Assembly (NCBI RefSeq): GCF_964213995.1
Contig: NW_027590623.1
Span: 124,001-188,000 of the forward strand
Length of the DNA: 64,000 nucleotides
Direction: 5' to 3'
DNA from: Mustelus asterias
Lineage: Eukaryota
Of this stretch, positions 1 to 64,000 are shown one piece after another. Every line of letters starts with the position of its first letter. The stretch's first letter is position 1. The notes below the pieces were generated by a model that saw only the letters and a program-made list of their open reading frames with translations, was not told the origin of the DNA and searched no databases. A program made the translations under genes and the position numbers.

Positions 1-25
1 ATCATAGCGGCAACTTTCTTAACTG
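1..25 (+). pseudogene. 3' end of a TCR V leader exon cut by the window edge; no V exon follows
   Basis: ATC ATA GCG GCA ACT TTC TTA ACT G|gtaac (IIAATFLT) resembles the leaders at 3517, 22057, 42586 and 44717. The intron start resembles 3569-3680, then runs into a repeat tail. Confidence 0.55.
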
Positions 26-284
26 GTAACTTCCCAAGTTGCACAATGCCCAGCATGCTCGAGATACTGAGATAAAACATCTTCCCTTTTAATTGTTTTT
101 CCTCGATTGGTAATGTATTCAGTTACCCTGATCACATTTATTCCCCAACAAAGGCGATGATAAAACGCTGGGCCGAATGGCTTCCTTCTGTAGGGGTTCT
201 ATGATTCTATGATTCTCTGATCTCCATGTGTGTAAATCTTTGCCGTTGGCCTTGTGTGAACCTGCTTCCGATATGCGGCTGTGC

Positions 285-303
285 TGTCCACAGGAGGGCG
301 CTC
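285..303 (+). promoter_or_regulatory. CTCF-like motif in V promoter region
   Basis: TGTCCACAGGAGGGCGCTC; paralogous motif at 38062-38080 in the same position relative to the sister V. Confidence 0.5.
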
Positions 304-491
304 TCTGATCACTTATAAAAAGATCACCATCCTCTTCTAAAGGAAGTATCTGTTTGAAGGTGTAAAAATGGACGGAGAGAGGGAGTCACCTTCGACCTCA
401 TAACATCCCCCTGATTGTTTCAACTTCTCCAATTGCAGGTCTGATGCAGACAGACATCAGTCTCTCCGTTTCTGGTGTTCAGACTCGAACC

Positions 492-945
492 ATGAGGGTG
501 AAACTCTGTGACTCCGGTTATTGTCCTGATTACAGGTCTGTCATTTTGAACTTCTGCGTGAAATCCTCAATCACCATATTCATTCCTCATTTCCATCTGG
601 AGGCGTTACTCCTTCTAACCCGCTGCGTGTCTGTTTTCTATTTTCAGAGATGAGTAACGGAGACTCAGTGCCGCAGTCAGAACCAGGAGAGGGTGAAGAT
701 TCAGCAATGCCCTGCAGTTACTCGGTATCGAGTTCAGCTGTACAACATGACCTGTTCTGGTATCGCCAGTATACACTCCGAGCTCCTCAGTATCTGCTCA
801 GAGCCGCGAGTTATTTGTTTACCGAGACGGCTCCTGGACTTGAACACTTGAACGGGAATCTCAACCTGAAACAAAGCACTTTTCACTTGTCTATGAAAGA
901 TTAGAAGGTGACAGACAGCGCCGTGTATTACTGTGCACTGAGACC
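492..945 (+). pseudogene. TCR alpha/delta V pseudogene (paralog of 38280-38750)
   Basis: V exon from 648 has Cys, WYRQ and DSAVYYCALRP, but also an in-frame TAG at 902-904, a 12-bp deletion in FR1 and no in-frame leader ATG. RSS 946-984 has a damaged heptamer CAGAGTG, 23-bp spacer, ATAAAAACT. Confidence 0.9.
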
Positions 946-1649
946 CAGAGTGAATGAGGCTCCCGCTGGCCTCATATAAAAACTGGCGCAGGTCGAAAAT
1001 CAATGGTTCATTGTCAGGACAACACATGGGGTTAAAAATCAGAGAAAATGTACCCATAGTACGTGACAATACAGCCCCATCTGAGTGTTTTCGCTCACTG
1101 AGGTAAATGATTGTCACTGTTGGAAAATTTGGCATATATTTACTTGTTTATACCAGATCAATTCCAATCATTCCTCGATACCATTCACACAAATCCGCAG
1201 ATCTACCAGGTGAACAACGTCATCAATCTATCCTTTAAATGTTCCAGATCAGTTAACTGTCTGCACCTTTCAAAAGTGATCAAATATCTAAAGGCAGGTT
1301 TAGAGTTGTCACATGTTGAAGTTGCTGGGTTAAAAATATTGACTGACTGAAATCAGTGCTTTCCCAGTGGAACCGCATCTCAATGCGGAGTTGGGTAATT
1401 ACGTTTTCCCGGTGTACTTAGAACGGTGTCTATTAATTATCCTCATACCCTGGACACTAATTACCTGTGCATCAGACAGATTTCAAATTATCTGTTCCAT
1501 TTTTCACCTTGATTGAAAAGATCTACCTAAAGAAATATACCGACATTGAGTTGGAAAGAAAGCTAGTTAAACAGAGAAAGAGACCGAATGACTGAGAATG
1601 TGACAGAGAGCAAGAGGGTGAGAAAGACGCACTCAGCCTGGGCTACAAT

Positions 1650-1810
1650 TTGATTGGAGAAAGCCAGCTGCACTTCGTCGTCAGCAAACAGTGATTGGTC
1701 CAAAGCTAACGTCATCTCAGGGAGGCTCGCCAATCACAAAACTGAGAAACGCCCCCCAGTTTCCCAATAATTGCAGTTGCCTCTGATCTGAGTTGACTCT
1801 GTGATATAAA
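1650..1810 (+). promoter_or_regulatory. V-gene promoter (CCAAT boxes, CRE-like site, TATA)
   Basis: ATTGG at ~1653 and ~1694, AACGTCA ~1708, CCAAT ~1730, TATAAA 1805-1810, all upstream of the leader ATG at 1867. A SINE-interrupted copy lies at 40210-40693. Confidence 0.6.
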
Positions 1811-1866
1811 CTAGAAGCAGCAACATCGTTTAAACAGTGTCGCTGCTTACTGTCCAATCAGGAACC

Positions 1867-2302
1867 ATGTGTTCCCTGTGTGCTTTACTGATAATAATGG
1901 TCATGCTGCCCGGTGAGTCTGAGCTCAAATCCCCAGTGTGCATGGGTGATATTTACTCACAGATTTCTCACACATTCTATATGTTGTTACAGGAACCAAT
2001 GGCCAAGATTCAGTTTTCCAGGACCTGCTCGAATTAACGGTCCAGGAAGGACAGACGGTAATATTGAACTGCAACTACACAACAAAATACACGACTGGCG
2101 AGACTCTCTTCTGGTACATTCAATATCCCAGGGAAGCTCCGAGATATTTACTGAAAAAATACAGCACGGGGAAGGGAGAAAGGTCTGCAGATTTCCCTGA
2201 CAAGTTCTCTGCTGATTTAGATCAAGACAAGAAAGCAGTTCCTTTAACAATCACCAGTGTCCGTGTCTCTGACTGTGCCGTGTATCACTGTGCGCTGAGC
2301 CC
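1867..2302 (+). CDS. TCR alpha/delta V segment, open (L 1867-1912, V 1993-2302)
   Basis: Leader MCSLCALLIIMVMLP with GT/AG phase-1 intron; QDSVFQ...LNC...FWYIQYP...DCAVYHCALSP. RSS: CACACTG 2303-2309, 23 bp, ACAAAAATC 2333-2341. Confidence 0.9.
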
Positions 2303-2504
2303 CACACTGTTACAGAGGCACAGTCAACCCGTACAAAAATCAGCAAAGGCACTCTCACCTCCTATTACTGAATCAGGTCTGTGACCTGGATTGTGAACTC
2401 TTAATATAAACAAAACAACATTATAAAGAACAGTTAATGCGAACGCTCTCTTTCTGTGGCGCTGAACGTATGCTATTTGATGGGAAAGTCCTCTTGACAG
2501 AAGT

Positions 2505-2895
2505 TTTCACAGTGCAGAAGGAGGCCATTCGGCCCATCGAGTCTGCACAGACCACAATCCCACCCAGACCCTATCCCCATAATTCCATGCATTTACCCTA
2601 CCCCACCCCCCTGACAATAAGAGGCAATTTATCATGGCCAATCATGGTCAATCATGGCCTGGGTGGGATTGTGGTCGGTGCAGACTCGATGGGCCGAACG
2701 GCCTCCTTCTGCACTGTAGGGTTTCTATGATTCTATGAATCCACCTAACCCGCACATCTTTGGACTGTGGGAGGAAACCGGAGCACCCGGAGTACACCCA
2801 CGCAGACACGGAGAATATGTGCAAACTCCACACTGACAGTGACCCAAGCCAGGAATCGATCCCGGGTCCTTGGCACTGTGAGGTAGCAGCGCTAA
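2505..2895 (-). mobile_element. V-SINE (HE1-like) with an oppositely oriented tail fragment at ~2655-2735
   Basis: tRNA-like head, central core GTGTGGAGTTTGCAC...CTCCCACAGTCCAAAGATG, and LINE-like tail. Confidence 0.85.
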
Positions 2896-3299
2896 CCACT
2901 GTGCCACAGTGCCTCCCCGTTTACGCGCAATTCCCTAAGTGGAAAAATCAGGGTCTGGTATCAAAGTTTTGACCAATATCCATCATTGTTCTATCTCAAA
3001 GATTAACTCCTTAAAAGCACCAACATTCGTTTTAACGCACTCTCTGCGCCATGGAGAGCGGTCGTTATTCGGTCGTTGAATTTCTTCGAGGCAGTTGATG
3101 GATGCATGGATATTCAGGGAAATAAGGGATATGAGGTTGTGCAGGAAGCTGGTTGTGAAGTAAATCAACAATGGTCTTACTGAACGGCGGTAGCGGGCAC
3201 TAATGAAGGATCAAATGGTCCACTCCAGCTCCGGGTTCCCTCTTCTCTGATGTCCTTCTGTCCAGTTCATAGTTCTGAAAACAGACTCAAATGGTTCCG

Positions 3300-3430
3300 T
3301 GCTCCTCCCCATGACGTCATGGATTGGAGAACAACGTCACTCTGAGCTGATTGGATTAAATATAGGACAATGGATGATTGGGTGTCTCCTGCTGGCTCTG
3401 TCAGGAATGAGCCAATCACCAGTGTGGCCG
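3300..3430 (+). promoter_or_regulatory. V promoter with CRE and CCAAT boxes
   Basis: TGACGTCA 3312-3319, ATTGG ~3323 and ~3350, CCAAT ~3411. Confidence 0.6.
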
Positions 3431-3516
3431 GATATTACTCAAAATCTTCTGAACTTTGAACTGAAACAATTGAGCTTGAACTCGCTGAGTTCAGATCCAG
3501 CACCAGCTCTGTGAAC

Positions 3517-3805
3517 ATTGCGGCTTTGCTTCTTTACTCATTCCTCACAACTGCAGGTCTCTCAACTGGTAAGCCCCGAAGTTGCACAGTTCGCGGGCGA
3601 TACTGACACAGCGATCTTCCCTTTAACATTGTTTCCTTTATTTGCAATTATTTAATTACCCTGATCACATTGTTTCTAGTAAAGTGCAAAGGACAAAGCG
3701 AAAGCTCTTATTTCTATTTTTGCAGGTATCAGTGGTGCAGTTTCTATCTCTCATGAGACGGTTGTTGCAACAAGGATTGAAGCAGGATCGCTGACGATTA
3801 ATTAA
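3517..3805 (+). pseudogene. Dead V gene: leader with ATG>ATT (3517-3568) plus truncated V exon start (3726-3805)
   Basis: 52-bp leader exon (IAALLLYSFLTTAGLST G|gtaag), acceptor AG 3724-3725, then GISGAVSISHETVVATRIEAGSLTIN* with a stop where Cys23 is expected. Confidence 0.65.
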
Positions 3806-3821
3806 AATTTAATTAAGTGAT

Positions 3822-4160
3822 ATGATAGTCCTCCGGGTTTATAGATTCTCTTTGCTGTTTCTCACTCTGATCTGCACCGCGATGACTGTTGAACAAGAGT
3901 TGCTGCAGCTCCCTCAGTGGATGGAAGTTAGTGAAGAGGGAATCGTAACCATGAATTGTACCAGCGCCAGTGTGATGAACATGGTGCATTGGTACAGACA
4001 GTTCCCAAATCAACCACCTCAACATCTGGTGATGGCCATAAGAGAAACCAATCAACACGAGAGGATCACTGCCACAGTCGGGGGAGACAACAAACTCAGT
4101 GTCCTGACTGTGAGAGACACGCAGCTGACAGACACTGCCGCCTATTCCTGCGCCGTGAGG
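3822..4160 (+). CDS. TCR V segment with leader and V in a single exon
   Basis: MIVLRVYRFSLLFLTLICTA runs without intron into ...TMNC...HWYRQFP...DTAAYSCAVR. RSS: CACAGTG 4161-4167, 23 bp, ACAGAAACC 4191-4199. Confidence 0.88.
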
Positions 4161-4925
4161 CACAGTGTAACAAATACATGGAGAGCTCGTACAGAAACCT
4201 ACACCGAGTAGCAACTGAGCTCTACTGTGTTTGGGGAATCGGGTTTTAAGTGGCGTGGTAATAATAAGGGCTGGGGGATTGTGCACGAAAGCAAGTGCAT
4301 CTCACAGAGGAAGAACTAAAGCGGAACAGAAATGAAGAAATGTGGAAACAAACACAGAGAAATAAAAAGCAAACAGATAAAGGCACAGAGGGAAAATGCA
4401 ATAATGATAACGAGCAAAGAACAAAACATTCGTGAACGATGGAAAAAGAAATGAAATAAAGTGTAAAATAACCAGCGTCAGACACAGAGGTTAAAAATTA
4501 GGGCAAGTTATAAATGAAAATAATCCCAAATAAAGTTGTATTTAATTGTTTTATCAAAATTCATACTTCGTTTATAGTTAGGCAGTTAAATTTTCTGATA
4601 AAGTTTCCTAAGAACTGGTTCTTGGATATTGCTGCATTGAAAAATTAACAATTTCCTCAACGTTCTGATGCTGCAAAATTCTTTAAAATTCCTAGATGCT
4701 GGAATGTTCTTGCCTGCTACTTGGGAAATGTGTTCATTTTCGGCAAACTGTGTCTAAACCAGCAACATACCGTGACCATATCAACTGGGGCCCAGAAGCG
4801 GAGAGTGGAGATGAAGGGAGGGTTATACATTAATTCAGGGTTTTCACAGTAACATCATTGCAGTGTTAACGTAAGCCTACTTGTGACACTGATAAATCAA
4901 CTTTAAACATAAACTTCTATTTGAT

Positions 4926-5405
4926 AGCGCTGGAAAGAGTGCAGAGGAGATTTACCAGGATGCTGCCTGGTTTGGAGGGTAGTCTTATGAGGAAAGGTTG
5001 AGGGAGCTCGGGCTGTTCTCTCTGGAGCGGAGGAGGCTGAGGGGAGACTTAATAGAGGTTTATAAAATGATGAAGGGGATAGACAGAGTGAACGTTCAAA
5101 GACTATTTCCTCGGGTGGATGGAGCTATTACAAGGGGGCATAACTATAGGGTTAGTGGTGGGAGATATAGGAAGGATATCAGAGGTAGGTTCTTTACGCA
5201 GAGAGTGGTTGGGGTGTGGAATGGACTGCCTGCTGTGATAGTGGAGTCAGACACTTTAGGAACATTTAAGCGGTTATTGGATAGGCACATGGAGCACACC
5301 AGGATGGTAGGGAGTGGGATAGCTTGATCTTGGTTTCAGATAAAGCTCGGCACAACATCGTGGGCCGAAGGGCCTATTCTGTGCTGTACTGTTCTATGTT
5401 CTATG
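4926..5405 (+). mobile_element. CR1-type LINE 3' fragment
   Basis: ORF2 C-terminus (LGLFSLERRRLRGDLIEVYK...FFTQRVV..WN.LP) plus (TTCTATG)n tail; near-identical copy at 16755-17103. Confidence 0.85.
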
Positions 5406-5504
5406 ATAGATATGTGGAAATATCATGAAAAGACAAAATGGGAGTGAGCCCATCATACAATGATTTCTGAAATTGATTTTCAATGTAGATGTTACTTTTC
5501 ATTG

Positions 5505-5735
5505 TTAATCAGTCACAAGTAAGGCACTGCAATGATGTTACTGCGCAATTGCCTTAGTCGCCACATTCCGGTGCCTGTGCGGGTCAATGTACCTAACAGC
5601 ATGTCGTTCAGAATGTGGGACGAAACCCACGCAGACACGGGAAGAATGTGGAAACTCCACACAGACAGTGAACCAAACCTGGGCCCCTGGCACTACGAGG
5701 CAGCAGTGCCACCCACCGTGCCGCCGTGCCACCCA
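5505..5735 (-). mobile_element. V-SINE, degenerate
   Basis: Same head and core as the other SINE copies. Confidence 0.7.
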
Positions 5736-5881
5736 CGTGCTAGTTATGTTAGTTAGAAACAACTAACATAATTCCTCAGTTGCTGCTCCTCCTCCTGTTG
5801 GTGTTGTGTTTTGTGTTGGTATTTTATTGATGGCTCTGTGACCCTCACGGGATGAGTAATTGTTCCTGATTAGCACAGGAA

Positions 5882-5900
5882 GCGCGCCCTCCGCTGGTCA
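5882..5900 (-). promoter_or_regulatory. RSS-adjacent CTCF-like motif
   Basis: TGACCAGCGGAGGGCGCGC, 22 bp past the nonamer of the 5965-6228 pseudogene. Confidence 0.6.
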
Positions 5901-5964
5901 CTAACTGGAACTCCCAGTCTGCAGTTCTTGTCCGGAATCCGCTCGATCTCTGCAGCAGAGTGTG

Positions 5965-6228
5965 GGCGGCAGAGCAGATAAATGCGGGGCGCTCTCGGAG
6001 AAAAGCACCCCAGCGATATTTAAAGGAACCATTTTGCTTTTGTTCAAACCAACAGGGAATCAGTCCAGAAAACTTGAGAAGTGCGTTTCCGTGCTGTATA
6101 ACGTCAACAGACACTTTGAGCCTTCCCCGGCAGACTGGGGTGTACCAGAACCGTGTTCGACCAGCTGTCGAGTAACTGCAATCCAGTGTTACTGTCTGTC
6201 CTTCCTGAACCCTAAATTCAGAAGTACC
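5965..6228 (-). pseudogene. TCR V pseudogene (29636/46568 family)
   Basis: VQEGQTVTLDCSYST...FWY, then a frameshift. VPLNIA is retained, the second Cys is lost and no leader is present. Degenerate RSS 5923-5964 with ~26-bp spacer. Confidence 0.8.
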
Positions 6229-7419
6229 TGGGGTAGTTTATCTTTGCTATTGTTTCCTGCAACAAAATATAGTATTGATTAAATGTCTGGTAGAGAACGC
6301 TGGGAACGGGCAGTGGCGATTTAAACACAGAATCATTGGACAGCAAGATGAACAGTATTAGTAAAGAACACCGGGACAACTTGCTTCCTATTGTAGAGAT
6401 AGTTACACTTCTCGGGGCTAAATGGGTCAAATGATATCGTGGAAAAGAAAGAACATAATGAACATAATGAGGATGGAGTAGGTTCAAAGGGCTGAAAGAC
6501 CTCCTCATGCTCCTATTTTCTATGTTTCTATTGGACACTGAATCATAGTCATTCATTCCTGTAACACAAATACGGAATGCTTCAGGGACTAGATGTAACC
6601 CCTGGATGTCACACTGACCAGTTAAAAATATACTTGCAGCGAGAAAATGCTGCCTGCTTTCGTATTGGACAGAAAGTAATAAAACGCTCCAATTGTGTTG
6701 AATGCTGCTGTCTGACAGAGTCCCACCCACTTTGCAATCTGGCTTCACTTATTGAGAACTGGCGTTTTATCCAGGAACAGGATTGGCTTCTCTGCTCGAA
6801 CTGCTGATTATTACCCACCAATAAACGAGAGCTGCAGACATTTTTTTCTGATTCGTGATCTTTCTCTCGGTGACTTTTCTGCTCTCTCGTTCTCGTTGTC
6901 ACGGTCTCTGTCTTTATGACGAGACAGCCATTCATTTAGGAAATTTCCTCACCGCTTTCAAATGGTTGGCAGCGAATACAAATAATTCAGAGCGGCGAAT
7001 ATATTTTTACCAATTCAAAAAACATGCCGTTACTCGAAACCGCCACCAGGCGGCGTGACCATTATTGCGGTGTTTTCACATTGACGCCCAACAGTCAATA
7101 AATATCCTTTCTGTTTCATTCAACAAACCGTGGTGACCAGAGACCATGAGGATGACACGGCACATATAAATTGACGAGTAAGGTATAGAAAGAGAAACTG
7201 AATAAGCGTTTAAAGATGAAGGAGCAAGAGGATGTGTAGGTTGCTGTGCAGAGAATGAGGATGGAGATCAATGATGTTAATCTGCACCTACAACCCCGTT
7301 AAATTCTGTTGTAGACGGAACAAAGTGGCAATATGTGCACGTTGTCAAAATAGAAACGCTTCCTTCCTGTCAGTGCGTCAAAAAGCTAACCTTCCATTAA
7401 TAAGTACTCTTACATCATC

Positions 7420-9720
7420 GAAAGTTAAATAACGCAGTTGTCCAGCTCCATCCATGTGTTCCCAAAAAGCAGAATTTTTATGGTTTCTTTTCAAGGGTCC
7501 CGAAGCTTCTGTAATAATTTGTTAATCAGAGGGCGACAAGTGAACTTCCTCAGTTACAAAAGTGGGTCTTACTCTTCCTCCTCAACAACGATGCACGTTT
7601 GTCCTGATGGGAGTCGTGAATTTAGTTTCAACGGAAGATGGTGTTAATATCTTTTTTCATGCTTTTTTTTCTTTAGTGTATCCCCCCTGTCACCACTAGA
7701 TGGAGCTTTGCTCTTAAAAAATGTCATCTTCTCAAACCGACTGCTAATCTCAGACTTTTCTGATCCTGAGGTCTCATTTGATTCTGATGATGAGTTTATT
7801 TCGTCAGAATTAATTTCAGTTTCAGAATTTTAAGCTTCCTTTTTAGTTTTATGTTGAATTGTTCTCTGTTTGTTGTTTTCCTGATCTGTATTTTGAAGAT
7901 CCTATTCTTTTTCCCCAGCCTCTTTTACTGATCGATTCCTTGACGAAGTGGCCAAAATGATTCCAGCCATCGCTGATTTTTGTTTAATTTGCTGATTCCA
8001 CCAATCTTTTTGAATCTCATCTGATGCACCAGGGTTATAGCCCTGGCTAATCATTTTCTTGATTAATTTACCGTTTTCATTGGCAAAGGTTTTAATTATG
8101 AAACCAGCAATTCCCCATTCCGGATTATTCCCTTCTGCCATTTTATATATGAAAATTGCTTTATTTTTTAAAAGAAAAATTATTTAAGAGAACTGACTTA
8201 TTTTCTGCTGTAACTTTTTACAGTTTCTCCAATGTTAAACTACCGTATAACTCTTAATCTCTATTTCTTTTTAAGTTGTATCTTCAACATTCTTCAAATT
8301 ATTCGTCTTTTGACGACCATTTATTTCTCCAACATTTTTAAATGGTCTTTTTTAACTAATAAGAGCGCGGTTTTTATTACACTGCTGTCTCAACGAAACT
8401 AACTCCCTTTACCTTAGTTTCTTGTTTTATGCGCCCTTCACTATTTCTATACTATCGGCGCGCCCTTTTCTGAACCTGCTGTAGGTGGGTAAATTGCTAT
8501 CCCTCTCCCCACTTTTGCGCCGAGACTCTTTAATAACTCTATACAATCAGCGCGCCCTTTTCGGAACCTGCTGTAGGTGGGTAAGTTGCTATTCCTCCCC
8601 CCACTTTTGCGCCAATAAACCTCTTTTAAAAAATGCCTTTGTGACCCACAAGGGGTCCGGATGTCTAACGGATCCGGTGACTCAGAGTGCCTCCCCTCTA
8701 CTAAAAAAGGTGAGCAATATAATGTGTGTACTCACCGTTCCAGGGAAATTTTTCATTCTATCATCGGCTCCAAGATCATCCCGTATCGTTGCCAAATTGA
8801 TGTGGGAAATTCTTCCAAGGTGGCCTGATTGATTTAAAGACTCGACCTTTTTACTAATATTTTACTTTCACAAAGGCAATGAAAAATGTATTCAATTCAA
8901 GGAAAATCTTCAATTTAACAATTTTTATTAAGACATTGAAATGTCTGAATAACAAGTTAATGTTAAGAAATGAATACAAACATACAATTAAAACAAGACA
9001 AAGAAGAACAACTTAACATTAAGAAATTAATACAAACATACAATTGAAATAAGACAAATCTCATTTTGGCCCAAAATGGGAGTCCTAGGTTCCACCTACA
9101 CAGCTAATGCGCCAGCAGGCTTTTCACAAAGATCTCAAATTTCATGCCAAAAAAGTAGAAGAGTTTTACGTTTTTATCAGATTAATCTGCCAACACTTAA
9201 TTAACAGTAAATTTATTCATTCACTGAGCTGTCAATCTACTGATGACATGTCTTTCAATCAATAATTCTCTGACACCTTCCAATATCACTTCAGTTATTA
9301 GTCAGTCTGTTTTTACAGACGTTCCCTCCCAAAAAATAGCTCCTTATGATTCATCATTTTCTCTCAATTTAAACCGGTTCTATTGAAGGCACCTTTAACT
9401 ATTGGATTTATTTTCCCCGGTTTGGATATGCATTGGTAATTTTCATTGTTGCATTATTTGTGCCTGACTTGTGTTGATATTTTTCATGAATACATCTTCT
9501 ATTTTATTGGTATTTTACAAATTCATTTCTCAACAAGCCGAATCTCATTTCTTAGAGAACATTATTAATATATTACTTAAATATTTCGCATTATTTCTCA
9601 AGCCATATATTAATACATTGGCTGCTAATTATCTTTAAATTGGGGGTATAAAATTAAACAGAATTCTCAACTACAAATTCAGTTCTTCTAACTTTTTTTT
9701 CCTCTCTGATGTTGACCTGC
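7420..9720 (-). mobile_element. Degenerate LTR retroelement/ERV 5' portion (LTR, PBS, leader, gag remnant); outer limits approximate
   Basis: On the minus strand: LTR end ...CA at 8799-8798, PBS-like TGGCAACGATACGGGAT 8794-8778, donor GGTGAGT ~8750, leader direct repeats ~8458-8610, stop-interrupted ORF from 8141 (MAEGNNPEWG...), AATAAA ~8925. The LTR terminus resembles that of the solo LTR at 56167. Confidence 0.6.
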
Positions 9721-10220
9721 TGTCTGACTTCATAGAATCATAGAATCCCTACAGTGCAGAAGGAGGCCATTTGGCCCATCGAGCCTCCACCGACCATAAT
9801 CCCACCCAGGTCCTGTCCTATCACCGTAACCCCACATATTTAATCTCCTAATCCCCCTACATGTGTCCCTCCATTCACACAAGAACTATTCAGTCTGCAC
9901 AGCAGCTTCAGTCTCATTCCCCCAGTTTGTTTTCCACCCTTTATCACTCCAATTCTTCTCCCACATACTTCACATCCTAACATTACAATACAAACTTGAT
10001 AATCTCTCCAATTTGACATTTGTTCAGGGGTACAGACAGCAGATAAATTATCATTACACTCCCAACCTGGGCTATGGTGATACATTTACACATGATCTCA
10101 TTTCACAATAAAACCCACACACCGGTTTTAAGTTTGCTTCCGTTATTGCTGTTGTGCCCCGCAGGTTGATTAAAGTGACATTGACATCAACACTTTATGG
10201 TCTCTGTCTCTCTCTGCGTT

Positions 10221-10460
10221 NNNNNNNNNNNNNNNNNNNNNNNNNNNNNNNNNNNNNNNNNNNNNNNNNNNNNNNNNNNNNNNNNNNNNNNNNNNNNNNN
10301 NNNNNNNNNNNNNNNNNNNNNNNNNNNNNNNNNNNNNNNNNNNNNNNNNNNNNNNNNNNNNNNNNNNNNNNNNNNNNNNNNNNNNNNNNNNNNNNNNNNN
10401 NNNNNNNNNNNNNNNNNNNNNNNNNNNNNNNNNNNNNNNNNNNNNNNNNNNNNNNNNNNN
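10221..10460. other. Assembly gap (240 N)
   Basis: Run of N. Confidence 1.
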
Positions 10461-10571
10461 NATGTTTTTGGTTTTATTTTATTTGATTTATTATTGTCAC
10501 ATGTATTAGTATACAAAGAAAAGTATTGTTTCTTGCGCGCTATACAGACAAAGCATACATTTCATAGAGAA

Positions 10572-10690
10572 CAGTAAGAAGTCTCACAACGCCAGTTTCA
10601 AGTCGAACATGTTTATTTGGAATCACGAGCTTTCGGAGCGCTGCTCCTTCATTAGGTGAGTGGAGAAGTAGGTTTTACAAACACAGCATT
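10572..10690 (-). mobile_element. Penelope-like terminal fragment with mutated hammerhead motif
   Basis: Similar to 32453-32560 and 42866-43020; minus strand reads TCAC-CTAATGA-AGGAGCAGCGCTCC-GAAA-GCTC-GTGA. Confidence 0.6.
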
Positions 10691-10899
10691 ACACGTACAT
10701 GGAGAAAGAAAGGAGCGAGTGCAGAATGTAATGATACAGTCATAGCTAGGATGGAGAGAAAGATCAATTTAATTAAAACATTGTTATAGAGTTCAAAAGA
10801 GTTAGAATATCGTTTTAAAAGCATAGACCAAGAGTAAAAGATAGCATTAGAGAGATGATGGGCACAGCTTGCAACAAGGTCCGACGCCATCTTGATTTT

Positions 10900-11845
10900 T
10901 TTGGTTTGTCTCTGTGTTTATCTGAGGGTGTGTGTGTGTGTTTGTTGTCTGAGTGTTTATGTCTATGTCTCCGTGTGTGCGACTTTGCTTGTGTCTATTT
11001 GTCTGCAATCGTGTGACTGTTTCTGCCTGAGGCTGTGTGTGTGTGGGTGTGTGCCTGTGTATGTTTGCTTGTCTGGTCATGTGTGTATATGTGTGTGTGT
11101 GTTATGCTGAAAGTGTGTGTCTGTGAGTTTGCGAGTTTGCCTATGTTGTTTGACTGAGATCATGTGTGTGCCCATATTTGACTGTGTGCATGTGTTGCTG
11201 TGTGCGTGACTGTGTTTGCCTGAGTGTTTGTGTGTGTGTGTTTGTGCGTGTGTGTTTTTCTGTGATTGTATGTATGTCTGAGTGTTTGACTGAGACTTGT
11301 GTCTAAATGTGTGTGTTTTGTCTGAGAGTTTGTGCTCATCTGTGTGCTTGCATCAGAGTGAATTTGTATGCATATGCGTGTTCGTTTGATAGGACATCTG
11401 TGTGTGGGTCTGTTTCTGTATGTTTGTCAGCGTGTGTGTGTGTGTGTGTCTGTGTGCATGCATGTCTGAGAGCATATGTTTTCTTTGTGTGTTTGTCTGA
11501 GTTTTTCTCTCTATATGTCTATGTTCACGAGTTTGCTTGTGTGTTTGCCTGTGTGTGTGCTTATGACTGTGTGTTTGTCTGTGAGTGCATGTGTATGCCT
11601 GTGTTTTTCTGAGAGTGTGTGTCTGTGTGTTTGCAAGATTTCCTGTGTCTGTTCGTCTGAGAAATGTGTGCCTGTATTTGCCTGACTGTGTTTGCGTGTG
11701 TGTTTGTCTGTATTTGTCTGAATGCGTGTGTGTGTTTGTGTCTGTGTGGTTGTCACACACACACTGTCTCTCACGCAGTCGCTCTCTCTCTCGCACACAC
11801 TCTCTCTCTCGCACACACTCTCTCTCTCGCACACACTCTCTCTCC
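10900..11845. repeat. Degenerate (TG)n low-complexity tract ending in (TC)/(CA) repeats
   Basis: Direct inspection. Confidence 0.9.
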
Positions 11846-12510
11846 TGATAGAATTCTACAAGATTATGAGGGGCATGGACAGAGTGGATAGTCAGAAGCT
11901 TTTTACCAGGGTGGAAGATTCAAAATCTAGGGGGCATAGGTTTAAGGTGTGAGGGGCAAGGTTTAAAGGAGATGTACAAGGCAAGTTTTTTTACACAGAG
12001 GGTGGTGGGTGCCTGGAACTCGCTGCCGGGGGAGGTCGTGGAAGCAGATACGATAGTGAGTTTTACGGAACGTCTGGACAAATACATGAATAGGATGGGA
12101 ATAGAGGGATATGGTCCCCGGAAGGGTAGGGGGTTTTAGTTCAGTCGGGCAGCATGGTTGGTGCAGGCTTGGAGGGCCGAAGGGCCTGTTCCTGTGCTGT
12201 AATTCTCTTTGTTCTTTGATAAGCTCGTCAACATCTTTTCCAAAAGGGAGGGGAGTCTAAAACTAGAAGACATAGGTTTAAGGTGAGAGGGGAGAGGGTC
12301 CAGAGGGCAATTCTTTTCACACATAGGGTGGTGAGGGATTGGAACAAGCTGCCAGAGGTCGTAGTAGAAGCGGACACAATTTTATATTTTAAAAAGCATT
12401 TAGACAGTTATTCTGGTAAGATTGGTATGGAGGGATTTGGGCCAAAAGCAAGGCATTTGATACGAGCTTAATGGTAAAAACTGGGTGGCAGGGAAAAGTT
12501 GGGCCAAAGG
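11846..12510 (+). mobile_element. Two CR1-type LINE 3' fragments
   Basis: IEFYKIMRGMDRVD...RGHRFKV and FTHRVV..WN.LP motifs. Confidence 0.75.
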
Positions 12511-12579
12511 GCCCATTTGTATCTGAGCTCTGTTTTCTGCCCGGAAACCATTTCTCAATCCATCCCAGTATTTTCCAAA

Positions 12580-13075
12580 TTTGTGGATTGGACACAGTAA
12601 ATTGCCGATTCCTGTCCAAAGCTGTGTTGGTTCGGTGGATTAAGGTAAATGTGTGGGGTTACGGGGATAGGGCTGGGTCAAGGGCCTTGGTAAGATACTG
12701 TGTCAGAGAGTCAGTACAGACTCGATGGGCTGAATGGTCTCCTTCTGCACTGCAGGGATTCTGTGACTCTCCTATTAAGATCCCTTTGTCATTTGAAGCT
12801 TCCAGCTAAAATGCTGACAATGCTGCCTATTTCTGTGCACTTTGGCAAACGTTCTGTCTCATCACCGGGCGACACGGTGGCACAGTGGTTAGCACTGCTG
12901 ACTCACAGCGCCAGGGATCTGGGTTCGATTCCCCGCCTCGAGTGACTGTCTGTGTGGAGTTTGCACGTTTGCAAAATTGCCCCTTAGTGTCAGGGGGATT
13001 CGGGCCTGGGTGGGATTATTGTCGGGGCAGGCTTGTTGGGCTGAATGGCCTCATTCTGCAGTGTCGGAATTCTAT
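12580..13075 (+). mobile_element. Two partial V-SINE copies
   Basis: tRNA-like head at ~12867 and tails at ~12700-12765 and ~13000-13075. Confidence 0.7.
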
Positions 13076-14214
13076 GGCTCTTGGATCTTAAGTGGTTGAT
13101 AAAGAGTGAAACTGAGACACAAACTGGGGCTTTGCAGCAGCAGACAGAATGGGAATCATTGCATCCTGCAGGGATTTTTATTACAGAATCAATTTCAGAA
13201 AATTTACAACTCACAATTCACAACAGCAAAGTGTGGGATTGCAAACTTGGAATGATTCGCCCAGGACTAAAGTTTAAAAGCTACAGATTGACATTCAGAA
13301 ACAAGAGATGGCCTCACATCTTCAATTCTGTGATTGTCCCCCATCTCCTGCTCTGAATATTACAAAATCTCTGCCCCCTTCATGCGTCTGGAGACTTTGA
13401 AAGTTACGCAGACATTGGTAAAACTTTCCTTTATCTCAAGGCATCTCCTGTGAAATACTCAACTTCTGCAAAGAGACACAATCTAATTGACACTTTCTGA
13501 ATCTCCTTTCAAACAACCTCCCAACCCCACTGTGCAGGATGCAGGAATGTCACCTTTTGTCACATTCCCCAACACAATTGTTGACACGTTTTCGGGACAG
13601 GAAAAGTAGATTCAACTGACAGATTCTGAGCCCCAGGTTGAATCTTTAAGATGTAAAAATGAACTGAAAGCCCAGGTCTCTCTGTTCCTGCAAGTATTTT
13701 AACATTGACCCATTGATTTTAAATTGCTTCTCCTGTGTGTAAAATACCATCCATCAACTTCAGGTTTGAACATTAATAAGTGACTGAGCATCAACTGTGA
13801 ATTATAGAAGGTCGTTCCAAACTAATATCACACCTGGTGTGGCAAAGTGTTCCTGAATTTCACTCCGAAAAGTCGAAAACCCGAAACATTGTCTAAAATC
13901 CAATGTCCCCAAGTCCTGGACTCCCCGACCAGCAGAAAAAGTTGTTCTTTATCAGTCCTCTCCATTTCCCTTCTTATCTTGAAGTGTTTGTGGGAACCTT
14001 GGCCCTCATTACCAATCCCAATCTGTTCCTCTTTCTGTCTCTCCCTCTCTGTCTCTCCCCTAGTTGCAGGACTGGTCCCTAAGGTCCCTTCCAACATGAT
14101 TTACAGACAGTTCAGTCCCACTGGGGAAAGGGCAGATATTGAAACAGGAAATGATCAAATGCTGAGCTGCTCAGGCAGAATCTGTGTTCCAGAGACACAG
14201 AGAATGGGAGCAGA

Positions 14215-14815
14215 GACACACAGACTGACCCACAACACACACATATACACACACACGCACACACACACAACTACATGCACACTCTCATGTATACAGACAC
14301 GGGTACATGCACACACACACACACACACACACAGGTGGCTAGGAACTTGCACATGTGATTTCATGAAGAAATTAGATATAACTTTTGGGGCTGAAGGGAT
14401 CGAGGGATATGGAGGGGAAGGCGGGGGATCAGGATATAGAATTTGATGATCAGCCGTGATCAAAATGAATGGTGGAGCAGGCTCGAAGGGCCGAATGGCC
14501 TCCTCCTGCTTCTCGTTTCTATGTTTCACTCACTAACCCCCATGCAGGCAAACACTGACACACTCACACACAGAATCACACACACAATTTCTCTCACATA
14601 CACACCCACACTCTCACATATAGGCACACAGATGCACACACACCTCCCATGCACAGATACTCACACACGCACATACACACATGCAGAATACACACACACA
14701 CTTTCACACACACCCAAATACACCTGTGCAGACCAGCTCACAGACTGATACACAGCACCCCGATATACACACACTGACACACACACTGACACACACACTG
14801 ATACATACACACACT
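14215..14815. repeat. (CA)-rich tracts interrupted by a LINE tail (~14357-14527)
   Basis: Direct inspection. Confidence 0.8.
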
Positions 14816-15852
14816 GGGTTGATCAGTAAGTTTGCGGACGACACGAGACAAGGTTAACGCTATTAATTAGAAACATTGCACTGATATTTTCCTACAGACT
14901 ACCCTGTGACCGTTCGCCATGAAATGCAATGGTTTACAAAGTTCACTCTCTAAGTCTCTTCTGCCATAACATTGACAATTCATCACAGGTGCTTGTCCTA
15001 AATATACCACTGTTCACAGTGAAATGTCACTTCGCAACATTATTTCCTGTAATTTACAGCTGTCACCTGTGAGAGCGGTGAACTGTAGTTTTATGTAGTT
15101 TCGGTTAAACATAAATTCTTGGAGAGCCACCTGGTGGAATGATCTGTGTAAACACAAATATTCTCGAATATTGCGGTATGATGTTACTAAAATATTACTG
15201 TGCCCGATTATTACGGATGTTATTGCTTTGATTTTATAATTCCTGCTGCTTATGCCTTTTTCATTGTTTTACTTTTGTTACGTTTACTATTTAATATTAA
15301 TTCCGACATTAGTTTCCTCGTTTGCTGCCAACCAAAGTAACTAAAATTGAAACAGTACCATTTAATCTCGAACGAATGTGTGAACAGGGGGTCTATTTAC
15401 ATAATTTGTATGTGTTGGTATTTTAAAGTCGTGATTTCATTGGGATCTTGGCGGATTCATATTGCTAAAACGAGCTTCTTGGTCCAGAATGGCTGAGTCA
15501 TTACAATAAATCGGCAGGGTTTAAAATAAAAGTGGAATTTTCTCTCATGTTCACTGCATTCATAGAAATCATAGAAACCCTACAGTACAGAAAGAGGCCA
15601 TTCGGCCCATCGAGTCTGCACCGACCACAATCCCACCCAGGCCCTACCCCCATATCCCTACATATTTACCCACTAATCCCTCTAACCTACGCATCTCAGG
15701 ACACTAAGGGCAATTTTTAGCATAGCCAATCAACCTAATAATAACAATAATAGCAATAATAACAATATGTGCAAGAATAATGCGGCAAAATCATGTAACA
15801 ACATCTTTCAGGAACTTGAGAATTCGGTGAATTTCCAGGAATTAGCCTTAGA

Positions 15853-15871
15853 TAGCCACTAGATGGAGCTG
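15853..15871 (+). promoter_or_regulatory. CTCF-like motif in repeated intergenic module
   Basis: TAGCCACTAGATGGAGCTG followed by CCTCACCATGTTTGTGTGTTTACTGC; related copies at 28528, 37021 and 47993. Confidence 0.6.
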
Positions 15872-16175
15872 CCTCACCATGTTTGTGTGTTTACTGCTGC
15901 GGGTTACAGTTTCATAAATACATTTATTTGGTATAATGCGGGCAAACGAAGGTATTACACTTTAAAACTTTGTGAGGTCTCAGCAGAATATATTATATTG
16001 CATGAAAATATAAACATTAGCTGGGCAGCAGCTGCGCAAATTTTATTTTTTGCAATCAATACAATTAATGTTAGAAAAATCAAAGCAACTAATTGTTTCC
16101 CTGGAGCTTCACATGAAATATAAATCTTACCACACTCCAGTGTAATGCAGAAAGCACGTAGATTTTCTGATTGAA

Positions 16176-16245
16176 ATGCATATAGCACCAAAAGGTCTGC
16201 TGTTTGCCATTTACTATCCCGTCCTTGCAGCTATCGGGATTCCAG
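16176..16245 (+). pseudogene. Orphan first coding exon of a GPR139/GPR142-like GPCR
   Basis: MHIAPKGLLFAIYYPVLAAIGIP G|gtaag; the YY...G.P TM1 motif with a phase-1 intron matches the GPR139-family exon 1 as I recall it. TATA-like ATATAAA at ~16118. No exon 2 found. Confidence 0.6.
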
Positions 16246-16754
16246 GTAAGGTCTGTTAGTTCGCTTTATCTCATTAATGACCCTCTCGTAATGTAATGCA
16301 GGCTAATAATAGGAATATTCTTTTTACGGTATAAGTGATACATTTGCTCATTGACCTATATGAATTCTAATGATTTACTGATGTAACTTCCACTCTTTTA
16401 GAGTTTCATGTTTCACTTTTTGGCATTACTTCCCGAATTTTTTCCTCCCTCCAACAGTGTCTTCCATTTATCTCTACACTCTCACATGTAAAGTGCACTC
16501 TTGGTGTTATTGGAAATACTGCCGTGGGAGTATTATTTTTAGGTTGTGGGTTGCAAAAATTGTCCATTTGGCATTACTGGTGTTGATGAATTCTCACTTG
16601 GATATCACTGCATCCGTACAAATGGCTGGCGCTATGTTTGTGGGTGAATTCCGACATTTGCATCACTGTTAAATTATTGATCTTGTTTATCGCTGACATT
16701 GACAGTGACGAAGTAAATTGCATAACTGGTTCAAGGTTTGAGGGATTAGTAATA

Positions 16755-17103
16755 TAGGTTTATAAAATGATGAAGGGGATAGATAGAGTGAACGTTCAAA
16801 GACTATTTCCTCGGGTGGATGGAGCTATTACAAGGGGGCATAACTATAGGGTTCATGGTGGAGATACAGGAAGGATGTCCGAGGAGGTTCTTTATTCAGA
16901 GAGTGGTTGGGGTGTGGAATGGACTGCCTGCAGCGATAGTGGAGACAGACACTTGAGGAACATTTAAGCGGTTATTGGATAGGCACATGGAGCACACCAG
17001 GATGATAGGGAGTGGGATAGCTTGATCTTGGTTTCAGATAAAGCTCGGCACAACATCGTGGGCCGAAGGGCCTGTACTGTGCTGCACTGTTCTATGTTCT
17101 ATA
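16755..17103 (+). mobile_element. CR1-type LINE 3' fragment
   Basis: Near-identical to 5052-5405. Confidence 0.85.
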
Positions 17104-17390
17104 CACCCTGAATCCACTCAACATCAAAATCTGAGCGTGTAATTAAAAAGCATTTGCCGACAAGACGGCGCCAAATTCAAACCCCAGCGTCACAACTTAA
17201 ACCTGTGTGGATGGTAGGCTCGTGAGGTCACGATGGACTCCTCCCCCCCCGCTCCCCAACCCCCACCGCCCTCTCTCTCTCTCTCTCACACACACACACT
17301 CACTGCAATCAGCTGAACCAAGCCCGGGTTCTCTCCTTCTCAGTCTCTGACTCATTCCATTCCCAGTCACTGAGGGGGATTCACTCAGAC

Positions 17391-17881
17391 ATGTTTCTGC
17401 TCATACTGGCGGCGCTCTTGCACAGTAAGTACTGGAAAACGTTCATCAAACCAGATAAACATATTGATGGCAACTTAATTAACCATCTGAAATATCCCTG
17501 TAATGCATAGAATGGAGGTTCCACAAACTATCGCAGATACAAGCACATTTACATTAACTCTTGACATTTAATTCCTCTATCTTCGCAGGCGGACTGTGCG
17601 CAGATCCAGTAACTCAGTCACCGGTGACAATAACCGCATCAGAAGGGGGTTCGGTGCAGTTGGATTGTAACTAGACAGACAAGGATATGTACAGCATGCA
17701 ATGGTATCAGCAGAAACCCGCACAACCACCGACATGGATTATTTCTAAAATATTAGCAACGAAGGATGATGAAGTTTCAGGACGATACCTGGCGGCTGCT
17801 GACAGGTCGAAGCAGAACGGTTACCTCAATATCAGCGCCCTCAGTGTGGAGGACGGGGCGGTCTATTACTGTGCAGTGAGG
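17391..17881 (+). pseudogene. TCR V with a single nonsense codon (L 17391-17424, V 17589-17881)
   Basis: Leader MFLLILAALLH with intact splice sites; DPVTQSP...LDCN*(TAG 17672-17674)...QWYQQKP...DGAVYYCAVR. RSS: CACAGCG 17882-17888, 23 bp, ACAAAAACC 17912-17920. Confidence 0.9.
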
Positions 17882-18339
17882 CACAGCGTTAGATTCCAGC
17901 TAAACCCCCGTACAAAAACCTCAGCGAGTATTTACAGCTCCACTAAGTTTCCTTCTGCGCGAATGCGGTCCGGTGTATTTACCGGGTATTTTGTCCTGAT
18001 TGAGATCGGCAGTGGAGCGGTTTGGGAAAACTCGATGCTAATCCCAATGCCGCGATTTATGTAGTAAACAGAAACAATGAGTATCTCGCTACCAGCTCAA
18101 GGATGCACTTAGAAGTGGAGTTAATATGGCAGAAAATTTGCAGGCTGTTCTTTCTGAATTGTTAGCTCCAATAAGCCCAAGGACATCTGTCACAAAATGC
18201 AGAACAGACAAAAATCTACTGTCGTATTTAACAAATGAGATGTCGAATAGCCGCCACAGAGACTCACCCAGCAACACGACTATTATTACAACTCTGGGAC
18301 ACAGAAACTCACCCAACAGCACGAAGATAGTCGAGTGTA

Positions 18340-18700
18340 TTGTGTGGTGGTGAGCTGCCTTCCTGAAGCTCTGCGGTCCCTGAGGTGCAGGTACACCCAC
18401 TGTGCTGTTAGTGAGGGAGTTCCAGGGTTTGACCCAGTGACGGTGAAGGAACAGCGATATATTTCCAAGAAAGGATGTGGAATAACTTGGAAGGGAATCT
18501 CTAGGTGGTGATGTTCCCATGTGCCCGCTGCCCTTGTCCTCCTAAATGGCAGTGGTCGTGTTTTTGGATTGTGCTGCCTAAAAAAAGTTTAGTGAGTTGC
18601 TGCAGTGCTTCAGTAGGTGTTGCACACGGCTGCCACTGTTCGTCGGTGGTGGCAGGAATGGATGTTTACGGAATGGTGAACAATCAAGCGGACTGCTTTG
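18340..18700 (-). mobile_element. LINE 3' fragment
   Basis: Minus strand encodes ...PWNSLTNSTVGVP..QG...FRKAAHHH, typical of a CR1/L2-type ORF2 C-terminus. Confidence 0.6.
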
Positions 18701-19395
18701 TCCTGTATCATGCAATGGTTCAAAGAGATGCAAAAGGGCATCGTGGACAGGCCTCCATACACAAAGTGTGTTTATAATCTGTACATCACTCCCACAAGGG
18801 AAGCTAAACAAAGAGATGATGCAGAAAGAAATGGATGGAAATTCTGAGAGATTGAGACGAAGTCAGGCGAATTACGCTCTCGAGGATGTAAAACAGACAG
18901 ATCAATTTTGTAGAAAGTTTATTTTTCTAAGGTCTGTACTCCAACTTTTTGTATGTGATACTAACCACTAATTGTCACATTTCAGTTCAGTTGATTATTT
19001 GCAGTTTTTTAACCGTGTGTTCCAGATCAGAGCGATGGAGATTCTGTTACTCAGCGGGAATCCTCACTCACACCGCCAGAGGGAAAATAGACAAGGATCC
19101 TTCGAATATTGACTCACCGAATAGCACGATGATTTCAATCTGGAAGCACCGTGGAACACGTGCTCCCCGGATGACATTTCCACAGAAAATAATCGAACTT
19201 AAATGTATTTTGTCCCTTCTCTTTTGATATTAAACAGTAAACCCAAATCAGGGACAGGTCTCGCTGATCGGGTGACTGTGGCGCGTATCCAAGGGAGAGA
19301 GTGATTAAAGTCCCAGCTCTCTACACAGGCTGTACACGTTCCGGGTGATCGCGGCAGGTTTTTGTACGGCCCTGTACGGTCTTTGCTACACTGTG

Positions 19396-19898
19396 CCTCC
19401 ATCGCACAGAAATAGGTGGCGGTGTCTGTCAGCCGAGCTTCACTAACATTCAGAACGCTGCGTTTCTCTGAGAAACTGTACTGAGCCGTGATCCTGCCCT
19501 GATCGCTGGTACCGCTCACCAGGTGCTGCACGGTTCTGTCTGGATTTTGTCTGTACCATTGAAGGATCTTTCCAGTTACTGTAGCTGAACAGTTCAACGA
19601 TGCAGTGGCTCCCTCGGTAACAACCACTGACTCCGGAGACTGTGATAGCTCTTCACTGCCAGCGGCATCTGGGAAGAATATGTACATTTGCAGTAAGAAC
19701 ATATCGTACTATAATGTAGCACAATAAAGTACCATTGTATTCACAATTCGAGATAATACAATAAAGCTGAGTACAATTTAACAGAACATAACATTGCTGA
19801 GGTGTGAAATATTGCTGTCAGAAATAGTGACCACACTTACACTGAGGGAACAGTAAGAAATCCAGGAAAATAATCACCAAAGTGAAGCTCAGGAACAT
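19396..19898 (-). CDS. TCR alpha/delta V segment, open (L 19898-19841, V 19668-19396)
   Basis: Leader MFLSFTLVIIFLDFLLFPQ; EELSQSP...LNC...QWYRQNP...DTATYFCAME. Consensus RSS: CACAGTG 19395-19389, 23 bp, ACAAAAACC 19365-19357. Confidence 0.92.
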
Positions 19899-20114
19899 GT
19901 TGGATCCTATCGGCTTGTGTGAAACAGCTGTCAGCAGATCCCAGGCTGAGAGAAGCTCCTGGGAAAGCAATGCTATTGGATATCAAACCGAGCCCCAAAC
20001 CAGTCACAGAGTGTCGGTGAGAGCCGGGTCGCTGGGACTTGTGATCACAAAGTGAATCAGTGAGGGAGCTTCAGCATTGATAGTGCGGGGGAGGAGAGTG
20101 CGCATGCGACAGAG

Positions 20115-20243
20115 CATCCGGTATTGTGACGTCAGAACATCCGGCATTGTGACGTCAGAACATCCGGCATTCTGACGTCAGAACATCCGGCATTCTGACG
20201 TCAGAACATCCGGCATTCTGACGTCAGAGCATCCGCGGCATTG
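20115..20243. repeat. 23-bp tandem repeat (5 copies plus partial), each with a CRE and an ETS-like site
   Basis: CATCCGGCATT(G/C)TGACGTCAGAA units starting at 20115, 20138, 20161, 20184 and 20207. Confidence 0.92.
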
Positions 20244-20249
20244 GAACCT

Positions 20250-20572
20250 CATAGAATCATAGAATGCCTACAGTGCAGAAGGAGACCATTCGGCCCATTG
20301 AACCCGCACCGACCACAGCCCCACCCAGGCCCTCTCCCCGTAACCTCACATCTTTACCCCACGAATCCCGCTGACAGGAGGGAGCAATTCAACATGGCCA
20401 GTCAACCTAACCCGCACATCTTGGGACTGTGGGAGGAAACCGGAGCACCCGGAGGGAACCCACGCAGACACGGGGAGAACATCCAAACTCCAGACAGACG
20501 GTGACCCGAGGCTGGAATCGAACCGGGGGCGCTGTGAGGCAGCTGTGCTAACCACTGTGGCACCGTGACGCC
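20250..20572 (-). mobile_element. Full-length V-SINE inserted in the CRE array
   Basis: Head, core and tail present; degenerate CRE units resume at 20574-20695. Confidence 0.85.
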
Positions 20573-21446
20573 CAACGTCAGACGTCAGAACATCGTGTAT
20601 TGTGACGTCGGAATGCGGATATGTGTGGCGTCAGAATGTGTGACGTTACCCTGTAGCCCATGTGACGTCACTGTGAATTGCGAGTGACGTCAGTGGGTCT
20701 GGATTGTGGGTCAGAGACATCTCTCCTGGAGCTGATCTGAATATTCAGCCCTGAGTTGATGGGAATTAACAGCTGATCTGAAACATCTCTCCCGGAGCTG
20801 ATGTGAATATCCAGCCCTGAGGTTGCGGAATTAAGATCTAATCAGAAGCAGGGAGTCCTGCCTTCATGTGGGCCAGTGGTACAAGCAACACCGGGATCCA
20901 CAGCCAAGGCTTATGAGAAAAAGCTCTGTTTTGAAACAAATATAAGGAAGGTTTTGCTAATACAGGTCTCCCAGTAGAATCTATCTGCCAGTTAAGCTTC
21001 CTTTTCTGCTTCCCATAAATTGTTTATTCCTTTGAAACCAAGGTTTGATGTTCAGGTCAACTCCGGGAAAGTGTTTCCGCCGGCAGAACATTGGAAAAGA
21101 CAAGCGTCTACTTTAGGAGGGGAGAGTGCAATGGAAAGATTAGATTAATTGATTACTCTGCGATTTGTTAAACTTGGAAGGTGGTCATCGGATCCCGACA
21201 GTGCAAAAGGAGGCCATTCGGCCCATCAAGTCTGCACCGACTATTATCGAGGCCCTATCCCTGCGGTGTCTAAAGAGATGGCGGAAGAAGAGATAATAGT
21301 AAGTTTTAGAAGGAAATGAGAGATAAGTTGAAAGCAGAAAAATGTCCGTGACTGTGAGAGATTCGAGGTTTGAAAGATGAATTGAAGAAATCTGTCAACT
21401 CTGAAATCTGTTAGGCAAAGATACCATGGGCCGAGTGGCCTCATCT

Positions 21447-22057
21447 GCAGCCGCTGTCTGTGAAACAGAATCTCCTCGGGAATGTCCTGTAAGAGTCCAA
21501 AGAAATATTAAATTAAACATTGCAATTTCACTCAGTTTTCCCAGAATTTGCCCGTTATTGGCAAAAATAATCTCAGAGAAAAATCAGACAGCAAAACAGA
21601 AACATATTTTTCACAGTTCAGTGGCTGGAAAGGGAAGACGTTTGTGGCGATTAAATAAAACTTCCACCATAAACATTCTCTTCTTTCTAACGAGATCAGT
21701 TCCTCGTCTTCAGTCCCTGTAACTGGAAACTGCTCACGGTCTGTTTGAAATGTGATGTTTGCCAAAGTGATTCACTGGTATCAGAGGAGCTTGAATCTGA
21801 GCCCAACTCATTCTCTATCAATCCCTGGGGGAAATGTGCCCAATCCCAACAGTGTTCAGTGATGAGACCAGAGAGCTCCAAATAACTTTTCGATGTTGTG
21901 ATCAATCCATTCCCTGATCAACACCCTTGCATTGAGCGAACCGCCCGACAGAATATAGTGTGTGGTAATGGTGTGTAACACAGAGTGAGCAACTTGTGAA
22001 CTTACCGATTAACAGAGCTGCCGCTGTGAGGAATAAATACAGAGTAACAAGACACAT
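21447..22057 (-). pseudogene. Truncated TCR V (L 22057-22006; V exon 21486 to ~21447 only)
   Basis: Leader MCLVTLYLFLTAAALLI, long intron paralogous to 41997-42534, then GHSRGDSVSQTAA and a break. Confidence 0.8.
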
Positions 22058-22962
22058 GATTGCAGAGCTCGCAGCGAATTTGACCAGAACGAGTTGAAGC
22101 TGAATTTGTGTCGGTCAAGAGTTGGGAAAAGGGTGAGTCATATCCGGCTCCCTGTTGATTGGCTTACTGTTGAGAACGTCATCAGATGACATCCAATCGG
22201 CATCAATCTCCTATGTTCTTCAGTTCAACCAATGACCTCACAGTTCCTTTATCTGCAATTCATCCTATTGGCGGAGGGACGAAAGGAACAAAGTAAAGTT
22301 GATCATCCCACGACAGGGGATTACTTTCCCCTTCAACCGTCATTTCAGGAACCGACCGGTCCCCTGAGTCCTGATGGCTCTGTTCTGACATGGAGAATGA
22401 CAATATCCATCCTCACAGCAACATAACAAGCAGTTTGTTATTAATCATGTTTGGGATATCAGCTATAGCGCGGGGGAGGATGATGCTTTAGTCAAAACAT
22501 CTACCTGATAAGAAGTGACAGAACAATGAATGGTCTGAGATATTTCCATATGATGTTCTCTCAATTTGTAATTTTGCAGTCTGTCAAATCCTCTTTCAGA
22601 GTGGAAATATAGCTTGCCTCCCCATTGGACTGCTGATCCAATCAGTGCCAAACAGGGAAAAGCAGCAAAGATCAATATCTCCAATGAAATATCCAAGAAA
22701 ACAGCAAAGGAGAGACGGGTCAGAGTGCGAACAACACAGGAAAACTGTGGGTGGGGCTACCATAGGCAGTGTGGTGACAGCTAGGATTTATCTGCAAGGA
22801 GCTGAACTCAATAACAATGTCAAATTGGAAATTCTGTAACTTTGCCTCTCTATATGAGAGGCAGCTGAATGTCCATTCCATACTGCGGACCAGCATTCTT
22901 GCACCAGGAGTATCGGGTTAGTAAGTGATTCAGTACAAAGCGAAATCCTCATCAGTGATGTT

Positions 22963-23262
22963 TGGACCTGGGTTCGATTCCCGGCTTGGGTCACTGTCTG
23001 TGTAGAGTTTGCACATTCTCCTCGTGTCTGCGTGGGTTTCCTCTGGGTGCTCCGGTTTCCTCCCACAGTCCAAAGATGTGCGGGTTAGGTTGATTGGCCA
23101 TGCTAAAATTGCCCCTTAGTGTCCTGGGATGTGTAGATTAGAGGGATTAGCGGGTAAAATATGTAGGAATCTGGGGGTAGGGCCTGGGTGGGATTGTGGT
23201 CGGTGCAGACTAGATGGGCCGAATGGCCTCTTTCTGTATTGTACGGTTTCTATGATTTCTAT
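22963..23262 (+). mobile_element. V-SINE lacking its head
   Basis: The mirror copy 53268-53617 is full length. Confidence 0.85.
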
Positions 23263-23446
23263 GAGAAAGGCATCGAAAACGAAAAAAAAAGGTGTTGCAG
23301 TGATATTGCAAATGTAAGTTCCGATCATTAACTAATGTAATTGCAACTGGACCACACCAGTTGCTGTTTTTGAGAGTTGTCTTTTGTTGCAATGTTAAGA
23401 ATCTCCGTCACTCTCTCTGTGGAAACTGAATTACCCGCGTGTGTGC

Positions 23447-23465
23447 GCGCGCACCCTGCTGGGCA
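23447..23465 (-). promoter_or_regulatory. RSS-adjacent CTCF-like motif
   Basis: TGCCCAGCAGGGTGCGCGC, 22 bp past the nonamer and preceded by GCAGTTCC. Confidence 0.5.
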
Positions 23466-23527
23466 CTAACTGGAACTGCCTGTGTGGGGTTTTTGTACGG
23501 CAATCGCTATATCTCTGCAGCAGTGTG

Positions 23528-24025
23528 GGTTTCATGGCACAGAAGTACACGGCGCTGTCGGAAATCAGTGTGTTACTGATCGTCAGCTCGGTAGTCTTGT
23601 TCTTTTTATCAAATTTGGAAGAAAACCGGTCATTGAGGTCGGGATTCTTTTGCACATTCTCTCCAATAAGCTGAAACATGTACACTGGAGCTTTCCCGGG
23701 CTGCTGACTGTACCAGTACACATAAGGGCTGGAATCGCTTGTTTTCAAAGTGCAGGTTAGTGTGACATCATTTTCCTCTTTAACCTTTATTACAGGATCC
23801 AATTGTTCCACTTCGTCTTGGTGGCTCCATTCTAACAGAAACAACAGCAATATGACAATCAGAGTTAGCCTCAGATTAAACGATACAATTATCATCATCA
23901 CTATTGTTTTATCAACAAGAATATCTGGGTTACAGCAGTCAGGAGGAGCATGTAGTTTTACTGGGAAGAAAATACTTACTGAGAAGTGAGAGAATGATGA
24001 GGATCGGAGTGAAATAGTTCACCAT
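23528..24025 (-). CDS. TCR alpha/delta V segment, open (L 24025-23980, V 23831-23528)
   Basis: Leader MVNYFTPILIILSLL; QDEVEQ...LTC...YWYSQQPGK...DSAVYFCAMKP. RSS: CACACTG 23527-23521, 24-bp spacer, ACAAAAACC 23496-23488. Confidence 0.92.
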
Positions 24026-25713
24026 GATGCTTCCTGAGTCTGTAACTCTGCAATGAGTGAAATCCTGTCAGAGACAGAAAGACACTGTTCCACTGCACTG
24101 CTGATCCAACCAATGAGAGGAATGGAGCAGCGGCAGCAATCCGTCCAATCACACAATAGGTTCAGAGTGAGAGCAGAAAACGGAAGTCGTGGGCGGGGAT
24201 GCAGTAGACAAAATATTGAGTGAAGTGTGCGGCAGATTCAGCTGCACCCGGAACGGAAATAGCGAGACTTCCATCTCCGGAATCTGTCACCATTCTGCAC
24301 CTGCTCACTGTCCAAGTGACTGAGAAGAAATAGAGAGGGAGGGGCAAAACGGGGCCAGGGACATGGACAAAATAGAAACATAGCGTATCAATGCAGGAGA
24401 TGTGGCCACTCGGCCCATGGTATCTTTGCCTGACAGAATGCAGAATTGATGTGGAGAATTCAGAATTACAGAATTCTTCAATTCAGCTTTCAAACCCCGC
24501 ATCTCTCACAGTGACTGCACTTTTCTGCTTTCAACTTATCTCCCATTCCCTTCTGAAACTTACTGTTATCTCTTCTTCCGCCATCTCTTTCGACACCGCA
24601 GGGATAGGGCCTAGATAAGAGTCGGTGCAGTCTTGATGGGCCGAATGGCCTCCTTTTGCACTGTCGGGATCCGATGACCACCTTCCAAGTTTAACAAATC
24701 GCAGAGTAATCAATTAATCTAATCTTTCCATTGCCCTCTCCCCTCCTAAAGTAGACGCTTGTGTTTTCCAAAGTTCTGCCGGCGGAAACTGTGACATGCG
24801 ATTTACTTTAACAAAACCACATGATGTTGAGCACCTCAGTTCGGTCTCTGTTCTACCTCCTTTGATATTAAGAGATGAACTCCTGTGTCACAGTGGATCG
24901 CGTCTGTGCCTCTGAGGCAGAAACTTCGGCTTCAATTCGAAAGCCAGTACCTGATAGCTGAGGATATTTATTGGAGCCTCAGCCATTACTATCCACAACT
25001 CCAGACAATAACATGGAAAAAAAGTGAACAGAGTACATAAGAAGATGTGCGGGTTAGGTTGATTGGCCAGGTTAAAAATTGCCCCTTAGAGTCCTGAGAT
25101 GCGTAAGTGAGAGGGATTAGCGGGTAAATATGTGGGGGTAGGGCCTGGGTGGGATTGTGGTCGGTGCAGACTCGATGGGCCGAATGGCCTCCTTCTGCAC
25201 TGTAGGGTTTCTATTCTATAAGAGTTTTGCCGCTGTAACTCAGACTGCTCCGAGGGAATGGTTTGAACGGAGGACAGGTTGTTATAGGAGCACAGAGCCC
25301 TATTCCAATTCGGGCTGTGATGTATTTCAAACTCGCCTCCTTGTCCTTCGCGTGGTTCAGTTCATCGCGCTATGGGTCGGACCTGTCTCTTTGCAGAGAA
25401 CTCCAGAAGAATTGCAGTTTGCATAGTCCATCTGCATCGCAATTCCTCATCCCTGGCATTATTCTGGTGTATTGCCGCCGCCCTTATTCCAAAGTCATTA
25501 CCCGCTTTCGAATCGTTTACCCAAGATTGTACACAGAGTCCTTGTTACCGTTAAACGAAGATGTCTGCGGTTTTAGAATCATAGAATCATAGATTTATTG
25601 GTTTACAAATCAAAGCAGAAATATCAGACAACATCTTCCAGATATTTAAATTGGACCTAATGATACATAGTCCTTGCTGTTTTTCCTGGTAAGCCAGAAA
25701 GTGGTATAAAAGT

Positions 25714-26047
25714 GGGGCGGCACGGTAGCGCAGTGGTTAGCACTGCTGCTTTACAGCTCCAGGGACCTGGGTTCGATTCCTGGCTTGGGTCACTGTCTGT
25801 GTGGAGTTTGCACATTCTCCTCGTGTCTGCGTGGGTTTCCTCCGGGTGCTCCGGTTTCCTCCCACAGTCCAAAGATGTGCGGGATAGGTTGATTGGCCAG
25901 GTTAAAATTGCCCCTTAGTGTCCCGGGATGCGTGGATTAGCGGGCAAAATATGTAGGGATATGGGGGTAGGGCCTGGGTGGGATTGTGGTCGGTGCAGAC
26001 TCGATGGGCCGAATGGCCTCGTTCTGTACTGTAGGGATTCTATGATC
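25714..26047 (+). mobile_element. Full-length V-SINE (mirror copy 50477-50808)
   Basis: GGGGCGGCACGGTAGCGCAGTGG head with A/B boxes, core and tail. Confidence 0.9.
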
Positions 26048-26750
26048 TATAAACTCTTGTAGAATGTAGAATCGGCAATTGTTGAAAGCAATCTTGATTC
26101 TTGCAGGTGAAAAAAATCTGGACACTTGTCCCTATTTTAATGTTGCCACCGTTTGGCGAAGCACGTGCGTATAAATTATAAAATGGGACGTTTGGGGATG
26201 ATAACAGGATATTCCTCTTGTCATGGTACGAATGATTATAATATAATTAAGATTTCACCTGAAGAGGGAGGGACATCAAACTAAATCGTTGATGCTTCAG
26301 TTGAAATCCTGGAGAAAACGGAGCCAGAGCCGAGAGGCGGGAGGACCTGGTTACATTTGAAACGAATATTTGAATTGCAGCTTCAGTAGAATTCGCATGA
26401 CTGATCATTTCAATTTGAAATCAATGCCTTCATTGATGAACAGTTAAACTTTAAACACTTTTATCAATGAAAGTAGCTGCAGTAAAGAAGCGCGCTGGGT
26501 TATTGACAACTGACTTGTTCATAAGTGACCCGAAAGAGAAGCGGCGGCGGATCAACAAACCACATCCTGACATCCGAAGAACAGAGTCTGATTCCAGCCA
26601 ATCAGACTGCAAAAAACTGAAACTTTATCTGGTGCTCCATGAGTGGCGGATTGAAGCTGTTGATTCACTCCGTGCTTTTCTGCTGCGAGTTCTGCTCCGG
26701 TTCCCTTCTGACATTTTTATTGTATTACTTCTGACATTTTTGTTGTATTA

Positions 26751-27167
26751 ATGGATCTGTTCGTTTTCATTCTGATTCTACTAACTTGTAAGTGCAGGAA
26801 ATTTACTCGGTCACTTGTAGAGACTGTTTATTTAAAAACGTTTTGCTCCAGTGCCTCATTGTCTGAATGTTTTTTCATATCGGTGTCGCTCGGACCAAGT
26901 TTCACAAACTCCCACAGCGAGAACAGTCCAGAGCGGGGATTCGGTGCTGATAAACTGCAGTTATGAGATGTCCAGCATTTATGGAATGTATTGGTACAGG
27001 CAAAAACCCGGTCAGAGACTGGAGTGGATAATAAGAAGATTATCGAATGGCAAAGAGAGAAAAGACCGGTTCGAATTGGAACTTTCCACTGCGGGCAAAC
27101 GGGGCCAGTTGGTTATTGGAAACACGGAGAGCGCGGATGCCGCTCTGTATTACTGTGCGATAGAGCC
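26751..27167 (+). CDS. TCR V segment with open V exon but deleted canonical acceptor (L 26751-26787, V ~26879-27167)
   Basis: Leader MDLFVFILILLT; DQVSQTP...INC...YWYRQKPGQ...DAALYYCAIEP. RSS: CACACTG 27168-27174, 23 bp, ACAAAAACC 27198-27206. Intron ends 'ttcat|atcgg' versus 'ttcatag|atcgg' in the mirror copy. Confidence 0.8.
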
Positions 27168-28527
27168 CACACTGAGAGGAAAGACGCTCGTCACTGTACA
27201 AAAACCTCACGCCTGTTTTCAGTTGCTGCAGCAATCCTGCCTCGTACCTCTCCTTTAAACCTCGCCCCTCACACCTTAAACCTGTGCCCCCGAGTAATTG
27301 GCTCTTCCACCCTGGGAAAAAGCTTCTGACTATCCACTCTGTCCATGCCCCTCATAATCTTGTAGACTTCTATCAGGTCTCCCCTCAAACCTCCGTCGAT
27401 CCAGTGAGAACAAACCAAGTATTTTTCAATGAGATTCCCCCTTCATCTCTCTAAACTCCATCGAATGCAGATCCAAAGTCCTCAGCTGTCTGCGGTTTTA
27501 TTTGATCGGCCTCACACGCTCAGATTGAATGTTATTTATTTTTTGTGACGGTTTCTCAAGAACACTAATCTCATTGTGCGTGACCTGGTGACGCTGAACT
27601 CTTTATCCTCCGCGGTAGATTTCAGAGGGTTGCGATTGTAAATAAAACAATACGCGATTTGTACAACAGTGGATTTAGATGTTGATCCCGTGAGGGGAAT
27701 AAATGCAGCAACACAGAAAGCTTCAAGCTGAGGAATGAAGATAAACAAAGAACAAAGAACACAGAACAGTACAGCACAGGAAACAGGCCCTTCGGCCCTC
27801 CAAGCCTGTGCCGCTCATTGGTCCAACTAGACGAATGGAAAGACAGTGGGTGAATTCGAGACCGTGATAGAAGTCAAGGCACAGATTAGGAGGGACAGAT
27901 GGAGTTACAGGGATATAAACACGAGGAAAGGGAATGAGAGAAATGTGCGAGAGGCAAGGAGATAAATAGAGGGACAGACAGTAAGATAAATGAGGGAGAG
28001 ACGGAGACAGGAAGGGAAATAGATGAAGGTTCGGTGAAGGAACTGTGAAGGGAGCAGTTGCAGATTTATGGAGACAGTACAGACGAAAGCATAAAGAGAG
28101 AACAAAGATGTGCGGGTTAGGTTGATTGGCCGTGCTAAAAATTGCCCTCAGTGTCCTGAGATGTGTAGGTTAGAGGGATTAGCGGGTAAATGTGTAGGGA
28201 TATGGGGGTAGAGCCTGGGTGGGATTGTGGTCGGTGCAGACTCGATGGGCCGAATGGCCTTTCTCTGCACTGTAGGGTTTCTATGATTTCTCCATCTGTT
28301 CCTCCTAATCTGTGCCTTGACTTCTATCACGGCCTCGGCCTCGAGTTCACCCACTGTCTTTCCATTCGTTCATCTCATTCCTCAACACAACATAATATAA
28401 CATAGTACATGATACCGACAGGATTATTTCCGAGAGCTTCTGGATGCCCGAGGAAACCAGATCAACAACATAACCGCCGAGTAAAGCTTCCCGGACCCGC
28501 TGCAGTAAACACACAAACATGGTGAGG

Positions 28528-28546
28528 CACCGCCATCTGGCGGCAA
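28528..28546 (-). promoter_or_regulatory. CTCF-like motif in repeated intergenic module
   Basis: TTGCCGCCAGATGGCGGTG; mirror copy 47993-48011. Confidence 0.65.
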
Positions 28547-29396
28547 TCTGAGGTAACTGGTCATTTCCTGCAAAATCATCGAATTCTCAAATTACAGAAG
28601 GTCGTTACTACTGGTGATTATGTTGCATTATTCTTGTTCATCCTTTTACTATTCCAATGCAATTGAACACAGTTGAACGTATACATGAGAGATAATAACA
28701 TCGTTATTTTAATTGCTGGCGATTCGCTTTATTTAATTAATAGTGGTTATAAAACTCATTCTAAACAATATGAAGCCCTCAAGATTCCGATAAGATGCCT
28801 TTTCTAAAATAACAACACAAGATGTAAATATGACCCTGGATTCACATTCATCTCCTATCTTCTTTAGTTATTTACATTTAAATATTTCCATCATAATGTT
28901 ACCTCGTAACTTCTGGTTATTAACGTTTTCTACATTTGTTGCACCAAAAGAATGAGTAACTTAGTGGATTCATTGAAATAGGAGAGTGAGGGAAATCGGA
29001 TTGTCTGAACTCTGAATTTTAGGGAGAAGGGGAGAAAGATAAGAACGGAGAGCCAGTGCGAAGACAGAGACGGTCAGAAGCAGAGCAATGGGGGCGAGAC
29101 AAACAGAGGCGGAATGACAGAGCGAGATAGACAGGCCACAGACGGAGAGAGAGCAGGGGAATCTGAGAAAGACAGGGAGAAAGAGAAACTCAGAACTTAT
29201 TAGTCGAGCTAACGCTGATTGATGCCCGACGATCATCAATCCTGAGAAAGCGGCCAATCCTGTCGCTGGGAAACGCCCCATAATTTCTGAGTAAATTACG
29301 TTTCCGCTGATGTGAATTTCCGCTTGAATATTAGAACAGAAATGTCAACACATTTCAAATACTGCTTCATTTCTGCCGAACCCGAAACCAGACACC

Positions 29397-29939
29397 ATGT
29401 GCTCCTTACTTTGTTTGCTGATAATAATGGTCTTGCTGCCCGGTGAGTCAATAAACTCTGACAAAGTGCCATCCTGACTTGAAACATTCTCTCTGTTCGC
29501 CTCTCACAGATGTTGTCAGATCTACTGAAAATTTCGAGCATTTTCTTTTTTTGAGTCAATGTTTAAATGATCAGTGTCTGTCCCATGGGCTCTCTTCCCT
29601 CCCAGATATTGAGTGTGTTCTGTGTTTTGTTACAGGTGCAAATGCTGAAGATTCAGTGTTTCAAGATCGATCTGAATTATCGGTTCTGGAAGGACAGAAC
29701 GTAACACTGGACTGTAAATGCTCGACAGCTGCTTTTCAAGCTGTGTTCTGGTACATCCAGTATCCCGGGCAATCTCTGAGATATTTGATGAAGATATATG
29801 GCTCGGGCAATACCGATAAGTCTCCGGATTTCTCAGATAGATTCTCGGCTGCTTTGCACAAAGGAAACAATACTGTTCCTTTAAATATCGCCAGAGCTGT
29901 TCTGTCCGACAGCGCCGTGTATTTCTGTGCCATGAAGCC
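29397..29939 (+). CDS. TCR alpha/delta V segment, open (L 29397-29442, V 29636-29939)
   Basis: Leader MCSLLCLLIIMVLLP; EDSVFQ...LDCKC...FWYIQYPGQ...DSAVYFCAMKP. RSS: CACACTG 29940-29946, 22-bp spacer, ACAAAAACC 29969-29977. Confidence 0.92.
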
Positions 29940-29999
29940 CACACTGGGACAGATGAAGCGAACACCGCACAAAAACCCCAGACTGGGAGTTCCGGTTAG

Positions 30000-30018
30000 T
30001 GATCAGCAGAGGGCGCTC
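30000..30018 (+). promoter_or_regulatory. RSS-adjacent CTCF-like motif
   Basis: TGATCAGCAGAGGGCGCTC, 22 bp past the nonamer. Confidence 0.65.
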
Positions 30019-32452
30019 CCGCACAGGATCACAAACAAAATATCAAAACAAAACACAACACTCAACACGAACATCTGAGCCACAGTTGAATTTTTAACTT
30101 GCAACAATACTAAAAATACATTCACAGTTCCTTAACTCACGCTTCAACCTTTGATGACATTTTCTTGCCTGTGTGAATTATTGTGCAGCACTTTCACCAT
30201 CTTCACTCTCCTTTTCAAGGTCTCTTTGATCAACGGGTCTATTTGATCAGAGTATTTTGCTGCCTAAGGGACAGTTTATATTGGCATATACATTTCGCAA
30301 GGTTGTCATTGTGCTATTTAAAACAATCACTGAGAACAAGTTGCCATCAATGTTCATTCTCATTTTGAATGTCTGTCAAATGTTTTCTGACACAAATCAC
30401 AACCCAGTGTTTCTCTGTTACAATAATCAGACCAGCGACTTCATTCCCACCCCTGGCCCCCAACAATATAGCGATTTTCCGAATGAGCAAACTGATTATA
30501 TCTCAGCTTGGGATATTTCTGCTCACTGAAACCCAGGTCTCCAGCTATAGGGCTAAAAACACCACTGCGACACGTTTTTTTTTCTTTCAAAAATATACTT
30601 TATTCACAAAAAAAAACTCTCCAATAAAACATTGCAAAATGGCACTGTAAGGCAGCAGTAACCACTGTGCCACTGTGTTCAGTAAACCTTTTTCATTCGA
30701 CAAACTTCTTTTTAAATTTACTGTCCAGAGAATTCTGCCTTTACCACAAAGAGGTCAGGGAACAGATAGAGAGAAACCATTTGTGTCCAGAACATTGTGA
30801 ACATCCTTTTACTCTGGTTGTCTTTGATCCTCAAGTCTTTTTCTGTTTGTTTTAATCATGTTCTGTTTCATTAATAAACTTTTATCAGTAAAAATATTTG
30901 ATTTTTCTGGACTTTTCCTGATGAGATTGATGCACTTTCGGGAAAGTGGGTGAGAGGGGTTGGCAGGCTCTTTAACAGAAAGTGAGTCCCTCTAAGGTAA
31001 TTGACAAAGGAGCCAGAGGGGGAGATGAGATTTTATTTTATTTTTTGACGCAGTGAGTTGTTCTGATCTGCCTGAAAGCAGATTCAATAGAATCGTTCCA
31101 AAGGGTAAAGACTTGAAAGGAAAGAATTTGCAGGGCTGTGGGGAAAGAACAGAGCAGTTGGATGAATCAGAGAGTCCTTTCAAAGAGATAGCAGAACATG
31201 ATGGGCTGAATGGACTCCTCCTGCAGCCTGGCAATCTCAGCCTCCTGCTTTTGTGCAGGTTAAAAGGGACAGATTTCATTGCAGCCTCTTCCCTGTATCT
31301 GTATTTAAAGAGACAGGTTTCTCTTTAGTTCTGAGTGACCGATATAATTGGTTGGAGGCCCATTTCCCAGTCAGTCCTCCAGCACCTTCCTGTCTCTCTA
31401 TTAGTGCGTCGCCCATGGCAGTTTCCCAACTGGGGCGCAGGCCCCATTATTCTCAGCTAAATTCAGCCCTCAGCTCCGTCGCCTGGCTGTCATTAACACG
31501 AGCAATAGAGAGACAGAAAGGTGCCACAGGCTCAAATGGGAAGTCGAAACGTGTGGCTTTAAATGAACTGTTAGCATCTCTGACGATCAACAATTTTTAA
31601 AAATGAATTCTGAACCCAGTAAACAAATTAAAGAATCACATGACAAAACTTCAAGTTTTCTGATGTTTATTCCAACAAACTGGAGGCAACAATGATTAAA
31701 CACTTTTTTATAGGGAACATAGCCCTGAAACTGTAAAATTAAACTTTGCCCTTTTACTCTTAACACCATTAAATATCCACTCAATGGATATATTTTATTT
31801 TGCCTTGGAATGTTGACACTCCTTCTCCAAAAACCAGCCCAAAGTGATTCTTTCCTCCCCAAGGGTTTATTTCCATTGTTTTCCTTTTCCAGTCTGGCAA
31901 CCTTTAATCCCAGAACTGTCCTTCACAGTGATGGTTCTCCTGGACATTTTCCCACTAACACAAGCAAGGCGAATCTTCCAGCCTTGGTTCACAATTCTCA
32001 GGAATTTGTGACCAACATTCGACATCGGAGCAGAAGTCGGCCATTTGGCCCTTTGAGTCTGCTCCCCCATTTATTTACATCATGGCTGATCTATTTGTGT
32101 AGATTTCCACATTCCCGTTCTACACCCGATATTTTTGATTCCCTTATCCAACAAGAATTGGTATAAAGGCAAAATTCTGCTGTTGTTGGAATCTGAAACA
32201 AAAACAGAAAATGCTGGACAATCTCAGCAAGTCTGACAGCATCTGTAGAGAGAGAATGGAGGCAACATTTTGAGTCAGGATTACTCTTTGTCAGAGGTGA
32301 AGGCAAGGAAAATCGGAAAAAATTGGGAAGCAATCTATTAAACCTCCTCTGAACCACTTTCAATGCATTTGTATCATTTCTTAAATAGGAGACAAAGCTG
32401 CAGGCCAGTGTTCAAGATGCAGTCTCAGCAACGCCCTGTATAACTGAAGCAG

Positions 32453-32560
32453 TGATGTGGAGATGCCGGCGTTGGACTGGGGTAAGCACAGTAAGAAGTC
32501 TCACAACACCAGGTTAAAGTCCAACAGGTTTATTTGGTAGCAAATACCATAAGCTTTCGG
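32453..32560 (-). mobile_element. Penelope-like terminal fragment
   Basis: Near-identical to 42866-42972 and begins at the same base (TGATGTGGAGATGCC). Confidence 0.6.
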
Positions 32561-33257
32561 TAACAGAATCTCCATGACCCAGATCGGAAAAACATGTTCG
32601 AACGGAAACAGAGCAGACCGACTGAATCCGTAAGATTCAGTTCAAAAACAAGTTTGTAAAATTAAAGTAAATATGAAATGCGTTTGGTCCATAATTACCT
32701 GTCAGGAAGGTTCCCCGCACAATCCAGATGCTGAGTAGCAGCATCGTTGTTGTCTGCTCTGTAAAAGGGGAGTTGGATATTTGAAGACACCCTTTCCAAA
32801 CTTCACCCTGTATATTTTGCTGCCGTGTCTCGGGATGCTCTCACTGCATTTCCCTGTGTCCGCGGGGGTGCTGTGGGGTTGGCAGCTGGTGAACTGGCTG
32901 CAAGTGAATGGATTCACCCCGAGCTGGGTTCACTCAGTGTTCTGATGGGGCGAATGGTTTCCTAGTTAGACACGTGGGACGAGATTTGTAACCGGAAACA
33001 TGGGGTCACTGATGGGGTTTATTTATTCCGGCTTCAATTCTTCATCTCCGATTCCAGTAGAATCGATGCCAGTGAATGTGGGCGGATAAAACCCGAGTCT
33101 CAGCTTCTTTCATCAGTTCGACAGAGAGACGCCCCAGTTGGACACGAAGCAGGTGTTTGACTCCTTGTAAATTCTTCCGAATATTAAACCCAGGTCCTGG
33201 TTCTAATCTGAACTCCCTGGACAATTACTTCAGCAGAAATTTCATATGATCTGAAAA

Positions 33258-33590
33258 ATGCTCCGAATTTACAGACTCTCTTTGCTGTGTTTCACTCTGA
33301 CCTGCACTGGGGTGACTGGAGCAGATGAGGTGATGCAGCTTCCTCGGCGGAAGGTTGTTAGTGAAGGGGGAACCGTATCCATGAACTGCACCACGATCAC
33401 TACATTTAGCAACATATATTGGTACAGACAGTCCCCGAATCAGCCACCCCAGTACCTGGTGATGGCCACAAGAGAAACCGATCTACACGAGGGGATCACA
33501 GCCTCAATCGGCGGAGGCTACAAATTCAGTGCCCTGACTGTGAGAGACGCCGGAGTTACAGACACCGCCACCTATCTCTGCGCCGTGAGC
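33258..33590 (+). CDS. TCR V segment with leader and V in a single exon (paralog of 3822)
   Basis: MLRIYRLSLLCFTLTCTGVTG-ADEVMQ...SMNC...YWYRQSP...DTATYLCAVS. RSS: CACAGTG 33591-33597, 23 bp, GCAAAAACC 33621-33629. Confidence 0.9.
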
Positions 33591-34440
33591 CACAGTGTGA
33601 CAAACACAGGGAGAGCCCATGCAAAAACCTGCATCGACAGTGAGAGCCACTCTGCTGTGTCTGCAGGAGCGGCAGAGAGAGTGATGGGATTATTTTTTTA
33701 AATCCGTAAAGAAAGGAAATGAGCGCAACACAAAATAAAACATACAATCTAGTTATTGAAATCCCGTTAAAATGAAGATAGTTGAAAACAGATGGAGAAG
33801 AGGAACGAGGGAACATGTAAACTCGACTGAGTGAGAGGAAAACAGAACATAGGAAAGTTCAGTTATCATAGGAGAAGTGGACAGAAAATGAATAAACTGT
33901 TGAAATAGAAATGGAAGAGATTGGAAAGTGTGATAGACAGTTTAAAAATCAGGTAATATCATGAATAAAGAGGGGATGGCCTAGTGGCATCATCGTGAGA
34001 TTATTAACCCAGAAACTCAGTTAATATTCTGGGGACCCCGGTCCGAATTCCTGCACGGCAGGTGGTGAAACTTGAATTCAATAACAATTTAGAATCTACT
34101 GAAACCATGAAACCATTGTAGATTGTCGGAAACACCCATCTGGTTCACTGATGTACTTTAGGGAAGGAAATCTGCCGCCCTTACCTTGTCTGGCCGACAT
34201 GTGACTCCAGAGCCACCGCAATGTGGTTGACTCTCAACTGCCCTCCAACGAGAGCCCGTGACGCCTAAGTCTCACAAATGACTAAAATAAACGCTGATAT
34301 TTACGAGATATTTAAACAGCTGAATTTCCTGAAACACCTCCTAAAATCCGGGCACTGGAAACTGCCCTATCGACAAATTTGCACTTTGCTCATTATCCGC
34401 ACATTGAAAGTTTCACAACCTGTGAACCTGTGATGGGTGT

Positions 34441-34587
34441 GTCGAGCTGCGGTTCCTAAGGGACCGTGTTAGAGAACTGGAACTGCAGCTCCGGGATCAT
34501 CGTCTGGTTAGGGAAAATGAGGAGGTGACAGACAGGAGCTATCATCAGGTGGTCACACCAGGGCCAAGGGAGGCAGACAAGTGGGTA
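34441..34587 (+). mobile_element. CR1-type LINE ORF1 fragment
   Basis: VELRFLRDRVRELELQL...RENEEVTDRSYHQVVTP. Confidence 0.55.
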
Positions 34588-35559
34588 AGTCTGGAGAATT
34601 CAATTCACACCCCTGACTTGTACCTTGGAGATGGTGGACAGGCTTTCGGGAGCCACGAGGCGAGTTACTCGCCACAGGATTCCTAACCTTTGATCTGCTC
34701 TAGTAGCCACTGTATTCATATTCTTCGGTCCAGTTCAGCTTTCGGTCAACTCCCAGGATGTTGTTGGGGGTGGGGGAGAGGAAGGGGGGGAGCAGAGGGG
34801 AGGATTCAGCGGTGGCAATGCCATTGAATATCAAGGAAAGTTCGTCAGATCCTCTTCTTTTGGAGACGGTCATTGCCTGGAACCTGTGTGACCTGAACGT
34901 TGCTTCAACGTTTCAGTCCAAACCTGAATATTGTCCAGGTCTTTCTGTATTTGTGCAGATACCAAATGTCTGATTCCAGACAGTGTAGTATCATGTTTAA
35001 ATTAAAGAATGCGGATGATTTCCTCACCATAAAGCCCACACTCACTGAGCGACTGTTTCTTCAATCGGATTAGTTACATCATGACTGTCAATATGCAGCA
35101 TTTAAAGAACACGCCCAGGGCCCAGTGCTGAGTCTGAGGGTATCTGACTACAGTAAGGTGAGTGATACAGGAGGGTCTCACTGTCTGAGGGAGGTGAGTC
35201 TTAGCCGGGGGGGGGTGCGTGAGTGACCCAGGTTAATCTGACACTCCAGGGACAGTTGGAATGGAGCTTTCCCCCGGGCTGTCCCCTCCCCGTGTCTGCG
35301 TGGGTTTCCTCCGGGTGCTCCGGTTTCCTCCCACAGTCTGAAAGATGTGCCGGTTAGGGTGCATTGGCCGTGCTAAATTCCCCCTCAGTGTAACCCGAAC
35401 AGGCGCCGGAGTGTGGGCGACTAGGGGATTCTCACAGTAACTTCATTGTAGTGTTAATGTAAGCCTACTTCTGAGACTAATAAATAAACTGAAACTGAAG
35501 GTCAAGGTGCTGCTGTGACAATGCACTCTTGTTTAAACACTCTGCAATGCTGAGACTGG

Positions 35560-36020
35560 GAGAAGTGACCAACAGGGGGCAGCATTGCAGCTTCTGTCCC
35601 CCTATTGAAACTGGGATTGTTGCTCCATCTGCTGCACAATCCCAACCCCATCCACTGGGGGCAATCTGGACAATGGCTGCAGACAGACCTCACTGCGCAC
35701 GCGCAGCAATGACACCCGCCGCAGGCGGCCATTTTGCGTTGCCAAGGGAGACGGCCAGCGGCCATATTCCGTTGCCAAGGGAGTCGGCGGCGACCATCTT
35801 GCGTTGCCAGGGGAGACGGCATCAATGCGGCGGCGTCCCGCGCGCTGACCTCTGGGAGCATTCCCGTCCCGCACATGCGCACAGGCAGCCCTTCCCCCTC
35901 GACAAGTCCCCCTGTTGTCCCGCCAACGAGCATGGGCCGGGCCGGAGTGGGCAAGAGGTGACACTGGGAGGAGCAGCCCCCCCCCGGGAGCGTTACAGCG
36001 ACGCCTGGTGGCCAGGAAGG
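35560..36020. promoter_or_regulatory. CpG-rich promoter-like island with three ~32-bp YY1/RFX-like repeats and a CTCF-like motif
   Basis: CTCF-like 35566-35584; repeats 35725-35820; NRF1-like GCGCACGCGCA ~35695 and GCACATGCGCA ~35871. Confidence 0.55.
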
Positions 36021-37020
36021 GCAATAGCAGCAGCACAGTCTCTGCCCAAAGGCTTCCCCAGTTCAGCTGCTCAGAGACACTGGGAATGTCTTCAAGTGGA
36101 AACTTCAGCTTCTCACATTCACCCCCTGTGTTCAGTCATTGTTTCCGAGACAAAGTAGTGAAGAACATTGGGAGAACATGCTTCCAGCTTAAGAATTCCA
36201 CAAAATCAGCAGAATTGTAAAATTATGTCAACTCTTGTACTCTGATGTGAAGAAGTAATTTTATATCATGGGCAGTCCTCATTTATTGGGAGACTAAGAG
36301 GCGTTACCCAATGACAGGATTGGCTTGTTGCTCAGTGTTGTCAAGAATTGGCCACCGAACAACATTGGTTGTAGCCCAATAACTTTACCTGCTCCTGCCT
36401 GTCTTTCTCTGCGCCTCTGGGTCTCTGTTCACCTCGGTGTCCATCCTGCACTCTCAATATTTTGGCGGCTAATGTCTGTCTCCTCTCTCTGTGTCTCAAA
36501 GCCCCTCTCTCCCTCAACCGTTTTCCAGCAACGTGCAGAATTTAGAACATGCAATTTCTCCCAGTCTCCTATTTCAATAAATTCCCCAAGCCCCATTAGG
36601 GGACAGCTGATATGTTAGCCAAAATATCATCATGACAACTCTGGGGAAAGTTTAAAATTGAAGCAGGTGCACTGAAATCCGACAATCTGTCAGATAAATG
36701 TGAGGTTGGAGTCAAATTTATATCCTTTCGATGTGTGGAGAGAACTTTATTGAGAGTTCGAATCTTATCAGTATTGCTGTGGTTTCAAATTTTGTAACAC
36801 GAATATAGTTTAACAGAAAGGCCTGGAACATTCAAAACAGATAAAGCAATTAATTGATGAGGATTCAGACTGAAGTTCGTATTAGTTCCGTGCATGGTTC
36901 CACCTGAATTTAAGTATATTATAACAAGAATCATGAGAACAAGAAAAAATACAGCAGCAAAATCCTGCAACAAGATCCTTCAGTAATCTGAGAATTCACT
37001 GATCTCCCATTTACCTCACA

Positions 37021-37039
37021 TCACCACCAGAGGGCGATC
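37021..37039 (+). promoter_or_regulatory. CTCF-like motif in repeated intergenic module
   Basis: TCACCACCAGAGGGCGATC followed by CCTCACCGTGTTTTTGTG. Confidence 0.65.
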
Positions 37040-37334
37040 CCTCACCGTGTTTTTGTGTTCACTGTTTCAGGAGCGGGTTCCATAACACATTGATATGTTG
37101 GGGAGCCACAATCCAAGAGAACAGGATGAATTATTCAATTACACAGTTAAAGGATAGAGAGCAGTAATGCAGGAGAACTCTGCTTTAATTGTTGGAATAC
37201 ACAATGATATGTTACAGAGCAGAAATATAAGAGAACTGCATTGCTTGTTGGAACACACAGTGATATGTCACAGAGCAGTAATCAAGGAGAACTGGATTAA
37301 TTGTTAGAATACACTGTAATATTTACAGAGCAGA

Positions 37335-37960
37335 TATGGATGCTAAATTTGCAGACAACACAAAGATAGGTAGGACGATAAATGATGAAGTGCGTGTGAA
37401 GATACGATAAAGAAACATAAGTAGGTTAAGTGAATTGGCAAAGCTCCGCCAAATTGAGTATAATGTGGTCAAATGTGAAAATGTCCATATTGGCAGGATG
37501 AATATAAAATACACTTAATATTTAAACGGTGAAAGATTACAAAATTCTGAGGTACAGAGGGATTGGGCTGTCCTAGGGCACGAATCGAAAGGGGCTAAGG
37601 TACAGGTATAGTAATTAATTAAAAACGTCATAAAATATGATCATTTACTGCGAGGGAATCTATTATAAAATAGGAAGGGTATGTTTCCGTTGTACGGGGC
37701 ATTGGTGAGACCACACCTGGAGTATTGCGGACAATACGTATCTCCTTATCTAAAGAAAGATGGTAATGCGTTAAAAAACGTTCAGAGAAGGTTTGCTGTA
37801 ATAGTATCCAGGTACGTGCGGGTTATCTGTATCCGCGGTAAAAATATTGATGTTGGGTTTGTATCCACTTGAGTTTCGAAGACTCAGAGATAACTTAATT
37901 GAAACCTTTAAAACCATAAGGGGTATTAACGGTGTGGATGTGGAGCGGCTATTCCCTCGT
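37335..37960 (+). mobile_element. Old CR1-type LINE RT fragment
   Basis: KFADNT and LYGALVRPHLEYC motifs, with frameshifts. Confidence 0.75.
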
Positions 37961-38061
37961 GTCCGTGTTGTAGCTGCACTGGGTATTTCTGGGTCTTTAT
38001 ATTTCTCGGCGTGTGTATATCTGGGCTCTTGTTTCTGCGTCTGTTCCCAATGCGGTTGTAA

Positions 38062-38080
38062 TGTCCACGGGAGGGCGCTC
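38062..38080 (+). promoter_or_regulatory. CTCF-like motif in V promoter region
   Basis: TGTCCACGGGAGGGCGCTC, ~200 bp upstream of the leader ATG. Confidence 0.5.
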
Positions 38081-38279
38081 TCTGATCACTTACCGAACAT
38101 CACAGTTGCCTTCTGCAGAGAGTGACTATTTGCAGATATAAAAATGGGCGGGGGAAATAAACCCCAGCCAATCGCACCACACCTTGTTGACTCTTTCAAC
38201 TTCTCACATTCCAGGTCCGGTACAGACAGAGATCATTGTTTCCGTTTCTGGAGCTCAGACTGGAACGCTGGGGGTGAAA

Positions 38280-38750
38280 ATGTTCCTGATTCTAGTTATT
38301 GCACTGATCCCAGGTCAGTGATTCTGGTCACAGATTGTAAAGTATATCGCAAACCTTGTGCAATTTCCCTTTCCCAGCGCTGTGTGACTATCGTCTTCCT
38401 CTGACTCCTAACCCGCTGTGCGTCCGCTGTTTATTTTCAGAGATGAGTAATGGAGACTCAGTTTCCCAGTCAGAACCAGGAGTTGAAGCAGCAGAGGGTG
38501 AAGATTCAGCAATACCCTGCAGTTACTCTGTGCCGAGTTCAGCTATACAGCATCACCTGTTCTGGTATCGCCAGTATCCACAGCAAACTCCTCAGTATCT
38601 GCTCAGAGCCAATAGTTATGGGTTTACCGATACGGCTCCCGGCTTTGGACACTTCAGCGGGAATCTCAACCAGACACAAAGCACTTTTCACTTGTCCATG
38701 AAAGATTTGAAGATGAGAGACAGCGCCGTGTATTACTGTGCACTGAGACC
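38280..38750 (+). CDS. TCR alpha/delta V segment, open (L 38280-38313, V 38441-38750)
   Basis: Leader MFLILVIALIP; GDSVSQ...IPC...FWYRQYP...DSAVYYCALRP. RSS: CACAGTG 38751-38757, 23 bp, ACAAAAAGT 38781-38789. Confidence 0.92.
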
Positions 38751-39184
38751 CACAGTGAATGAGGCTCCCGCGGGCCTCAGACAAAAAGTGACGCAGACGT
38801 TTCAGGGTCAGAGAAAAAGAGTCGGATCTCAACGAAAATGCGCAGAAAATGAAGGCCACAATACAGCCCCAGCTGAATAATATTCCCCCCACTGAGCTCA
38901 GCCATTGTCAGTGTTGTGAAATGTCACATTTGCCGTCCTATTATTCCCGGATCAAATCCAACCATTCTCCGACCCCATCCGCACAAAATCTGCAGATTAT
39001 CCCGGGTGAATAACTTCCTTAATCTGTACTTAGAAAGATTCTGGATTCGGTGCCTATCTGCCAGGCAACACATTTTAAAAGTGATCTATTGTCAAATGCT
39101 GCCTCAGAATTGTCCCATTTTCAAGTCCGTGGAGCAGAAATAATAACTGATTGAAATCAGAGCTTTACTATTTGGGGAATAGAG

Positions 39185-39645
39185 GGGTACAGTGAAGATT
39201 TACCAGGCTGATTCCTGGGATGGCAGCTCTGCCATATGAGGAGAGATTAAATCCGTTAGGATTATATTCACTGGGGTTTCGAAGAGTGAGAGGGGATCTC
39301 ATAGAAACTTATAAAATTCGAACAAGGTTAGACAGGGTAGATTCAGGAGACTGTTCCCAATGGTGGAATCCAGAACTAGGCGTCATCTTTTGAAGATAAG
39401 GGATAAACTGAGGTGAAGGGAAATTCCTTCATCCAGAGAGTGTTGGATGCATGGAATTCAGTTCCACCGAATGTAGTTGAGGCCAAAACGTTGTCTGATT
39501 TCAAGAAGAAATTTGATATAGCTCTTGGGGCTAAAGGGGTCGAGGGATATGGGCGAGGGGGAAGGGGGATCAGGATATTGAATTCCATGATCAGCCATGA
39601 TTACGATGATTAGCGGAGAAGGCTCCTGCTTCTAGTTTCTATGTT
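39185..39645 (+). mobile_element. CR1-type LINE 3' fragment
   Basis: ORF2 C-terminal motifs and tail. Confidence 0.75.
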
Positions 39646-40275
39646 ATGAGTCCGTGAAATATTTCCTGGTGCAGAGTTGAGTGACTACTTATCCCCAGTC
39701 TCCTTACAGCACTACTATTAATTATGTTGAGTCATGGCCATTAGGCTCAACGAGCCTGACCCGACAACAATCCCACCCAGGCCCTATCCCCGTAACCCAC
39801 ATATTTAACCTGCTATCCCCTGACACTAAAGGTAATCTTGCGTGGCCAATCCAGCAAACCTGCACAGTTTAGGAATGTGGAAGGAAACTGGAGCACCTGA
39901 GGAAACCCACGCAGACACGGTGAGAAAGTGCAAACTCCGCAGAGACAGTGACCCGAGGCTGGAATCGAACCCGTGTCCCTGGGGCTGTGAGGCAGCAATG
40001 CTAACCACTGCGCCACCGTGTCGCCCATAAATGATTAAATTAATTTCACTTTTCACCTGAATTAGAAAAAAAGGATCTGCCTTCAGAAAGATTGATGGAC
40101 TGAGTTCTGAGGAAAGCGAGTTCACCAGTTAATGAGACACAATAACTGGTTATGTGGGAGAGAGCAGAGACAGAACAAGGAACTTAGAAATACGTTTACG
40201 GCCAGGGAAGGAATGTGATTGGAAAGTGCCAGCTATATTAAATCATTAACTAACAGTGATTGCTTCACTGGTTAC

Positions 40276-40600
40276 GGGGCGGCATGATGCCACAATGGTT
40301 AGCGCTGCTGTCTCACAGTGTCAGGGACCCGGGTTCAATTCCGGCTTCGGATCACTTTCTGTATGAAGTTTGCATGTTCTCCCCGTGTCTACGTGGGTCC
40401 CCTTCGGCTGCTGCTGATTCCTCCCACAGTCCAAAGATGTGCAGATTGGGTTGATTGGCCATGCTAAATTGACCCGAGTCTCAGGGGATACGCAGGGTAA
40501 ATACACGGAGTTGCGGGAGTGGGGCCTGGGTGGGATTGTGACCGGTACAGACTCGATGGGGCGAATGGCCTCCTTCTGCACTGTAGGGATTTTATGATTC
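40276..40600 (+). mobile_element. V-SINE inserted in an orphan V promoter
   Basis: Head, core and tail present; the flanks match 1650-1795. Confidence 0.85.
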
Positions 40601-41138
40601 GCAGCTGACGTCAGCTCAGGGAGATGAGCCAATCGCAGCACTGAGAAACGCCTCCCAGTTTCCTAATAATAGAAGCTGCCTCTGATCTGAGTTGTGGATT
40701 TATGAGTTTATTAAAGCAAAATTCATCCATCTACACAGCTGGACAGGCGCTGTGCTAATGGCGCAGGCGCGTCAGAAAACTGAGATAAATGATTTGTATC
40801 AACACTAAACAGCAAATGTAGCAAAATCGAAATGATAAAGGCAGCAGATGTAATAGCAATAACATCAAAGTAATAAAACACATAATAAACTGCAACAATA
40901 AAAATCCTGCAATATGATGCAGCAACATAAACACAATTGAGAATCGCTGTTTCACAGATGACGTCCCAAGACCTCATCTTTCGCTAAAACTTGCAGAACC
41001 GTCAGTCCCCCCTGTCACAGGTGACAGCTGGAGTTACAGGAAACATTTGTGCGTCTTGACACCACCACAAACTGCAGCGCAAGAGCCGATGTGTGAATTA
41101 CGGAAGTTCTGAACCGGAAACTCTGGGATCTATCCCCA

Positions 41139-41431
41139 CTTCAGGGCATTATGGTTACAGACATTATCCGGTCACACAGGTTGATGATCTGCTTGTAAAT
41201 TCTTCCAATAAGCCGAATGACAAGTGATAAGAACAGGAGAGTTCCCTGGCCAGCCTTACTGCAGGAGGTGATGGAAACCACTGCAGGACTTTGCCAGGCA
41301 TATTCATGGAGCAATCAAATGGAAATCTCTGGTCTACCAGCGCCGCCTCAGGGCATGGTACCTGATACATGGTACCTACAATATTACTGAACGCCATGAC
41401 ATGCTGAGTCAAAATTGTCTGCTGGTGTTTT
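41139..41431 (-). pseudogene. Highly decayed V exon with Vgamma/VH-like framework 2
   Basis: Acceptor 41433-41432, QTILTQ, Gly16, Cys23, (W>C)xxxxPGKVLQW and DxxxxxxALK about 94 codons from the start. No RSS. Confidence 0.45.
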
Positions 41432-41692
41432 CTGCACAGATGGGGAAACAGTTTGGGTCATCAAACTGTACAAATATTCTCATGTTAATTCTGTAAACTG
41501 CCCCGTTGCTTTGTTTTGGTAATACATTTTTAATAAGAAAACATATCTTGGAATTAATAGTTTGAGAAATCACCAGGATTTCAGGTTTCATTTCAGACTC
41601 ACTCTGATCACAATGTTTGCCTAACGCTCTGTTATGTTGAGTGGGGCTCTGACAGTTTTTGTACAGGTTCAGCCCAGCTCTGTGTCTCTGTG

Positions 41693-42586
41693 GGTCTCAG
41701 AGCGCAGTAATAAACCCCGGAGTCTGCCAGCTCTGTTTTAGACACTTTCAGCGGGACGGTGCGGGTTGTATCATTGAGTTCCGCTGAAAAACGGTCCCCT
41801 GAGGATCCCCCTGTGTTTCCGCCGTATTTGTTTGCCTGCAGCAGGAACTCCATGGATCCGCTGGGATACTGACGGTACCAGAACAAGAAGAGAGTGTTCG
41901 CACTTGTAGTTGAATAATTACAGAACAACCTTACATTGACTCCTTCAGTAACGGAGACTGCAGGTGTCTGTGAAACAGAATCTCCTCGACAATGCCCTGT
42001 AAAAACACAAAGGAATATTAAATTACACAATGCGCCTGCACTCTGTTTCCCCCAGGACTTGCTCGTCATCCTGAACATAACCTCAGAGAGAAATCAGACG
42101 GCTGAACAGAAGCATATTTTTCACAGTTCAGTGGCTGGAACGGGAAGGTGCTGGCGGTGATGAAATAAAACTTCCAGCATAAACATCCTGTACTTTCTAA
42201 CGAGATTAGTTCCTCGCCTTCATTCCCTGTGACTGGAACGGGAAATTGCTCTGTGTCTGTGTGTTTGAAAGTCTAATGATTGTCAAATCATTTTTTGTTA
42301 TCAGAGAAGTTTGAATCTCGGCCTAACTCGTCCTCTCTCATTCCCTGAGGGGAAATGTGTCGACTGCCATCAAACAGTGTTCAGTGTTGAAATCAGCGAG
42401 ATCCTATTCGAAGTTGGGATCAAGCCAATCCTTCGATCGTCTCCCCTCACCCCCTTCCACTGAACGAACTGCCCGACAGAATATAGTGTGAGGGAAACAT
42501 GTGAAACACAGTGTTGAGCAACTTGTGAACTTACCAGTTAAAAGAGCTGCTGCTGCGAGGAATAAATATAGGGTAACAGGAAACAT
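41693..42586 (-). CDS. TCR alpha/delta V segment, open (L 42586-42535, V 41996-41693)
   Basis: Leader MFPVTLYLFLAAAALLT with 538-bp phase-1 intron; GDSVSQTP...LFC...FWYRQYP...DSGVYYCALRP. RSS: CACAGAG 41692-41686, 23 bp, ACAAAAACT 41662-41654. Confidence 0.92.
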
Positions 42587-42865
42587 GTTTGCAGAGAGCT
42601 CGCAGTGGATGTGACCAGAAAGGGTTGAAAGCTGGAATTGTTTTCGTCAAAAGTTGGAAAGAAGTTGAGTCATATCCGGGCCCCTATTGATTGGTTCATT
42701 GCTGCCGACCTCATCATATGACATCCAATTGGCTTCAAATAATAAAATTCAGTCTCACCAATTCCAACTCAGAATTCTCGGAAGAAGATATTTGGTGAGG
42801 TATGTAAATCAACAAGCCCCAAAATGTTCTCAATGACCCCATTCCAAACCTGATTGAACAGAATC

Positions 42866-43268
42866 TGATGTGGAGATGCCGGCGTTGGACTGGGGTGAAC
42901 ACAGTAAGAAGTCTCACAACACCAGGTTAAAGTCCAACAGGATTATTTGGTAGCAAACACCACAAGCTTTCGGAGCGCTGCCCCTTCGTCAGATGGAGTG
43001 GAAATGTGCTCTCAAACAGGGCACAGAGACACAAAAATCAAGTTACAGAATACTGATTAGAATGCGAATCCCGACAGCCAGCCAGGTCTTAAAGATGCAG
43101 GCAATGCAGATGCAGAAATAGGCAGAGCCCCCAGGATGGGTAATTAGCACTAAAAAAAAAATTAGCAGACAAATCCCTCCACCCACATTGTCTGAATCTT
43201 TAAGACTTGGCTGGCTGTAGGGATTCGCATTCTAATCAGTATTCTGTAACTTGATTTTGTGTCTCTGT
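42866..43268 (-). mobile_element. Penelope-like element with hammerhead motif and ~83-bp inverted repeat
   Basis: Hammerhead core 42960-42996; inverted arms 43023-43106 and 43186-43268. Confidence 0.65.
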
Positions 43269-43341
43269 ACCAGACTGTGAGGCCCTATGCTATAGCTTGT
43301 TTAGCTTGTTCAGCTTGTTTAGTTTAGCTTATGCCTGAATC

Positions 43342-43515
43342 CGGCACTGCTGGCAACCCACCGATCAAGCTCCCGAGTATGTCGTATCCACATTCAGAGA
43401 TGAAACAGCTGGGGGAAGGTTTAAAGTATCTGTGGACCGTGAGAAAGGCTCCACTACTCTCACTGTTCACTCGGTTGAGCTGTCAGACTCTGCGGTGTAT
43501 TACAGTGCAATGAGG
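43342..43515 (+). pseudogene. 5'-truncated TCR V pseudogene
   Basis: QAPEYVV...GRFKVSVDREKGSTTLTVHSVELSDSAVYYSAMR (Cys>Ser). RSS: CACGGTG 43516-43522, 21-bp spacer, ACAAAAACA 43544-43552. Confidence 0.85.
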
Positions 43516-44665
43516 CACGGTGAATCAGAGATCAGGAGCCTGTACAAAAACACACTCGACATGGGGACTGTGGACACAATACCAAAATGCCTCAGATGTG
43601 AGCATGATTCAAGCAATATCGATATAAAATGTTCTGCTTGCGATTAACATAATGGAATTAAAACATATTTTATTATTTATCACAATGAAACTTGCAGACT
43701 AACCTTCAGTAGAAACATAAAAAACACTCCTTGATACATTGGCTTATTTAAATTTCGTTGGTATACGTGTTTGATTATTAGCGACCGTCCAAGACTTCCG
43801 TTCTTTCGAAGTGAACAATCCAGGATGGTCAGTTCTGGATTTATGAGTTTATTACAGGGAAATTCATCCATCTAATCAACAGAACCGGTCCTGTTCTAAT
43901 GGCGCAGACGCGTCCGGAAACGGGGACAAATGCACTGATATCAATACTAAACGTCAAATGTAACAACATCAAAATAATGACAGAGGCATCAGATGCAGTA
44001 GTATCATCAAAGTAATAAAACACACAATAAACTGCTGCACAAAAATCCTGCAATATCATGTAGCAATGTTAACAACATTGAGAGTCGCTGTTTCACAGAC
44101 GCCGCACCAAGACCTCATCTTTCGCTAAAACTTGCAGAACCTTGAGTTCAACTTGTCACAGGTGACAGCTGGAGTTATAGTGAATATCTGTGCTCACGAG
44201 TTTCACTCTCTACTTAACCGGTGCTGTACCTGCCCTGGAAGTTTTTAGTGTGACAATGTGGAGGGAGTTTTATATTTTGTCTAATATTTTGTCTACACGT
44301 GCTCTGGGTGTTTGAAGGGTTAGTCAGCCCTGTTGCTATATTGTACTAGCCTGTGTTTCAGTTTGACCAAAAAAACTGCTCACGGTCTGTCTGTTTGAAG
44401 TGTGATGTTTGCCAAAGTGATTCACTGGTATCAGAGGAGCTGGAATCTGAGCCCAACTCATTCTCTATCAATCCCTGGGGGAAATGTGCCCAATCCCAAC
44501 AGTGTTCAGTGATGAGACCAGCGAAATCCAGATAACTTTTCGATGTTGTGATCAATCCGTTCCCTCATCACCGACCCCCTTCCCCTCGCATTGAAGGAAC
44601 TGCCTGACAGAATATAGTGTGTGGTAATGATGTGTAACACAGACTTGAGCAACTTGTGAAATTAC

Positions 44666-44717
44666 CGGTTAACAGAGCTGCCGCTGTGAGGAATAAATAC
44701 CGAGTAACAGGAGACAT
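44666..44717 (-). pseudogene. Orphan leader exon with promoter; V exon deleted
   Basis: MSPVTRYLFLTAAALLT G|gtaat; intron homology to 21725-22005 ends at ~44372. Confidence 0.75.
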
Positions 44718-46185
44718 GTTTGCAGAGAGCTCGGGGCGGATCTGACCAGAGCGGGTGGGAGATGTCATTGTTTCAGTCAAGAGTTGAAAGAGGCGGAGTC
44801 ACACCCGGGTCCCTGTGGATTGGTTCACTGCTGAAAACATCAGATGACATCCAATCGGATTCAAGCTCCTTTGTTCTGCAGTTCAACCAATGACCTCACA
44901 GCTCCTTTATCTCCAATTCACCCCATAGGCGGAGAGACGGAAGGAACAAAGTGAAGTTGGCCATCCCACGACAGGGGATTATTTTCCTCTTCAACAGTTA
45001 TTTCATGAACCGACCGGTCCCCTGAGTGTTGATGGGTCTGTTCTGACATGGAGAATGACAATGTTCATCCCTACAGCAACATGTCAAGCAGTTTGTTATC
45101 AATCGTGTTTGGGATAGCAGCTACGGTGCGCGGGAGGATGAATTTTTAGTTGAAACGTGTACTTCACAAGTGATAGAATAATGAATAGTCTGTGATATTT
45201 CCATCCGATCTTCCCTCAATTTGTAACTTTGCCGCGTGTGAAATCCTCTTTCAGAGAGAAAGTATAGCTTGCCACCCCATTGGACTGCTGATCCAATCGG
45301 TGCCAAACAGGGAAAAGCAGCAAAGGTCAATATCTACAATAAAATCTCTAATAAAACAACACAGATGAGGCAGGTCAGAGTGAGAACAACACGGGAAAGC
45401 TGTGGGTGTGGCTACCATAGGCAGTGTGGTGAGAAGTAGAATTTATCTGCAAGGAATTGAACTCAATAACAATATCGCATTGGAAATCATATAAATTTGC
45501 CTGTCTGTAGGAGCGGCAGCTGAATGTTCATTCCATAGCGCGGACCAGCAGTCTCGCACCAGGAAGGTCAGGGTTAGTAAATGATCCAATACAAAGCGGA
45601 ATCTTCATCAGTGATGTAGATGGAAAGTGGGACCGAATAGCTGAGTAGCTGGATTGGAGAGGTTCTCAGTGTGCTTGTGAGGAAAATCGCTATATTGTTA
45701 GGGCCAGGGGTGGGAATGAAGTCGCTGGTCTGATTATTGAAACAGAGAAACACTGGGTTGTGAATTGTGTCAGAAAACATTTGACAGACATTCAAAATGA
45801 GAATGAACATTGATGGCAACCTGTTCTCAGTGATTGTTTTAAATAGCACAATGATAACCTTGCGAAATGTATATGCCAATATAAACTGTCCCTTAGGCAG
45901 CAAAATACTCTGATCAAATAGACCCTTTGATCAAAGAGACGTTGAAAAGGAGAGTGAAGATGGGGAAAGTGCTGCACAATAATTCACACAGGCAAGAAAA
46001 TGTCATCAAAGGTTGAAGCGTGAGTTAAGGAACTGTAAATGTATTTTTAGTATAGTTGCAAGTTAAAAATTCAACTGTGGCTCAGCCGTTCGTGTTGAGT
46101 GTTGTGTTTTGTTTTTGATATTTTGTTTATGACCCTGTGACTATCACTGTCGAGACAAAATAATTATTTCTGTTTATCAGTGTGG

Positions 46186-46204
46186 GAGCGCCCTCTGCTG
46201 ATCA
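46186..46204 (-). promoter_or_regulatory. RSS-adjacent CTCF-like motif
   Basis: TGATCAGCAGAGGGCGCTC, 22 bp past the nonamer. Confidence 0.65.
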
Positions 46205-46264
46205 CTAACCGGAACTCCCAGTCTGGGGTTTTTGTGCGGGGTTCGCTACACCTGTACCAGTGTG

Positions 46265-46806
46265 GGCTCTATGGCACAGAAATACACGGCGCTGTCGGAC
46301 AGAACAGCTCTGGCGATATTTAAAGGAACAGTATTGTTTCCTTTGTGTAAAGCAGCCGAGAATCTATCTGAGAAATCCGGAGACTTATCGGTATTGCCCG
46401 AGCTGTATATCTTCATCAAATATCTCGGAGCTTGCCCGGGATACTGGATGTACCAGAACATTGCTTGAAAAGCAGCTGTCGAGTATTTACAGTCCAGTGT
46501 TATGTTCTGTCCTTCCAGAACCGATAATTCAGATCGATCTTGAAACACTGAATCTTCAGCATTTGCCCCTGTAACAAAACACAGAAGGTGTTCAATATCT
46601 GGGAGGGAAGAGAGCCCATGGGACAGACACTGATCATTTAAACATTGACTCAAAAAAGAAAATGCTCGAAATTTTCAGTAGATCTGACAATATCTGTGAG
46701 AGGCGAACAGAGATAATGTTTCAAGTCAGGATGGCACTTTGTCAGAGTTTATTGACTCACCGGGCAGCAAGACCATTATTATCAGCAAACAAAATAAGGA
46801 GCACAT
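46265..46806 (-). CDS. TCR alpha/delta V segment, open (L 46806-46761, V 46568-46265); mirror of 29397
   Basis: ...LDCKY...FWYIQYPGQAP...DSAVYFCAIEP. RSS: CACACTG 46264-46258, 22 bp, ACAAAAACC 46235-46227. Confidence 0.92.
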
Positions 46807-47166
46807 GGTGTCTGGTTTCGGGTTCGGTAGAAATGAAGCAGTATTTGAAATGTGTTGACATTTCTATTCTGATATTCAAGCGGAAATTCATATCAGCGGA
46901 AACGTAATTTACTCAGAAATTATGGGGCGTTTCCCAGCGACAGGATTGGCCGCTTTCTCAGGATTGATGGTCGTCGGGCATCAATCAGCGTTCGCTCGAC
47001 TAATAAGTTCTGAGTTTCTCTTTTTCCCTGTGTTTCTCGGGTTCTCCGGCTCTCTCTTCGTCTGTGGCCTGTCTATCTCGCTCTGTTATTCCGCCTGTTT
47101 GTCTCGCCCCCATTGCTCTGCTTCTGACCGTCTCTGTCTTCGCACTGGCTCTACATTCTTATCTTT

Positions 47167-47501
47167 CATAGAATCATAGAAACCCTACAGTACAGAAGGA
47201 GGCCATTCGGCCCGAGTCTGCACCGAGCACAATCCCACCCAGGCCCTACCCCCACATATTTTACCCGCTAATCCCTCTAACCTACGCATCTCCGGACTTT
47301 AAGGGGCAATTTTTTTAACCCGGCCAATCAACCTAACCCGCACATCTTTGGACTGTGGGAGGAAACCGGAGCACCCGGAGGAAACCCACGCAGACACGAG
47401 GAGAATGTGCAAACTCCACACAGACAGTGACCCAAGCCGGGAATCGAACCCAGGTCCCTGGAGCTGTGAAGCAGCAGTGCTAACCACTGTGCTACCGTGC
47501 C
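47167..47501 (-). mobile_element. Full-length V-SINE present in the right arm only
   Basis: Empty site at ~29035 in the left arm. Confidence 0.9.
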
Positions 47502-49374
47502 CTTCTCCCCTTCTCCCTAAAATTCAGAGTTCAGACAATCCGATTTCCCTCACTCTCCTATTTCAATGAATCCACTAAGTTACTCATTCTTTTGGTGAGA
47601 CAAATGTAGAAAACGTTAATAACCAGAACTTACGAGGTAACATTATGATGGAAATATTGAAATGTAAACAACTAAAGAATATAGGAGATGAATGTGAATC
47701 CAGGGTCATATTTACATCTTGTGTTGTTATTTTAGGAAAGGCATCTTATCGGAATCTTGAGGGCTTCATATTGTTTAGAATGAGTTTTATAACCACTGTT
47801 AATTGAATAAAGCGAATCGCCAACAATTAAAATAACGATGTTATTATCTCGCATGTATACGTTCAACTGTGTTCAATTGCATTGGAATAGTAAAAGGATG
47901 AACAAGAATAATGCAACATAATCACCAGTAGTAACGACCTTCTGTAATTTGAGAATTCGATGATTTTCCAGGAAATGACCAGTTACCTCAGATTGCCGCC
48001 AGATGGCGGTGCCTCACCATGTTTGTGTGTTTACTGCAGCGGGTCCGGGAAGCTTTACGAGGCGGTTCTGCTGCTGGTCTGGTTTCCTCGGGCATCCAGA
48101 AGCTCTCCGAAATAATCCTGTCGGTATCATGTACTATGTTATATTATGTTGTGTTAAGGAATGAAGATGAACGAATGGAAAGACAGTGGGTGAACTCGAG
48201 GCCGAGGCCGTGATAGAAGTCAAGGCACAGATTAGGAGGAACAGATGGAGAAATCAGAGAAACCCTACAGTGCAGAGAAAGGCCATTCGGCCCATCGAGT
48301 CTGCACCGACCACAATCCCACCCAGGCTCTACCCCCATATCCCTACACATTTACCCGCTAATCCCTCTAACCTACACATCTCAGGACACTAAGGGCATTT
48401 TTTAGCACGGCCAATCAACCTGACCCGCACATCTTTGTTCTCTCTTTATGTTTTCGTCTGTACTGTCTCCATAAATCTGCAACTGCTCCCTTCACAGTTC
48501 CTTCACCGAACCTTCATCTATTTCCCTTCCTGTCTCCGTCTCTCCCTCATTTATCTTACTGTCTGTCCCTCTATTTATCTCCTTGCCTCGCGCACATTTC
48601 TCTCATTCCCTTTCCTCGTGTTTATATCCCTGTAACTCCATCTGTCCCTCCTAATCTGTGCCTTGAATTCTATCACGGTCTCGGGCTCGAATCCACCCAC
48701 TGTCTTTCCATTCGTCTAGTTGGACCAATGAGCGGCACAGGCTTGGAGGGCCGAAGGGCCTGTTTCCTGTGCTGTACTGTTCTCTGTTCTTTGTTCTTTG
48801 TTTATCTTCATTCCTGAGCTTGAAGATTTCTGTGTTGCTGCATTTATTCCCCTCACGGGATCAACATCTAAATCCACTGTTGTACAAATCGCGTATTGTT
48901 TTATTTACAATCGCAACCCCCTGAAATCTACCGCGGAGGATAAAGAGTTCAGCGTCACCAGGTCACGCACAATGAGATTAGTGTTCTTGAGAAACCGTCA
49001 CAATAAATAACATTCAATATGAGCGTGTGAGGCCGATCAAATAAAACCGCAGACAGCTGAGGACTTTGGATCTGCATTCGATGGAGTTTAGAGAGATGAA
49101 GGGGGAATCTCATTGAAAAATACTTGGTTTGTTCTCACTGGATCGACGGAGGTTTGAGGGGAGACCTGATAGAAGTCTACAAGATTATGAGGGGCATGGA
49201 CAGAGTGGATAGTCAGAAGCTTTTTCCCAGGGTGGAAGAGCCAATTACTAGGGGGCATAGGTTTAAGGTGTGAGGGGCGAGGTTTAAAGGAGATGTACGA
49301 GGCAGGATTGCTGCAGCAACTGAAAACAGGCGTGAGGTTTTTGTACAGTGACTGGCGTCTTTCCTCTCAGTGTG

Positions 49375-49793
49375 GGCTGTATCGCACAGTAATACAGAGC
49401 GGCATCCGCGCTCTCCGTGTTTCCAATAACCAACTGGCCCCGTTTGCCCGCAGTGGAAAGTTCCAATTCGAACCGGTCTTTTCTCTCTTTGCCATTCGAG
49501 AATCTTCTTATTATCCACTCGAGTCCCTGACCGGGTTTTTGTCTGTACCAATACATTCCATCAATGCTGGACATCTCATAACTGCAGTTTATCAGCACCG
49601 AATCCCCGCTCTGGACTGTTCTCGCTGTGGGAGTTTGTGAAACTTGGTCCGAGCGACACCGATCTATGAAAAAACATTCAGACAATGAGGCACTGGAGCA
49701 AAACGTTTTTAAATAAACAGTCTCTACAAGTGACCGAGTAAATTTCCTGCACTTACAAGTTAGTAGAATCAGAATGAAAACGAACAGATCCAT
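49375..49793 (-). CDS. TCR alpha/delta V segment, open (L 49793-49757, V 49663-49375); mirror of 26751
   Basis: Intact 93-bp GT-AG intron; ...DAALYYCAIQP. RSS: CACACTG 49374-49368, 23 bp, ACAAAAACC 49344-49336. Confidence 0.92.
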
Positions 49794-52495
49794 TAATACA
49801 ATAAAAATGTCAGAAGGGAACCGGAGCAGAACTCGCAGCAGAAAAGCACGGAGTGAATCAACAGCTTCAATCCGCCACTAATGGAGCACCAGATAAAGTT
49901 TCAGTTTTTTGCAGTCTGATTGGCTGGAATCAGACTCTGTTCTTCGGATGTCAGGATGTGGTTTGTTGATCCGCCGCCGCTTCTCTTTCGGGTCACTTAT
50001 GAACAAGTCAGTTGTCAATAACCCAGCGCGCTTCTTTCCTGCAGCTACTTTCATTGATAAAAGTGTTTAAAGTTTAACTGTTCATCAATGAAGGCATTGA
50101 TTTCAAATTGAAATGATCAGTCATGCGAATTCTACTGAAGCTGCAATTCAAATATTCGTTTCAAATGTAACCAGGTCCTCCCGCCTCTCGGCTCTGGCTC
50201 CGTTTTCTCCAGGATTTCAACTGAAGCATCAACGATTTAGTTTGATGTCCCTCCCTCTTCAGGTGAAATCTTAATTATATTATAATCATTCGTACCATGA
50301 CAAGAGGAATATCCTGTTATCATCCCCAAACGTCCCATTTTATAATTTATACGCACGTGCTTCGCCAAACGGTGGCAACATTAAAATAGGGACAAGTGTC
50401 CAGATTTTTTTCACCTGCAAGAATCAAGATTGCTTTCAACAATTGCCGATTCTACATTCTACAAGAGTTCATAGATCATAGAATCCCTACAGTACAGAAC
50501 GAGGCCATTCGGCCCATCGAGTCTGCACCGACCACAATCCCACCCAGGCCCTACCCCCATATCCCTACATATTTTGCCCGCTAATCCACGCATCCCGGGA
50601 CACTAAGGGGCAATTTTAACCTGGCCAATCAACCTATCCCGCACATCTTTGGACTGTGGGAGGAAACCGGAGCACCCGGAGGAAACCCACGCAGACACGA
50701 GGAGAATGTGCAAACTCCACACAGACAGTGACCCGAGCCGGGAATCGAACCCAGGTCCCTGGAGCTGTAAAGCAGCAGTGCGAACCACTGTGCTACCGTG
50801 CTGCCCCACTTTTATACCACTTTCTGGCTTACCAGGAAAAACAGCAAGGACTATGTATAATTAGGTCCAATTTAAATATCTGGAAGATGTTGTCTGATAT
50901 TTCTGCTTTGATTTGTAAACCAATAAATCTATGATTCTATGATTCTAAAACCGCAGACATCTTCGTTTAACGGTAACAAGGACTCTGTGAACAATCTTGG
51001 GTAAACGATTCGAAAGCGGGTAATGACTTTGGAATAAGGGCGGCGGCAATACACCAGAATAATGCCAGGGATGAGGAATTGCGATGCAGATGGACTATGC
51101 AAACTGCAATTCTTCTGGAGTTCTCGGCAAAGAGACAGGTCCGACCCAGAGCGCGATGAACTGAACCACGCGAAGGACAAGGAGGCGAGTTTGAAATACA
51201 CCACAGCCCGAATTGGAATAGGGCTCTGTGCTCCAACAACAACCTGTCCTCCGTTCAAACCATTCCCTCGGAGCAGTCTGAGTTACAGCGGCAAAACTCT
51301 TATAGAATAGAAACCCTACAGTGCAGAAGGAGGCCATTCGGTCCATCGAGTCTGCACCGACCACAATCCCACCCAGGCCCTACCCCCACATATTTACCCG
51401 CTAATCCCTCTAACCTACGCATCTCAGGACTCTAAGGGGCAATTTTTAACCTGGCCAATCAACCTAACCCGCACATCTTCTTATGTACTCTGTTCACTTT
51501 TTTTCCATGTTATTGTCTGGAGTTGTGGATAGTAATGGCTGAGGCTCCAATAAATATCCTCAGCTATCAGGTACTGGCTTTCGAATTGAAGCCGAAGTTT
51601 CTGCCTCAGAGGCACAGACGCGATCCACTGTGACACAGGAGTTCATCTCTTAATATCAAAGGAGGTAGAACAGAGACCGAACTGAGGTGCTCAACATCAT
51701 GTGGTTTTGTTAAAGTAAATCGCATGTCACAGTTTCCGCCGGCAGAACTTTGGAAAACACAAGCGTCTACTTTAGGAGGGGAGAGGGCAATGGAAAGATT
51801 AGATTAATTGATTACTCTGCGATTTGTTAAACTTGGAAGGTGGTCATCGGATCCCGACAGTGCAAAAGGAGGCCATTCGGCCCATCAAGTGTGCATCGAC
51901 TCTTACCCAGGCCCTATCCCCGCGGTGTCTAAAGAGATGGCGGAAAAAGAGATAATAGTAAGTTTCAGAAGGGAATGGGAGATAAGTTGAAAGCAGAAAG
52001 ATGCAGTCACTGTGAGAGATGCGGGATTTGAAAGCTGAATTGAAGAATTCTGTCAATTCTGAATTCTCACATCAATTCTGAATTCTGTCAAGCAAAGATA
52101 CCATGGTCCGAGTGGCCACATCTCCTGCATTGATACGCTATGTTTCTATTTTGTTCATGTCCCTGGCCCCGTTATGCCCCTCCCTCTCTATTTCTTCTCA
52201 GTCACTTGGACAGTGAGCAGGTGCAGAATGGTGACAGATTCCGGAGATGGAAGTCTCGCTATTTCTGTTCCGGGTGCAGCTGAATCTGCCGCACACTTCA
52301 CTCAATATTTTGTCTACTGCATCCCCGCCCACGACTTCCGTTTTCTGCTCTCACTCTGAACCTGTTGTGTGATTGGACGGATTGCTGCCGCTGCTCCATT
52401 CCTCTCATTGGTTGGATCAGCAGTGCAGTGGAACAGTGTCTTTCTGTCTCTGACAGGATTTCACTCATTGCAGAGTTACAGACTCAGGAAGCATC

Positions 52496-52993
52496 ATGGT
52501 GAACTATCTCACTCCCATCCTCATCATTCTCTCACTTCTCAGTAAGTATTTTCTTCCCAGTAAAACTACAAGCTCCTCCTGACAGCTGTAACCCAGATAT
52601 TCTTGTTGGTAAAACAATAGTGATGATGATAATTGTATCGTTTAATCTGAGGCTAACTCTGATTGTCATATTGCTGTTGTTTCTGTTAGAAAGGAGCCAC
52701 CAAGACGAAGTGGAACAATTGGATCCTGGAATAAAGGTTAAAGAGGAAAATGATGTCACACTAACCTGCGCTTTGAAAACAAGCTATTCCAGCCCTTATG
52801 TGTACTGGTACAGTCAGCAGCCCGGGAAAGCTCCAGTGTACATGTTTCAGCTTATTGGAGAGAATGTGCAAAGGAACACCGACCTCAATGACCGGTTTTC
52901 TTCCAAATTTGATAAAAAGAACGAGACTAGCGAGCTGACGATCAGTAACACACTGATTTCCGACAGCGCCGGGTACTTCTGTGCCATGAAACC
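52496..52993 (+). CDS. TCR alpha/delta V segment, open (L 52496-52541, V 52690-52993); mirror of 24025
   Basis: ...DSAGYFCAMKP. RSS: CACACTG 52994-53000, 24 bp, GCAAAAACC 53025-53033. Confidence 0.9.
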
Positions 52994-53055
52994 CACACTG
53001 CTGCAGAGATATAGCGATTGCCGTGCAAAAACCCCAGACTGGCAGTTCCAGTTAG

Positions 53056-53074
53056 TGCCCAGCAGGGTGCGCGC
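53056..53074 (+). promoter_or_regulatory. RSS-adjacent CTCF-like motif
   Basis: TGCCCAGCAGGGTGCGCGC, 22 bp past the nonamer. Confidence 0.5.
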
Positions 53075-54239
53075 GCACACACGCGGGTAATTCAGTTTCC
53101 ACAGAGAGAGTGACAGAGATTCTTAACATTGCAACAAAACACAACACTCAAAAACAGCAACTGGTGTGGTCCAGTTGCAATTACATTAGTTAATGATCGG
53201 AACTTACATTTGCAATATCGATCTGAGATACTTCAACACCTTTTTTTTTCGTTTTCGATGCCTTTCTCATAGAAATCATAGAGACCCTACAGTACAGAAA
53301 GAGGCCATTCGGCCCATCGAGTCTGCACCGACCACAATCCCACCCAGGCCCTACCCCCATATTCCTACATATTTTACCCGCTAATCCCTCTAATCTACAC
53401 ATCCCAGGACACTAAGGGGCAATTTTAGCATGGCCAATCAACCTAACCCGCACATCTTTGGACTGTGGGAGGAAACCGGAGCGCCCGGAGGAAACCCACG
53501 CAGACACGAGGAGAATGTGCAAACTCCACACAGACAGTGACCCAAGCCGGGAATCGAACCCAGGTCCACTGGAGCTGTGAAGCAGCAGTGCGAACCACTG
53601 TGCTACCGTGCCGCCCCTTCTCTGCCTATTTGTTCCAGACAGTCCTTGTCTGCTGATTTATGGAAATTGTGCACATTTCCTTTCCCAGTCTTTAACGTAA
53701 ACATTAAAGCTTTTTCTGTTCCCTTGTACATTAATTCAGGACCTCTCCAATCCGGCTGCTCAGCTATTGGGTCCCATTTTCAATCCACGTCACTGATGAG
53801 GATTTCGCTTTGTACTGAATCACTTACTAACCCGATACTCCTGGTGCAAGAATGCTGGTCCGCAGTGTGGAATGGACATTCAGCTGCCTCTCATATAGAG
53901 AGGCAAAGTTACAGAATTTCCAATTTGACATTGTTATTGAGTTCAGCTCCTTGCAGATAAATCCTAGCTGTCACCACACTGCCTATGGTAGCCCCACCCA
54001 CAGTTTTCCTGTACTGTTCGCACTCTGACCCGTCTCTCCTGTGCTGTTTTCTTGGATATTTCATTGGAGATATTGATCTTTGCTGCTTTTCCCTGTTTGG
54101 CACTGATTGGATCAGCAGTCCAATGGGGAGGCAAGCTATATTTCCACTCTGTTAGGCAAAGATACCATGGGCCGAGTGGCCACATCTCCTGCATTGATAC
54201 GCTATGTTTCTATTTTGTTCATGTCCCTGAGTGGCACAC

Positions 54240-54885
54240 AGCAGAGTGAGAATGGAGGGAGAGTGTGTGGGATGGAGATTTACAGCTTTTGGGGAATGAG
54301 AGAGGAAAGAATGTTCTATAGAACCGAGAATTGTCTGTTCTGAATTTCTATCTTGTACTGACAGTGATGAATTTTGTAAACTCCTTTTACAGGATATCAG
54401 AAGGTGAAGATTTGCAGGCAGAAATGTCAAACCAAATGTCACACTAAGATCTCACAAATTCACTCTATTTATCGGAACCTGAATATCATCAGTCTTTCAA
54501 TTTAGAAGGAGAAATTTTTGCCTGTTCTGTCTTTTTCAGGAGATCTTAAATATCAGTGTGCTTGGAAAAGCACTGAAACACACACACACCTGAGTGAGCA
54601 TGTTCCAGTGTGCACGGACTGTGGAAAGAATTTTAACACAGTCTGAAAAAACATTGCACCATTCACATGAGGGAGAGAAATTAATTGTGTACTGTGTGTG
54701 GACAACGCTTCAACAGATCGTGAAACTAGCAGAGTCACAAGGACACCCGCACCATGGAGAAACGGTGGAAATGTGGGGACTGTGAGAAGGGATTCAATTG
54801 TCCATCAAAGCTGGAAACTCATCGATGCAGAAACACTGGGGAGAGGCCATTCACCTGCTCTCTTTGTGGGAAGGGATTTAGCCAG
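54240..54885 (+). pseudogene. C2H2 zinc-finger pseudogene truncated by a LINE
   Basis: [14 protein letters not shown]...[17 protein letters not shown], then LINE sequence. The upstream region is homologous to the reverse complement of 59330-59630. Confidence 0.8.
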
Positions 54886-56033
54886 ACGAGAGATGAAATC
54901 GCTGGGCCTCTTGACGCAAATCTTTGTCTCGTCACTGGACACAGGTGAGGTCCCAGAGGATTGGAGGATAGCTAATGTGGTCCCGTTATTTAAGAAGGGT
55001 AGGAAGGATCACCCAGGAAATTATAGGCCGGTGAGCTTGACGTCCATGGTAGGGAAGTTGTTGGAGAGGATTCTTAGAGATAGGATGTATGCGCATTTAG
55101 AAAGGAATAAACTCATTAACGATAGTCAGCATGGTTTTGTGAGAGGGAGGTCATGCCTCACTAACCTGGTGGAGTTTTTTGAAGAAGTGACTAGAATGGT
55201 TGATGAGGGAAGGGCCGTGGATGTCGTCTATATGGACTTTACTAAAGCGTTTGACAAAGTCCCTTATGGTAGGCTGGTGCAAAAGGTTGGATCTCATGGG
55301 ATAAAGGGGGAGGTGGCTAGATGGGTGGAGAACTGGCTTGGTCACAGAAGACAGAGGGTGGTAGTGGAAGGGTCTTTTTCCGGCTGGCTGCCTGTGACTA
55401 GTGGTGTTCCGCAGGGCTCTGTATTGGGACCTCTGCTGTTTGTGATTTATGTAAACGATCTGGAAGAAGGTGTAACTGGGTGATCAGTAAGTTTGCGGAC
55501 GACACAAACATGGCAGGACTTGCAGATAGTGAGGAGCATTGTCAGAGGCTACAGAAGGATATAGAAAGGCTGGAAATTTGGGCAAAGAAATGGCAGATGG
55601 AGTTCAATCCAGATAAATGCGAAATGATGCACTTTGGTAGAGCTAATGTAAGGGGGAGCTATACGATAAATGGCAGAACCAGAAAGGGTGTAGATACGCA
55701 GAGGGACCTGGTTGTGCAAGTCCACAGATCCTTGAAGGGGACGTCACAGGTGGAGAAGATAGTGAATAAGGCATATGGCATGCTTGCCTTTATAGGACGG
55801 GGCATAGAGTATAAAAGTTGGGGTCTGATGTTGCAGCTGTATAGAACGTTGGTTTGGCCGCATTTGGAATACTGCGCCCAGTTCTGGTCGCCACACTACC
55901 AGAAGGACGTGGAGGCTTTAGAGAGAGTGCAGAGGAGGTTTACCAGGATGTTGCCTGGTATGGAGGGGCTCAGTTATGAGGAGAGATTGGGTAAACTGGG
56001 GTTGTTCTCACTGGAAAGACGGAGGATGAGGGG
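54886..56033 (+). mobile_element. CR1-type LINE reverse transcriptase fragment
   Basis: [32 protein letters not shown] and KFADD motifs; frameshift at ~55480. Confidence 0.92.
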
Positions 56034-56044
56034 CCAATTTTGAA

Positions 56045-57420
56045 TCCACTTTATCAAATTACCCTGTATCCCATGTGAATATACCTTCTGTACAAGTCTC
56101 CCATGTGGGACATTGTCAAAGGCTTTGCTGAAATCCATACAAACTACATCGACTGCACTACCCTCGTGTTGTGGGGAAATTTCAAGGAGGCCAATTGTGA
56201 CTTAACTTAGACAATTCAAAACTCACAAAGATGTAACAAAATTTATTGAACATAAAACAAGAGAAAACAAAAGCACAGCTGACCGGAGACTTCCAAAAGG
56301 TTTAAATAGCTCGAAGGAATAGAGCCATAGAACCACTCTGAAAGATCTGAAGTACAAAATGAAATAAAGATCAATTATACTTTGTCATAATCAATAATTC
56401 TGCCTTTCATTAGCTTAAAATCAATTTTGTTTACCAGTCATACATCAATACAAATCTCTGTCAAGTACCTCAGCCAACCATATGATACTTAATATCATGG
56501 TGAGATTCTATTCGTCCTTCAAATCCGGACGTCTTTCCCTTTTTGGCTCTAACTACACCTCTGTTGCCTGGTAACAGCAGACGCTACCTCAAGGTCAAAA
56601 TGGACGTTCCCTCCAGCTCACTGCCAAGTTGAATAGACATGTGATCCTGCATCCAGGGGCATGTCTATCCTTGTGTCTGGGCAGTGAATACATCTATTCA
56701 TAAATGTTGCAGAATACGTACCCTCATAGGAATCCCACCTGATAAGACAATTGCTGATTAACCAGTTCCCAGACCTTTGACTTTAAACTAATGTCGTTTA
56801 CCACCATGCCTTTCGGTACCTTTGCTTGACCAAAGTGTACAATACATTAAAATACATTTAAAATATCAGCGTATATGTTTTAAATAATAATTACTTGTTT
56901 TGATTCACTTTCTGCATTTACATATGTGTAAACTGTTTGTTTTAGCTTGCCCGATAATCATTTAACTCTTTACTGATTTCCTGTCCTCTTAAAGACTGCA
57001 TTCTGCCTCTAAATCTTATTAGTTGCTGAGGAATCCCCTTCCATACCTCGTTGACACATCTGGTCACCTCCTCAAAAAATTCAATCAAATTTGTTAGGCA
57101 TGACCTCCCTCTGACGAAGCTATGCTGACTATTCCTAATCAAGCTTTCCCTCTCCAAATGGAGATAGATACTCTCCTTCAGAGGTTTCTTCAATAGTTTC
57201 CCTATCACTGACGTGTGGCTCACTGGTCTGTAGTTGCCTGGTTTGTCTCTACAATTCTCCTTAAATAGCGGAACCACATTAGCTGTTCTCCAGTCGTCTG
57301 GCACCTGTCCCGTCGCCAGAGAGGAATTGAAAATTTGGGTCAGAGCCCCTGCAATCTCCTCCCTTGACTCCCATTGCAGCCTCGGGTACAATTCATCTGA
57401 ACCTGGACATTTATCCATTT
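56045..57420 (-). mobile_element. CR1-type LINE RT fragment split by a solo LTR
   Basis: FFEEVTRCVNEG|SAVDVVCMDFSKAFD is continuous once 56167-57045 and one target-site copy are removed. Confidence 0.85.
56167..57045 (-). mobile_element. Solo LTR with 5-bp target-site duplication CCTCG
   Basis: CCTCG at 56162-56166 and 57046-57050; TG...TA termini with an imperfect inverted repeat; minus-strand AATAAA ~56242. Confidence 0.8.
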
Positions 57421-57844
57421 TAAAGGCCTTGTCCTTCTCTATGTCAATTTGCTCAAGAACCTCAGTCTTGATGGAGCAGGGTCAAGGGGCCAAGTGGCTA
57501 CCCCTTCTAAAATCACTTCTGAGAGAAACACTTCAGGTAAATTCAACAAGAGAACCATGTAACAACCACAGCCCATCTCCATGGCAATGTGGCATGCTTT
57601 GGGGATTCCAAACAGAAATAAGAACTAAATATTTCTTAACTTCCTAACACCTTTTCATTCTGTGATCCTTGTAAAATCTGAAAGCAGGTATTTTCAACAA
57701 GACTCAAAGAGCATCAGCCCACTGGAGGCAAAGTCGTGAGACCGGCCAGTCCAACATCAAGTAATCCTCCCCATTGAGAATGAAAAATATGCAGTCCTGG
57801 AGATAATTGAGAGTAGAAACAATATCAGATTCCAGCACCTGTAA

Positions 57845-59191
57845 TCACTTGTGAACTCGCTGGTGTCTCAACAGGATGGATAAAAGAGTGAATCCCTTCC
57901 CACACTGAGAGCAGGTGAACGGCCTCTCCCCAGTGTGAATTCGCTGGTGTCGCTCCAGGTTGGACAAATGATTAAATCCCTTCCCACACTGAGAGCAGGT
58001 GAAGGGCCACTCACTGGTGTGAACTCGCTGGTGTCTCAACAGGTGGGATGACAGAATGAATCCCTTCCCACAGTCAGAGCAGATGAATGGTCTCTCCCCA
58101 GTGTGAATTCGCTGGTGGGTCTGCATGCTGGAAGAATCACTGAATCCTTTCCCACAATGAGAGCAGGTGAACGGCTTCTCTCCGGTGTGAACTCGCAGGT
58201 GTCTTAACAGGTTGCATAAAAGAGTGAATCCCCTCCCACACTGAGAGCAGGTGAACGGCCTCTCCCCAGTGTGAACTCGCTGGTGTCTCTCCAGGTTGGA
58301 CAAATGATTAAATCCCTTCCCACACTGAGAGCAGGTGAAGGGCCACTCCCTGGTGTGAACTCGCTGGTGTCTCAACAGGTGGGATGACAGAATGAATCCC
58401 TTCCCACAGTCAGAGCAGATGAATGGTCTCTCCCCAGTGTGAACTCGCTGGTGGGTCTGCATGCTGGAAGAATCACTGAATCCTTTCCCACAATGAGAGC
58501 AGGTGAACAGCCTCTCCCCTGTGTGAACTCGCTGGTGTCTCAACAGGTGGGATGACAGAATGAATCCCTTCCCACAGTCAGAGCAGATGAATGGTCTCTC
58601 CCCAGTGTGAATTCGCTGGTGTGTTTGCAGGTTGGATGAATCACTGAATCGCTTCCCACATTGAGAACAGCTGAATGGTCTCTCCCCAGTGTGAACTCGC
58701 TGGTGTCTCCGCAGAGTGGATGACTGAGTGAATCCCTTCCCACACTGAGAGCAGATGAATGGTCTCTCCCCAGTGTGAAATCGCTGGTGTGTCTGAAGGT
58801 TGGATGAATCACTGAATCGCTTCCCACATTGAGAACAGATGAATGGTCTCTCCCCAGTGTGAACTCGCTGGTGTGTCTGAAGGTTGAATGAGTTACTGAA
58901 TCCTTTACCACACTGAGAGCAGATGAATGGCCTCTCCCCTGTGTGAACTTGCTTGTGTCTCAACAGGTGGGATGACAGAGTGAATCCCTTCCCACACTGA
59001 GAGCAAGTGAATGGCCTCTCTCCAGTGTGAACTTGCTGGTGTCTCTGCAGAGTGGTTGAGTGAGTGAATCCCTTCCCACACTGAGAGCAGATGAATGGCC
59101 TCTCTCCAGTGTGAATGCGCCTATGGTTTTCCAGCTCTGATGGAGCTTTGAATGTCTTCTCACAGTCCCCACACTTCCACGGTTTCTTCAT
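57845..59191 (-). CDS. C2H2 zinc-finger protein, 16 tandem fingers, no effector domain visible
   Basis: 448-aa ORF with C-x2-C-x12-H-x3-H fingers and TGERP linkers; likely upstream acceptor at 59497-59496 and donor GTGAGT at 60106. Confidence 0.92.
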
Positions 59192-60630
59192 GTTTTAGGT
59201 CCCGCTGTATCAGTCCAGGTCAGTTTAACAGCTGAAGCCTCATCCACACAACAAACACATGTACAGTCTGTCCCCGCTATGAATGGTGTGATGGTTTTTC
59301 AGCCTCTGTAACTGGTTAATATTCTTTCCACAGTTAGTGCACTGGAACACTCTCACTTGGGTGAGACTGGGCAAACATTCCTCCTTCTAGATTCAAAGAC
59401 CGATGATATTCAGGTCCCAAGGAATCGACTGACTCTGTCAAATCTAGAACGTCACGTCTGAGATTTCTGTCTGTAAATGCTCCCGTTGCAATATCCTGTA
59501 AATGTAGTTTACAAATGCCATCACGGTCAGTACAGGATAGAAATTCAGAACTAACAATTCTATTTTCCTCTCTCATTCCCCAAAAGCTGTAAATCTCCAT
59601 CCCACACACACTCCCTCCATTCTCACTCTGCTGAATCTAATATTCACCCTCCCAATTCTCCTGAAGGTGCTAATTCAGGCTGATCGACAGATCCATGTTC
59701 ACTGCTTCCTGTCCTGGACACAGTTGAAAATCTCCCTGTGGGCTGCCAGACAGATATACTCAAGATGGCGCCGGAGCGAGACGACTTCTTGCAGACTGTG
59801 CCAAAGCATATCTTCTAATTTTATCTTTTACACTTGTTCTATGCGTCGAAAACTGATTCTCTCTGCACCCTCGCTATGACTGTAACACTACATTCTCTCC
59901 TTTCCTTCCCTACGTACGGTATGCTTTGTCTGTATAGCACGCAAGAAACAATACTTTTCACTGTATGTTAATACATGTGACAATAATAAATCAAATCACT
60001 GGACTAAATATGTGTGAATTGTAGCGACTGGATTCATTTCCTTTCCCTTTAGTTGCTGCAAGTCCCCAATTTTTCCCAGAATGAGAAAAGAAAGTGTTTT
60101 ACTCACAGATGTTGGACACAGAAGGAAGTTTGAATCTATCTGAAGCTCAATCTTTGTTCAGAGAGAGGAGGAAGAGGAGCAGCAGCAGTTTGCTGGACAA
60201 ACAATGGAGGATGCTCTGTGCAGCCATTGACACAAGTAACTGAGAGAGGTTTCGGGCAGAGTTTACTGATACATGATCCCGGCAGGATTTACTGTTTGAT
60301 AATCCAGCTGTTTGGCCCCGTTATGAGCACACCTTCCATGGCCATCAAGTCCGGAAGTCGGCCTTGAACCCTTGAAGATTGAGAGGCGATCCCATTGAAA
60401 CAGACTTAAAATTCTTCCAGGGTGTGACAGGGTGGATGTAGATTGGATGTTTCCCCTGGCTGGTGAGACTAGAACCAGGGGACACAATCTCAGAATCAGG
60501 GGCAGACCATTGAAGACTGAGATGAGGAGGAATTTCTTCACTCAGAGGGTGGTGAATCTTTGGAATTTTCTATTCCAGGGGGATGTGGAAGCCCAATCAT
60601 TCAGCATGTTCAAGACGCAAATCGATTGTG

Positions 60631-60768
60631 NNNNNNNNNNNNNNNNNNNNNNNNNNNNNNNNNNNNNNNNNNNNNNNNNNNNNNNNNNNNNNNNNNNNNN
60701 NNNNNNNNNNNNNNNNNNNNNNNNNNNNNNNNNNNNNNNNNNNNNNNNNNNNNNNNNNNNNNNNNNNN
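60631..60768. other. Assembly gap (138 N)
   Basis: Run of N. Confidence 1.
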
Positions 60769-60830
60769 TGTGTTTATTACTGTGTGCGTCTGAGTGTTAC
60801 TGGGTGAGAATATCTGTTTCTCTGTGTTTT

Positions 60831-61141
60831 CATAGAATCCTAGACTCCTGCAGTGCAGAAGGAGGCCATTTGGCCCATTGAGTCTGCACCGACCACAATC
60901 CCACCCAGGCCCTATCCCCATTACCCCATGCATTTACCCGAGCTCGTCTCCCTGACGCGGAGGGACAATTTAGCATGGCCAATGCACCCGAACCAGAACG
61001 TCTTTCAGACTGTGGGAGGAAACCGGAGCACCCGGAGGAAACCCACGCAGACACGGGGAGAACGTGCAAACTCCGCACAGACAGTGACCCAAGCCGGGAA
61101 TCGAACCCGGGTCCCTGGCACTGTGAGGCAGCAGTGCTAAC
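60831..61141 (-). mobile_element. V-SINE
   Basis: Core and tail present. Confidence 0.85.
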
Positions 61142-61142
61142 T

Positions 61143-61435
61143 GTGTGTTTGATGCGTGTGTGTGTGTTTGTGTGTGTGTGCGTTTATTGTTTGTGTGTAT
61201 GATTTGTGTGTGTGCTTTTTGTGCGTGTTTTATGTGTGCTTGTGTGTGTGTGTTTTGTGTGTGTGCGTGCTTTGTGTGTGTGCGTGTTTTGTGTGTGTTG
61301 GTGTGTGCGTGTTTTGTGTGTGTTGGTGTGTGCGTGTTTTGTGTGTGTGCGTGCTTTGTGTGTGTGCGTGTTTTGTGTGTGTTGGTGTGTGCGTGTTTTG
61401 TGTGTGTTGGTGTGTGCGTGTTTTGTGTGCGTACG
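61143..61435. repeat. (TG)-rich compound micro/minisatellite
   Basis: Direct inspection. Confidence 0.9.
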
Positions 61436-62287
61436 TGCACCATGATCTGTTTGAATGCTGGCGCAGGATCGATGGGCCAAATGGCCTACACCTGCTCCTA
61501 TTTTCCTTTGAGATTTAAATACATTGACACACATGCACGCTGACACACACACACAGAAAGATATACACAGTGTGGACGTATTTATTGACCACTTAATGTG
61601 ACTGAATGCTACACATCCCAGTTTACCAAAGACACACAATATTCAGCAGCATTGTAAACAGCGCAGCTGGAAACATCAAATTGGGGATTTGGTTTGAAAA
61701 CGGGTCAAAGCCTCTCTTGCTAAAGGCTGTTTGTCTATATTGTGCTGACAGTGATACACTGCCATCCTCTGCTGCCTGCTGGACATTGCTCCAGCCGCAG
61801 AGAGAGTGAAGTAGATCAGAAACTCACTGGGAGAGAATGCAGCTTCACACAGTATCCATCCAAAATGACAGGAGCATCAGCAACACACACAAGCTCTGTG
61901 TGGAGACTGAGAGGGGCTCAGTGTGGAACACAAACCTTCACACTAAACCTGGAAGGACATTGATAAAGAGTTTAAAACAAAACTTCAGCAAATGTTTTGA
62001 AACATTTTGGTCCGTGGAAAAGTGCAGTGTGTAAAAAGCTGAAGATGTTTCCATTTCACATCTTCCTGCTTTGGGGAAATGGGAGTTATCTTTGCATTTA
62101 CAAGGATATGGGGAGGGAGGTGTTTGAATGGACATTCAGCTTTTTGGGTGATTAAAGTGTTAATTTGTTTCCAGAAGCTGTTTACAGTGATTGTCCCGAG
62201 AGATTGTATTGTTTCAGTGATGTCGACGTCTCCAATACTTCAGACAGAGGAAGGAAACAATATACAAAAGGAAAGATTGGGGGAATC

Positions 62288-62492
62288 ACTACATTGAAGG
62301 TGTGAGGCCTCATCACTCTCTGTCTGGTTTTGTTCTGAAATCTTTACATTTTTAAACACTGAAATCTCTTGCCCTTGTTGGGAATATCACTGCGGTTTGA
62401 GAAAAGCAAACACTGATCCCACACTAAACACCCCCCCCAACACAGGACTGAGCAGAGAGTGTGAAATGTGACTGGTGTCAGAGTGGATTGTC
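62288..62492 (+). repeat. ~205-bp direct repeat; second copy 63767-63971
   Basis: ACTACATTGAAGGTGTGAGGCCTCATCACT...GTGGATTGTC occurs twice. Confidence 0.85.
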
Positions 62493-63119
62493 AAACTGAC
62501 AGAAGGGATTTGAAAAATCTCTAAATGATTCATTGATTAAAAACTCTAACATTAATGTCCCGCATCATAAACATCTGCTTCATTATTGTATCTTTCTTTT
62601 ACAGATCAAGTGATGGGTTGAATTTTGGACGGTGTAGATTTCCCTCAGCTGATTATTAAGATTCCTGATTGACACAAATACAATATCTGCTGTCGGTGAC
62701 TCCAACAGTGAAATTCTCTCAGTTTATCATTCTGAATCTGTCACTGAGACAATTGTGGGCGGTAGTTCAGTTTTCAGTGTGAAATGTAGAAGGTAACTTT
62801 TGTTGTAATGTAATTGTAGTTAATAGTTTTCCTGTAGTTTAAATCTCAGGTATAAATTAATAACTTTTCTCGTTCCTTGTTCACAATTGTTCATTTCCCG
62901 TGATGTTGAGCTCTGGTTTTCTCTTTCTGGTGTCTGGTACAGCTGTACAGATATTGGGCAGCTCAGAGCGGGGCGGGGGGGGGGGGGGGGGTTCTGATCT
63001 CATTGTGAAGCTCAAAGGTCAGATTCACTTTTGTTAACTTTAAAATCAATTTTCCTGTCAAATATTCTCTGAATTTGTAAATAAATATTGAATGGAAAAT
63101 AAAATCTGACTTTGCCAAA

Positions 63120-63697
63120 CTCTCTTTCTGTATTTCTCTGTTGGTGTGTTTATGTGTGTGTCTCTCTGTCTCTATCTCTCTGTGTATCTGTGCGTCTCTC
63201 TGTGTATCTGTGCGTCTCTCTGTGTCTCTATCTCTCTGTGTATCTGTGTGTCTCTCTGTTTCTATCTCACTGTGTATCTGTGTGTCTCTCTGTCTCTATC
63301 TCTCTGTGTATCTGTGTGTCTCTCTGTGTCTCTATCTCTCTGTGTGTCTGTGTGTCTCTCTGTTTCTATCTCTCTGTGTATCTGTGTGTCTCTCTGTGTC
63401 TCTATCTCTCTGTGTCTCTATCTCTCTGTGTATCTGTCTCTGTATTTCTCTGTATCTGTGTCTCTCTCTGTATATTTGTATATTTCACTCTGTCTCTGTG
63501 TTTGTGTCTCTCTCTTTTCTTCTCTCTGTCTCTATTTCTCTGTATCTGTGTGTCTCTCTGTCTCTGTACTTCTCTGGATCTGTGTCTCTCTCTCTGCCTC
63601 TGTGTGTATATCTCTCTATGTATCTGTGTGTGTCTCTCTGTCTCTGCATTTCTCTGTATCTGTCTCTGTCTCTGTGTTTCTCTGTCTCTGTGTGTCT
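63120..63697. repeat. TCTG/TCTA/TGTG low-complexity repeat
   Basis: Direct inspection. Confidence 0.9.
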
Positions 63698-64000
63698 CGA
63701 TGCTAAGGGCCTAGTATTTCAGGCTCTGACCTGAACCCACAATCTCTCTGACTCTGAGCAAAGATTACTACATTGAAGGTGTGAGGCCTCATCACTTTCT
63801 GTCTGGTTTAGTTTTGTAATCTTTACATGTTTAAACACTGAAACCTCGTGCCCTTGTTGGGAATATCACTGCGGTTTGAGAAAAGCAAACACTGATCCCG
63901 CACTAAGCACCCCCCCCAACACAGGACTGAGCAGAGTGTGTGAAATGTGACTGGTGCGAATGTGGATTGTCTTTTAAAAGTGGGTAAGAAACACTTCATT

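What the first reader, a model, noticed from the sequence alone, without database searches (positions are those of the whole stretch)
3822..33629. Intronless leader+V gene family that still carries unrearranged RSSs
Seen: 3822-4160 and 33258-33590 encode a hydrophobic signal peptide in frame with the V domain and no intron. Both are open despite substantial divergence, and both have CACAGTG/23-bp RSSs. Every other intact V here has a phase-1 leader intron. Established: the split leader is near universal. The marsupial TCR-mu Vmuj is intronless but pre-joined to J, and I recall single-exon L-V in a chicken Valpha family (to be verified). Inference: the intron was lost through cDNA of a spliced germline (sterile) V transcript, creating a recombinable V lineage.
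Basis: partly seen in the sequence, partly recalled or inferred. Interest (0 to 1): 0.7.

Follow-up and report, generated by a model that had tools for sequence, protein, structure and literature searches.

The report
Intronless shark T-cell receptor V family
A large family of shark T-cell receptor gene segments lacks the small intron found in almost all such genes yet keeps its rearrangement signals and is found joined to J segments in a related species; it likely arose from one old intron loss, probably separate from the similar family known in chickens.

Summary
Confirmed and much larger than reported. Both V genes are open ATG-leader-V frames with 23-bp RSSs and no splice acceptor at the leader junction. 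The genome holds 67 full-length matches, about 80 loci; 0 of 67 sequences examined has AG at the junction, 50 are intact. In contigs of guessed-RNA runs of a related species, the family runs unbroken from ATG through V and is joined in frame to J segments that match this genome's J-alpha array. The family is one clade beside an intron-bearing family, includes three bamboo shark genes, and excludes a bird TRAV1-type V. The upstream DNA of one subfamily resembles the sister family's 5' UTR, not its intron, favouring exact intron removal; the cDNA route and sterile transcript are unproven. The V at 3822 sits behind a dead V gene whose promoter it likely borrows. The kind is known from chicken TRAV1; I found no shark report, but key shark papers were unavailable. 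The scan had not noted it before.

The parts
3822..4160 (+). V1: single-exon leader+V, subfamily C; position of the missing intron at 3879|3880 (CG, not AG)
4161..4199 (+). 23-RSS of V1 (nonamer with one mismatch)
3312..3319 (+). CRE motif TGACGTCA, with CCAAT boxes nearby: promoter of the dead V gene, likely used by V1 (inferred)
   Evidence: present in 5 of 5 subfamily C loci
3517..3568 (+). Dead leader exon of another V family (start codon reads ATT); likely a non-coding first exon of V1 (inferred)
   Evidence: aligns to the leader exon of the V at -41692; ATG lost in 6 of 6 C/D loci
3569..3725 (+). GT-AG intron of the dead gene (157 nt); candidate 5' UTR intron of V1
   Evidence: GT and AG kept in 6 of 6 C/D loci
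3726..3805 (+). Decayed start of a V exon ending in TAA where the first Cys is expected; holds a 13-codon upstream ORF (ATG 3753)
33161..33257 (+). Stretch upstream of V2 covered by guessed-RNA contigs (likely 5' UTR); last 70 nt resemble the 5' UTR of the intron-bearing sister family
33258..33590 (+). V2: single-exon leader+V, subfamily A; position of the missing intron at 33309|33310 (TG, not AG)
33591..33629 (+). 23-RSS of V2 (nonamer with one mismatch); J sequence replaces it in two contigs
19357..19898 (-). Intron-bearing member of the sister family S (ATG 19898, 172-nt phase-1 intron, RSS heptamer from 19395, tandem CRE promoter upstream): the comparison gene

Best explanation
This is a family of T-cell receptor alpha V gene segments in a shark, with leader and V in one exon and an intact 23-RSS, found joined to J-alpha segments in a related species; it likely began with one exact removal of the leader intron, probably through a reverse-transcribed spliced transcript, and then likely spread by ordinary DNA duplication. 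Shown: gene structure, family size, missing acceptor, V-J joins, shared flanks. Inferred: the 52-nt first part of the leader is the old leader exon fused to the V exon; the event predates the split from bamboo sharks; the founder lost or replaced the CRE promoter of its sister family, and subfamilies C/D use the promoter and start-less first exon of a dead V gene. RAG would cut at the 23-RSS and join V to a 12-RSS J-alpha; the message then needs only the J-C and C splices, and signal peptidase would cut near VTG|A (established rule, not computed).
For: Structure. Family: 67 full-length matches among 150 candidates scored of 1315; 50 of 67 distinct sequences intact, 0 of 67 with AG at the junction. 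Leader under coding constraint: no indel in leader codons across subfamilies, pN/pS 0.67 against 0.75 in V over 18 between-subfamily pairs. Use: contigs of runs X1-X3 cover 33161-33590 and not the RSS or flanks, while run X7 covers all 30 bins; loose ends at 33590 (X1) and 33589 (X3) read in frame as ANNKLVFGSG and RDGTSTKLIFG; they match 13 and 6 germline J places, some in an array of 27 J followed by an alpha-type C gene. One origin: clade with sister S, all other families have introns; clade 97/98 with three Chiloscyllium punctatum genes inside. Exact loss: 70 nt upstream of ATG align to the S 5' UTR at z 4.0-4.4 in 4 of 5 subfamily A sequences, against z 0.6-1.6 to the S intron and at most 2.8 to other families; an S-intron profile had 0 hits. 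Promoter change: full CRE in 0 of 61 A/B/E loci against 14 of 15 S loci. DNA duplication: subfamilies share flank downstream of the RSS.
Against: The UTR signal is seen only in subfamily A (0 of 8 B-E sequences), was sought after I noticed a shared motif, used single-base shuffles, and stricter tests were weak: profile hits E about 1, 3 of 10 sequences at p<0.05 in a banded test, none clearly in local alignment. The leader itself matches neither the S leader exon nor the S intron significantly. No poly(A) tract or insertion scar was seen. The expression data are contigs from another species (mostly 85-95% alike), RNA status is guessed, runs X1-X4 are one study, only 2 joins were listed, and no single contig links leader to J.
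Confidence: 0.6

Rival explanations
1. Intron-tail recruitment: a duplication or deletion removed the promoter and leader exon, and an in-frame ATG in the pyrimidine-rich intron tail became a new leader; the acceptor AG then decayed. No RNA step.
For: 13 of 15 sister-family introns have an in-frame Met in a hydrophobic tail; 3 of 11 other window V genes have such an ATG at leader distance; the Leu-Leu pair lies at the same distance from the junction in both; the CRE promoter is gone.
Against: No significant match of leader or upstream DNA to the S intron in any test, while subfamily A matches the S 5' UTR right up to the ATG.
Confidence: 0.2
2. Exact genomic deletion of the intron by end-joining repair in the germ line, in place, with later promoter turnover. 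Same product, no cDNA.
For: Fits the UTR match and the lack of poly(A) or scar; needs no V transcript in germ cells.
Against: Exact loss is more often credited to spliced-RNA templates (established knowledge, recalled); it does not by itself explain the promoter change.
Confidence: 0.15
3. Not truly intronless: an upstream leader exon splices to the AG at 33323-33324 or similar, and the open hydrophobic frame is chance.
For: That AG is phase 1 and conserved in subfamilies A, B and E; chance hydrophobic frames are common in these introns; B and E carry a donor-like motif about 190 nt upstream.
Against: Contigs bridge the site from the ATG and no joint was listed; subfamily C lacks the AG; the frame is conserved in bamboo shark gene models and in an ORF on a 1001-base metagenome contig; no upstream coding exon was found.
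Confidence: 0.05

Closest known systems
Chicken TRAV1 (V-alpha-1) family; PMC10972964, passages seen
   Same: Leader and V in one exon, unrearranged with RSS, large expanded family (48 genes, all but 3 single-exon), alpha locus.
   Different: Different V lineage: a bird QVQQ-type V (curlew, XP_074019146.1) is rejected from the shark clade, p-AU 0.007 (only one bird row, assigned to TRAV1 by its motif, intron state not checked). Shark subfamilies C/D sit behind a dead V promoter.
Marsupial TRM Vj (TCR-mu); PMC2275272 and PMC6170632, passages seen
   Same: Leader intron missing; retrotransposition or deletion proposed.
   Different: Pre-joined to D and J, so not recombinable; the shark genes keep RSSs and form varied joins.
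Ordinary shark TCR alpha/delta V genes (nurse shark; PMC5931798, passages seen) and sister family S in this genome
   Same: V fold, 23-RSS, mixed-orientation array, joins to J-alpha; S shares the short CDR2 region and is the nearest family.
   Different: They have a split leader; S has a CRE-rich promoter. PMC12227049 (passages) calls the split leader a feature of all antigen-receptor genes. Which published nurse shark V family this corresponds to was not determined.

Membership tests
Functional TRA/TRD V gene segment | Open V domain with first Cys, Trp and YxC Cys | tested here: met
   best non-engineered PDB matches include many TCR alpha chains
Functional TRA/TRD V gene segment | 3' RSS with 23-bp spacer | tested here: met
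Functional TRA/TRD V gene segment | Rearranges to J-alpha and is expressed | tested here: met
   two in-frame V-J loose ends in a related species, J matches in an array before an alpha-type C; RNA status guessed; met for the family, not shown for these two copies
Functional TRA/TRD V gene segment | Split leader with phase-1 intron | tested here: not met
   0 of 67 have AG at the junction; the known exception is chicken TRAV1
Functional TRA/TRD V gene segment | Cleavable signal peptide | tested here: inconclusive
   basic start, hydrophobic core (8-residue maximum 2.38 and 3.04 against 2.67-3.86 in the others), small residues at -3/-1; no signal-peptide predictor was available
Avian TRAV1 lineage | Single-exon leader+V with RSS | tested here: met
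Avian TRAV1 lineage | Common descent with bird TRAV1 | tested here: not met
   one-clade test rejected, p-AU 0.007, one bird sequence
Germline-joined V genes (TCR-mu Vj, shark joined Ig) | V fused to (D)J in the germ line, no RSS | tested here: not met
   RSS follows V in both window genes and in most members
Retrocopy (processed gene) | Exact intron removal | tested here: inconclusive
   UTR match in subfamily A only; leader itself not alignable
Retrocopy (processed gene) | Poly(A) tail and target-site duplication | tested here: not met
   none seen by eye in about 400 nt downstream of 10 members; the event is old, so they could have decayed
Retrocopy (processed gene) | Loss of the parental promoter | tested here: inconclusive
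   CRE in 0 of 61 A/B/E against 14 of 15 S; turnover over long time could give the same

The most novel reading that the evidence does not exclude
A spliced, unrearranged V transcript was reverse-transcribed in a shark germ cell and inserted, RSS included, back into the TCR alpha/delta region; the promoterless copy gained new promoters (once by fusing behind a dead V gene whose leader exon became a non-coding first exon) and grew into one of the main V-alpha families: RNA-mediated birth of a recombinable V lineage, convergent with birds.
Probability: 0.3. Interest if true: 0.65.

Novelty: new member of a known kind. Interest (0 to 1): 0.45.

Why it matters
It shows that the split leader, described as universal for antigen-receptor genes, was dropped at least twice in recombining V-alpha families (birds, sharks), each time followed by a large expansion. 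That makes testable whether losing the intron changes V usage, splicing or germline transcription. Annotation tools that demand a splice acceptor would miss dozens of shark V genes. If the RNA route is right, it is evidence for V transcripts in germ cells, relevant to how sharks gain germline-modified receptor genes.

Tried and rejected
Two word-based protein searches with V2 alone found nothing; an alignment did. Two metagenome scans found no locus, so the DNA around P0002 was not seen. No holder on record as RNA was listed; the four small-share runs are guessed RNA. The first lay was swamped by a repeat at 32500-32560. Run X5 has low-depth contigs across the V end and RSS; it also covers an upstream repeat, so I did not count it as a sterile transcript. 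A Pfam search for the alpha constant domain rang nowhere; C-alpha was found by motif instead. Local alignment, profile and banded tests of leader origin were mostly null. No remainder of the dead V gene was found downstream of V1, so insertion into the dead gene is not shown; a deletion that fused two neighbours fits as well. Never seeing ACA at the junction codon was rejected as evidence: too few independent changes. The elephant shark model P0049 could not be used for intron state; its N-terminus aligns with sister-family intron read-through. Literature: nine searches showed no shark single-exon V-alpha report; Ott 2021, Criscitiello 2010, Deiss 2019 and Criscitiello 2007 were not held. No supplements were read; V tables there (PMC5931798, PMC10322711, PMC12227049) may already list these genes. 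Look-ups in earlier scan notes gave nothing relevant.

Full report
Observation. The window is part of a T-cell receptor V array in both orientations: 13 V genes with a recognisable RSS. That the animal is a shark follows from its nearest named relatives, which are bamboo shark genes. The two genes named in the finding are as described: open from ATG to the heptamer, 113 and 111 codons, 58% identical, each with a 23-bp RSS. At the place where other V genes have a phase-1 intron (3879|3880 and 33309|33310) the bases are CG and TG, not AG. All 11 other V genes gave a spliced model; one has a stop and one has lost its normal acceptor. So further evidence was needed.

Family. A search of the own genome gave 67 full-length matches of 54-100% identity and about 13 broken ones, from 150 candidates scored of 1315 (one search agrees). 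Some may be redundant contigs. Of 67 distinct sequences extracted from the loci I fetched (one is a copy cut by a stretch edge), 50 are intact and none has AG at the junction. They fall into five subfamilies, A (V2), B, C (V1), D and E. The leader has no indel between subfamilies and pN/pS 0.67, like the V region at 0.75, while the upstream DNA has many indels. Subfamilies share flank past the RSS, so the spread was by DNA duplication.

Use. No holder on record as RNA was listed, but four runs of one study of another organism, guessed to be RNA, held a small share. Laid on V2, runs X1-X3 cover 33161-33590 and drop to zero over the RSS and flanks, whereas run X7 covers all 30 bins. Contigs from 33258, 33262 and 33271 run unbroken across both the junction and the AG at 33324, and no joint was listed. 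Two loose ends lie exactly at the V end and read in frame as ANNKLVFGSG (X1) and RDGTSTKLIFG (X3). A further loose end shows a subfamily-B start codon and leader continuous with V. The two J strings match 13 and 6 places in the own genome; L113 shows a 12-RSS and a donor, and on contig C71 the matches lie in an array of 27 J segments followed by an alpha-type constant gene. This shows the family rearranges to J-alpha. Limits: another species, one study, guessed RNA, two joins, no contig from leader to J, and subfamily C not tested.

History. In a tree of 41 V domains the family is one clade next to an intron-bearing family S, present in the window at 19357-19898 (joint support 97/99). With outside proteins, the clade (97/98) contains three Chiloscyllium punctatum gene models and an unnamed metagenome ORF, all with leaders that align residue for residue. 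Their nesting inside the clade has only moderate support (80/84), and their exon structure was not seen. One loss before the split from carpet sharks is the simplest reading. A bird V of TRAV1 type is rejected from the clade (p-AU 0.007).

Origin of the leader. If the intron was removed exactly, DNA upstream of the ATG should resemble the S 5' UTR; if the intron tail was recruited, it should resemble the S intron. End-anchored alignment gave z 4.0-4.4 to the S UTR in 4 of 5 subfamily A sequences (the fifth 1.9), z 0.6-1.6 to the S intron, and at most 2.8 to seven other families; 0 of 8 B-E sequences showed the signal. Stricter tests were weak or null, and I looked after noticing a shared motif. 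I take this as moderate support for exact loss. The route is open. No A-tail or scar was seen. The CRE promoter of S (14 of 15 loci) is absent from 61 of 61 A, B and E loci, which fits a promoterless insertion but also long turnover. An in-place cDNA conversion would keep the RSS whether the template was sterile or rearranged, so the RSS does not prove a sterile transcript (inference).

V1 is a special case. Upstream of it lie a CRE and CCAAT promoter, a leader exon with its start codon lost, a GT-AG intron (3569-3725) and the decayed start of another V exon; the promoter and exon align to the family of the V at -41692. In 6 of 6 C and D loci the ATG is lost while GT and AG are kept. V1 therefore likely uses this promoter and has a 5' UTR intron; a 13-codon upstream ORF may lower its translation. 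This is inferred, not shown.

Comparison. Chicken TRAV1 has the same design, 48 genes with all but 3 single-exon (PMC10972964, passages). Marsupial TCR-mu Vj lacks the intron but is pre-joined (PMC2275272, PMC6170632, passages). A 2025 shark paper calls the split leader a feature of all antigen-receptor genes (PMC12227049, passages). Passages of PMC2193156, PMC5931798, PMC12698447, PMC5192425, PMC10322711, PMC5278385 and PMC5985310 mention no shark case. Nine searches found none, but four main shark receptor papers were not held and no supplement was read, so absence from print is not established.

Verdict. Real, functional as a family, and a new, probably independent member of a known kind. 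Interest 0.45. The RNA-mediated birth with promoter capture is the bold reading, about 0.3 likely.

Noticed in passing
G000:C71:19363814-19397245 (L061-L064): 12 subfamily-B copies in a tandem array of about 2.46 kb period on the minus strand, about 0.9 Mb downstream of the J-alpha array and C-alpha (18.38-18.43 Mb, plus strand); they would rearrange by inversion if the assembly is right.
   Followed up: partly
G000:C546:151070-229396 and G000:C71:18384000-18417000: Two J-alpha arrays on different contigs: a duplicate locus or a second haplotype.
   Followed up: no
G000:C71:7340678-19397245: Family members are spread over about 12 Mb of one contig and many small contigs, suggesting a very large V region.
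   Followed up: no
window 52623 (+), 23898 (-), 42069 (-); S-family introns: Intron tails carry a latent in-frame ATG with a strongly hydrophobic read-through (up to 3.9 on an 8-residue window); could serve as alternative leaders or mislead gene predictors.
   Followed up: partly
window 23500-30000 and 46200-53000: Three V genes appear as a mirrored pair set (23527/52994, 27168/49374, 29940/46264): a large inverted duplication around V2.
   Followed up: no
window 26751-27167 (+) and 49375-49793 (-): The copy at 49374 has a 93-nt leader intron that is in frame and stop-free; its paralogue at 27168 lacks two bases at the acceptor.
   Followed up: no
window 20127-20226: Five tandem 23-bp units each with a full CRE in the promoter of the S-family V; copy number varies among S loci.
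   Followed up: no
L042, L058, L065, L067, about 180-220 nt upstream of ATG: Subfamilies B and E keep a donor-like motif just after a TATA-like box (23 of 26 B, 4 of 4 E); a non-coding first exon is possible.
   Followed up: partly
window 662-934 (+), 5988-6222 (-), 17603-17872 (+): V pseudogenes with a stop or frameshift.
   Followed up: no
L077 (G000:C14:97891534-97891695): A decayed 3' piece of this V family next to a repeat on another large contig: an orphon fragment.
   Followed up: no
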